Shown: piece by piece, positions 1 to 32,000 of the stretch | Layout of the letters: each line of letters opens with the position of its first letter | Position numbering within the stretch: the first letter of the stretch is position 1 | Origin: Candidatus Saccharimonadota bacterium | GTDB taxonomy: Bacteria; Patescibacteriota; Saccharimonadia; Saccharimonadales; UBA4665 | Assembly: GCA_016699955.1 (NCBI GenBank) | Contig: CP064993.1 | Location: 630,001 to 662,000 of the forward strand | Direction: 5' to 3' | Length of the DNA stretch: 32,000 nucleotides | Program-made: the position numbers and the translations under genes | Notes under the pieces: generated by a model | Database searches by the model: none | What the model was told of the DNA's origin: nothing | The model's input: only the letters and a program-made list of their open reading frames with translations

Positions 1-3000
1 AGACTGGGACACCAGGAACCGCTCAGACCGGGCACTTCAACATCTCTGGCACAGGTATAGCTGCCATCTTGCAGGGCTCAACTAGCGTCCTCACCCCCAT
101 CCTAGACACTGCCGCCGCTGGCACCCTAACCATTGGCGGTACCAATGCTTCTTCTATTTCTCTGGCAGATGACACCGTCCTGGCTGCCAACAAGACCATC
201 ACCATCACAGGCGGCGATACAACTACTCGCAACGGGCTGACTCCAACCGAAGGTATGGTATTCTACGACACTACCACCAAACAACTTCTAATCTACGCCA
301 ATGGCAAGTGGCAGGCTGACAGAGAAACGGCTACAAAGATCGTAGCCCCGAGTACTGCTAGCCAAGCCCTGAAAGATGCTGCCGACTATGTCGCAACAGG
401 TAGCGCCGATCAAACCATCATTAACACCGCTCTTACCGCTGCCGCTGGTGGCAAAGTTGTTCTACTCGAAGGAACATTTACTACCAGTGATGCTATCTCC
501 ATACCAAACAACACGACACTAGCTGGTAACGGTCGTGGCACCTTAGTTACCTTTAGTAACATTGCAACTCAGAACAAGAACATGATCACCAACACAGATA
601 CTACCAATGGTGAAGGCGTGGTTGTCCGTGATCTCCGCCTCGATGGTAACAAAGCCGTCAACACCAGTGGTACTCAGCATGGTATATATATGAACAACGT
701 CGGTTTTGGCTCAAGCGGTGCCGGCATATTGCAAGGACCAACCGTCATTAACACTTGGGTCAACAACTTCCGTTCTACTGGTATCTACTACTACAGCAGC
801 TCAAACGGTACCGTTGCCAACAACAATGTCCTTTACAACGTCGGTGACGGTATCAACATCAACGGGAGTAACCGCGTTACCGTCAGTAACAACACCGTCA
901 TGGTGAACTCAGCCTTCGGTATCCGTGTCAGTGGGTCACTGGCTGTTACCGTGAATGCCAACACTATTGCCGGCAATGGCCTTCTGGCTGGCACGAACAC
1001 CGGTGGTGGTGTCTTGTTTGACGGCAGCAGCTCCAACAACGCCATTACCAACAACAGCCTCCGTGAGAACGGTGCCAGCAGTGGTACGGCCAACAGTAGT
1101 ATTTACATTGCCACTGCTAGCAATAACAGTATTACTGGTAACTCTATCTACGACTCGGCTGGTACCGGTCAGGGTATCCACATCTACGACGCTGCCTCAG
1201 TCTCTAACTACTTTGCCGACAACACCATGGTTGGTACTGGTGCTACTGGCATCATAGACAACGGCACTACTACCATATGGGGTGGTCAAACCAATGCCAG
1301 CGGCAACTTCATGATACAGCCAGCTGGAACTATTGAGCTGATGAAGAACACTAACATTGCCGCTAACCAGAACATTACCTTTGCAGCTGGGTCTGGTAAC
1401 TTCGACCAATCTGCTAGTAGTGGTACCTTTGCTACTGGCACGGGTGCCGTCAGCCTGAACGGAGATACAACTGTAGCTAGTGGTAAGAACCTGACTGTCA
1501 CCAGTGGCACCACAGCACTAACCGGCACTACCAACATAAACACCTCGGGTGCCGCTGCCACCAGCATCGGTACTGGCACTGGCAATAACACTGTTGGTAA
1601 CACCACAGGTACTCTCGGCCTGACGGGTAGCACAGTAACAGTTGCTGGTAATACTAGTATTAATACAACAGGTACTAACACAACCACCATAGGCTCTGTC
1701 ACTGCTGGTGCAGTTAGTATTACTTCCAATGCCCCTAGCAACTTCACCACCAACACAGGTGCCCTCACCCTCACCAGTGCCGCTGCTACCACCTGGAGCA
1801 CAACAGCCGGTGCTCTAACCCTGCAAGGTGCAGCTGGTGCGACCATTAAGTCTGCTGCTGGTACGACATCTAGTGATGTAACTGTCTCCACTGGCAATGC
1901 CAGCGCTGGCGCTAGTGGCAACATCACCATAGATACTGGTACCTACACCAGCGGTACTCCGACTGTGAACATCGGTACTACAGTTGCCGGCGCAGTCACC
2001 ATCGGCCGAGCTGCTACTACCACTACTATCCAAGGCTCTACCAAAGTAACTCCTCAAGCCTCGGCTAGCACCACACTACTGTGTACTAACGCCGGAGTCA
2101 TCTCCACCTGTGATGCTGCAGTACTTGCCCCAACTGCTACTAACTTCATCCAGAACCAGACAGCCTCTACCCAAACAGCTGGCTTTAAGATAGATGGCAC
2201 CGGTACAGCCGGCACATTAGTCGGTACAACAGCTGTCCAAGCACCGCTCTTTGATACTGCTTCGGCCGTAGCCCTAAACATAGGCACTACCAATGCCACC
2301 CAGATTAATCTCAACAAGAATGTATCCATTGCTGCTAACCAGAACATTACCTTTGCAGCTGGGTCTGGTAACTTCGACCAATCTGCTAGTAGTGGTACCT
2401 TTGCTACTGGCACGGGTGCCGTCAGCCTGAACGGAGATACAACTGTAGCTAGTGGTAAGAACCTGACTGTCACCAGTGGCACCACAGCACTAACCGGCAC
2501 TACCAACATAAACACCTCGGGTGCCGCTGCCACCAGCATCGGTACTGGCACTGGCAATAACACTGTTGGTAACACCACAGGTACTCTCGGCCTGACTGGT
2601 AGCACAGTCACAGTTGCTGGTAATACTAGTATTAATACAACAGGTACTAACACAACCACCATAGGCTCTGTCACTGCTGGTGCAGTTAGTATTACTTCCA
2701 ATGCCCCTAGCAACTTCACCACCAACACAGGTGCCCTCACCCTCACCAGTGCCGCTGCTACCACCTGGAGCACAACAGCCGGTGCTCTAACCCTGCAAGG
2801 TGCAGCTGGTGCGACCATTAAGTCTGCTGCTGGTACGACATCTAGTGATGTAACTGTCTCCACTGGCAATGCCAGCGCTGGCGCTAGTGGCAACATCACC
2901 ATAGATACTGGTACCTACACCAGCGGTACTCCGACTGTGAACATCGGTACTACAGTTGCCGGCGCAGTCACCATCGGCCGAGCTGCTACTACCACTACTA

Positions 3001-3130
3001 TCCAAGGCTCTACCAAAGTAACTCCTCAAGCCTCGGCTAGCACCACACTACTGTGTACTAACGCCGGAGTCATCTCCACCTGTGATGCTGCAGTACTTGC
3101 CCCAACTGCTACTAACTTCATCCAGAACCA
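1..3130 (+). repeat. Copy A of a 3.13-kb dispersed direct repeat (partner 14194-17322); extends beyond the window edge
   Basis: By-eye base alignment: nt 1 corresponds to 14194 and nt 3130 to 17322. Only scattered substitutions and five 1-bp indels differ within the block. Similarity stops after ...ttcatccagaacca (3131 aaatgcc versus 17323 gacagcc). Confidence 0.9.
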
Positions 3131-6044
3131 AAATGCCGGGGCACAGGCTACCAGTAACTTCTGGATTAGTGGTACGGGTAGGGCAAACACTAGCTTCCTG
3201 ACCCCCACTCTTGACACCGCCACCGGTGTTGCCCTAAACATCGGCAATACCAATGCGACCAGCATTGTTATAGGTCAAGCGAGTACCACTGCCAGCGTCA
3301 AGAGCACCCTTTCACTCGATGGCACCGCTTTAAATAATGTACGGCTGTCTTTGTCTGGAACGCTCAGCGCTAGTAACACCTCAGCTATATATGGCATCCA
3401 GAATCAGATGAACTTCAGCCCAACCGGCGGCTCTCTAAGTAGCCTGTACGGCTTTATCAATCTTCCGACTATATCAGGCAGTAACTATGCAATCGGCGAC
3501 GTCTACGCCGCCTTTAACCGCATTGATACGACAGCCGGCTACACCGGTCAGATAACCAATGGGTATGGTCTGCGAATTGATGCCCCAAGTCTTGCCGGTA
3601 GTCCTGGTGCAGGCGTAGCCAAGATTTTAAACTACACAGGTATCTACGTAAATGGTACTAGTAATGGTGGCAACACAAGTAACACAATCAGTAACTACGG
3701 TATACGGCTTCCGGGCAGTTCTGCTACAGCTGGTGCTGGTGGTATACTCAACAACTACACTGCTCACATCACTGTTCCAACAGGCGGGGCCACAGGAACA
3801 ACCAGCAACTACGGCCTTTATTTGACAGGCGCTGGTGGTGCCGCAACGACAAACTACGCCATCTACAATAGTTCTACCGCCGCCAACTACCTCCAGGGCA
3901 ACACCAGTATTGGAACAGCCAGTAACCCAAATGGCTACGTCCTCAACGTCCAAGGCACAGTAGGCGCAAGCGGTGGGGCTATAAACCTAAACGTTAGTAG
4001 CAACTATGCAGTCAACATAGGCACTGGCACAACTAACGTAGCCGTGACCATTGGTAACACTGCCAACACAACAAACTTTGGCTCACGCACAATCAATATC
4101 GGTACGGCTGGTGCAACGAATACAGTTCAGGGGGCAGCACAAACGGCAGCCAATACGACTGGCGATCAGCTAACCATTAAGGGCAGTGCTGGTCTGGGGA
4201 GTGGTAACGGTGGTACCCTACTCCTGTCGGGTGGAGATGCTGGCGGTACCGGAAAGATGGGTCTTGTTAGCTTGAATCCAACTGCATTTGCAGCATCTTC
4301 TACGGTCACACTTTCGGCCACTAACTCTTTGAATACATTGCTTACAAACGGCACAAACAACTACGGAACAGTTCCAGTCAATGCCACTGGTACAGGCTAT
4401 GTATTGACGGTTGATTTGCCTACAGTGACAACTGTTGGTCGTATTTTGTACATCACCGCTGTCAATGGCAGCTCCGACTTTACGCTGTCGCTAGCGGGCA
4501 CCTCAGTTAGCATCAGCATGAAGGCGAATAGTACCGCGACTTTGGTGTACAACGGTACCGGCTGGACAGCAGCTGGTGCCAGTAGCTCAACCGACCTTCA
4601 GGCCGCTTACAACAATACCCTCACTAGCGCTGGTGGTGCAGAGCTGGTCTTGAATGCACCTGGCGGAGCTGCCGACGGTTTGACTATTCGTAATAACGGC
4701 ACGACACCGCTCTCTGGAGGCCTCCTAGAAGTCCAAACAGCTGTTGGTACCAACCTGTTCAGTGTTAATAGCTACGGTACCGAGCTGGCGAGCAACGGTG
4801 GTGCGGAAACGGCTGGAGGGTCAAGCATAACCTTCCCGGCAAGTACATGGTCGGCGCAGAGCACAGCAACGGTTAGCCGCACGGTGACCAGTGGTGAATA
4901 CCAGACGGGTCAGGCAGGTGTGAAAGTTGTAACGACCGGTATATCTCAAGGTGCCAAGAACCAGCTATCGGGTAATCCTGTTACTGGCTCTGTTACGTAT
5001 ACTGTCTCGTTCACTGCCGCTTCGAGTACGGCGGGTCAGAACACAACACCGATAGAGGTCATCTATTCTCCAGACAACGGCACGACTATGACGAACACGT
5101 GTCAAGGCTTTGGCGGTGGTTACACAACCTCACGGCCCATCTCAAACTACACGAGCTACAACTGGACGAAAGTTACCTGTACGGTAACCACCACTGCGAC
5201 CGCAGTGACCACACCACTACTCATAATCCGTCAGACAGATGCGACTTCGCGCACGTTTTACATAGACAACCTCAGTTTCATCCGCAATGACTCCACGACT
5301 CGCCCTGCAAACGTTCAAATCGGGGGTGGTAACACAGGTGGTCAAGTCACTCTCTTTACCTTTGACCGCTCGAGTACAGCCCCACTTGTCTCTGGAAGTG
5401 ATGACCGCTATCTGGGCTCAATGTACTACGACACAACCCTCGGAAACATTCAGTGTTACGAGGCTGACGGATGGGGCGCCTGCGGTAGCGCCCCAGACAA
5501 CATCATTACGCTTACACCGGAGTACTCAAACGCTGTACTTAGCGCTCCGGGTACCATGGGAGGAACGTTTACTGCGACTGGCGTAGGTACGCTGACGGCC
5601 GATTTCTGTTCGAACGAAAACACCGTCCTCCAAGTCAACACCGGCTTCTGCGCGAACCACGTATCTCGCAACTACTACCGCTGGACTTCACCTCAGGCAA
5701 CGGCACAAACCTACAGTATTTATGTCTCGTACAAATTGCCGAGCACCTTCAAAACGTTCTACGACGACAACACTATCAAGCTGACTGGTTTACGTGACCA
5801 CGCAACGAACTCGACTGCCGCTCTCAGTGTATTCAGAAGTACTGGTAGTGCTGTGACTCAGTGTGGGTCAACCACAACCGTGACGACAGCGACCAGTTCA
5901 TGGACAACAACTAGCTTGACGGGCAACGAAACAGGGTGTGGTTTTGCCGCTGGTGATGTTGTGCTGTTCAAAATAAATGTGACGGCACAGAGTAACGCCA
6001 ACGTGTACGTTGAAAACCTAGAGTTCAGGTATACCAATAAGTAA
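1..6044 (+). CDS. Giant fibre-like secreted/surface protein, 5'-truncated by the window edge (2013 codons in window; reading phase starts at nt 3). Contains a parallel beta-helix region, a 2 x 324-aa tandem repeat, a CBM4_9-like module and a beta-rich C-terminal tip.
   Basis: The frame is open from nt 3 to TAA 6042-6044; ORF-track entry 69..6044 is the same frame from an internal TTG. nt 1-3130 are ~99% identical to 14194-17322 of the downstream paralog, whose upstream part carries a signal peptide, so the true start lies left of the window. Degenerate ~22-aa repeats (VSNNTVMVNSAFGIRVSG, VNANTIAGNG, ITNNSLRENG, ITGNSIYDSAG) fit a right-handed parallel beta-helix of PbH1/NosD type. Composition is T/N/G/S/A-rich with very few charged residues. 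The pattern NGGAE..W...FYIDNLSFI at ~4740-5290 resembles CBM4_9. Confidence 0.85.
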   Translation, partial: TGTPGTAQTGHFNISGTGIAAILQGSTSVLTPILDTAAAGTLTIGGTNASSISLADDTVLAANKTITITGGDTTTRNGLTPTEGMVFYDTTTKQLLIYANGKWQADRETATKIVAPSTASQALKDAADYVATGSADQTIINTALTAAAGGKVVLLEGTFTTSDAISIPNNTTLAGNGRGTLVTFSNIATQNKNMITNTDTTNGEGVVVRDLRLDGNKAVNTSGTQHGIYMNNVGFGSSGAGILQGPTVINTWVNNFRSTGIYYYSSSNGTVANNNVLYNVGDGININGSNRVTVSNNTVMVNSAFGIRVSGSLAVTVNANTIAGNGLLAGTNTGGGVLFDGSSSNNAITNNSLRENGASSGTANSSIYIATASNNSITGNSIYDSAGTGQGIHIYDAASVSNYFADNTMVGTGATGIIDNGTTTIWGGQTNASGNFMIQPAGTIELMKNTNIAANQNITFAAGSGNFDQSASSGTFATGTGAVSLNGDTTVASGKNLTVTSGTTALTGTTNINTSGAAATSIGTGTGNNTVGNTTGTLGLTGSTVTVAGNTSINTTGTNTTTIGSVTAGAVSITSNAPSNFTTNTGALTLTSAAATTWSTTAGALTLQGAAGATIKSAAGTTSSDVTVSTGNASAGASGNITIDTGTYTSGTPTVNIGTTVAGAVTIGRAATTTTIQGSTKVTPQASASTTLLCTNAGVISTCDAAVLAPTATNFIQNQTASTQTAGFKIDGTGTAGTLVGTTAVQAPLFDTASAVALNIGTTNATQINLNKNVSIAANQNITFAAGSGNFDQSASSGTFATGTGAVSLNGDTTVASGKNLTVTSGTTALTGTTNINTSGAAATSIGTGTGNNTVGNTTGTLGLTGSTVTVAGNTSINTTGTNTTTIGSVTAGAVSITSNAPSNFTTNTGALTLTSAAATTWSTTAGALTLQGAAGATIKSAAGTTSSDVTVSTGNASAGASGNITIDTGTYTSGTPTVNIGTTVAGAVTIGRAATTTTIQGSTKVTPQASASTTLLCTNAGVISTCDAAVLAPTATNFIQNQNAGAQATSNFWISGTGRANTSFLTPTLDTATGVALNIGNTNATSIVIGQASTTASVKSTLSLDGTALNNVRLSLSGTLSASNTSAIYGIQNQMNFSPTGGSLSSLYGFINLPTISGSNYAIGDVYAAFNRIDTTAGYTGQITNGYGLRIDAPSLAGSPGAGVAKILNYTGIYVNGTSNGGNTSNTISNYGIRLPGSSATAGAGGILNNYTAHITVPTGGATGTTSNYGLYLTGAGGAATTNYAIYNSSTAANYLQGNTSIGTASNPNGYVLNVQGTVGASGGAINLNVSSNYAVNIGTGTTNVAVTIGNTANTTNFGSRTINIGTAGATNTVQGAAQTAANTTGDQLTIKGSAGLGSGNGGTLLLSGGDAGGTGKMGLVSLNPTAFAASSTVTLSATNSLNTLLTNGTNNYGTVPVNATGTGYVLTVDLPTVTTVGRILYITAVNGSSDFTLSLAGTSVSISMKANSTATLVYNGTGWTAAGASSSTDLQAAYNNTLTSAGGAELVLNAPGGAADGLTIRNNGTTPLSGGLLEVQTAVGTNLFSVNSYGTELASNGGAETAGGSSITFPASTWSAQSTATVSRTVTSGEYQTGQAGVKVVTTGISQGAKNQLSGNPVTGSVTYTVSFTAASSTAGQNTTPIEVIYSPDNGTTMTNTCQGFGGGYTTSRPISNYTSYNWTKVTCTVTTTATAVTTPLLIIRQTDATSRTFYIDNLSFIRNDSTTRPANVQIGGGNTGGQVTLFTFDRSSTAPLVSGSDDRYLGSMYYDTTLGNIQCYEADGWGACGSAPDNIITLTPEYSNAVLSAPGTMGGTFTATGVGTLTADFCSNENTVLQVNTGFCANHVSRNYYRWTSPQATAQTYSIYVSYKLPSTFKTFYDDNTIKLTGLRDHATNSTAALSVFRSTGSAVTQCGSTTTVTTATSSWTTTSLTGNETGCGFAAGDVVLFKINVTAQSNANVYVENLEFRYTNK
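1362..3305 (+). repeat. In-frame tandem duplication, 2 units of 972 bp (324 aa), inside fibre gene 1
   Basis: gctaaccagaacattacc recurs at 1362 and 2334, a period of exactly 972 bp. About 790 bp of each unit (1362-2152 versus 2334-3124) are nearly identical; I saw 2 substitutions. The last ~180 bp of the units are homologous but diverged (QTASTQTAGFKIDGTG... versus QNAGAQATSNFWISGTG...). Confidence 0.9.
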
Positions 6045-6108
6045 GGGAAGAAGTAGATATAAGAGATAAGAGATATGAGTTAAGAGATAAGAAAGAAAAG
6101 GAAAACAA

Positions 6109-6267
6109 ATGAACAACTATCAAACAACAATACCACCTCCAACCAAGTCTTCTATACGGGCGGGACCGTGTAGAAGGCTGGAAGACCGAGAACTCCACGC
6201 CCCAAAATCAAAACAAAATTCAAAACCTTTAAAACCAAACAAACATATACAAAAGGAATTAATATGA
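6109..6267 (+). CDS. Candidate small ORF (52 aa, very basic, Pro/Lys-rich); hypothetical
   Basis: ATG 6109 is preceded by AAAAGGA at a 6-nt spacing. The product is MNNYQTTIPPPTKSSIRAGPCRRLEDRELHAPKSKQNSKPLKPNKHIQKELI. Its stop TGA 6265-6267 overlaps the next ATG (ATGA). It is below the ORF-track size cutoff and I recognised no homology. Confidence 0.25.
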   Translation: MNNYQTTIPPPTKSSIRAGPCRRLEDRELHAPKSKQNSKPLKPNKHIQKELI

Positions 6268-6386
6268 AAAAGGATCGAAAGAGGCAAGATGATCGAGTCC
6301 TGAAGCGACTGCCGCAAAATGAGCGGCGGAAGCAGGTTCGACTGCGGCGGCAGATACAAAGCGACCCATTGTTTGCACTGGCTTAG
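6264..6386 (+). CDS. Candidate small ORF (40 aa, Arg/Lys-rich); hypothetical, apparently translationally coupled to 6109-6267
   Basis: ATG 6264 has the same AAAAGGA-N6-ATG arrangement and an ATGA overlap with the upstream small ORF. The product is MKKDRKRQDDRVLKRLPQNERRKQVRLRRQIQSDPLFALA. An intrinsic-terminator-like hairpin lies ~80 nt downstream. Confidence 0.25.
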   Translation: MKKDRKRQDDRVLKRLPQNERRKQVRLRRQIQSDPLFALA

Positions 6387-6465
6387 TCAGACCCCTACGG
6401 GGTTAGCTCCTCCTCGTTATTGTCAAATAGTGGCTTTACGGAAAACAAAAACAAAAACTCGCGGT

Positions 6466-6495
6466 AAAATCCCAGGTGAAAACCCTGGGATTTTA
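6466..6495. terminator. Intrinsic-terminator-like hairpin, symmetric and usable on either strand
   Basis: aaaatcccagg (6466-6476) and cctgggatttt (6484-6494) form a perfect 11-bp inverted repeat with a GC core tcccagg/cctggga, a 7-nt loop and a T-run at the 3' side. It lies between fibre gene 1 with its small ORFs and the Kelch gene. Confidence 0.55.
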
Positions 6496-6600
6496 CTTGG
6501 CCGAGCAAAATGTGGACAAAAAACGTATGGATTTCAGGGGTGGAGTGATACACTGTAAGCAGTAGCGGTAAGGGAAAGTGCGTTTAACGTACGGGAAAAA

Positions 6601-9600
6601 GTGGAAGACAGAAAAATCCAAGCAATGACGCATGGTTTGTCCGAATCTCAGGGAGGGGCGGCTAATGTTCCTCGTAAAACAGTTACACTGCGTTTGGGGC
6701 TTATGCCTCGTGGGATTATTCTGGTTGTTCGTGCTGCGTGGGCTAAGCTGCGGCGTGCAGTGAATAAGCTGGAAAAATACATTCTGCTTAGTTTGCCAAA
6801 ACCATTGGCACGAAAACTCTACTTTTTACGTCCAAAACGTCGAAAACATCCAGTGCTGGCACGGCTAGGCTGGGGTGCGATGGCGCTTCTGATGCTTTTT
6901 GCGGCAAATTCCCAACTGCTGTCGGTGCGACAAAAGGACATAATATACGCGCTTTCACCGCGAGCAGAAGCTTTGCTTGGCAAGGCAAACCAATCATACG
7001 AACAAAGTCTTCGTTTAGATTACAAACAAGGCAGCTATCTTTACAACGATGGATATCGCTCGAGCGCAGAAGTGATTTCTCAGGGTACTCCAAAATTTAG
7101 TGCCTCATTTAGTCTTGATCCAAAGCAAGGCGTCATGGTTACCGATCCTGCCACGGGTGCAAAACTGACGTTTGTGCCAGAGTTTGCACTGCATGAGCCC
7201 CGGCAATCACAAAATCGACTGATCTATCCTGTGGCGGGTAGTACTGCGCAAAAAGTGTATACGGCGCGAGCAGCAAGCATCAAAGAAGATATTATCTTAA
7301 ATCAATACAGTACGGACTCGATGGAATTTAAATACACACTTAAAACCGATACTGGTACAGAGGCGCGGATGGAATCAGACGGCTCGCTTGGCGTATACGG
7401 CGTAAACTCGGCATTGCTTGGGGCGGTTTCGACGGGATCTGAGTCGGATACAAAACTGCTTGAACAGGCGAGGGCAAATGGCGAAAAAAACCGCTTACTC
7501 TTCACTCTGCCCGCTCCTTACATACGGGAGTCGGGTAGAAAAACGAGTCAGGCAAAAGCTTGGTATAGCTTGAATAAAGACGTCCTTACGGTGCACGCAA
7601 CTAACTTACAATCTGCTAACTACCCTCTAACAATCGACCCTACTGTCTATATTGAAACTGCACGGAAGCTCATGAAAGGCAACAACGAAACAAATGTTGA
7701 CTTTGACGTCGATAACGAACTCATACAAAAAAGCCAGACTACCGGGGCTCGCATTGACTACTGGTCTGACACGACAGAAATGAGTAGCGGTGTTTGGGAT
7801 CAAGCGATGGCTTCGGCTGGGGGTTTTGTGTACCGCTCGGGTGGTCGTATAGATCCGACCATGCCGTATGTGGCTAGCCAGCAGGCGACCACACAGGCAA
7901 CAAACAGCCTAAGTTTTACTATGAATATGCCCACGCTGCGTCCAGCAGGTGATTTGTACGTTGCGCTAATTGCAAAAGACGGCGATAACAGAGTATCACC
8001 ACCTGCTGGATGGACGGAGTATGCCGATTTGCAGCAACACGCAGCGTACTACAAAGAAGGAACAGACCAGGGCGGGGGGAATGAAGCCGCGACATACCAG
8101 TGGACGGTTGCAACAACGGCAGAGCAATGGACGGGAATTATTCTGCGGATAAAAAACTTCAATGCCGGCTCACCAGTTAGCGGTACAGCAGGCACTACCA
8201 GCGCAGCCTCTGGAATCCCACAGTTTCCGGCTACAACACCTGGACATGATGCAACTTTGGTAATACGGGCAACAGGCTTTGACGAAGATCAACCCAGCGA
8301 AGCAACATGGTTACCGCTGGGCCATACCCGCGTTTATTCTGGAACAAGTAGCGACACAGACGCCGTCAACAGCGCTGCCCTTGTCGCGACCACTCTAGAT
8401 GTTCCGCCGCTGGCGAGCAATAGCACCGCCGCCGCATCTTTGATAAATGACGGGCTAATCAATGATTCTTACGGTGCATCTTCTATTGCTATTCGGCCGG
8501 CGACTGTCACAGCAGGGTACCAGAACATGCTCGAATGGGCCCAGGTTAACCCCTCTGCGGGAACAATCGATAGCCCCAATCCGGGAGCCGGTACGTGTAG
8601 TGGCTGGTGCACGCAGGCTGTCTATAATTTGCCGGCCAATCGAGTAGGCATGTCGATGTATGCGTACAATGGTTTTCTGTACGCCATTGGCGGGACTACC
8701 GACGGTACCGCTGCAAACGCACAGAACACGGTGTGGGTTGCCAAACTAGGTGCTAACGGCGAGCCGCAGTTGTGGCACCCATCTGGCGGCACGCCAACCT
8801 ATTGGTACGCCTCTACAAACACGCTTCCCGTCGCACTCAGTTATACAGCCATTAGCATTGCCAACAACAGATTATATTTGCTTGGCGGCAGGAACACAGG
8901 TGGCACCAGCGTTGACACGGTTCGGGTTGCCGACGTACTGGCAACTGGTGATATTGGGCCCTGGTCGACAACAGGTATGCAAAACTTGCCAGATGTCCGC
9001 CACGGTCACAGCGTGCAGTTTTATAATGACGTTATGTACCTTATTGGCGGGAATAGCAGTGGCACACTCCGCAACACTGTGTACTTTAGTAAAATGAACG
9101 CCGACGGAACGATGAATTCATGGTCTCAAACAAGCACATTCACGACCGCACGTGCCAGTATGGGTGGCTCCATGACGACTGTTTGGGGTGGGTATGTGTA
9201 TATGGGTGGGGGATGCTCGGGCTTAACTGGTGCCTATTGCAGTACCATTGCAAGCGATGTCCAGCTAGCGAGTATTAATGCCGATGGTTCACTCGCCGAC
9301 TGGAACACTATACTGAATCTCAGTAACCAGCGCATTGGGTACAGTCTTGTGGCGTGGCAAAACGGGCTGTACCGTTTTGGTGGCTGTAACCGGCAAAATA
9401 CGACCACCGGTGTGTGCTATGCGGTACATAGAGATGTTGAATATGGAATAGTCAACCCAGACGGTGATGCGAGCACCGTAAGTAATTCTGAACCAGCCAA
9501 CACGGGCAACTGTGTTACGCCTAACTTTACCGACTGTGACCTTCCTGGTGGTGGTGATGGTGCAGAGCAGGGCGGGCAAATGAGCAACATGGTAGTGATA

Positions 9601-12264
9601 AATAACGGATATATTTATGTGATTGGGGGCTGTACGAGCGTTGCCGCTAACAATGTTTGTGAAACTGCCGGAACGGCGGCCTCAAGCGGCAACGTGCTGT
9701 ACGCTGCCATTGACTCAAGCGGTAACATGACCCGGGTTGGGACATGCGGTGGTACATTTGTGACAAACAGCCTGTGGTGTGTTGACAGTACCAACCGCGT
9801 CAATGGTACCACAGGTATTTCGGCGGGAAGCGCAACCGTGTATAACAACGTAATTTACGTGATAGGCGGGACATCTGGCTCTACGTGGAGCAGTACGGTT
9901 TATAGAGTATCGCTTAACGCAAATGGCACGCTCACCGGCGCTTGGACGACACAAACTTTTGCAAAACTGGCACTTGGTACGTCCAGGGGATACGCCTTCT
10001 CATTTACGCGCAGTAATCCGAATAATGCTGCGACGTACCCCGGAAATCTATATGTGCTGGGCGGCTGCTACATTGCAGGTGGTGGTACCGGGGATGATGG
10101 CATTGGCTGTAGCACCTATTTCACTAAGGTGTACAAGTGCAATATTATGACGAGCGGTGCGCTAGAGGAAGCAAACGCCAATGACTGCGACACAGCAGGA
10201 CAGGTTCAGATAGACGCAGACAATATCAACACCGGCTCTCAAGGACTGGGTCTAATGGCGGGTACGGTGTACGCTAACCGAGTCTATCTGGTTGGGGGTG
10301 CTTGCACAGCGGTTACGTCATACGTCAACCCCACGGATCCGTGTGCGTCAGACACATCGCCTGTTATCAACAACAACGCTCAAAGAAAAGAAACCATCTA
10401 CGCAAAAATCAATGACAGCAACAATATTGTCGATAATGACACAGGGCTATCGGGTGGCTCCTGGAAGTTTACGACTGGTCTCATGAATCCAGTGCGTCGA
10501 CGCGCGGTGGCGTTTGGTTACAATGGATACATATATTCACTTGCAGGATATAGCGGTACGGCGTCTCTCCAGGACCTTCTATTTGCCAAAATTGATGTCA
10601 CTACCGGTGATATGGGGTCGTTTGATAGCTCTGGTGTGGTAGTCACACCGCGCTGGGATTTACGTGCTATTGTTGGAAATGGCTATGTCTATGCAATAGG
10701 GGGCTGTAGTGTCGGTGCCGCACCAGATGGGTGCACATCTATGCAACCAGAAATCCAGACTTTCCAGCTCTACAACAACGACAGTGGAGCGCCAGTAAAC
10801 TACACGGCTCTTTCTGACGACACCTTTGCGGCTGATACCGATAGGTGGGGGGCAAGTGCGGCAGTCTTGAACGGTTATGTATATGTCGCCGGCGGCTGTA
10901 TAAGTGCAACAGACTGTACAAATGCAACGAACAACGTCCAGTATGCTCCCATTAGTGCAAGTGACGGCACCGTTGGCACGTGGGCGAGTGCAACGAACGG
11001 CCTGCCAGCAGACCGAACATGGGGTCAGCTGGAGGTTGCTGGCGGTAACCTGTATTACTTGGGTGGGCAAGACGACACTGCCACAAACGAACAGTCAGCG
11101 GTGTACTATGCCGGTACGTTTACGCTCGGGGATATTACGGCTGCGTGGGGAACCGCTTCTGGTGGTATAGGTGACACCGCGTCACAGGCTGCTCAGCCCC
11201 TGACACGCTTTGGTGCGACCGTCTGGAACGACCGTATTTATGTTGTCGCCGGACTTGATGGCAGCGCGGCAAACACAAACGCGGTATATATAAGTCCGCA
11301 GCTCGCCAGCGGGGGAAATATTGCCGCAGATAGTTGGGTGCAAGATGCTGATGTACCAGATGTCGTGCGCCGTGGTAATACTGTCGTTGCCTATGCCAAC
11401 AACCTCTACAGCGTAGGGGGCAATAATGGTACCCAATATTTCAATGACTCACAATTTACCCAAATCAACAGCGACGGCACTATTGATGCCTGGACGTTTA
11501 GTACGAGTCTACCTGGTGCAATTAGTGAGGCAGAGGGTTTTGCGGCGAACGGCTACCTGTATTTAGTAGCCGGACGTTCAGCCGCAAGTACGTGCGCACC
11601 GAACACACTGGTTACTCCTATAAGCGCAAATACAACAATTGCGAGCGGTAACAACCCAACCGGAATAGGTGAATGGTACGAGACTAATAAACGTTATACG
11701 GGCGACCGGTATGGGTCTGCTGTGGCTTATGTTGGAGGTAAGATTGTAGTTATGGGTGGTGGCTGCACCGCACCGCTTTCCACCGGAAGGCACTTCTATA
11801 CGTCGGTAAAATCGCAGCCGCAAGTTGCCAAGTATTCCCGTATGATAGATACTGATACTGATGTATTTCCTACAAAATGGCTGGTGAATGGACTCGATAA
11901 CTCCACCGGTGCACGCTGGTATATGCGCTTTCGAAGCATGACGGATATAGACGGAGACGCAACTGATTGTGTAGTAAATATGACAACGTGGGGTCAGGAA
12001 ACAAACTTTGGTGTTGTCACGCTAGGCAACCCAGAAACCTTTGTAGCTCGTGATGGTAGCGGCACAAACACAAACTGTGCTCGGTACTATTACTTCTCCT
12101 TAAATATCGATAGTTCTCAGGCGTTTGGTTACCCAGAAGACGTCAACCGCGGGCCAACCATCGCTGACTTGAGCTTATTTTTTACCGCAGATCCAAGCAA
12201 GCGCCTGCTGCACGGCAAAACTTTTACTGGTGGCGAACAACAACCGCTCGATACGCCGTTCTAA
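6601..12264 (+). CDS. Giant membrane-anchored Kelch-like beta-propeller protein (1887 aa, about 17-18 blades, probably three propellers)
   Basis: Single 5.66-kb ORF. A basic N-terminus is followed by a hydrophobic helix (LARLGWGAMALLMLFAA) that looks like a signal anchor. Every ~55-65 aa there is a hydrophobic-Y-hydrophobic-x-G-G strand followed by A-x-I-x-x-(D/N)-G-x-x-x-x-W. Examples: FLYAIGG, RLYLLGG, VMYLIGG, YVYMGGG, LYRFGG, YIYVIGG, VIYVIGG, LYVLGG, VYLVGG, YIYSLAG, YVYAIGG, YVYVAGG, LYYLGG, IYVVAG, LYSVGG, YLYLVAG, IVVMGG. The start is uncertain (GTG 6601 or ATG 6625). Confidence 0.85.
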   Translation: MEDRKIQAMTHGLSESQGGAANVPRKTVTLRLGLMPRGIILVVRAAWAKLRRAVNKLEKYILLSLPKPLARKLYFLRPKRRKHPVLARLGWGAMALLMLFAANSQLLSVRQKDIIYALSPRAEALLGKANQSYEQSLRLDYKQGSYLYNDGYRSSAEVISQGTPKFSASFSLDPKQGVMVTDPATGAKLTFVPEFALHEPRQSQNRLIYPVAGSTAQKVYTARAASIKEDIILNQYSTDSMEFKYTLKTDTGTEARMESDGSLGVYGVNSALLGAVSTGSESDTKLLEQARANGEKNRLLFTLPAPYIRESGRKTSQAKAWYSLNKDVLTVHATNLQSANYPLTIDPTVYIETARKLMKGNNETNVDFDVDNELIQKSQTTGARIDYWSDTTEMSSGVWDQAMASAGGFVYRSGGRIDPTMPYVASQQATTQATNSLSFTMNMPTLRPAGDLYVALIAKDGDNRVSPPAGWTEYADLQQHAAYYKEGTDQGGGNEAATYQWTVATTAEQWTGIILRIKNFNAGSPVSGTAGTTSAASGIPQFPATTPGHDATLVIRATGFDEDQPSEATWLPLGHTRVYSGTSSDTDAVNSAALVATTLDVPPLASNSTAAASLINDGLINDSYGASSIAIRPATVTAGYQNMLEWAQVNPSAGTIDSPNPGAGTCSGWCTQAVYNLPANRVGMSMYAYNGFLYAIGGTTDGTAANAQNTVWVAKLGANGEPQLWHPSGGTPTYWYASTNTLPVALSYTAISIANNRLYLLGGRNTGGTSVDTVRVADVLATGDIGPWSTTGMQNLPDVRHGHSVQFYNDVMYLIGGNSSGTLRNTVYFSKMNADGTMNSWSQTSTFTTARASMGGSMTTVWGGYVYMGGGCSGLTGAYCSTIASDVQLASINADGSLADWNTILNLSNQRIGYSLVAWQNGLYRFGGCNRQNTTTGVCYAVHRDVEYGIVNPDGDASTVSNSEPANTGNCVTPNFTDCDLPGGGDGAEQGGQMSNMVVINNGYIYVIGGCTSVAANNVCETAGTAASSGNVLYAAIDSSGNMTRVGTCGGTFVTNSLWCVDSTNRVNGTTGISAGSATVYNNVIYVIGGTSGSTWSSTVYRVSLNANGTLTGAWTTQTFAKLALGTSRGYAFSFTRSNPNNAATYPGNLYVLGGCYIAGGGTGDDGIGCSTYFTKVYKCNIMTSGALEEANANDCDTAGQVQIDADNINTGSQGLGLMAGTVYANRVYLVGGACTAVTSYVNPTDPCASDTSPVINNNAQRKETIYAKINDSNNIVDNDTGLSGGSWKFTTGLMNPVRRRAVAFGYNGYIYSLAGYSGTASLQDLLFAKIDVTTGDMGSFDSSGVVVTPRWDLRAIVGNGYVYAIGGCSVGAAPDGCTSMQPEIQTFQLYNNDSGAPVNYTALSDDTFAADTDRWGASAAVLNGYVYVAGGCISATDCTNATNNVQYAPISASDGTVGTWASATNGLPADRTWGQLEVAGGNLYYLGGQDDTATNEQSAVYYAGTFTLGDITAAWGTASGGIGDTASQAAQPLTRFGATVWNDRIYVVAGLDGSAANTNAVYISPQLASGGNIAADSWVQDADVPDVVRRGNTVVAYANNLYSVGGNNGTQYFNDSQFTQINSDGTIDAWTFSTSLPGAISEAEGFAANGYLYLVAGRSAASTCAPNTLVTPISANTTIASGNNPTGIGEWYETNKRYTGDRYGSAVAYVGGKIVVMGGGCTAPLSTGRHFYTSVKSQPQVAKYSRMIDTDTDVFPTKWLVNGLDNSTGARWYMRFRSMTDIDGDATDCVVNMTTWGQETNFGVVTLGNPETFVARDGSGTNTNCARYYYFSLNIDSSQAFGYPEDVNRGPTIADLSLFFTADPSKRLLHGKTFTGGEQQPLDTPF

Positions 12265-12279
12265 CATAAGGAAGACAAC

Positions 12280-13065
12280 ATGGACATAGGGAATTTCCGC
12301 AAACGAGATGAACCCGACGAGGAGGGGTGGGCAGCCTGGCTTGGAGAACAGGAGAAAGAGTCTCGAGCAAAACCTGCGAAGCCGAGCCAACCAACTAGCT
12401 CCCGGGTAAAATCAACAGAGGGGTTTACCCAATCCCGGGTGAAACAGACTCAAAAACCCATTGCCTCTCACAAACCAAAGCCTTCCTCTCGCCGAACCCC
12501 AAACGCCCCTATAACGATTCAGATTCACATGCCAACTGTGCGTATCCCGAAGCCGTTGATCCCGTGGCGCAGGTTGCGCCTGTGGCTTGTCGGTGCGGTG
12601 TTCGTTGCTGGAGTAACAGTAGGAGGAAAAGTGCTCCTCGGGTCGCTAGCTCAACAAAAAAATACGCCAAAAGCTCCGGTGGTGGTCCAGGCAGAATTGG
12701 GCTATAAGCCCCTCGTGCCACCCGTATCGCCTGAGGGTAAAGCGACTGCCTCTTTGCCAAAATTTGACGAGAAGCGGAAACTGTATACTTTTTTTGACGT
12801 ATATAATGGAGCAAATATCACCGTAGACCAACAGGCTGTGCCTGAAAAATTTAAAGGTAACGAAACAGAGATTAAAAAAATTGCTGAATCGGTAGGTGCA
12901 AATGAAACCTTTACCAGCACACAGGGAACGGTCTATGCCTCGCAGGGGGAGTCTGCGACAACCCAGCGCCTGGTTCTGGCCAACGATAAAATGCTGATGT
13001 TTATACAGAGCACGAAAAAACTGAGTGTCAGTGACTGGATTGACTACATACAAACCCTGGAGTAA
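12280..13065 (+). CDS. Single-pass membrane protein (261 aa): charged/Pro-rich cytoplasmic N-terminus, one TM helix and a ~140-aa external domain. Hypothetical (DUF4367-like pattern, from memory).
   Basis: ATG 12280 lies 15 nt after the Kelch stop with AAGGA 7 nt upstream, suggesting co-transcription. The TM helix is LWLVGAVFVAGVTVGG. The external domain is alignable by eye with the one encoded at 20444-20923. Confidence 0.7.
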   Translation: MDIGNFRKRDEPDEEGWAAWLGEQEKESRAKPAKPSQPTSSRVKSTEGFTQSRVKQTQKPIASHKPKPSSRRTPNAPITIQIHMPTVRIPKPLIPWRRLRLWLVGAVFVAGVTVGGKVLLGSLAQQKNTPKAPVVVQAELGYKPLVPPVSPEGKATASLPKFDEKRKLYTFFDVYNGANITVDQQAVPEKFKGNETEIKKIAESVGANETFTSTQGTVYASQGESATTQRLVLANDKMLMFIQSTKKLSVSDWIDYIQTLE

Positions 13066-13452
13066 CGAAGGCTAATGGGGGTATTTGGTAAGTGTAGAGC
13101 GTAGGCTTAGTGACAGTATTTCTTGTGCAAATTGGGTCAAATCCAGAACAAAATAACGGAGTAATATAAACAACAAAAATTAAGCATATTGTTCAGGTAT
13201 TTCCTACAACACTAGCAGTACATTTATCTGTAAAATCTTATGCTCAGAGTATTATTTCACGTAGTATTAATTACTACACGATACTATATTATGTCTACTT
13301 ATGTGCACGAGTAGTCTGAAAGATTGCAAAGAAACTGCGAAAAGGGGAAAATAAGTGAAGTACTGAACCAAACACAAAAAATTGTTCAATACAAAAACTA
13401 AAACAAAAAAATATGCCAAATCACATACCGAACTCCGTACTGTTTGTGCGTA

Positions 13453-13481
13453 CCCTCTGGCTCTCCGCCAAGAGGGGTTTT
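13453..13481 (+). promoter_or_regulatory. Terminator/attenuator-like hairpin in the leader of fibre gene 2
   Basis: ccctctgg (13453-13460) pairs with ccaagaggg (13468-13476, one bulged A) and is followed by gttttgtgg. It lies ~70 nt upstream of the likely start ATG 13551, inside a ~480-bp AT-rich gap. Confidence 0.3.
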
Positions 13482-13550
13482 GTGGTATTTGGCCGCCGTA
13501 AACACTTGTATGCTCTGAAAAGCTGGTCACATTCGTGCATTCTTTGGCTC

Positions 13551-14885
13551 ATGCAACGATTTTCTTTTCGAGTATCGAAGCAAGGTGTACAGGTAGCCCT
13601 CGCTGTTTCTTTGCTCCTCCTACCCCTATTTTTCCTCACGCGTGGGTACACAGGCGTAGAACACGCCTATGCCGCCACTTCCGACAACCTGAACTTCCAA
13701 GCTCGCCTAGAGAACTCTGCCGGAGCCATCGCTGCCGATGGCTTCTACAACCTCCAGTTCAAGCTCTACGACGCTGCCAGTGGTGGTACCCTCCTCTGGA
13801 CTGAAACCTACGACTACAACGGTGGTACCCCTGACCGTCGTGTTAGGGTAGCCAACGGCTACGTCACCGTCAACCTAGGCTCTATCACCAGCTTCCCTGG
13901 CAGCATGCCCTGGGATCAGCAGCTTTACCTCACCATGAACGTTGGCGGTACTGGCACCTCAGCCTCATGGGACGGAGAAATGAACCCACGCCTCAAACTC
14001 ACTGCCGTACCCTATGCCTTCAACGCCAAGACAGCCAGTCAGCTTGTTACCACCAGCGGTGTTTTCATCTCCACCCTGGCTATCCAATCCCCGACAGGTG
14101 GAAACCAAACCCTCCACCTCCAAAATCAGGGAGCAGCCGGAACCTACAACCTCCTAACCGCACCATCGCGCAGTGATGGCTACATCAAGCTGCAGACTGG
14201 GACACCAGGAACCGCTCAGACCGGGCACTTCAACATCTCTGGCACAGGTATAGCTGCCATCTTGCGGGGCTCAACCAGCGTCCTCACCCCCATCCTAGAC
14301 ACTGCCGCCGCTGGCACCCTAACCATTGGCGGTACCAATGCTTCTTCTATTTCTCTGGCAGATGACACCGTCCTGGCTGCCAACAAGACCATCACCATCA
14401 CAGGCGGCGATACAACTACTCGCAACGGGCTGACTCCAACCGAAGGTATGGTATTCTACGACACTACCACCAAACAACTTCTAATCTACGCCAATGGCAA
14501 GTGGCAGGCTGACAGAGAAACGGCTACAAAGATCGTAGCCCCGAGTACTGCTAGCCAAGCCCTGAAAGATGCTGCCGACTATGTCGCAACAGGTAGCGCC
14601 GATCAAACCATCATTAACACCGCTCTTACCGCTGCCGCTGGTGGCAAAGTTGTTCTACTCGAAGGAACATTTACTACCAGTGATGCTATCTCCATACCAA
14701 ACAACACGACACTAGCTGGTAACGGTCGTGGCACCTTAGTTACCTTTAGTAACATTGCAACTCAGAACAAGAACATGATCACCAACACAGATACTACCAA
14801 TGGTGAAGGCGTGGTTGTCCGTGATCTCCGCCTCGATGGTAACAAAGCCGTCAACACCAGTGGTACTCAGCATGGTATAATATGA
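13551..14885 (+). pseudogene. Fibre gene 2 fragment A (signal peptide, N-terminal module, first part of beta-helix A)
   Basis: ORF-track entry 13413..14885. It ends at a TGA created by loss of one base in the tatatat run present in gene 1 (ggtatatatatgaac versus ggtataatatgaac). Confidence 0.6.
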
Positions 14886-14919
14886 ACAACGTCGGTTTGG
14901 CTCAAGCGGTGCCGGCATA

Positions 14920-15648
14920 TTGCAAGGACCAACCGTCATTAACACTTGGGTCAACAACTTCCGTTCTACTGGTATCTACTACTACAGCAGCTCAAACGGT
15001 ACCGTTGCCAACAACAATGTCCTTTACAACGTCGGTGACGGTATCAACATCAACGGGAGTAACCGCGTTACCGTCAGTAACAACACCGTCATGGTGAACT
15101 CAGCCTTCGGTATCCGTGTCAGTGGGTCACTGGCTGTTACCGTGAATGCCAACACTATTGCCGGCAATGGCCTTCTGGCTGGCACGAACACCGGTGGTGG
15201 TGTCTTGTTTGACGGCAGCAGCTCCAACAACGCCATTACCAACAACAGCCTCCGTGAGAACGGTGCCAGCAGTGGTACGGCCAACAGTAGTATTTACATT
15301 GCCACTGCTAGCAATAACAGTATTACTGGTAACTCTATCTACGACTCGGCTGGTACCGGTCAGGGTATCCACATCTACGACGCTGCCTCAGTCTCTAACT
15401 ACTTTGCCGACAACACCATGGTTGGTACTGGTGCTACTGGCATCATAGACAACGGCACTACTACCATATGGGGTGGTCAAACCAATGCCAGCGGCAACTT
15501 CATGATACAGCCAGCTGGAACTATTGAGCTGATGAAGAACACTAACATTGCCGCTAACCAGAACATTACCTTTGCAGCTGGGTCTGGTAACTTCGACCAA
15601 TCTGCTAGTAGTGGTACTTTGCTACTGGCACGGGTGCCGTCAGCCTGA
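14920..15648 (+). pseudogene. Fibre gene 2 fragment B (rest of beta-helix A)
   Basis: ORF-track entry 14920..15648. Its protein is identical to gene 1 residues QGPTVINTWVNN...FDQSASSGT until the CC>C deletion at ~15617. Confidence 0.6.
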
Positions 15649-17498
15649 ACGGAGATACAACTGTAGCTAGTGGTAAGAACCTGACTGTCACCAGTGGCAC
15701 CACAGCACTAACCGGCACTACCAACATAAACACCTCGGGTGCCGCTGCCACCAGCATCGGTACTGGCACTGGCAATAACCAGCGTTGGTAACACCACAGG
15801 TACTCTCGGCCTGACTGGTAGCACAGTAACAGTTGCTGGTAATACTAGTATTAATACAACAGGTACTAACACAACCACCATAGGCTCTGTCACTGCTGGT
15901 GCAGTTAGTATTACATCCAATGCCGCTAGCAACTTCACCACCAACACAGGTGCCCTCACCCTCACCAGTGCCGCTGCTACCACCTGGAGCACAACAGCCG
16001 GTGCTCTAACCCTGCAAGGTGCAGCTGGTGCGACCATTAAGTCTGCTGCTGGTACGACATCTAGTGATGTAACTGTCTCCACTGGCAATGCCAGCGCTGG
16101 CGCCAGTGGTAACATCACCATAGATACTGGTACCTACACCAGCGGTACCTCCGACTGTGAACATCGGTACTACAGTTGCCGGCGCAGTCACCATCGGCCG
16201 AGCTGCTACTACCACTACTATCCAAGGCTCTACCAAAGTAACTCCTCAAGCCTCGGCTAGCACCACACTACTGTGTACTAACGCCGGAGTCATCTCCACC
16301 TGTGATGCTGCAGTACTTGCCCCAACTGCTACTAACTTCATCCAGAACCAGACAGCCTCTACCCAAACAGCTGGCTTTAAGATAGATGGCACCGGTACAG
16401 CCGGCACATTAGTCGGTACAACAGCTGTCCAAGCACCGCTCTTTGATACTGCTTCGGCCGTAGCCCTAAACATCGGCACTACCAATGCCACCCAGATTAA
16501 TCTCAACAAGAATGTATCCATTGCTGCTAACCAGAACATTACCTTTGCAGCTGGGACTGGTAGCTTTGACCAGTCTGCTAGTAGTGGTACCTTTGCTACT
16601 GGCACGGGTGCCGTCAGCCTGAACGGAGATACAACTGTAGCTAGTGGTAAGAACCTGACTGTCACCAGTGGCACCACAGCACTAACCGGCACTACCAACA
16701 TAAACACTTCGGGTGCTGCTGTCACCAGCATCGGTACTGGCACTGGTAATAACAGTGTTGGTAACACCACAGGTACTCTCGGCCTGACTGGTAGTACAGT
16801 AACAGTTGCTGGTAATACTAGTATTAATACAACAGGTACTAACACAACCACCATAGGCTCTGTCACTGCTGGTGCAGTTAGTATTACATCCAATGCCGCT
16901 AGCAACTTCACCACCAACACAGGTGCCCTGACCCTCACCAGCGCCGCTGCTACCACCTGGAGCACAACAGCCGGTGCCCTAACCCTGCAAGGTGCAGCTG
17001 GTGCGACCATTAAGTCTGCTGCTGGTACGACATCTAGTGATGTAACTGTCTCCACTGGCAATGCCAGCGCTGGCGCCAGTGGTAACATCACCATAGATAC
17101 TGGTACCTACACCAGCGGTACTCCGACTGTGAACATCGGTACTACAGTTGCCGGCGCAGTCACCATCGGCCGAGCTGCTACTACCACTACTATCCAAGGT
17201 TCTACCAAAGTAACTCCTCAAGCCTCGGCTAGCACCACACTGCTGTGTACTAACGCCGGAGTCATATCCACCTGTGATGCTGCAGTACTTACTCCAACTG
17301 CTACTAACTTCATCCAGAACCAGACAGCCTCTACCCAAACAGCTGGCTTTAAGATAGATGGCACCGGTACAGCCGGCACCTTAGTCGGTACAACAGCTGT
17401 CCAAGCACCACTCTTTGATACCGCTTCGGCCATAGCCCTAAACATCGGCACTACCAATGCGACTAGCATAAACATCAACCAGAACACCGTCCTCGCTG
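15553..17498 (+). repeat. In-frame tandem duplication (2 units, 972 bp nominal) inside fibre gene 2
   Basis: gctaaccagaacattacc occurs at 15553 and 16526. The period is 973 bp because of a net +1 indel. Unit 2 carries several substitutions relative to unit 1 (GTGSFDQ versus GSGNFDQ, AAVTSIG versus AAATSIG, NNSVGN versus NNTVGN). Confidence 0.85.
15739..16260 (+). pseudogene. Fibre gene 2 fragment C (tandem repeat unit 1, middle part)
   Basis: ORF-track entry 15739..16260. The homologous reading frame is valid only between the +1 indels at ~15782 and ~16148. Confidence 0.55.
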
Positions 17499-17845
17499 CC
17501 GATAAATCTATCGTCATCACAGGAGGAGCCACCCGTCCAGCTAGTCCAGTAGAGGGCATGGTGTTCTATGATACTGCTACGAAACAACTTCTAACCTACG
17601 CTAATGGCAAGTGGCAAGCTGATGGCAAAGAAGCCATCATCGTCGCTGCTAGTGACTCCAGTGACGCCGACAAGGCTTCAGCTGACTACGTCGGAGATGG
17701 CAACACTGCTGCCGCCGCTGACGGTGACCAAGTCCAGATAAACGCTGCTCTGACCGCTGCCGACCCAGCTGGATCAGGCGAAGACTGGCAAGGTCGTCCT
17801 GCTCGCTGGTACCTACACCCTAGACGCAAGCGTATCTATTCCTAA
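16157..17845 (+). pseudogene. Fibre gene 2 fragment D (end of unit 1, unit 2, start of the second head/beta-helix module)
   Basis: ORF-track entry 16157..17845. Homology to the ...GKVVLL.G....IPNNTTLAG module is lost after ~17783 and is recovered in another frame. Confidence 0.6.
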
Positions 17846-18004
17846 TAACACACCCTAGCCGGTGTCGGTAACGCCACGAGCATAACTATCCCGAACTCTC
17901 TGAACGTCAACTTTAGCGCCATCGTCAACACCGACCAAACTACCGGCACCGGCGTTACTATCCAAGACCTAAGACTCGAGGGCAACAAAGCTAACCAATC
18001 CGGT

Positions 18005-20395
18005 GTGATCGCTATGGTAGGTGTTGACTTCAACAACATGGGCGGTGGCTCCGGCTCCGGTGCTCGCCAGGGTGCCAAGATACTGCATGTCCGGTCGAAT
18101 AGTTGGTACTACAATGCAAGTAGTAACTGTCAGGGCGGTCATGGCATTTGCTTGCGCAACAGCTCCAACAACACACTTACAGGCAACACTGTACAGGAAA
18201 ATGGTGGCCCCGGCATCAACTTGGAAAGTTCCCACAACAACACCCTTACCGGCAACACCGCGCAGGGCAATAACGGAGGCATTGGTCTCAATAATGCCGA
18301 CAACAATACTGTCACCGGTAATACTACGCAGGGGAATAGCGGCAGAGGTATCGTCAGCAGCTTTAGCTCCAGCAATACCTTCTCTGGCAACACCATGCAG
18401 GGGAATAGTAACGGCGGTATCTCTCTCTCCCTCGACTCTAACAGCACGGTATCCGGCAACACTATCCACGACAACGGTGGAGCGCTCACTAACAATGGCA
18501 TATCTATGGGCACTTCCGATACTAACACCATCATCGGAAACACTATCACGGATACCGGCTGCAGTACCAACTGCTATGCCATTGACATTAGCGACTCAGG
18601 TTCGGACAACAACTATCTCGCCGGGAACGTCTTCAGCACTACTTCTGGCACTGCCATCATCAACGACATTGGTACCGGCACGATCTACGCCGGTCAAGCC
18701 ATGACAGCCGGTGGTCTTGACATCCGCTTCAAACAAGCCGCCTCCGCTTCTGCCTTCCAAATCCAGAGCGGTGCAATAGACTACCTTACCGCCGACACAA
18801 GTGGTAACAAGATCCAAATAGGTTCCGCCACCACTGACGCCAATGCCATTCTCTTCGGCCTAGACAGCTACAACAACGCAACTGACCCCACTGGCTACAA
18901 CGGAGCCATGTACTACAACAGTAATACCAGTAAGTTCCGGTGTTATGAAGGCGGTATCTGGACAAACTGTGCCGGTGCTGCCGCTAGTGCCATCCAGAAC
19001 CAGTATGCTGGGACTCAGACTGCAAACTTTAACATACAAAGCGCCGCAGCCGCCCAGGTAGTCGCTGTTATCCAAGGCGCCGCTAGTCAAAGCGTGGATA
19101 TTCTCCAGGTAAAAGTTTCGGGCGGTAACATACCGTTTCGTGTCAGTTCTACTGGTGACGTGACTATGGCTAGAAACACACTGTATATGAATACGACCAC
19201 AACCAATGCACAGCGTATATACATTTCTGGCAACATAAATTCCGGCGCTGTTTCGCAGTACGGTATACAAAATGAGCCAATCTTCCTACCAACGGCTGGA
19301 GCTGCGGGTGGGAATATATTTGGTTTTACTAACACGGCAATGCTTGCAACCAGTAGCGTAAATATTGGTCAGATATTTGGATCTGTAACGGGCGTTTCAA
19401 CCAACGCAGATTACACAGGAACCCTTACGGCTGCACACGGCTTAAATATTCAAAATCCATCTATGTCCGGCAGTAAAGCAGCGAACTACTACGGTATTTC
19501 TATAAATGGTGTAACAAACAACGGTGGCAATACGTCGGGCACAATTAAGAACAACCAGTTATTCATAGGAAACACGACGGTAGGTGCAGGGGCAGGCGGC
19601 ATACTTTACAACGTTGGAGCGCGTATTGTAATCCCTTCTGGGTCTGGAGGCACCACTCATAACTCCGGTCTAGTTATAGCCGATAGCACCGCTTCTGTCT
19701 CTGGCACATGGTCCCTGTACAACAGTAGCGCCCAAGTAAGTTACTTTGCTAGTAACGTAACCATTGGTACTTTGCTAACAGCCGACGTTACGGCAGGTAA
19801 CGTTCAGATAGGATCTGCTACAACTGATGCTACTGCAAAACAGTTCGTGTTAGACAGCTACAACAACTCAACTGACCCAACAGGAGTTACGGGCGGCATG
19901 TACTACAACAGTGCACTTGCTGTGTTCCGCCGCTATGAAAACGGGGCTTGGAAGGACTGTTTAACGCGCCACCTCGTGACACTTGGTTCAGATATAACCA
20001 ACAACAACGCAACCGCCAACACCATTGCTAATGTTACAGGTCTCAGTTTTGCGGTTACATCTGGTAGAACGTATCGCTTCCATGCCAATATTGTCTATAC
20101 GGCTGCTGCTACCACTACAGGCTCTCGCTGGAGCGTCAATGGGCCTGCGACGTCGCTACTTAGCTACGCCACGCGCTACGGAACTACTGCCGCGACGGAG
20201 GCCTTTACCTATGCATCGGCGTACGACAACCCGGCGGCAAGCAACACCGATTCGCCAAGTACTGCGGGCAACACTGCAATTATAGAAGGAATTGTCACTC
20301 CTTCGGCCGGTGGAACTCTGACTGTCAGATTTGCCTCAGAGGTGTCAAGTTCGGCAATTGTAGCAAAAGCCGGCAGTACTATTGAGTGGTGGTAG
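18005..20395 (+). pseudogene. Fibre gene 2 fragment E (beta-helix B plus paralog-specific C-terminal cassette); the frame is open from 17858
   Basis: Contains ~22-aa beta-helix repeats (NNTLTGNTVQENGGPGINLESSH, NNTLTGNTAQGNNGGIGLNNAD, NNTVTGNTTQGNSGRGIV, NTFSGNTMQGNSNGGISL, STVSGNTIHDNGG). Two GxMYYNS...Y/CYE.G.W..C motifs follow, then a C-terminal beta-rich domain ending ...AKAGSTIEWW. Confidence 0.65.
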
Positions 20396-20443
20396 GTCGA
20401 GTTAATCCACCCCAGCTCGGTATAAGCACCGAGAAAGGGTTAA

Positions 20444-20923
20444 TCAGTCAAGCTCTTTGAGACTAGCAGCCATCTGGCTAATGACATCCTGTGGAGTACT
20501 GGAGTCGCCGCTAATGTTTACAAGTGTACGGCTGCCAGATATGATTGCGACTGGTGCTGCCCCGGCTTTGCCAATGTAAGCAGTCCCCAGGGCAGTTTTA
20601 ACAGGGTTAAGTCCGACTATGCTTTCAAGCATAAGATTTTTTTGAGGAAGTGCCTGTTCAGTAAATGTCATTAGTTGAGTGTTTTTTCTAAACTCAAAAA
20701 CAAGTATGCCATCGCTGTAGGCAACTGAGTCGGCATTGAGCTTGTAGCCTGGAGGGATGTTCTCTGGGTATAGAATGGGGAAGCCAACGCGGCTCAAAAT
20801 GGTTTTGTCAAAAGGCTGTTTGTTGTCTCTGCCAAAAAACACAAATGCCGCAGTACACAGCAGCAGTAAGACAAGGCAAATACTGCCTAGCCGTGATGCT
20901 TGTAACTTTGTGAGTTTTCTCAT
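20444..20923 (-). CDS. Small signal-anchored protein (159 aa), hypothetical; its external domain is related to that of 12280-13065
   Basis: The N-terminus MRKLTKLQASRLGSICLVLLLLCTAAFVFFG is a signal anchor. The segment VGFPILYPENIPPGYKL...MTFTEQALPQK...GTAYIG...VISQMAASL aligns by eye with LGYKPLVPPVSPEGKA...ITVDQQAVPEK...GTVYAS...WIDYIQTL of 12280-13065. It is convergent with fibre gene 2. Confidence 0.7.
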   Translation of the reverse strand: MRKLTKLQASRLGSICLVLLLLCTAAFVFFGRDNKQPFDKTILSRVGFPILYPENIPPGYKLNADSVAYSDGILVFEFRKNTQLMTFTEQALPQKNLMLESIVGLNPVKTALGTAYIGKAGAAPVAIISGSRTLVNISGDSSTPQDVISQMAASLKELD

Positions 20924-21036
20924 GCTTCAATAGTACCGAAAACACGTGGTTTTGGGAAACTATGTACAGAACATGGCACCGGCGAGGTGTTAGCCCGCAG
21001 CTATGTGCTCCGCATAGCCCCTTTTAACAGAGTAGC

Positions 21037-21045
21037 TGTGGATAA
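21037..21045 (-). promoter_or_regulatory. Perfect DnaA-box 9-mer (TGTGGATAA, the complement of TTATCCACA)
   Basis: Exact match seen in the sequence. Weaker relatives are TGTGCACAA (~21077) and TTATCCAGC (21572-21580). An A-rich tract lies at 21158-21200 and parAB is adjacent. A single perfect box is expected ~0.25 times by chance in 32 kb. Confidence 0.25.
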
Positions 21046-21091
21046 CTGGGGTAAATTAACTACTTTGAGTAAAAAATGTGCACAAAAAGTA

Positions 21092-21120
21092 TTGCAATTG
21101 TTTTAACACTAGCGCATACT
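21092..21120 (+). promoter_or_regulatory. Candidate sigma70-type promoter (TTGCAA-N17-CATACT)
   Basis: The -35 element ttgcaa is at 21092-21097, followed by a 17-nt spacer and the -10 element catact at 21115-21120. It would drive a ~100-nt transcript ending at the 21193-21229 terminator. Confidence 0.25.
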
Positions 21121-21126
21121 TGGACA

Positions 21127-21229
21127 CAGATTTCCCGCGTACTTTGCGGAGGGATCAAAAACTTCAAACCAAAAAAAACAAAAACGTATTCCTAAAAAGC
21201 AGGCACTCTCGCAAGGCCTGCTTTTTTTA
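21127..21229 (+). ncRNA. Candidate small RNA (~100 nt): 5' hairpin, CA-rich unstructured linker, intrinsic terminator
   Basis: A cccgc/gcgg(a)g hairpin lies at ~21134-21150. The linker is caaaaacttcaaaccaaaaaaaacaaaaacgtattcc, followed by a strong terminator. The flanking genes are divergent, so neither needs this terminator. I recognised no family; alternatively the terminator serves a minus-strand RNA. Confidence 0.25.
21193..21229. terminator. Strong bidirectional rho-independent terminator in a divergent intergenic region
   Basis: agcaggc (21198-21204) pairs with gcctgct (21216-21222). The stem is flanked by an A5 run 5' and a T8 run 3', so it reads as stem plus U-tract on both strands. 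Confidence 0.7.
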
Positions 21230-21824
21230 TTGCCCGCAAAAATGATTGCTGCCCGCTCGGAAGAAATGTTGGTGCCACACAGAGTTACGTGACCCGTACG
21301 GGCGAAGTAGCATAATTTGGGGGTGCCGGCATGTTTATTGGCTGGCTGTATTTCGGGGCAGGGGGGGTAATTAACCCGAACTTGGCTTAAACGCCGCGTT
21401 TTCGGCAACGGGAGTTAATCCAGCTGTAAAAAATCCTCGTCCCTGAAAACTTCGCGCCCCCGCTCGACTAACCGCTGAAAGTGCTAAAGGTGGCGTTTAC
21501 ATCGAAAGGAGCCAAACCACGCAGGATAGCTTAGAGCCTGGTATTAGTGCACTAAGCGCCATGTCGCACAATTATCCAGCAACACGTTCAACAGTAGAAT
21601 ATTAACGAAGAAGCATTGACAGTGCAGGTTAGTAGAACGGCCACTCGCGGCCTTTATTGCAAGTAGCAGGATACGCAAAAAGGGAGTAGCACAGTAGTAC
21701 TAGCAGTATGATACCATAGGATATTTTTTGTAAATGTCAGGCAGATCGACTGGAGCGATAGGCGTGAACGTTTACGCCAGGGCGGCAATCTGGTAGGCTT
21801 ATAGATAGATGAGGAATGTTTGAA

Positions 21825-22586
21825 ATGGCGTACGTGCTTGCAATAACAAATCAAAAGGGCGGTGTAGGCAAGACGACCACGGCAGTTAATCTCGCTGCCC
21901 AGCTTGCAACCGCCAAGCGACGTGTTTTGCTTGTCGACCTTGACCCGCAAGCCAACAGCACGAGTTCGCTTGGAGTTGACAGGGAAACTTTAGGTGCAAC
22001 ATTGTACGACGTTGTTATTGGAAAGGCTAGTGCTGCCGATATCGTCTTGCCTACTGCAATAAAGAATTTGTTTGTGCTACCAGCCAGTCCGCAGTTGGCT
22101 CAGGCAGAGGTTGATTTAGTTAGTACTAGTGGGCGTGAGCAAAAACTGAAACAGGCTTTGGCAACCGTAGACGCAGAAATTGTTATTATTGACTGTCCCC
22201 CAGCCCTTGGCCTACTGACGGTCAACGCGCTTACGGCCGCGAATGGTGTGCTTATTCCGGTTCAGGCAGAGTATTTTGCGCTGGAAGGTTTAAGCCAACT
22301 GATGCAAACCATGCAGCTAGTCCGAAAGGGATTAAATACAGACCTACACATATTTGGAGTAGTTCTAACTATGTATACAAAACGCACGGTGCTTAGTGAA
22401 GGGGTGAAGCAAGAAGTTGAGAAACACTTTGGTGAGAAATTATTCCGGACTGTCATTCCTCGTAACATACGCTTGGCTGAAGCACCGAGTTACGGTAAAA
22501 CTATATTTGAGCACGACAAATGGAGTAAAGGTGCCCGTGCGTACAAGGCATTGGCGCTGGAGGTAGTCAAACGTGGCAACTTCTAA
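21825..22586 (+). CDS. parA: ParA/Soj chromosome-partitioning ATPase
   Basis: Deviant Walker A motif NQKGGVGKTTTAVNLA with overall ParA/Soj-like sequence. ATG 21825 has GAGGA 9 nt upstream; ORF-track start 21816 abuts the SD and is less likely. Confidence 0.9.
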   Translation: MAYVLAITNQKGGVGKTTTAVNLAAQLATAKRRVLLVDLDPQANSTSSLGVDRETLGATLYDVVIGKASAADIVLPTAIKNLFVLPASPQLAQAEVDLVSTSGREQKLKQALATVDAEIVIIDCPPALGLLTVNALTAANGVLIPVQAEYFALEGLSQLMQTMQLVRKGLNTDLHIFGVVLTMYTKRTVLSEGVKQEVEKHFGEKLFRTVIPRNIRLAEAPSYGKTIFEHDKWSKGARAYKALALEVVKRGNF

Positions 22587-23442
22587 GCAACATACTGGTT
22601 TAGGCCGGGGCCTCGGCTCTTTAATCCCAGAAAATTTTGACACGGCGACTCTGCTTGAGCAAGGCGAACGTATTCAGCAACTTGAGCTTACGCTGCTACG
22701 ACCAAACAGCGACCAGCCGCGCACCATATTCGACGAAACTGCTCTTGCAGAGCTAGCCGCAAGCATAAAACAACATGGCATTGTACAGCCTTTGGTTGTA
22801 ACGAATCAAAAAGGAACCTACCTTATCATTGCGGGCGAGCGACGATGGCGCGCTGCAAAAATAGCGGGGCAGAAAACTGTTCCAGTGATTGTGCGTAGTC
22901 TAAAAGAGCAAGAGCAGCTTGAGGTGGCGTTAATAGAAAACGTTCAACGCGTTGATCTAGGGTCGCTCGAGCAAGCGGTTACAATCGAGCGCCTCCATGT
23001 TCAGTTCAACCTGAGCTACAGCGAAATTGCCAAACGGCTTGGCAAAGCGGAAACAACCGTCAGTAACATTGTTCGCTTGCTTGGTCTGCCCAAGCCTGCC
23101 CAAGCCGCCCTAAACGAGGGTCAAATAAGTGAAGGTCACGCTCGGCAAATCTTGGCGCTCAAAGGCATGCCCGACAAGCAGGCAGAGTTGCTCGGGCTTA
23201 TCAGTAGCCAGAAGTGGAATGTCAGACAGGCCGAGCGTTTTGTGACATCGGTTAAGTCGGGGCTACAGGCCGTCAAAGCAGTGCAGTCGCGCATGGCTGC
23301 TGAAACACCAGAAACCAAGCAGCTCAGTAAACGCTACCATACACCCATTAAAATATATCGTACGGCAAAGGGCGGTCGGGTGGAAATGCAATTTACCTCA
23401 GACGAAGAGCTCCAACGTCTTCTTGGCGAGCTGGGTCGTTAA
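22573..23442 (+). CDS. parB: ParB/Spo0J partitioning protein
   Basis: GLGRGLGSLIP N-terminus, the IIAGERRWRAAKIAG ParB box and an HTH region (YSEIAKRLGKAETTVSNIVRLL). The GTG start overlaps the parA end by 14 nt, with GGAGG upstream. Confidence 0.9.
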   Translation: MATSKQHTGLGRGLGSLIPENFDTATLLEQGERIQQLELTLLRPNSDQPRTIFDETALAELAASIKQHGIVQPLVVTNQKGTYLIIAGERRWRAAKIAGQKTVPVIVRSLKEQEQLEVALIENVQRVDLGSLEQAVTIERLHVQFNLSYSEIAKRLGKAETTVSNIVRLLGLPKPAQAALNEGQISEGHARQILALKGMPDKQAELLGLISSQKWNVRQAERFVTSVKSGLQAVKAVQSRMAAETPETKQLSKRYHTPIKIYRTAKGGRVEMQFTSDEELQRLLGELGR

Positions 23443-23454
23443 GAAGAACCGTAG

Positions 23455-24117
23455 TTAAAACTTTTTAAAATTGTTTATCGGAAAGATACGGGCAACCAGC
23501 TTACCGACAACCTGATCTGTCTGTATTGGCCCAAACGTGCGAGAATCGAGTGAGTTTGGCCGGTTGTCGCCGCAAACAAAAAGTTCTGTTTCTGAAAGCC
23601 GCACATCTAAATTGTTCATGGTGGGGGGTATGGCTCCATCCTTGCCGTAAGGCAGCGTAGTATCCGGCTGGAAACCCTCAGGGTAGTCTTTGTTGTACAC
23701 GGTTACCACATTATTTTCTATAACTATTCTTTCGCCTGGCAGAGCGATGACGCGCTTGACGAGTTGCTTTGCATCGTCACCGGCCGTGTAATTAGAGAGA
23801 CCGGTTTCATTCAGGATAATTATATCTCCTCGGTTTGGGACGTATTGATTGCCGGTTATGCGTGACCAAGTTCGTCCGAGTTTCCATACGATGAGTCGGT
23901 CATTATGCTGCAGAGTTGTTTCCATGCTGGGGCCGTCTACTTGGTATGACTGAAAAACAAAGATTGTTAAACCAACAGCTATAAGTGGCGCCAGTAGCAG
24001 TATACCAATGGTAGAGAGTGTGCTCCTGACCGAATAGTGTTTCTCGCCCTCTGGTTTTGAATGATTGGTATTCTGTACTTCGGGTTGGGCGCTGTCGAGT
24101 AGTGGTTGTTCTTGCAT
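23455..24117 (-). CDS. lepB: Signal peptidase I (LepB)
   Basis: TM helix followed by GPSMETTL (catalytic Ser), KRVIALPGE (catalytic Lys box) and CGDNRPNSLDSR. Start is either ATG 24117 or the longer ORF start at 24171. Confidence 0.85.
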   Translation of the reverse strand: MQEQPLLDSAQPEVQNTNHSKPEGEKHYSVRSTLSTIGILLLAPLIAVGLTIFVFQSYQVDGPSMETTLQHNDRLIVWKLGRTWSRITGNQYVPNRGDIIILNETGLSNYTAGDDAKQLVKRVIALPGERIVIENNVVTVYNKDYPEGFQPDTTLPYGKDGAIPPTMNNLDVRLSETELFVCGDNRPNSLDSRTFGPIQTDQVVGKLVARIFPINNFKKF

Positions 24118-24227
24118 GCAGTACCTACTATACGTTACGACTGGAGAACTTCCAAAACGCGCGCCATTCACATGTGGGGTTTACGAGCATAAGCGTCTTG
24201 TCGTATACTAGGTCTCATACCAGACTT

Positions 24228-25811
24228 ATGAAAACAAATACAACACAGTCTAAGCATGTTCCTCGCGCTTCTCTCGACGGGTTTAATGGAACAAGAAATA
24301 TCCACAGGGTTGATTATGCAGGTTTGCAACCAACATCGAGAGTACCAGTAACGCAGCAATATGCTCTAGCTGAAACATTAGCCCCAAAAAAACCAATTCA
24401 GCTGCCACAGCAACAACAAGAAGCCGACGTGCCCCAGTTTGATCTACCGAAATATGTTGCACCAGAAAGGCCAAAAGCAGTAGTTAAAAAGCGCACCCCC
24501 TGGAAGCGTCACATCCTCAGGACTTTGGCGGCATCGACTGCCCTCTGCCTGCTTTTTGCGGGAGTACTGTTTTGGAGGGGCTACGTCAATATACACAAAG
24601 TTTTCCGTGGTAACAACACTGTAGCCGCGCTCAGCGCAGAGAAGGTAGCCCCGGAGCTCCTGAGGGGCGAGGGCGATGGACGTGTAAATATTTTAATGCT
24701 CGGCGCTGGTGGAGAAAATCACCCTGGCGGCGATCTGACAGATACAATCATGGTGCTCAGCGTTGACCCAGTCAATAAAACGGCTGCTATGCTCAGTGTA
24801 CCGCGTGATTTGTGGGTGAAAATGCCGGTTAATTATTTTGGTGCCTATCAAAAAATTAACGCCGCTTACAGTAGCGGTAAATACAAATACTTGGGCAAAA
24901 CAGACTTAAAAAATGATGACCAGCAAGCAATTGAAGCCGGTTTTGCTTCAGCGAGCGAAGCGGTCAGTGGTGTTCTAGGGATAAAGATAAATTATCATGT
25001 ACTCGTCGACTTCCAGGCTTTTGAGCAAGCAATTGATACAGTTGGCGGTGTGTCGGTAGATGTAAAAGAGCAGTTGTATGACCCAACCATGGCTTGGGAA
25101 AATGCCAATAACCCCGTTTTGGCTCCGGCTGGCTCCCAGAATATGCAGGGGAAGCAGGCGCTGATGTACGCGCGCTCCCGCGAAACGAGTTCAGACTTTG
25201 CTCGTTCTGAGCGACAACGGCAGCTACTGGTTGCACTGAAGGAAAAAGTTCTAACGCTAGGCACGCTGAGCAGCCCGGCGCGTATAGATAGTCTGATGGA
25301 TTCATTTGGGGGTAATGTCAGAACCGACCTGAGCACACAAGCTGCCAGCCGACTGTTTAGCATTATGAAGGGTATAGCGGATAACGATGTTGCGTCTCTG
25401 AGTCTAACGACCCCACAGAGCTTGGTTACGACCGATCGGGTCGGCGATGCGTCTGTTGTGCGTCCAAAGGCGGGCTTTAACACATATAGTGACATCCAGA
25501 CGTATGTTCGGTCGCAACTGCTGGACGGCTATTTAGTGAAAGAAAAGGCGCATGTTTACGTAATTGGTTCATCAGAAAAATTGCGTTCATATACCGAGGC
25601 TACTTTGGCCGGCTACGGTTACAACGTGTCGGGCAGTTCGGTAATGCCAACTGTTCCACCGGGGATGACTGTTGTCGATCTATCAAACGCCGTAGCTCCT
25701 TACACATTGCATTATCTTCAAGACAGGTACGGTGTTGCGGCAACGAAGCAATTACCTCACGGTGTAGAGGTGCCAAGTGGGACGCAATTTGTTATAATTA
25801 CAGGGACATGA
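24228..25811 (+). CDS. LytR-CpsA-Psr (LCP) family cell-wall glycopolymer transferase with a LytR_C-like tail
   Basis: TM helix (LAASTALCLLFAGVLFW) followed by VNILMLGAGGENHPGGDLTDTIMVLSVDP...LSVPRDLWV, ARSRE and SDFARSERQRQ motifs typical of LCP proteins. The likely start is ATG 24228 (MKTNTTQSK); the ORF-track start 24057 overlaps lepB. Confidence 0.85.
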   Translation: MKTNTTQSKHVPRASLDGFNGTRNIHRVDYAGLQPTSRVPVTQQYALAETLAPKKPIQLPQQQQEADVPQFDLPKYVAPERPKAVVKKRTPWKRHILRTLAASTALCLLFAGVLFWRGYVNIHKVFRGNNTVAALSAEKVAPELLRGEGDGRVNILMLGAGGENHPGGDLTDTIMVLSVDPVNKTAAMLSVPRDLWVKMPVNYFGAYQKINAAYSSGKYKYLGKTDLKNDDQQAIEAGFASASEAVSGVLGIKINYHVLVDFQAFEQAIDTVGGVSVDVKEQLYDPTMAWENANNPVLAPAGSQNMQGKQALMYARSRETSSDFARSERQRQLLVALKEKVLTLGTLSSPARIDSLMDSFGGNVRTDLSTQAASRLFSIMKGIADNDVASLSLTTPQSLVTTDRVGDASVVRPKAGFNTYSDIQTYVRSQLLDGYLVKEKAHVYVIGSSEKLRSYTEATLAGYGYNVSGSSVMPTVPPGMTVVDLSNAVAPYTLHYLQDRYGVAATKQLPHGVEVPSGTQFVIITGT

Positions 25812-26560
25812 GGCCACTGATTACCAAAATGAAGCCCAGTAAGGGTTTTTCTCACTCAATCTATATATTATTGAACGTTTTGTTCCCTGTATTAATAGTT
25901 GCCCTCGTACGCGGTGGGTTCGAACAAGTTGCCTTTGGCCTCATTTTACTTAGTAAATGGCGTATGTTTGCCGTGCGGCCACGATTTTGGCTGGCCAACA
26001 TCCGTACAAATGCAGTCGATATTACTATCGGTCTGTCGGCTCTTGCGCTTATGTCTGGTACCGAAACAACCTGGCTTCAGCTGGCTTACGTTGCAGCCTG
26101 GGCAGGCTGGCTTGTTTTTATAAAACCTCGCCACGATATATTATGGGTGTCGTTGCAGGCATTTATTGCTCAGGTGATTGGACTTACGGCAGTGTTCTCG
26201 GCCTGGGATCATATTTCGCTTATTGGTTTGGTCGCCACAGTTGGTTTTATTTGCTTTTTTTCGGCACATCACTTCTTTTACAGTTTTGAGGAAGAGCATA
26301 TTCGGTTGTTGGCGTACATATGGGGGTACTTTGGCGCAGCACTCACGTGGATTTTGGGGCATTGGCTCATTTATTACTACGGTGTTGTCGCCCAGCCAAC
26401 ACTTATCCTTTCTGCAATGGCGTTTAGTATTGGAACACTGTATTATTTAGACCATTTTGATAAACTATCTCGTTTTGTGCGCAGAGAAATTCTGTTTGTT
26501 CTCGCAACAATTTTACTAGTCATCATTGCATTTTCAGATTGGGGAGATAAAACCATATAG
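25808..26560 (+). CDS. Polytopic integral membrane protein (250 aa, about 6-7 TM helices), hypothetical
   Basis: Strongly hydrophobic periodic sequence. There is an ATGA start/stop overlap with the LCP gene. I recognised no family. Confidence 0.7.
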   Translation: MRPLITKMKPSKGFSHSIYILLNVLFPVLIVALVRGGFEQVAFGLILLSKWRMFAVRPRFWLANIRTNAVDITIGLSALALMSGTETTWLQLAYVAAWAGWLVFIKPRHDILWVSLQAFIAQVIGLTAVFSAWDHISLIGLVATVGFICFFSAHHFFYSFEEEHIRLLAYIWGYFGAALTWILGHWLIYYYGVVAQPTLILSAMAFSIGTLYYLDHFDKLSRFVRREILFVLATILLVIIAFSDWGDKTI

Positions 26561-26603
26561 GTTATCAGCAAACTATCAGCGACTAATAGTATAAGAGGAA
26601 TGT

Positions 26604-27821
26604 ATGGATATAGAGACATCACCGCAACAGAAAGAAAACAGCGCGCAAAAGCTACCGGCTAAAAAAGCCACCTTACTTACGAAAATCCTCATTGGGTTGA
26701 TTATTTTTAGCATCAGTTTTGGGGGTGGTTGGCTCGGTGCATCCAGTAAAATGAGCGATACTGATAGCCGCGCCGTAGCAGAACAAAAAACTATCGTCAC
26801 AAACACGGCGAATTTAGTTAGTTCAATCGCAGGTAGCGTTGGGGGTAGTGTTGTATCGGTCAATGTGACGTCGCAAAGTACGGCCACGGGTTACGGGGGT
26901 TTATTTGATTTTGGGTATGGCCCGTACACCCAGGAAAGTGCGGGTACAGGGGTTATTATTAGCTCGGATGGCCTTATTATGACAAACCGACATGTAGTAC
27001 CGACGGGTACAACAGATGTGAGCGTCACATTGAGCGATGGAACGGTTCTAGACAAAGTTAAAGTCATCGCTCGGACAAGCAGCCGCGACACGCTTGATAT
27101 TGCGTTTCTGAAAGTAGAAGATGACGAGGGCAAAAAACTGGTTGCGGCCAAACTTGGTGACTCGAGCAAGATGAAAGTGGGCGATGCAGTTGTGGCCATA
27201 GGCAATACACTTGGACAGTTCCAAAACACAGTAACCAGCGGCATCATTTCGGGCTACGGCCGCAGTCTTGTTGCCGGTGATGGTTCTGGCGATCAAGCAG
27301 AGAACCTAGACGACATGTTTCAGACCGATGCGGCTATCAACCAGGGTAACTCTGGTGGTCCGCTAGTAAATATGAACGGGGAAGTTATTGGAATAAACAC
27401 GGCGATAGCAAGCGACGCACAAACGGTTGGCTTTGCTATTCCTATCAATAATGTGAAAGGTCTCATTGAAAACGTAAGGAAAAGCGGCAAGCTCGAACGT
27501 CCGTATCTGGGTGTTGTCTATGTTATGTTAACCGATGATATCGCCGAAGAGTACAATCTTGGCTCAACTAGGGGTGCCTACATACCGAAAACAGAAGACA
27601 TGGGGAGTGAGACGGTAATCAAAGGCGGTCCGGCAGCAGAGGCGGGTATAGCAGAGGGCGATATAATTACCAAAATTGACGGCACAGACATAAACGAAAA
27701 ATCTAGTTTACTGTCGATATTAAGTAAGCACAAAGCAGGTGACAGTGTTGAGCTTACTATTTTACGCGGTGATGCCACAAAAACTATTTCTGTAAAACTG
27801 GGCATTGCTCCTGCCAACTAG
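26604..27821 (+). CDS. htrA: HtrA/DegP-family (S1C) serine protease with one PDZ domain
   Basis: N-terminal TM helix. The catalytic triad contexts are TNRHVV (His), DIAFLKV (Asp) and GNSGGPLVN (Ser). The C-terminal PDZ region is GPAAEAGIAEGDIITKIDG. AGAGGA lies 4 nt upstream of the ATG. Confidence 0.9.
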   Translation: MDIETSPQQKENSAQKLPAKKATLLTKILIGLIIFSISFGGGWLGASSKMSDTDSRAVAEQKTIVTNTANLVSSIAGSVGGSVVSVNVTSQSTATGYGGLFDFGYGPYTQESAGTGVIISSDGLIMTNRHVVPTGTTDVSVTLSDGTVLDKVKVIARTSSRDTLDIAFLKVEDDEGKKLVAAKLGDSSKMKVGDAVVAIGNTLGQFQNTVTSGIISGYGRSLVAGDGSGDQAENLDDMFQTDAAINQGNSGGPLVNMNGEVIGINTAIASDAQTVGFAIPINNVKGLIENVRKSGKLERPYLGVVYVMLTDDIAEEYNLGSTRGAYIPKTEDMGSETVIKGGPAAEAGIAEGDIITKIDGTDINEKSSLLSILSKHKAGDSVELTILRGDATKTISVKLGIAPAN

Positions 27822-27855
27822 CTTCACCCAGGATGAGTCTTTGTATCTGAAAGTT

Positions 27856-28728
27856 TCACTTGAAGCGGGTAGGTCGAGCAAAGCACTGGGCTAATCCGTT
27901 TGTGGTGACGTGGTCAAACCCGTGAGAATGTGCCATTTCTGTGAGCATTTCATGCTGGTGTTCAAGCGATTCGGTGATAATGCAGTATGGCTGCAGACCG
28001 TGTTCGTTGATCTGTTCAAAAAGTCTCCGGTACACAGCGAGACCGTCGCCGCCACCGTAGAGAGCGAGTTCCGGTTCGTGAGTAGCAGCGGTGTTTACCG
28101 GGTAGTTTTCAGGTACATACGGGAGGTTAGCGAGGATTATTGAGTTTCGAATTTGGAGTTTTGAACCTTGAAAAGGCTCAAGTAAGTCACCCTGCAATAA
28201 ACTAATGTCGGCGCCCAGGCTAGCTGCATTTTGGGCGGCGACTTTTAAGCATTCATTATCAATGTCTGTTGCAGCAATTTTTGAAGCTGGACACTCCAAT
28301 TTTGCAGTAATGGCAAGTGCGCCGCAGCCAGTGCCAATATCTATGACGGCAGTATGTGGCTCAGCCAGCATGCTCCGTTTTAGTAGCACAATCATGGCCT
28401 CACTTTCAGGCCTGGGTACCAACACGTGTTCATTTACAACAAACTCTCGGCCGTAAAACTCAACTTTTCCGCGTATGTAGGCCAGGGGAACGTGCTGTGC
28501 TCTTTGAGTAACATTTGTGTTCAGATTTTTTACTACCGACCCCTGAAGAGCGTGTTCAGGGTGCGCCAAAAGCCACGCTTTATCACACCCCAACTCGTCA
28601 CTAAGCAGGACTAAAGCATCGAGCCTAGGGGTTTCAATGCCCGCAGTTTCTAGCCTGTGTACAGTAGTGCTCAACCAAGAAGAAATTGTATCAGCCACGT
28701 TGCTCTCTATGTGTGTTAAGGAATGCAA
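27856..28728 (-). CDS. prmC: Release-factor glutamine N5-methyltransferase PrmC/HemK
   Basis: SAM-binding motif IDIGTGCGALAI, and the substrate motif NLPYV in place of canonical NPPY. It lies in the same orientation downstream of prfA. The longest ORF starts at TTG 28728; GTG 28698 (MADTISSWL...) fits family N-termini better. Confidence 0.85.
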   Translation of the reverse strand: MHSLTHIESNVADTISSWLSTTVHRLETAGIETPRLDALVLLSDELGCDKAWLLAHPEHALQGSVVKNLNTNVTQRAQHVPLAYIRGKVEFYGREFVVNEHVLVPRPESEAMIVLLKRSMLAEPHTAVIDIGTGCGALAITAKLECPASKIAATDIDNECLKVAAQNAASLGADISLLQGDLLEPFQGSKLQIRNSIILANLPYVPENYPVNTAATHEPELALYGGGDGLAVYRRLFEQINEHGLQPYCIITESLEHQHEMLTEMAHSHGFDHVTTNGLAQCFARPTRFK

Positions 28729-28915
28729 AGACTATTGTTTCCTCGCCTCGCTGAAGATATAAAGTGCGCAGGTCACTTCTAGCGAACTTTTGTGCAGGCC
28801 GTGTTACATCGGTGTCGATTTTTTTACTTATGGCAGTAGTCATGCCCACACAGTATATACAAAGTAGGTTTTTTTCAACCAAAATTTGCAATTTCATAAA
28901 AACATGCAAAAGCAA

Positions 28916-28945
28916 TTGACAAAACCGAGATGGTGAGAGTATTAT
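28916..28945 (+). promoter_or_regulatory. Near-consensus sigma70-type promoter (TTGACA-N18-TATTAT) with no obvious gene to drive
   Basis: ttgaca at 28916-28921 and tattat at 28940-28945. It points toward the 3' end of prfA, which is on the opposite strand. Downstream are ~360 nt without a convincing CDS. Confidence 0.4.
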
Positions 28946-29063
28946 TTGGCTCATGACAGAATCATTACCTGACCTTAGCGGTGACCCTAATAAGTTTAGG
29001 CATCTACATTTTTTCCGATTCAGATGAACATTTGGGTAAAGTGGTTGACGTTGCAAACGAAAA

Positions 29064-29297
29064 TTGCTTGTTGGTGTGACAGTCATCACCGATCCAGGGA
29101 CTGCGGCGAGGGAGTATGCCCAGCAAGCGAGAGCCTTAAATCAACTAGGGGACACTGCTCATGATCCAGACGGGTATGCTTTGCATGCTCGTGGATGGGT
29201 TCAGGGGGGTGGCGCATTCGTAGTATTGACGGGTCGAATCGGCGTGGGGCTGTTTCATGAGGAATACCACAGGCTCTATGGAGCGCAAGGCCAGTAA
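29064..29297 (+). CDS. Doubtful 77-aa ORF (TTG start, no SD) in the prmC-prfA gap
   Basis: From the ORF track only. It lies in a GC-richer stretch and uses several AGG/AGA/GGG/CTA codons. I recognised no motif and it may instead be part of an RNA. Confidence 0.15.
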   Translation: MLVGVTVITDPGTAAREYAQQARALNQLGDTAHDPDGYALHARGWVQGGGAFVVLTGRIGVGLFHEEYHRLYGAQGQ

Positions 29298-29312
29298 CAG
29301 CGAAGAACTCTA

Positions 29313-30371
29313 CTACTGGCCGTCACTGATGAGGCTGCGTTCGTAGTCGGCTAGTTTATCCATGAGGTCGTCTATATCGCCGTTCATAGCGGCGGGAATG
29401 TTGCTGCGGCTGTAACCTATGCGGTGGTCGGTTATACGGTCTTGCGGGAAATTGTAGGTGCGGATTTTTTCGCTGCGATCACCGGTACCAATGAGTTTCT
29501 TGCGCGCATCACTGAGCTGTTTTGCTTCCTCGTCAATTTTCATTTGCAGAAGTCGGGAGCGTAAGACACCGAGTGCCTTGGCCTTGTTTTTTATTTGTGA
29601 CTTTTCGTCTTGGTTTGCTACAACTAGGCCACTTGGAAGGTGAGTGATGCGTACAGCCGAGTCGGTGGTGTTGACGCTTTGCCCGCCATGTCCGCCACTG
29701 CGGAACACATCTATCCGCAGGTCGTTTGGGTTGATTTCTATGTCTGTTTCCTCTGCTTCTGGGAGTATGGCTACAGTCACAGTAGATGTGTGGATACGAC
29801 CCTGCGACTCTGTGGCGGGTACCCGTTGCACGCGGTGTACACCAGCTTCAAATTTGAGGTGTTTGTACATGTCCTGCCCGCGCATAGCAAAAATTATTTC
29901 TTTAAACCCGCCAACTTCACTTGGACTTTCGCTGACCAATTCTGTTTTAAAACCCTTTATTTCACCCCATCTGACGTACATGCGGTATAGCTCGGCCGCA
30001 AATAGGGATGATTCATCGCCTCCAGCACCGGCACGGATTTCAATAATCACATCTTTTTCATCGTTGGGGTCTTTAGGAGTGAGGGCTTCAGAAAGGTAAG
30101 TGGTGAGAGATTGCAGATTGGCGCGCAGAGATTCAAGCTCCGCAAAAGCCATTTCTGCGATATCAGGATCAGAATCCTGTGACATTTTTTCGGCGTCGTA
30201 GATCTGTTGTTTGGTCGAAGCTAGCCTATCAAACAGTGACACAATGTCTTCTAGGTAGGCTTGTCGTTTTGCCAACTTTGGATAGCCTGGTTCAGAATAT
30301 ACTGAAGAATCCTGCAGCTTTCCCTGGAGCTCAGCGTATTCATCACGTAGCGATTGTTCTTTTTGATCCAT
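29313..30371 (-). CDS. prfA: Peptide chain release factor 1
   Basis: The P-A-T tripeptide ([14 protein letters not shown]) is specific for RF1, and the GGQ motif is present ([12 protein letters not shown]). Confidence 0.95.
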
Positions 30372-30555
30372 AGACTTTTATTAGTATAACCCTAGCTCGG
30401 TGTAAGCACTACTATTAGCGGTTTCAGGCGCTAGCGAGTGAGAGCGAATCCGTCAGGGGTGGCAAGTCTTACAACTCGTCGATGACGCCGAGTTCGGATT
30501 AGTATAAACCAACCAACCGAAAGAGTGATACCATCGACGGTTTGTATGGGGCTAG

Positions 30556-30900
30556 TTACTTATTGTCGCTTTTTTCGTCTGCAGCTTTTTCGGCTTTTTT
30601 CTCGGCGCGGGCAGTTGATTTTTTGGCAGCGGCCATGCGAGCTTCTTTGGCTTTTGCGGCGGCTTCGGCACGAGCCTTAAATTTGTCAACGCGGCCTTCA
30701 ATGTCGAGAACACGTTCTTCGCCGGTGTAGAAGGGGTGGCTCGAACCAGTTATGTGCACTTTTACGAGGGGGTATTCAACGCCGTCGAGCTTGATAACTT
30801 CGTCTGTTTTCACGGTGGAGCGTGTCAGATATGTTTGATTGTTATTGAGATCCTGGAACACCACCAGGCGATAATCTTTCGGATGAAGATCTTTTTTCAT
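30556..30900 (-). CDS. rpmE: Ribosomal protein L31, type B (no zinc-binding Cys) with a Lys/Ala/Glu-rich C-terminal extension
   Basis: MKKDLHPKDY... is the canonical L31 N-terminus, with ...HPFYTGEERV further on. There are no CxxC motifs. ATG 30900 has AGAGG upstream; the ORF-track start 30990 adds 30 non-homologous residues. The tail is KFKARAEAAAKAKEARMAAAKKSTARAEKKAEKAADEKSDNK. Confidence 0.9.
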   Translation of the reverse strand: MKKDLHPKDYRLVVFQDLNNNQTYLTRSTVKTDEVIKLDGVEYPLVKVHITGSSHPFYTGEERVLDIEGRVDKFKARAEAAAKAKEARMAAAKKSTARAEKKAEKAADEKSDNK

Positions 30901-30998
30901 TTGGTATAACCTCTGCCCTAAATGGTTGATTGGTATGTTTGGCTTTCGGATTAGCAACGGGCGACTTGCAGTCCGACGTATCCCAAACAATTAGATTC

Positions 30999-31007
30999 AT
31001 TATATCA
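30999..31007 (-). promoter_or_regulatory. Extended -10 promoter (TGATATAAT) for rpmE
   Basis: The minus strand reads ggTGaTATAATg, with TATAAT equal to plus-strand 30999-31004. This gives a leader of ~90 nt before the rpmE ATG. Confidence 0.45.
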
Positions 31008-31060
31008 CCTCTGTTACTCGCATCACCAGCCTGCTGCCGGCAAACACGTTCTTTATTATG

Positions 31061-31129
31061 CCCCGGGGCGGCCCGGGCGGCGGGCGGGGGGGGCGGCGGC
31101 CCGCGGGGGGGGGGGAGGGGGGGGGGGGG
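31061..31129 (+). repeat. 69-nt GC-only low-complexity tract with G8, G11 and G13 runs
   Basis: The sequence is ccccggggcggcccgggcggcgggcggggggggcggcggcccgcggggggggggaggggggggggggg, with a single A at 31116. It is unlike anything else in the window and lies between the divergent rpmE and rpsB genes. Confidence 0.9.
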
Positions 31130-31250
31130 TCGACGCTCCTGCTTGCTATGAGGCGCTATATCTGTTACGATAAAACGGCAATTAACTAAGCAGGTGCGGG
31201 TGAAAATCCTCTGCAGCGTGGCTTTGCAAGCGCGCTTGTGGTGACCCGAC

Positions 31251-31335
31251 CGGTGTAAAAGGATGAGATGGTCAGTGGTTGTAGGTGGTAAGGTAGAGTC
31301 GCAGACTTTTCCTTAAAAACCTTACACCGCTACCT
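31251..31335 (+). promoter_or_regulatory. Pseudoknot-like structured leader upstream of rpsB
   Basis: cggtgtaa (31251-31258) pairs perfectly with ttacaccg (31322-31329). aggtag (31291-31296) pairs with ctacct (31330-31335). The two helices interleave and end 6 nt before the SD AGGAAGGAG. Confidence 0.3.
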
Positions 31336-31355
31336 ATTCCTAGGAAGGAGTCTGC

Positions 31356-32000
31356 ATGGCAGACGTAGATATCAAGAAATTATTAGAGGCGGGGGCGCAC
31401 TTTGGGCACAAAACCGAGCGTTGGCACCCAAAAATGGCGCAGTACATACACAGTAAGCGCGGCGGAAGCCATATCATTGACCTAACCAAGACGGTCACAA
31501 AGCTCGAGGAAGCGCTCGCTTTTGTGGAAGAAATGGCAAGCAAGAACAAGCAAGTTCTGTTTGTGGGTACAAAGCGTCAGGCGGCCGACATTGTAAAGAC
31601 ATTAGCCGAAGAAACTGGTCAGCCGTACGTCACCGAGCGGTGGCTTGGCGGCATGCTAACCAACTGGAACACAGTGGGTGCGCAAATCAAATACCTCGTT
31701 GACCAGGAAGCCAAAATGGCAAGCGGCGAGCTGGCAAACAAATTCAATAAGCTCGAAGTACAGCGCTTCCAAGAAGAAATAGACGCTATGAATGTTCTGT
31801 ACGGCGGCATCAAGGAGCTCAATGCTCGTCCGGGCGTCGTAGTTATATTTGACATTGTGCATGACAAAAACGCCGTCAAAGAAGCCACTAAGCTCAAACT
31901 GCCTATTGTGGGCGTGTGCGATACAAACGCAAATCCAACCGGCATAACTTACGTAGTACCGTGTAATGACGACGCTATCAAGGCGCTGCAACTACTGGCC
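31356..32000 (+). CDS. rpsB: Ribosomal protein S2, 3'-truncated by the window edge (215 codons)
   Basis: The ATG at 31356 is preceded by AGGAAGGAG. The translation MADVDIKKLLEAGAHFGHKTERWHPKMAQYIHSKRGGSHIIDLTKT...VGTKRQA...ERWLGGMLTNW...PIVGVCDTNANP is unmistakably S2. It is absent from the ORF track because no stop occurs within the window. Confidence 0.95.
   Translation, partial: MADVDIKKLLEAGAHFGHKTERWHPKMAQYIHSKRGGSHIIDLTKTVTKLEEALAFVEEMASKNKQVLFVGTKRQAADIVKTLAEETGQPYVTERWLGGMLTNWNTVGAQIKYLVDQEAKMASGELANKFNKLEVQRFQEEIDAMNVLYGGIKELNARPGVVVIFDIVHDKNAVKEATKLKLPIVGVCDTNANPTGITYVVPCNDDAIKALQLLA

Follow-up and report, generated by a model that had tools for sequence, protein, structure and literature searches.

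The window analysed here, a stretch of 32,000 nt, carries five linked genes in the order fibre A, Kelch giant, P1, fibre B and P2 (5' to 3'), which we read, with roughly even confidence, as a surface-displayed, glycan-binding and tip-swapping fibre apparatus for host contact. This reading is drawn from sequences and structural models, and export signals, disulphide-type Cys pairs, a CBM-type fibre tip and an N-terminal domain resembling that of the MAT fibres of Bdellovibrio all fit it. The first four genes are located on the plus strand, whereas P2 lies on the opposite strand and converges with fibre B (Table 1). P2 is identical to QQS19292.1 from a 1.21-Mb Ca. Saccharibacteria chromosome and all related loci stem from Saccharibacteria MAGs, in agreement with the guess of a previous, sequence-only reading that the DNA belongs to an epibiotic bacterium with a reduced genome. 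The term “island” used there is a misnomer, as this is a conserved chromosomal locus adjoining parAB-lepB-LCP-htrA-prmC-prfA. Three giant proteins of about 1900–2300 aa had been proposed, which holds for fibre A (at least 2013 aa) and the Kelch giant (1887 aa), but not for fibre B, which is found in five pieces. The proposal that each block is followed by its own small anchored partner was not borne out, since P1 comes after the Kelch gene instead of a fibre gene and P2 is encoded on the minus strand; of the small anchored proteins said to lie 3' of the giants, P1 does so behind the Kelch gene, whereas P2 is not co-directional with fibre B. No literature on the fibre-Kelch-P1 gene set was found.

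Table 1. Features of the fibre-Kelch locus (window coordinates in nt; protein positions in aa).
Feature	Position	Strand	Remarks
Fibre A	3..6044	+	frame open from base 3; 5'-truncated by window; at least 2013 aa
Fibre A, linker motif GMVFYD..YANGKW	before beta-helix	+	first module seen
Fibre A, right-handed beta-helix	~320-1340	+	Pfam Beta_helix match
Fibre A, shaft	~1330-3280	+	two 972-nt (324-aa) T/G/A/S/N-rich repeats; 972-nt repeat spacing
Fibre A, “YG” solenoid module	~3300-3920	+
Fibre A, predicted CBM4/16/22-like sandwich	~4760-5320	+	AF2/Foldseek and profile of homologues
Fibre A, second, Cys-rich beta-sandwich tip	~5420-6041	+
Invariant 12-mer CGGGCGGGACCG	6157..6168	+	in fibre A-Kelch spacer; invariant in five-genome alignment; once in window
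Small ORF (MKKDRKRQDDRVLKRLPQNERRKQVRLRRQIQSDPLFALA)	6264..6389	+	41 aa, very basic; AAAGGAA ribosome-binding site
Terminator-like hairpin AAAATCCCAGG-loop-CCTGGGATTTT	6466..6494	+	between small ORF and Kelch gene
Kelch giant	6601..12264	+	single intact 1887-aa ORF
Kelch giant, N-terminal part	anchor aa 84-106		basic N-terminal tail; hydrophobic anchor; ~570-aa region without known domains
Kelch giant, C-terminal part	blades aa ~680-1720		17-18 blades, then ~150-aa C-terminal domain
P1	12280..13065	+	261 aa, bitopic membrane protein, intact; starts 15 nt after Kelch stop codon
P1, N-terminal side			conserved cytoplasmic motif MDxGKFK..DxDAW..WL, disordered basic linker, conserved juxtamembrane motif
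P1, TM helix	aa ~96-124		followed by ~100-aa alpha/beta ectodomain
Fibre B	13413..20395	+	interrupted by 7 single-base indels; ~2328 aa if repaired
Fibre B, ORF pieces	13413-14885, 14920-15648, 15739-16260, 16157-17845, 18005-20395	+	translation table 11
Fibre B, indels	14879, 14895, 15616, 15779, 16148, ~17770, ~17848		all single-base
Fibre B, Sec signal peptide	N-terminus	+	..AYA/ATSDN
Fibre B, MAT_N-like N-domain	~13671-14050	+	NCBIfam Bdello_MAT_N, below cutoff
Fibre B, block common with A	14194-17329	+	beta-helix 1 and two shaft repeats; 3.1 kb
Fibre B, beta-helix 2	~17700-18650	+
Fibre B, distal part	after beta-helix 2		linker motifs, solenoid module, ~145-aa tip differing from that of A
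P2	20444..20923	-	159 aa, N-terminally anchored, TM segment aa 6-33

Fibre A has the composition of an extracellular fibre, as had been noted earlier, with 63% T/N/G/S/A, 6.8% charged residues and six close Cys pairs. Its beta-helix, likewise recognized before, matches Pfam Beta_helix (PF13229) with 37.1 bits, where the cutoff is 25.9. A CBM-like and beta-sandwich tip had also been suspected, and several lines of evidence agree with it. The AF2 model of the tip (pLDDT 78) has the beta-jelly-roll fold of CBMs, and Foldseek matches it to CBM22, CBM16 and CBM4, with an E-value of 4.5e-9 for the CBM22 tandem 4xup and target TM-scores of 0.6–0.7 for CBM16, CBM4-2 and CBM61; CBM modules of phage tail-fibre and minor-tail proteins are resembled as well. 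Profile A2, built from homologues of the tip, matched PDB sequences of CBM16 (E 1e-4) and CBM22 (E 1.5e-4). PF02018 (CBM_4_9) is present in many homologues, while the window sequence alone gave no Pfam match at E<=0.01. Fibre A is modelled as ending in a tandem CBM4/16/22-type sandwich, a putative glycan binder. The name “trimeric autotransporter adhesin,” which JGI assigns to the homologue P0047, was considered and rejected, as no YadA anchor, head or stalk family was matched in Pfam and the C-terminus is a beta-sandwich tip instead of a YadA-type outer-membrane anchor.

The two fibres had been described as beta-helix paralogs flanking the Kelch gene. They do flank it and both contain beta-helices (for the fibre B fragments, Beta_helix scores of 56.8 and 108.8 bits against the cutoff of 25.9, and 100.7 bits for TIGR03804), but fibre B is frameshifted and a 3.1-kb block is near-identical between them. 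Window positions 1–3137 and 14194–17329 share ~98.7% of their DNA sequence, differing by 36 substitutions and five indels, so that the supposed paralogs are largely one recently homogenized block with different 3' halves. The 1045 aa common to both are 99% identical, the solenoid modules are 38% identical and the tips are unrelated. Judging from these alignments, distal modules are interchangeable between the two fibres. As in MAT fibres, a variable C-terminal tip is carried on a conserved N-domain and shaft; orthologous fibres range from 1353 to 3625 aa. The signal-peptide site AYA/ATS is conserved in the fibres, and both the signal peptide and the N-domain of fibre B recur in the L005 fibre that occupies the A position. 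The N-domains of all five orthologues analysed matched Bdello_MAT_N (NF053851) collinearly with E-values of 6.5e-6 to 0.016; no other NCBIfam family was matched by the fibre N-domain. The scores of 15–26 bits lie well below the NCBIfam cutoff of 60, which suggests a remote homologue of the MAT N-domain and not a member of the family.

Fibre B had been presented as an intact ORF of ~2300 aa; its five pieces are instead separated by seven single-base indels, confined to 3 kb at about 14879–17850. We consider uncorrected assembly errors in a repeat a somewhat more likely cause than true decay, since the indels lie in or near the repeat and the remaining large ORFs, in an unsystematic look at the window, seem uninterrupted. 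The sister MAG L006 exhibits frameshifts in all three giants, which also points to assembly error in repetitive genes. MAGs carrying an IPL or IPP tag presumably come from one long-read study. Alternatively, fibre B might be a true, recently inactivated pseudogene, leaving fibre A as the only functional fibre here, a scenario that we rate a little below an even chance. Seven frameshifts are, after all, present in the deposited sequence, homopolymer runs hold only some of them, and two indels are located 440–520 nt outside the A/B-identical block, so that an unpolished repeat does not obviously account for those two. In addition, L001 manages without fibre B. On the other hand, fibre B orthologues are intact in four relatives (L007, L008, L010 and, up to the contig end at a length of at least 1860 aa, L003), and 26 of the 36 A/B substitutions (72%) fall on third codon positions, the changed codons comprising 23 synonymous and 10 conservative ones. 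This pattern suggests that the fibre B frame is under coding selection. The absence of fibre B from L001 together with the frameshifted copy in the window indicates that at least one fibre is dispensable. As a practical matter, clustered frameshifts can occur in giant repetitive genes of long-read MAGs and are easily overlooked by eye.

The Kelch giant was predicted to have about 18 blades, and 17–18 blade motifs with a spacing of 51–83 aa were indeed counted. Kelch families exceed their gathering thresholds (PF24681, 89.8 bits with a cutoff of 50; PF01344, 55.8 with 20.1; PF13964, 39.3 with 25.3), and designed Kelch and KBTBD5 chains in the PDB are matched as well. The blades probably form three 6-bladed propellers. 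The protein contains 26 Cys residues in close pairs. Its orthologues in seven Saccharibacteria genomes are 48–86% identical. For the N-terminal region, only 21 homologues and no Pfam match were found; those with a taxon label are Saccharibacteria or Patescibacteria, with the exception of one MAG labelled Limnocylindrales. The export and anchor signals reported by the sequence-only reading were recovered as the signal peptide of fibre B and as N-terminal hydrophobic or TM segments of the Kelch giant, P1 and P2. In the Kelch giant and in P1, this single segment is the only anchor. Regular-expression and hydropathy scans for an LPXTG sortase anchor found nothing beyond an internal LPTAG in fibre B, and C-terminal TM segments were absent, in line with the earlier statement that LPXTG motifs are absent. 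No cytoplasmic-type domains were seen in the locus proteins.

The spacer between fibre A and the Kelch gene contains a small ORF that the sequence-only reading had missed. The encoded protein is 95% identical in L003, L006 and L008 and 83% identical in L010/L011, with nucleotide differences mostly at third codon positions, and it has no Pfam match. The hairpin downstream of it is kept in five genomes, and L010 shows a compensatory change in the stem (CCCAAG/CTTGGG).

The genes for the Kelch giant and P1, separated by 15 nt in the window, overlap in L001, and a P1 homologue follows the Kelch gene in every locus for which downstream DNA was available. The P1 ectodomain was modelled by AF2 with a pLDDT above 90, and its fold has no match in the PDB better than E 0.02. 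The 43 clusters of the P1 family are either without a name or called “hypothetical,” and those with a name come from Saccharibacteria; neither P1 nor its 32 aligned relatives match Pfam. As claimed before, both small proteins are anchored, by one N-terminal TM segment each, and are related to each other, though only at the profile level (hhalign probability 96.1%, E 3.1e-9; pairwise BLASTP E 0.38). P2 appears to be a remote homologue of the TM segment plus ectodomain of P1. Its inclusion in a conserved unit of block and partner did not stand, as L006 alone yielded a positional orthologue and the P2 family comprises 476 clusters at 50% identity. A search for DUF4367 had also been suggested: among 46 aligned P2-family members, seven match DUF4367 (best E 2.7e-5) and eight match DUF4245, but P1 and the P2 of the window reach no Pfam threshold. 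P1, P2 and the DUF4367/DUF4245 proteins share an N-terminal anchor followed by an alpha/beta ectodomain of ~110 aa, P1 differing by an additional conserved cytoplasmic segment of ~95 aa. P1 and P2 can be regarded as distantly DUF4367/DUF4245-like.

Co-conservation, on which the sequence-only reading had staked its gene set, was observed: at least eight further Saccharibacteria genomes show the fibre-Kelch-P1(-fibre) order, with loci in L001, L002, L003, L006, L007, L008 and L010/L011. The locus adjoins parAB in L001 and L007, the two relatives whose available DNA includes these genes. The annotation tables of S. epibionticum, the only Tn-seq-characterized Saccharibacterium, hold no Kelch entry, and the locus is thus not universal to the epibiotic lifestyle.

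In the proposed model, the fibres would be exported and would oligomerize, probably as trimers like the Bdellovibrio MAT and phage fibres, and dock on the cell envelope via the MAT_N-like N-domain, the most likely platform being the membrane-tethered, triple-propeller Kelch giant. Glycan-binding tips, possibly together with tailspike-like depolymerizing beta-helices, would face the surface polysaccharides of the host bacterium, and host range would be tuned by shuffling of tips and shafts between the two fibre genes and between genomes. P1 and P2, remote homologues of each other, may help in assembly or holding as membrane-anchored factors, or provide a transmembrane signal link. The fully specified version, a host-recognition organelle of environmental Saccharibacteria in which MAT-homologous trimeric fibres stand on a Kelch platform and recombination between the two fibre genes, for which the 3.1-kb block joined to different tips would be the trace, reprogrammes host range, is put forward tentatively and appears rather doubtful as a whole.

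Several other functions can be envisaged for the giants. They might be secreted polysaccharide-degrading enzymes feeding on host cell-wall or sludge exopolysaccharides, the Kelch protein being a lectin or mutarotase-like accessory, and M. amalyticus was reported to have arabinogalactan-degrading enzymes (PMC11880426). The strong Beta_helix and NosD/CASH-type matches would suit such a role, xylanases and endoglucanases carry modules of the CBM4/16/22 type, secreted polysaccharide lyases and hydrolases just as well combine a beta-helix with a CBM, and the Kelch region weakly matches the cyclically permuted mutarotase family. No catalytic family of glycoside hydrolases or lyases was matched, however, and tip swapping, the MAT_N-like N-domain and a non-catalytic repeat shaft of more than 1000 aa characterize fibres rather than enzymes, which renders this explanation unlikely. 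The two roles are not exclusive, given that phage tailspikes both bind and cleave. Less likely still is a structural envelope coat, S-layer-like or a “diffuse outer layer,” serving protection or shape without host specificity. The giants are very large, low-charge, T/S/G/N-rich proteins of an abundant type in a conserved housekeeping neighbourhood, and cryo-ET of a wastewater Saccharibacterium (PMC11880426) revealed a diffuse outer layer of the wall, its composition unknown. Pfam, however, matched no SLH or S-layer domains, close genomes differ strongly in fibre length and tips, and L001 has lost fibre B, a variability that fits host-range determinants better than a coat. A prophage or tailocin remnant, to which the fold and local sequence similarity to phage tail-fibre, minor-tail and neck-passage proteins might point, is highly improbable, since none of the six proteins matches a PHROG, no phage structural or replication genes lie among the housekeeping neighbours, the position beside parAB is the same in L001 and L007, two IMG/VR scans gave no relatives and tblastn of the C-terminal region of fibre B against 50,697 phage genomes found nothing.

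In host recognition by ultrasmall CPR/Patescibacteria epibionts, nothing but type IV pili and some adhesins of oral strains has been implicated so far. As a host-contact fibre apparatus, the locus would supply concrete candidates for what determines host range in Saccharibacteria of wastewater and soil that have not been cultured, being conserved and taxon-restricted, with putative glycan-binding, swappable tips and a weak but consistent link to the prey fibres of Bdellovibrio. If this is correct, tip modules might allow hosts to be predicted from metagenomes, and the Kelch giant and P1 would constitute a previously undescribed anchoring or assembly system. Should the fully specified version apply, CPR host specificity could be read from sequence and MAT-like fibres would belong to a cross-phylum toolkit of bacteria living on bacteria (Bdellovibrionota, Patescibacteria).

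In Saccharibacteria, the type IV pilus has been characterized as the host-attachment factor (PMC12206443, PMC11880426). Southlakia epibionticum also has essential envelope “adhesins,” namely VCBS, dockerin and FN3 proteins (Wang et al., 2023, PMC10633639). They resemble the giants described here in being large Saccharibacteria proteins located outside the cytoplasm, with domains of a glycan-binding type and a proposed role in targeting surface glycans of the host, though their domain content differs. Phage tail fibres and tailspikes, such as actinobacteriophage minor tail proteins and lactococcal neck-passage-structure proteins, share the right-handed beta-helix, distal sandwiches of the CBM-cenC type and a modular, mosaic organization with the window fibres, and a minor tail protein of a Streptomyces phage shows local similarity to the beta-helix cap (E 1e-5). 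The window fibres differ from them by a Sec signal peptide and a conserved chromosomal position outside any phage context or PHROG. The mosaic adhesive trimer (MAT) fibres of Bdellovibrio bacteriovorus are exposed on the cell surface and adhere to prey; their N-domain is invariant and their tips are swapped (Caulton et al., 2024, PMC10769870). Compared with these, the window fibres are two to three times longer, contain tandem repeats of 324 aa in the shaft and either one or two beta-helix domains of the pectate-lyase type, lack an S74 chaperone and match the N-domain far below the family cutoff; they belong to a Gram-positive-type CPR epibiont and are linked to a Kelch giant and P1 that have no MAT counterpart. 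Both kinds of fibre, however, are encoded by the cell and not by a phage, in organisms that live on other bacteria and carry several paralogues per genome, and both combine a signal peptide and a conserved, weakly homologous N-terminal domain with a long shaft rich in beta structure and exchangeable, variable C-terminal tips, lectin/CBM-type folds among them.

The first 21 kb of the window hold two giant beta-helix fibre genes (A and B), a giant Kelch gene between them and genes for two small anchored partners, P1 and P2 (Table), followed in the window by parA, parB and the genes for signal peptidase I, an LCP-family protein, a membrane protein, an HtrA-like protease, prmC, prfA and L31. The fibres are mosaic. 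An N-terminal signal peptide and the conserved junction AYA|ATS(D/S)NLNFQARL mark the start of fibre B, and the only NCBIfam model matched by the ~125-aa domain after the fibre signal peptide was NF053851, Bdello_MAT_N, the N-domain of the “mosaic adhesive trimer” (MAT) fibres of Bdellovibrio. The match was collinear in all five orthologues tested (E 6.5e-6 to 0.016), at 15-26 bits and thus below the cutoff of 60. As the sequence-only reading had proposed, both fibres contain right-handed beta-helix domains that score above the Pfam thresholds. A second and stronger such domain is present in fibre B; its cap shows local similarity to a minor tail protein of a Streptomyces phage (E 1e-5) as well as to lactococcal neck-passage proteins. 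The shaft includes two tandem 972-nt repeats. A and B share a “YG” solenoid module (38% identical) and a linker motif, …MYY..…CYE..W..C, and their tips differ. The extracellular-type composition proposed earlier was likewise recovered for fibre A, with 63% T/N/G/S/A, 6.8% charged residues and Cys in six close pairs; an LPXTG motif is absent.

For the 487 C-terminal residues of fibre A, there are at least 180 homologues, many of them carrying PF02018 (CBM_4_9); except for two, nearly all taxon-labelled ones are Saccharibacteria/Patescibacteria fragments. A profile built from these homologues matches CBM16 and CBM22 in the PDB. The AF2 model of the tip (pLDDT 78) shows two beta-sandwiches and matches a CBM22 tandem (E 4.5e-9), CBM16, CBM4 and CBM61 (TM 0.6-0.7) and, in BFVD, CBM-cenC modules of phage tail fibres. 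Homologues and model support the CBM-like, beta-sandwich tip suspected earlier, as a CBM-type, putative glycan-binding module.

Features of the window and of related loci (strand where given; positions relative to each sequence)
Sequence	Feature	Position	Strand	Remarks
Window	Fibre A	3-6044	+	Open from base 3 (bacterial code); at least 2013 aa, 5' end beyond window
Window	12-mer CGGGCGGGACCG	6157-6168	+	Invariant in five genomes; upstream of small ORF
Window	Small ORF	6264-6389	+	41 aa, very basic, MKKDRKRQDDRVLKRLPQNERRKQVRLRRQIQSDPLFALA; AAAGGAA ribosome-binding site upstream
Window	Terminator-like hairpin AAAATCCCAGG..CCTGGGATTTT	6466-6494	+	Conserved in five genomes; 3' of small ORF
Window	Kelch giant	6601-12264	+	1887-aa ORF
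Window	P1	12280-13065	+	261-aa ORF; starts 15 nt past Kelch stop codon
Window	Fibre B region	13413-20395	+	
Window	Fibre B ORF pieces	13413-14885, 14920-15648, 15739-16260, 16157-17845, 18005-20395		Bacterial code
Window	Fibre B indels, A/B-aligned block	14879, 14895, 15616, 15779, 16148		Single-base
Window	Fibre B compensating indels	near 17770 and 17848		~24 codons garbled; stop codon at 17843
Window	ORFs opposite shaft repeats	1286-1930, 2054-2902, 15708-16121, 16246-17094	-	137-282 aa, V/P/A/L-rich
Window	P2	20444-20923	-	159-aa ORF; convergent with fibre B
Window	P2-parA gap	20924-21815		~890 nt
Window	Perfect DnaA box	21037-21045		One, in P2-parA gap
Window	Strong terminator-like hairpin GCAGGCACTCTCGCAAGGCCTGC, then T-run	~21199-21230		In P2-parA gap
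L002	23S rRNA gene	15154-18932		Between P1-like gene and second fibre
L002	5S rRNA gene	19567-19681		Between P1-like gene and second fibre
L002	342-aa ORF		-	Inserted 3' of Kelch gene
L003	Y1 transposase ORF	10825-11457	-	
L004	Y1 transposase ORF	2752-3387	-	
L006	Y1 transposase ORF	~24450-25062	+	
L008	MazE/PIN toxin-antitoxin pair	3540-4154		Between fibre A and Kelch gene
L010	Y1 transposase ORF	3289-3639	+	

The Kelch giant matches Kelch families above their thresholds, and 17-18 blades were counted at residues ~680-1720, in line with the ~18 read from the sequence. It carries 26 Cys in close pairs and one hydrophobic segment (residues 84-106) after a basic tail. The 570-aa region N-terminal to the propellers has no Pfam match and only 21 database relatives, mostly unnamed, the labelled ones being Saccharibacteria/Patescibacteria with one exception labelled Limnocylindrales. 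In some of these relatives (P0172, P0178, P0183), Gly_rich_2 (PF21722) follows the first N-terminal module in place of part of this region, so the N-terminal half is modular too.

The 43 relatives of P1 are all unnamed or “hypothetical” and, where named, from Saccharibacteria, with no Pfam match. The N-terminus of P1 carries a conserved cytoplasmic motif, from which a disordered basic linker leads to a conserved juxtamembrane motif and a TM helix; an alpha/beta ectodomain of ~100 aa follows (modelled pLDDT >90), and no PDB fold matched the model better than E 0.02. P1 and P2 had been called related, and DUF4367 had been suggested; both hold at a remote level, since BLASTP detects no similarity (E 0.38) but the family profiles align with 96.1% probability (E 3e-9) across the TM segment and whole ectodomain, and 7 of 46 P2-family members match DUF4367 (8 match DUF4245). 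P2 belongs to a large family (476 clusters). Its sequence is that of QQS19292.1 (IPL85_03320), from a 1,211,496-bp Candidatus Saccharibacteria contig, and of the relatives examined only L006 has a P2 homologue in the same position. The gap between P2 and parA lacks a convincing gene and any Rfam match even at E<=1; L001 and L007 have a short spacer there.

Loci related through the Kelch giant (48-86% identity) all come from Saccharibacteria MAGs. L007 reads fibre (at least 3102 aa, open past the locus edge), Kelch (2108 aa), partner (330 aa), fibre (2042 aa), parA and parB; L003 fibre, Kelch (1916 aa), IS200-like ORF, P1 (260 aa) and fibre (at least 1860 aa); L008 (CP065016) fibre (3619 aa), MazE/PIN, Kelch (1906 aa), P1 (255 aa) and fibre (2854 aa); and L010 fibre (1353 aa), IS200-like ORF, Kelch (1958 aa), P1 (263 aa) and fibre (3625 aa). 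L006 (CP064992) has the order of the window, including a P2 homologue, and L001 has fibre, Kelch, P1-like gene and parA, with no second fibre. P1 or a P1-like gene comes after Kelch wherever downstream DNA is available. The synteny of fibre, Kelch and partner, which the sequence-only reading had put forward as a check, is found in these loci. The term “island”, used earlier, does not fit in the sense of a mobile element: by gene order and homology, the locus is conserved on the chromosome and varies in its fibre content. In relatives, it does take up insertions of IS200/RAYT-like genes and of a toxin-antitoxin pair; the Y1 transposase ORF (Pfam Y1_Tnp, E 6e-7) occupies different sites, and neither element is present in the window. 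In L002, the match to the 23S model covers 3779 nt where the model has 2925 positions, so that this gene probably holds an insertion or intron.

Fibre B had been taken as a single ORF; it is instead split into five by seven single-base indels, and mending all of them would yield one gene of ~2328 aa. Alignment of positions 1-3137 with 14194-17329 shows 36 substitutions and five of the indels. Since 26 of the 36 lie at third codon positions, and the changed codons include 23 synonymous and 10 conservative ones, the reading frame was under selection while the two copies diverged. All indels fall within 3 kb; on an unsystematic look at the rest of the window, its other large ORFs show no sign of interruption. 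Second-fibre orthologues are unbroken in L007, L008 and L010, and in L003 up to the contig end. In L006 (CP064992.1, 1093-23779, a “complete genome” MAG), frameshifts split all three giants and the P2 homologue into many ORFs; giant repetitive genes of these MAGs appear prone to uncorrected indel errors. On these grounds we lean modestly towards uncorrected assembly errors in a repeat. True pseudogenisation is only somewhat less probable; two points speak for it, namely that two indels fall outside the repeated block and that some are not in homopolymers. The long antisense ORFs over the shaft repeats are most likely not genes but a side effect of the biased Thr/Gly/Ala codon usage.

In the 556-nt spacer that separates fibre A from the Kelch gene, the first 55 nt are a purine-rich GAGATAAGAGA-type repeat. 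The protein of the small ORF in this spacer shows 95% identity in L003, L006 and L008, against only 55-77% for the flanking giants in these three, and 83% in L010/L011; nucleotide changes fall mostly at third codon positions. The ORF has no Pfam match, and L001, L002, L005 and L007 lack it. Its product could be a regulator or nucleic-acid-binding peptide of the locus. The hairpin shows a compensatory stem change in L010, and neither it nor the 12-mer matches Rfam.

Export or anchor signals, extracellular-type composition and mosaic fibres with differing tips occur together, and the fibre, Kelch and P1 genes are co-conserved and tightly linked. In the model we propose, the fibres would oligomerise and dock on the cell envelope via the MAT_N-like domain, with membrane-tethered Kelch propellers as the obvious candidate platform, and would present glycan-binding, possibly glycan-cleaving, modules to the surface of a host bacterium. 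Recombination between the two fibre genes, seen as the 3.1-kb homogenised block, may shuffle shafts and tips, while P1 and P2 might aid assembly or pass a signal across the membrane. We give this scheme as a whole an even chance. That the giants are secreted polysaccharide depolymerases is rather unlikely, and that they form an envelope coat more doubtful still. A phage remnant is highly improbable: no PHROG matches, no tblastn match for the C-terminal part of fibre B and no relatives in IMG/VR were found, and nothing in these searches places the fibre or Kelch genes in a phage.

Among Saccharibacteria, a Tn-seq study of S. epibionticum reported other envelope adhesins, with VCBS, dockerin and FN3 (PMC10633639), and Kelch proteins have no entry in its annotation tables. 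For a wastewater Saccharibacterium, a cryo-ET study ascribed attachment to type IV pili and noted a diffuse outer layer whose composition is not known (PMC11880426). No paper on the fibre-Kelch-P1 gene set was found, and such fibres have so far not been described in linkage with a Kelch giant and P1. The MAT fibres of Bdellovibrio are trimeric, surface-exposed, tip-swapping prey adhesins, whose invariant N-domain is thought to attach to the predator's own surface (PMC10769870); it is the model of this domain that the N-domain of the present fibres matches below cutoff. The fibres are best described as belonging with MAT or tail-fibre-like adhesins, as a distinct form.

Follow-up and report, generated by a model that had tools for sequence, protein, structure and literature searches.

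Results

Organization of the locus

The window analysed here, 32,000 nucleotides in all, is a stretch of Saccharibacteria (TM7) chromosome adjoining parAB, and its housekeeping complement comprises genes for ParA/ParB, a signal peptidase (lepB-like), LCP, HtrA, PrmC, RF1 (prfA), L31 (rpmE) and S2 (rpsB). Two long genes, denoted gene 1 and gene 2, lie on either side of a gene for a giant Kelch-repeat protein and a smaller syntenic gene (Table 1). Scans of the window for tRNAs and Rfam families gave no match. An odd 67-nt tract rich in poly-G is found at 31063–31129.

Gene 1 encodes, in order, linker L0, head A, beta-helix A, the units P1-L1-P2-L2, a shaft and a tandem CBM-like tip. As originally described, beta-helix A and the beta-helix B of gene 2 are both matches to the Pfam Beta_helix profile (PF13229; NosD-like PF05048), scoring 55 and 113 bits, respectively, against a gathering cut-off of 25.9 bits; the head A/beta-helix A region also gives a weak match to Pect-lyase_RHGA_epim. 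An AF2 model of the gene 1 tip is of moderate quality (pLDDT 64.5 overall, 70–90 in both sandwich domains), and Foldseek matched it to solved carbohydrate-binding modules of families CBM22, CBM16 and CBM4 (E values of 2e-9 to 1e-4, target TM-scores of 0.55–0.68). CBM family profiles gave no match at E <= 1 for the gene 1 protein in the window, homologues of which carry precomputed PF02018 hits. The predicted structure thus supports the earlier assignment of a CBM-like tip, here as a beta-sandwich fold, with sugar binding as a putative function. A sequence search of the PDB with gene 1 gave no match, and no LPXTG anchor was seen at the C-termini of the encoded giant proteins.

Table 1. Positions of the genes, repeat copies, protein modules and frame breaks in the window.
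Feature	Position	Strand	Remarks
Repeat copy 1	1..3130	+	Inside gene 1; 5' limit is the window edge; local alignment, self-BLAST
Gene 1	3..6044	+	Giant secreted protein; 5' end beyond the window; 2013 codons visible, uninterrupted
Linker L0	3-170		Diverged homologue of L1
Head A and right-handed beta-helix A	172..1354	+	Head motif ...GMVFYDTTTKQLLIYANGKWQ...; Beta_helix E 1e-14, NosD; gene 2 copy at 14365-15545
P1	1355..2158	+	268-aa Gly/Thr/Ala/Ser/Asn-rich domain, NFIQNQ at its end
Linker L1	2159..2326	+	56-aa linker module (TASTQTAGFKIDGTG...LNIGTTNAT...)
P2	2327-3130		Further P copy
Linker L2	3131..3298	+	Just past the break in gene 1; diverged homologue of L1
Gene 1 tip	4362..6041	+	560 aa; two predicted CBM-like beta-sandwich domains; positionally conserved across genomes
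Giant Kelch-repeat protein gene	6601..12264	+	Between the repeat copies; Kelch families; 77% aa identity to relative L003
261-aa protein gene	12280..13065	+	One hydrophobic segment; between the Kelch gene and gene 2; syntenic
Gene 2	13413..20395	+	~2326 codons if repaired; broken by 7 single-base indels
Repeat copy 2	14194..17322	+	Inside gene 2; identity ~25% past 17322 in colinear register
Five repeat indels	14879..16148	+	Bases missing at 14879/14880, 14895/14896 and 15616/15617 (matching window 687, 704 and 1426); extra bases at 15779 and 16148
P1'	15546-16350		P copy in gene 2
Linker L1'	16351-16518		Linker copy in gene 2
P2'	16519-17322		P copy in gene 2
Linker L1''	17323-17484		Linker copy in gene 2, past the repeat
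Head B and beta-helix B	17484..19000	+	Beta_helix E 1e-32; 50% aa identity to L003 gene 2 residues 439-958
Two more indels	17774..17852	+	In unique head B sequence; +1 near 17774-17785, -1 near 17851
Gene 2 distal part and tip	19000..20395	+	Orthologous to the CP064992.1 gene 2 tip, 73-78% aa identity

A direct repeat ending at a module junction

Aligning the two genes with each other, by local alignment and self-BLAST, recovered the direct repeat of the preliminary description, far above chance expectation. The copies lie in direct orientation, 14.2 kb apart, and differ by 33 substitutions and five single-base indels (~98.8% identity); the repeat is thus real, but the copies do not align base for base as had been stated. 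Most of the substitutions are synonymous (24 of 33), and 24 of the 33 fall at third codon positions, a bias indicating that the copies are distinct sequences under selection and not one sequence misread twice. Between 84 and 1588, the copies differ by no substitutions and three indels. The repeat begins at base 1 because the window cuts gene 1; as gene 2 begins at 13413, it may extend past the 5' edge of the window by ~780 nt or more.

At its other end, the repeat stops as abruptly as first reported. Identity in 50-nt windows is 100, 98, 96 and 96% up to 3130, and then 24, 26, 42 and 36%. The final bases common to both copies, TTCATCCAGAACCA, encode NFIQNQ, and the motif ATCCAGAACCA, encoding IQNQ, is found at 2148, 3120, 16340, 17312 and 18992, with a variant at 3396, so that the break does fall at a recurrent module junction. 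Just past it, gene 1 continues into L2, which is visibly like L1 as protein and differs from it in DNA at 62 aligned positions plus 30 gap columns. Gene 2 runs on for 162 nt as another linker copy, L1'', before entering a second head; along this copy, identity to the gene 1 linker L1 drops from 100 to 97.5, 92.5, 75 and 45%.

The repeat contains a 972-bp internal repeat whose tandem units are in frame and 96–99.6% identical. Its existence had been correctly noted, but the second unit of gene 1 matches the first over only 804 of 972 bp, so the two units are not both included in full; the second unit of gene 2 is complete (16519–17484). P1 and P2 differ at 3 sites, P1 and P1' at 7, and P2' differs from the others at 19–24. 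The variable sites of the four P units form a mosaic in which five sort by gene and one by position, and most of those remaining (18) are private to P2'.

Gene 2 is broken by frameshifts in the assembly

Gene 2 consists of an N-terminal signal or anchor sequence, a gene-1-like stem, head B, beta-helix B and a tip of its own. Previously treated as an open gene, it is split by seven frameshifts that had been overlooked, into ORFs at 13413–14885, 14920–15648, 15739–16260, 16157–17845 and 18005–20395. Five of the indels lie within the repeat, all in runs or short repeats of 1–4 nt, and two just past it; three-frame reading and alignment to gene 2 of the closest relative (L003) show that the latter two jointly give an in-frame TAATAA stop at 17843–17848. 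Indels are absent from gene 1, the Kelch gene and the remaining genes, with none in ~25 kb of neighbouring coding sequence. The frame breaks may represent decay or consensus error, and annotating this second copy as a pseudogene is unwarranted without read support.

The second head and beta-helix of gene 2 are borne out by the Beta_helix match, by the alignment to L003 gene 2 and by resemblance to head A, with the start of head B being 74% identical in DNA to that of head A over ~140 nt. A 108-nt repeat occurs at 18815–18922 and 19805–19912 (75% identity). A scan for promoters and terminators across 12.9–21.9 kb found no excess over the shuffled expectation.

The gene pair in related genomes

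Searches with gene 1 returned 223 homologues at E <= 1e-20, whose source names, where given, are Saccharibacteria, Saccharimonadales or the generic 'parallel beta-helix repeat protein'. Full-length homologues from Saccharibacteria begin with the same N-terminal domain, carry the head and beta-helix and finish with the 560-aa tip; of 120 homologues retrieved, 89 have the tip at the C-terminus. At least nine Saccharibacteria MAGs have gene 1, the Kelch gene, the 261-aa gene and gene 2 in this same order (our loci L003, L008, L009/L010, L011, L012, L014, L016/L002, L019 and L023, with an extended form in L029), and relatives occupy the same chromosomal locus adjoining parAB. The pair is therefore older than these species; it is ancient, and an arrangement around the Kelch gene kept in so many genomes makes the duplication proposed earlier unlikely. 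The proposed layout of a conserved stem and a variable, swapped tip also fails for gene 1, whose tip is a positional orthologue across species (61–89% amino acid identity). Instead, stems vary between genomes and are homogenised within each genome, and the body of gene 2 varies between genomes.

In four other genomes, paralogues share blocks of 443–1666 bp at 93–97% identity: 582 bp at 92.6% in CAYROK010000005.1 (with a core of 435 nt at 99%), 443 bp at 94% in JBGAVA (L005 versus L003), 1666 bp at 96% in CP064992.1 and 1361 bp at 96.8% in CAZPVS010000003.1 (L029). The same N-terminal region is only 70–89% identical between genomes. The blocks lie at differing places, which indicates independent events.

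L003 has an open gene 2 of at least 1821 aa, in which the N-terminal region leads straight into a head B-type beta-helix without P units; CAYROK likewise has an intact long gene 2 ORF. P units and A-type heads are found in gene-1-type proteins with a CBM-like tip. Some relatives naturally encode proteins with two or three heads (gene 1 of CP064992.1, L020 and L025), and chimeric architecture alone is therefore no sign of mis-assembly. Our search found no same-species genome for comparison, and look-ups of the exact Kelch and 261-aa protein sequences turned up no record of either. The nearest relatives in the protein database including JGI were at ~70%, and an exact 25-mer from the junction, used to look for variants of it, had no match in JGI metagenome contigs. 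Loss or amplification of the intervening 14 kb between the direct repeats is mechanistically possible, but deletions would not be expected to persist, given the conserved synteny.

Discussion

Probable gene conversion and its alternatives

The best reading of the locus, and one we consider probable with moderate confidence, is recent gene conversion between two old paralogous surface-protein genes, ending at linker modules. The preliminary description had already raised gene conversion ending at a module junction, and that part of it is upheld by within-genome blocks whose identity exceeds that between genomes and by the mosaic sites of the P units. On this reading, the genes on either side of the giant Kelch-repeat gene would be old paralogues, each encoding a giant secreted surface protein of modular build. 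Each protein would be assembled from successive domains (a head that resembles a tailspike and includes a right-handed beta-helix, the 268-aa P domain, a shaft and a putative glycan-binding tip), with a homologous 56-aa linker, starting at IQNQ, ahead of each domain. Non-reciprocal homologous recombination, plausibly of the RecA type, would recently have copied the 5' stem of gene 1 (the N-terminal region, head A, beta-helix A and P-L units) into gene 2, ahead of the head B and beta-helix B that belong to gene 2 itself. The copied tract would cover at least 3.1 kb in the window, where its 5' limit is missing along with the 5' end of gene 1, and probably ~4 kb. It would stop where homology stops, at the linker modules, which would explain both the sharp break at IQNQ and the graded decay of identity in L1''. 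Additional exchanges involving the four P units, both inside a gene and from one gene to the other, would have left the mosaic of common sites. The direction of transfer, judged from sequence comparison, appears to be from gene 1 to gene 2, because L003 gene 2 lacks P units, which, like A-type heads, are found in proteins of the gene 1 type. The pattern as a whole points to recurrent gene conversion ending at the conserved 56-aa linker rather than to recent duplication or tip-swapping cassettes. We found no description in the literature of such gene conversion in the Saccharibacteria lineage.

Two observations run counter to conversion: the confinement of all seven indels to gene 2, which marks a locally abnormal stretch of assembly, and the substitution-free stretch with three indels, which is unusual for natural decay and resembles consensus error. 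Both would be expected if the second stem came from a wrong path through the repeat during assembly, or from a strain variant of gene 1 that was built into the gene 2 locus, with the indels as consensus or polishing errors; when a polisher assigns each short read to a single place, one repeat copy is commonly left with errors. The poly-G-rich tract also hints at sequence artefacts in the contig, and short-read MAG contigs of relatives break inside these genes (L003 and L005). We regard such an artefact as unlikely, if a serious contender. The ~18 substitutions private to P2' and the mostly synonymous differences between the copies speak against it; since P2' is contiguous with L1'' and head B, a distinct P-L unit either truly lies ahead of head B or belongs to another strain. 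Moreover, the gradual decay along L1'' resembles a natural conversion boundary and not a switch between exact repeats, two of the indels lie in unique sequence, and the same kind of block occurs in four other genomes. General homopolymer error of the ONT type was rejected, as homopolymers of 7–8 nt are intact in other genes, so the assembly is not generally indel-prone, and the gene 2 indels sit in runs of 1–4 nt.

Programmed variation of the pilE/pilS, MgPa or vls type, with gene 2 as a silent, frameshifted cassette donor or acceptor whose module swaps with an expressed gene 1 would vary host recognition, appears improbable. It would suit a gene 2 that is non-functional as assembled and yet holds a gene-1 stem copy with strongly synonymous-biased differences, module blocks that move between paralogues in five genomes, and the differences between genomes in the gene 2 body. 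However, silent-cassette systems combine one expression site with promoterless, 5'-truncated donor cassettes, whereas gene 2 begins with a start codon and signal sequence of its own, reads through as one long intact ORF in L003 and CAYROK, and is a single partner rather than part of an array; the tips, the would-be carriers of specificity, are not exchanged here. Invertible or shufflon-type tip switching (Gin/Cin, Rci) was also rejected, the window having no inverted repeats of 60 nt or longer and no recombinase domain. Diversity-generating retroelements pair a reverse transcriptase with template and variable repeats that differ specifically at adenines; the window holds no reverse transcriptase, and the substitutions between copies are of all types and mostly synonymous third-position changes. 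A recent tandem segmental duplication that made gene 2 from gene 1, with a new 3' end acquired later, is very improbable: near-identical 5' parts in direct orientation agree with it, but not the layout with the Kelch and 261-aa genes shared by divergent genomes, nor a gene 2 tip orthologous to that of CP064992.1. Least probable of all is a tail-fibre locus of a phage or prophage, as the earlier term 'fibre genes' implied, with receptor-binding tips open to swapping. The head/beta-helix modules, and only these, weakly match the tail-spike family phrog_7458 (E 6e-6, for the head A/beta-helix A region, and 6e-5), and YxDT...W motifs, which we take to resemble motifs of fibre proteins, offer a lead only. 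Against this, the window holds housekeeping neighbours and no phage genes, all relatives are Saccharibacteria MAGs, the locus in relatives lies beside parAB, and the gene 2 tip has no tblastn match among 50,697 phage records.

Implications

To our knowledge, host recognition and attachment by Saccharibacteria and other ultrasmall epibionts are largely unknown beyond type IV pili. Tn-seq has implicated envelope proteins with glycan-binding or glycan-degrading domains (PMC10633639). The conserved locus described here encodes giant, putatively glycan-targeting surface proteins, which may bind or degrade host-cell glycans, and modules are exchanged between the paralogues; the proteins are therefore reasonable candidates for host-range determinants. 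More speculatively, and with considerable doubt on our part, it could be a host-recognition locus in which two or three giant tailspike/CBM proteins alternate with giant Kelch proteins beside parAB and swap whole domains by gene conversion at a dedicated 56-aa 'IQNQ' linker, yielding lineage-specific glycan-targeting fibres. Such a locus would be the cellular equivalent of mosaic phage tail fibres and of the MAT fibres of Bdellovibrio, and the window would have caught a very recent exchange of 3–4 kb. On the practical side, repeats of this size are places where MAG assemblies break or err. As gene conversion between paralogous adhesin genes is a well-known kind of event and a common route of surface-protein evolution, the general interest of the finding is modest.

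Comparison with known systems

The babA/babB pair of Helicobacter pylori is an example of gene conversion between paralogues that encode outer-surface adhesins. There, as here, two paralogous genes at fixed loci have near-identical segments in common and diverge in the part that determines binding, chimeras arise by non-reciprocal recombination, and one copy is often out of frame. Unlike babA/babB, the present genes are 6–7 kb long, contain repeated modules, lie 14 kb apart in a conserved Kelch cluster of an epibiotic Saccharibacterium and have no dinucleotide-repeat phase switch. In Gram-positive surface proteins such as alpha C/Rib, Esp and Bap, tandem repeats vary in copy number and evolve in concert. 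The P-L units resemble these in being long, near-identical, in-frame tandem units that are homogenised within a gene and vary in number between genes and genomes; they differ in also being exchanged between two genes, and the LPXTG anchor is not seen.

Mosaic phage tail fibres and tailspikes, with their conserved N-terminal part and exchangeable distal modules, share the modular build, the breakpoints at conserved junctions and a tailspike-like beta-helix module, whereas the setting here is chromosomal and cellular, with no virion genes in the window. The MAT (mosaic adhesive trimer) proteins of Bdellovibrio bacteriovorus form chimeric fibres, one member of which binds glycans of the prey surface (PMC10769870). 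The link to this family through its N-terminal profile is not significant (Bdello_MAT_N, NCBIfam NF053851: 16.7 bits where the cut-off is 60, with E = 0.005 across just 28 residues). The present proteins are two to three times longer and combine pectate-lyase-type right-handed beta-helices with CBM-like tips, that of gene 1 being conserved and not swapped. What the two systems have in common is a bacterium that lives on other bacteria and carries a family of long surface proteins (PMC10769870).

A near-identical direct repeat ends at a module boundary

Self-comparison of the window yields one long direct repeat, 1-3130 versus 14194-17322, shared by gene 1 and gene 2. The copies had been described as matching base for base, which is inexact because 33 substitutions and five single-base indels separate them (identity ~98.8%). 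With copy 1 as reference, copy 2 lacks the bases corresponding to window positions 687, 704 and 1426 and carries an additional base at each of 15779 and 16148; every one of the five indels sits in a run of 1-4 nt or in a TA repeat. The abrupt end of the repeat is borne out: in 50-nt windows, identity runs at 100, 98, 96 and 96% up to 3130, and at 24, 26, 42 and 36% beyond. The final bases common to both copies, TTCATCCAGAACCA, encode NFIQNQ. At the other end, the onset at base 1 is only the edge of the window. Gene 1 enters the window already in frame and gene 2 starts with an ATG at 13413; the repeat may therefore extend up to ~780 nt or more upstream of base 1.

Both genes are chains of modules (see table). 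A 56-aa linker, L (…QT..F.I.GTG…LDTA…L.IG.TNA…), starts directly after IQNQ and stands before each domain. The IQNQ codons ATCCAGAACCA occur at 2148, 3120, 16340, 17312 and 18992 and in variant form at 3396, which bears out the recurrent junction motif proposed earlier. What the preliminary description termed a 972-bp repeat is a unit of P, a 268-aa module, plus linker. The second unit of gene 2 is complete; that of gene 1 matches the first over 804 bp only, because L2 is a diverged linker whose protein resembles that of L1 and whose DNA is unalignable with it. Past the break, gene 1 carries L2 and gene 2 another L1. The break at 3130/17322 therefore coincides with the boundary between P and linker. 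From there, the identity of L1'' to L1 fades stepwise into head B (100, 97.5, 92.5, 75 and 45% in 40-nt steps).

Modules of gene 1 and gene 2 (primes denote gene 2 copies) and blocks of high DNA identity between paralogues within genomes
Feature	Position in window (nt)	Block length	DNA identity	Remark
Gene 1 L0	3-170			
Gene 1 head A + beta-helix A	172-1354			
Gene 1 P1	1355-2158			
Gene 1 L1	2159-2326			
Gene 1 P2	2327-3130			
Gene 1 L2	3131-3298			then shaft
Gene 1 tip	4362-6041			after shaft
Gene 2 N-terminal signal or anchor sequence + domain	13413-14193			
Gene 2 stem: L0, head A, beta-helix A, P1', L1', P2'				after N-terminal part, as in gene 1
Gene 2 L1''	17323-17484			third L1-type linker
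Gene 2 own head B, beta-helix B, tip	to 20395			after L1''
CAYROK010000005.1 block		582 bp (core 435 nt)	92.6% (99% in core)	
JBGAVA MAG block		443 bp	94%	locus L005 vs L003
CP064992.1 block		1666 bp	96%	head plus beta-helix
CAZPVS010000003.1 block		1361 bp	96.8%	locus L029; no gaps
Block in this window		at least 3130 bp	98.8%	

The distal part of gene 2 also holds a 108-nt internal repeat (18815-18922 and 19805-19912, 75% identity) coding for a recurring motif, ...IGSATTDA..LDSYNN.TDPTG..G.MYYNS....FR.YE.G.W..C; the gene 1 tip bears a similar stretch, YYDTT...CYEADGWGACG, and the motif may represent a neck or junction conserved ahead of the terminal domains. The family N-terminal domain (gene 2 aa 76-215; window 13413-14192) is unusually conserved, with 77-82% amino-acid identity across species, and in two other genomes is the block in which conversion preferentially occurs. 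A profile search matched it to no Pfam family, and the one NCBIfam match, to the Bdellovibrio MAT N-terminal domain, is sub-threshold.

The gene pair lies in a conserved chromosomal locus

The order gene 1 (with its CBM-like tip), Kelch gene, ~260-aa gene and gene 2 is found in at least nine genomes, so the gene pair is old. In CP064992.1, whose available sequence extends past gene 2, parA and parB come next; in CAZPVS010000003.1, the locus comprises three giant paralogues with two Kelch genes interspersed. The gene 1 tip is a positional orthologue across genomes (61-89% amino-acid identity) and 89 out of 120 homologues, widely varying in length, end with it. The gene 2 tip is orthologous to that of CP064992.1 gene 2 (73-78%), and the gene 2 body differs in CAYROK010000005.1 and in locus L008.

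A giant Kelch-repeat protein (1.4-2.2 kaa) with an N-terminal hydrophobic segment is conserved between the giant beta-helix proteins in many Saccharibacteria; this partnership is seen at 6601-13065 of the window and at related loci L003, L008, L009/L010, L011, L014, L019, L023 and L029. In most of these genomes, a ~260-aa protein with a hydrophobic segment comes after the Kelch gene. The 0.9-kb gap upstream of parA contains a ~190-nt non-coding stretch (21036-21225) that is 72% identical to the equivalent position in CP064992.1 (L002 16608-16806) and matches nothing in Rfam, even with a cut-off of E <= 1.

Genes in the right half of the window code for ParA, ParB, signal peptidase I, an LCP protein, HtrA, PrmC, RF1, L31 and S2 and mark the window as bacterial chromosome, not phage; a phage locus is contradicted by this genomic context. 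Scanning one genome per species returned 28 related loci, nearly all in Saccharibacteria/Saccharimonadales MAGs and the closest with at best 57% amino-acid identity over the main match. A protein search returned 223 homologues of 1.1-3.5 kaa, none closer than about 60-70%; "parallel beta-helix repeat protein", "carbohydrate binding domain-containing protein" and "S-layer family protein" are among their source-given names.

Probable recurrent gene conversion between paralogues

Despite their old divergence, paralogues within a genome have blocks of high DNA identity at differing places (see table); between genomes, the N-terminal region is only 70-89% identical. Such clustering by genome among paralogues, as against clustering by position in synteny and tips, is the signature of recurrent gene conversion. 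The preliminary description had allowed for recent conversion or duplication with module swapping. Its observation is borne out in part, and its interpretation is supported in part: recent duplication is contradicted by synteny. The four P units in the window form a site-pattern mosaic, with 5 sites grouping by gene, 1 by position and most of the others (18 sites) private to P2'. In L003, gene 2 has no P units and its N-terminal region leads to a B-type head; P units are a feature of gene-1-type proteins, making transfer from gene 1 to gene 2 likely. Such a transfer would have placed ~3.3 kb ahead of head B in gene 2. Multi-headed proteins occur in relatives, so a chimeric gene 2 is not implausible.

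That the second copy reflects mis-assembly or a mixture of strains seems unlikely: P2' has a sequence of its own and runs directly into L1'' and head B, and the 3' boundary of the repeat is graded. Both observations point to real sequence. Less probable still is a silent-cassette variation system, as gene 2 comes with a start of its own and is uninterrupted in relatives. A 3.1-kb direct repeat of 99% identity is a good recombination substrate, and deletion or amplification of the intervening 14 kb, as raised in the preliminary description, is possible in principle. Deletion between the repeats would yield one hybrid gene, with loss of the gene 1 tip, the Kelch gene and the 261-aa gene; the synteny conserved in at least nine genomes suggests that such products do not persist.

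Frame breaks in gene 2: decay or consensus error

The five repeat indels cut the gene 2 stem into several ORFs. The unique head B region adds two single-base indels of its own (+1 near 17774-17785, -1 near 17851), which give rise to an in-frame TAATAA. Gene 1 (2013 visible codons), the Kelch gene (1887 codons) and the last 2.5 kb of gene 2 are uninterrupted, and the closest relatives carry gene 2 as an intact frame (L003, at least 1821 aa; CAYROK010000005.1, 1711 aa). Among the 33 substitutions between the copies, 24 are synonymous and 24 fall at third codon positions, which indicates distinct, selected sequences rather than one sequence with read errors. Positions 84-1588 hold no substitutions and three indels. 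If indels make up 10-30% of spontaneous mutations, the chance of three indels arising ahead of any substitution is ~0.1-4%, favouring consensus error. Against such error, the assembly is clean elsewhere, long homopolymers included (the downstream housekeeping genes are uninterrupted through their internal homopolymers of 7-8 nt), and two of the indels are in unique sequence. We regard real recent decay and local consensus error as roughly equally probable; the existence of the repeat is independent of whether the indels are real.

In the 'complete' MAG CP064992.1 (683917-719402; L016/L002), frame changes interrupt even parA, as well as gene 1, gene 2 and the Kelch gene. This suggests a generally indel-prone assembly, and CP064992.1 should therefore be used with caution as a reference for pseudogene calls. 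In the present window, a 67-nt, extremely G-rich tract (31063-31129; runs of G8, G11 and G13 in a genome of ~48% GC) sits between the divergent rpmE (L31) and rpsB (S2) genes; a poly-G artefact of two-colour Illumina sequencing or a faulty join could account for it, as could a genuine element prone to form G-quadruplexes.

Putative function and relation to known systems

Beta-helix A and B give clear Pfam Beta_helix/NosD matches and a weak match to a tail-spike PHROG, and the N-terminus of gene 2 has a signal-peptide-like segment. The label "CBM-like" for the gene 1 tip gains support from an AlphaFold model of moderate quality (560 aa; pLDDT 64.5), in which two beta-sandwiches resemble CBM22, CBM16 and CBM4 modules (target TM-scores 0.55-0.68). 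In a cultivated Saccharibacterium, Tn-seq found that epibiotic growth requires envelope proteins with glycan-binding or -degrading domains (PMC10633639); we therefore infer that the gene 1 and gene 2 proteins bind or cut host-cell surface glycans.

The closest functional analogy is with the Bdellovibrio MAT chimeric fibre family (PMC10769870); the sequence link of the window proteins to it is below threshold, and membership is not claimed. A literature search found no paper on this locus or its conversion in Saccharibacteria. The general interest of the conversion finding is modest; among its by-products, the conserved giant-protein/Kelch locus is the most useful, being a candidate module for host interaction. 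Mechanistically, the exchange is concerted evolution of an ordinary kind among paralogous surface-protein genes rich in repeats. Exchange between gene 1 and gene 2 is comparable to the conversion between paralogous surface-protein genes known for babA/babB, and their repeats to the tandem-repeat homogenisation of Gram-positive surface proteins.

Follow-up and report, generated by a model that had tools for sequence, protein, structure and literature searches.

Two genes for giant surface proteins lie in the window (the whole stretch of 32,000 nucleotides that was analyzed), and the second of these, gene 2, is split by frameshifts while its paralog, gene 1, is open. The question is whether gene 2 is a decaying gene, a silent or switchable one, or an intact gene whose consensus sequence is wrong. 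The initial annotation listed seven single-base indels in gene 2 and left these explanations side by side. We find that the indels (14879–17853) are real in the sequence, as seen in the alignment, in the reading frames, and in their repair to one clean 2327-codon frame. Most probably they are not mutations but residual errors of the Nanopore consensus, left in a metagenome assembly of low coverage.

Architecture of the two genes and the seven lesions

The features on which the argument rests are as follows.

1–6044, forward strand: gene 1, the intact paralog, open for 2014 codons with no stop, its 5′ end lying outside the window
1–3130, forward strand: repeat copy A, in gene 1, the error-free twin of 14194–17322 (blastn)
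Starts at 1332 and 2304, forward strand: the gene 1 units matching those of gene 2, one 972-bp period apart (repeat alignment)
13413–20395, forward strand: gene 2 after repair of the seven lesions, 2327 codons (reconstruction)
14194–17322, forward strand: repeat copy B, in gene 2, holding lesions 1–5
14879–14880, forward strand: lesion 1, −1, a T lost inside GGTATATATATG to give GGTATAATATG, creating a TGA at 14883–14885
14896–14898, forward strand: lesion 2, −1, T4 to T3
15522–17468, forward strand: the two tandem 972-bp (324-aa) units of gene 2 (repeat alignment)
15616–15617, forward strand: lesion 3, −1, CC to C, GGTACCTTTG becoming GGTACTTTG
15779–15783, forward strand: lesion 4, +1, an extra C at 15779, AATAACACTGTT or AATAACAGTGTT becoming AATAACCAGCGTT
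16148, forward strand: lesion 5, +1, an extra C, GGTACTCCG becoming GGTACCTCCG
17780–17789, forward strand: lesion 6, +1, a change from frame 2 to frame 0 (…AGSG / KTGKVVLLAGTY…)
17852–17853, forward strand: lesion 7, −1, a change from frame 0 to frame 2 (…IPNNT/TLAG…)
17854–20395, forward strand: the lesion-free 3′ part of gene 2, with beta-helix module 2 and the unique C-terminus

Gene 1 encodes a giant surface protein that combines a parallel beta-helix module with two 324-aa units rich in Thr, Gly, and Ala and a C-terminal region of its own; the homologs of this product are Saccharimonadales beta-helix/NosD proteins. Copies A and B are 98.8% identical over 3132 columns (blastn). They differ by 33 substitutions and by five single-base gaps, and all five gaps are in copy B. 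The 972-bp units of both genes form a four-copy repeat family with 92–100% identity that shows signs of concerted evolution. Units 1 and 2 of gene 2 share paralog-specific variants at 15915, 15925, 16104, and 16110, so copy B is a real, distinct copy.

Gene 2 starts at its own ATG at 13413, downstream of a 348-bp spacer. As assembled, its translation ends at the TGA created by lesion 1, leaving a 490-aa N-terminal fragment, and the gene is divided into ORFs at 13413–14885, 14920–15648, 15739–16260, 16157–17845, and 18005–20395. Removal of the seven lesions yields a single ORF of 2327 codons without any other stop. The repaired product consists, in order, of an N-terminal hydrophobic segment followed by AYA-A, which from its sequence is a predicted signal/anchor, beta-helix module 1, the two 972-bp units, beta-helix module 2, and a unique C-terminus. 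Both modules contain Pfam Beta_helix/NosD domains (PF13229/PF05048), one match lying at aa 428–617 of the repaired protein and the other in the 796-aa product of 18005–20395 (Beta_helix, 2.6e-31). As the initial annotation had it, this final 2.5 kb of gene 2 is intact and open.

Gene 2 has the predicted signal/anchor, collar motif, Pfam module, and homology of the Saccharimonadales giant beta-helix surface proteins, hundreds of which match gene 1 and repaired gene 2 at 35–72% identity. These homologs, often tandem and 900–1800 aa or longer, contain a collar motif and a beta-helix module as here. The search returned 391 homologs at E ≤ 1e-20 (best E = 6e-203), and the named ones among 120 listed are mostly from Saccharimonadales/Saccharibacteria. 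Nothing notable sets repaired gene 2 apart from this family, and if the lesions are artifactual, it is most likely an ordinary intact member.

Lesions 3–5 occur only in gene 2 unit 1; in the four-copy alignment the other three copies mutually agree. The extra C of lesion 4 is accompanied by a T>C at 15783 that no other copy has (AGC vs ACT, 15782–15783), a compound change within 5 nt. Lesions 6 and 7 lie outside the near-identical repeat, and their shifts are visible directly in the reading frames. At lesion 6, whose surroundings are unique within the window (67% identical to module 1, with a longest shared k-mer of 14 nt), residues 205–329 of homolog P0007 end at 17782 and residues 330–350 begin at 17790 in a different frame. 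At lesion 7, probably an AA>A change in ACAACC, residues 3–35 of homolog P0010 end at 17852 and residues 36–180 begin at 17852, also in a different frame. Both lesions are confirmed because consecutive residues of two unrelated homologs align in different frames. Three k-mers spanning lesions are unique, AATAACCAGCGTTGG, GGATCAGGCGAAGACTGG, and AATAACACACCCTAGCC, and their repaired forms are AATAACAGCGTTGG, GGATCAGGCAAGACTGG, and AATAACACAACCCTAGCC.

The lesions are of both signs and sum to a net −1, with stop codons in every shifted segment. They sit in runs of 1–4 nt, only one of them in a run of at least 4 nt, and neither of the two 5-mers that are the longest homopolymers of gene 2 is hit. 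The run affected by lesion 1 is TATATAT; the reported loss of one base in a (TA) run stands, but it is a single T that is gone from the run and not a slipped repeat unit.

Distribution and spectrum of the lesions

The remaining 4 kb of gene 2 and the ~21 kb of other coding sequence in the window are free of frameshift lesions. The gene for a 1887-aa Kelch protein is an unbroken ORF, and ParA, ParB, LepB, LytR, HtrA, PrmC, PrfA, and L31 align with the profiles of their families over essentially the whole length; together with the open frame of gene 1, this upholds the earlier statement that the remaining coding sequence is free of such lesions. The lesions are confined to 2975 bp (P = 8e-6 for seven events placed uniformly in 28.4 kb of coding sequence). 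Even within gene 2 alone the clustering has P = 0.027, with lesions occupying 43% of the gene and leaving 2.5 kb at its 3′ end and 1.5 kb at its 5′ end untouched. Their density, ~1 per 425 bp, is of the same order as that in the sister metagenome-assembled genome (MAG) CP064992.

Between 14194 and 16500 there are five indels and ~3 copy-specific substitutions (our count from the alignments), and the first 1.59 kb of the repeat copy contains three indels and two substitutions. If indels are assumed to make up spontaneous events at a 1:10 share, the probability of at least five indels among eight events is 4e-4. Between gene 1 and repaired gene 2 there are 22 synonymous and nine non-synonymous (conservative) codon differences (dN/dS ~0.16), and from these sequence comparisons the paralog substitutions resemble those in a coding gene under selection, a signature of purifying selection. 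The repaired frame contains no nonsense substitution and no larger deletion.

These observations bear on a very recent pseudogene, formed when 3.1 kb of gene 1 was transferred or converted into gene 2, which then lost its function and accumulated seven frameshifts. The lesions are present in the deposited sequence, all in one gene, and gene 2 resembles recent bacterial pseudogenes of reduced or host-dependent genomes in being an otherwise conserved ORF broken by frameshifts, with a nearby intact paralog that could make it redundant. A pseudogene would be expected to show dN/dS near 1, nonsense mutations, and spread lesions; gene 2 shows none of these, although this test would miss a pseudogene that had acquired only a few mutations. 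Instead, the indels equal or outnumber the copy-specific substitutions, the opposite of natural decay if about one-tenth of events are indels, and the lesions are clustered, with one only in a run of at least 4 nt, where slippage favors the longest runs. Single-base indels with few substitutions in an otherwise intact frame are what is found in consensus errors.

The closest syntenic relative found, CP064992, shares the order gene1-Kelch-p261-gene2-p159-parA. The C-terminus of gene 2 is 73–78% identical in amino acids to its positional ortholog there (L002 13797–15214), a degree of conservation that argues against a pseudogene. However, module 1 and both 972-bp units are missing from this ortholog, whose N-terminus (aa 9–364) joins directly to module 2 (aa 1358–1805), and therefore the lesion-bearing stretch roughly matches a recently acquired segment, as the pseudogene reading would have it. 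The two beta-helix modules of gene 2 are attributable to this gene 1-like insert.

Probable consensus error in a hybrid assembly

The window belongs to CP064993 (Hirt_18-Q3-R61-65_MAXAC.330_cln), a circular Saccharimonadales MAG of 1,211,496 bp assigned to g__GCA-2746885, with coverage of 18.9x by Nanopore (R9.4.1 reads) and 9.17x by Illumina (PMC8012365 Supplementary Data 3). It was assembled with CANU and polished with Racon, medaka twice, and one Illumina Racon round on minimap2 alignments (PMC8012365), such that each short read was placed by minimap2 at one location. CP064993 is, in other words, an assembly of noisy long reads that received only modest polishing with short reads. The gene 2 fragment has a single database copy, on one contig of 1,211,496 bp, and the searches found no second, independent assembly of the species. 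CP064992, of the same genus and from the same plant (PMC8012365), comes from the same sample and is frameshifted in gene 1, Kelch, gene 2, and even parA and parB.

Nanopore indel errors are known to remain in repeats after short-read polishing with one alignment per read (Wick & Holt 2022, Polypolish; PMC8812927, Fig 1A). As in that failure mode (PMC8812927), single-base frameshifting indels are found in the gene 2 copy while the other copy is error-free and the unique surroundings are clean, and the CP064993 pipeline (minimap2 + Racon) places each read once. The case differs from that failure mode (PMC8812927) in that all repeat-borne lesions are in a single copy, two and possibly three of the seven lesions are in uniquely mappable sequence, and most are in runs of 1–4 nt, not in long homopolymers.

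If gene 2 carried a raw consensus indel and its twin were clean, short reads from gene 2 would go to the clean twin; the error, left without read cover, would then survive polishing. We simulated this placement with error-free 150-nt reads, 14 per site, scored on every repeat copy. At sites 1, 2, 3, and 5, each of the 14 reads scores higher on another copy: gene 1 at site 1 (300, vs 268–284 on gene 2) and at sites 2 and 3, and gene 2 unit 2 or gene 1 at site 5. Reads at site 4 leave gene 2 only if the T>C at 15783 is part of the error. Four lesions, and conditionally five, would stay unfixed because short reads map to the error-free copy. Ambiguous long reads may have been drawn away similarly in the Racon and medaka rounds, and this starvation, which we infer, could account for the contrast between a clean copy and a poor one.

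Short reads from sites 6 and 7 have gene 2 as their only mapping location, as do those from site 4 if the AGC there is genuine. The loss of reads to a repeat copy does not cover these sites, and a local gap in Illumina coverage is needed; lesions 6 and 7, 72 bp apart, may best be read as one patch where thin Illumina coverage failed. The five repeat-borne lesions, moreover, are all in module 1 or unit 1 of gene 2, a distribution with a chance of roughly a few per cent, whereas symmetric loss of reads predicts that gene 1 and unit 2 of gene 2 would retain errors as well. Both observations, lesions where short-read polishing should have succeeded and all five repeat-borne lesions in one copy, count in favor of a recent pseudogene. 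Against it, this type of assembly is known to leave exactly such lesions. We consider the pseudogene unlikely: very recent inactivation, one of the suggestions of the initial annotation, is opposed by the ratio of indels to substitutions, by the clustering of the lesions, and by the signature of purifying selection. Consensus error through cross-mapping, another of those suggestions, proved the best supported, given the low coverage of the hybrid MAG, the single alignment per read in Racon, and the simulated read placement. From this we would expect reads to support an intact frame at the lesion sites.

Recombination, silent cassettes, and switching as improbable alternatives

Error-prone repair synthesis can raise frameshift rates, and a burst of frameshifts could have arisen in this way during conversion of gene 2 by gene 1, along the tract and just beyond it. 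The lesion island (14879–17853) overlaps the converted tract (14194–17322), and its spectrum, rich in indels and poor in substitutions, is unlike ordinary decay. However, 530 bp of the island lie beyond the part copied from gene 1, the process has left no independent sign, and Nanopore consensus errors give the same spectrum, which the sister assembly shows genome-wide. Such a burst is very improbable. In a scenario only slightly less so, the lesions are real and the insert-bearing paralog was killed almost at once by an indel burst from recombination-associated error-prone synthesis, leaving a freshly dead, still convertible copy beside an expressed adhesin-like gene in an epibiotic CPR bacterium.

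It had also been proposed that gene 2 is not expressed and serves as a donor cassette from which gene 1 is converted, comparable to Neisseria pilS, Borrelia vls, or Mycoplasma genitalium MgPa. As in those systems, a surface-protein gene lies near a paralog that is non-translatable as assembled, and a tract of high identity with traces of gene conversion is common to both: here they are tandem paralogs with 3.1 kb of near-identical sequence, differing C-termini, and four 972-bp units with evidence of concerted evolution. Silent cassettes lack their own start, N-terminus, and promoter, occur in several copies, and supply diversifying variation. In contrast, gene 2 is full-length and single copy, with no array, and has its own ATG, hydrophobic N-terminus with a predicted signal/anchor, and upstream spacer. 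It is kept as a stand-alone gene in the sister species, where its positional ortholog retains the conserved C-terminus, and its differences from gene 1 are mostly synonymous and not diversifying, in keeping with the low dN/dS. Among the homologs at eight examined loci of Illumina-assembled MAGs are long open frames of 1,590–2,740 codons, some of them tandem (L009/L010), an observation that also counts in favor of consensus error. On these grounds the proposal is unsupported, and a donor cassette is extremely doubtful.

A phase-variable switch by slipped-strand mispairing, or programmed ribosomal frameshifting, has next to no likelihood: two lesions touch short repeats, the (TA) and T4 runs, but the TA run lost one base and not a unit, the 5-mers are unaffected, and in place of the long run and single reversible frame-restoring change of a phase-variable locus there are seven lesions, net −1 with stops in the shifted segments, that cannot be one switch, which leaves unsupported the slippage earlier offered for the two indels in short repeats.

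If consensus error is the cause, gene 2 is best regarded as intact, coding for a beta-helix surface protein of ~2327 aa, and not as a pseudogene or cassette. The case would then illustrate how hybrid polishing of Nanopore MAGs leaves a single repeat copy with islands of frameshifts, which can be mistaken for pseudogenization, phase variation, or antigenic-variation cassettes. If the lesions are real, gene 2 would be a pseudogene of very recent origin whose lesions are, unusually, indels only, beside evidence of concerted evolution between adhesin-like paralogs, a case of modest interest. CP064992, with frameshifts reaching even parA and parB, is flagged here as a frameshift-ridden assembly.

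Organization of the locus and its two paralogues

The stretch is part of a Saccharimonadales (TM7/CPR) chromosome and contains, in order, gene 1, a Kelch protein gene, p261 (a 261-aa protein), gene 2, p159 (a 159-aa protein), parA, parB, lepB, a LytR-family gene, htrA, prmC, prfA, and rpmE.

1–6044 (+): gene 1, the intact paralogue, truncated by the window start, with 2014 open codons ending at 6044
6601–12264: Kelch protein of 1887 aa
13413–20395 (+): gene 2, the frameshifted paralogue, with its ATG start codon at 13413
1332–3275 and 15522–17468: four copies, two per gene, of a 972-bp (324-aa) unit rich in Thr, Gly, and Ala
14435–14512 and 17545–17622: 78-nt collar repeats, 82% identical, flanking a 3.1-kb block of gene 2
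18815–18922 and 19805–19912: collar-like motifs in the C-terminal region of gene 2
20924–21815: about 890 bp located 5' of parA

Both paralogues encode giant surface proteins composed of a collar (EGMVFYDT..KQLL.YANGKWQ), a right-handed parallel beta-helix module (Pfam Beta_helix/NosD), two of the units in tandem, and C-termini that are unlike one another. Homologues number in the hundreds, and the named ones among the matches listed are mostly from Saccharimonadales/Saccharibacteria. At the N-terminus of gene 2, a hydrophobic segment precedes AYA-A; we read this as a predicted signal or anchor. The 3' fragment of gene 2 is represented in the protein database by an 837-aa entry (P0001).

A second motif, G.MYY(N/D)....F(R/Q).YE.G.W..C, resembles the collar preceding each beta-helix module, has two occurrences in the gene 2 C-terminal region and one in the gene 1 C-terminal region, and is covered by no Pfam family. 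The Kelch protein between the paralogues matches several Pfam Kelch families, has a basic/hydrophobic N-terminal region, and keeps its position in the sister MAG CP064992. GC skew is −0.11 to −0.20 over most of both paralogues (1–6000 and 14000–19000) and mostly positive elsewhere in the window, which we attribute to Thr/Ala/Gly-rich codon usage (ACN/GCN) rather than to the replication strand. The region 5' of parA contains no convincing ORF, Rfam family, or tRNA; a single perfect DnaA-box 9-mer lies upstream of parA at 21037–21045, but the motif is not enriched across the window, and the Rfam, tRNA, and DnaA-box scans of the window returned nothing relevant.

Seven one-base lesions in gene 2

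The initial annotation described seven single-base indels in gene 2 and an intact final 2.5 kb. Both observations are borne out: repair of all seven yields one unbroken frame of 2327 codons, and the 3' 2.5 kb is free of lesions, as is the 5' 1.5 kb.

Lesions of gene 2, numbered 5' to 3', with k-mers for three of them
Lesion 1; 14879/80; loss of T inside TATATAT, making the TGA that closes a 490-aa first fragment
Lesion 2; 14896–98; T4>T3
Lesion 3; 15616/17; CC>C
Lesion 4; 15779; gain of C, with a unique T>C alongside at 15783; as assembled AATAACCAGCGTTGG, in-frame forms AATAACAGCGTTGG, AATAACAGTGTTGG or AATAACACTGTTGG
Lesion 5; 16148; gain of C
Lesion 6; ~17780–17789; homology-bearing frame passes from 2 to 0, past the near-identical tract; as assembled GGATCAGGCGAAGACTGG, in-frame GGATCAGGCAAGACTGG or another in-frame form
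Lesion 7; 17852; homology-bearing frame passes from 0 to 2, past the near-identical tract; as assembled AATAACACACCCTAGCC, in-frame form AATAACACAACCCTAGCC

Positions 1–3130 and 14194–17322 align at 98.8% identity; they differ by 33 substitutions and by one-base gaps at exactly five places, each a lesion of the second copy. An alignment of the four 972-bp units shows that lesions 3–5 are private to unit 1 of gene 2. Lesions 6 and 7 are bridged by two unrelated homologues, in which consecutive residues match different frames (329/330 in P0007 and 35/36 in P0010). All seven events are confined to 2975 bp, out of 28.4 kb of coding sequence (P = 8e-6; P = 0.027 within gene 2 alone), a clustering that is not due to chance, and the lesion density in gene 2 is approximately 1 per 425 bp.

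Probable consensus error and competing explanations

The lesions are most likely uncorrected nanopore consensus errors concentrated in one repeat copy, a cause that we consider quite probable and under which the frameshifts are no real biological feature of gene 2. The source MAG, Hirt_18-Q3-R61-65_MAXAC.330_cln (CP064993), is a circular genome of g__GCA-2746885 from the Hirtshals plant, with coverage of 9.17x Illumina and 18.9x Nanopore (Supplementary Data 3); R9.4.1 reads were assembled with CANU and polished with Racon, two rounds of medaka, and one Illumina Racon round via minimap2 (Singleton et al. 2021, PMC8012365). When each read is aligned to a single location, reads go to the clean instance of a repeat and an error in the other instance stays uncovered (PMC8812927). 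Ambiguous long reads may plausibly also have been placed on one copy during the Racon/medaka rounds, which would starve the other and account for the lack of errors in gene 1.

We simulated error-free 150-nt reads from repaired gene 2 under short-read-like scoring. At sites 1, 2, 3, and 5, all reads score higher on another copy (300 versus 268–286), while those at site 4 prefer another copy only if the adjacent private T>C belongs to a compound miscall. The earlier proposal of cross-mapping between the copies is supported for the first group, conditionally for site 4, and is rejected within the window for sites 6 and 7, where simulated reads would map to gene 2. Within the window, the region of these two sites is unique: it is 67% identical to module 1 (the first beta-helix module of gene 2), and its longest shared k-mer is 14 nt. 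As sites 6 and 7 are 72 bp apart, one local gap in the 9x Illumina data would account for both; at such coverage, about one uncorrected patch in 30 kb would be plausible.

The best syntenic relative in the genome collection scanned is CP064992, a circular MAG of the same genus and plant, with 6x Illumina coverage and assembled using Unicycler --no_pilon (Singleton et al. 2021, PMC8012365). CP064992.1 shares the order gene 1–Kelch–p261–gene 2–p159–parA–parB–lepB–lytR (locus L016, 1166–13518 and 15149–20589; locus L002, 1436–7367, 10001–15214, and 17473–19079). Frame changes recur in the CP064992 counterparts of gene 1, Kelch, and gene 2, and even in parA (residues ~205–209) and parB (~230–244), at very roughly 1 per 1–1.5 kb as estimated from HSP frames, and the genome resembles a long-read consensus left mostly unpolished; its parA and parB are too divergent from those of the window for a DNA alignment to place the indels. 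The frameshift load of this poorly polished genome from the same sample is comparable in order of magnitude to the lesion density of gene 2. Long open frames of 1,590–2,740 codons occur among homologues in the eight MAG loci from Illumina assemblies that were examined, for example in tandem on L009/L010.

That gene 2 is instead a real, very young pseudogene is unlikely, but this reading is kept alive because sites 6 and 7 lie in unique sequence, where reads would map to gene 2, and because a symmetric sink model predicts some errors in gene 1 too, yet none are seen there. A neutral pseudogene should, however, decay along its whole length, whereas here both ends are untouched. The mutation spectrum is also wrong for natural decay: by manual count from the alignments, 14194–16500 contains five indels versus about three copy-specific substitutions, with three indels and two substitutions in the first 1.59 kb (P = 4e-4 for the indel excess, assuming a 10% indel share). 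Moreover, gene 1 and repaired gene 2 differ at 22 synonymous and 9 conservative non-synonymous codons (dN/dS ~0.16) with no nonsense change in repaired gene 2, indicating that the repaired frame is precisely the one in which gene 2 was translated as it evolved.

Neither a sibling strain nor an independent assembly emerged from exact-protein, protein, or metagenome DNA searches. Exact look-ups of the upstream 261-aa protein and the 837-aa gene 2 fragment returned no sibling contig; metagenome-wide scans with a unique 26-mer adjoining site 7, and with a gapped pattern fitting intact and lesioned forms of sites 1–2, each gave 0 matches. When the C-terminus of gene 2 and the N-terminal 1034 aa of the repaired protein were used as protein queries, no relative exceeded ~72% local identity among the matches listed, which precluded a lesion-by-lesion comparison with a sibling strain.

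The suggestion that gene 2 is a silent donor cassette is not supported, as gene 2 possesses a start of its own and a predicted N-terminal signal or anchor, is present as a single copy, is orthologous by position to a stand-alone CP064992 gene (C-terminus 73–78% identical), and differs from gene 1 mostly synonymously. Nor is phase variation by slippage, or programmed frameshifting, supported: the longest homopolymers are two 5-mers, both unaffected, the lesions occur in 1–4 nt runs, the TA run is short by a single base, and, with lesions of both signs at seven sites, every shifted segment contains stops. A false duplication, with gene 2 a mis-assembled second gene 1, was rejected, since paralogue-specific variants present in both units of gene 2 are absent from gene 1.

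The 3.1-kb block and the 972-bp units

In the CP064992 orthologue of gene 2, beta-helix module 1 and the two 972-bp units are missing, and the N-terminal region (aa 9–364) runs straight into module 2, the second beta-helix module (aa 1358–1805; L002 10001–12640). Either this lineage recently acquired the 3.1-kb block, made up of module 1 and the two units, from gene 1, or the sister lost it; the block's 98.8% identity to gene 1 suggests recent transfer or conversion from gene 1 to gene 2. Some unit variants are shared within genes, as at 15915, 15925, 16104, and 16110 in the two units of gene 2, and others are shared between genes, a pattern that indicates ongoing concerted evolution among the four units.
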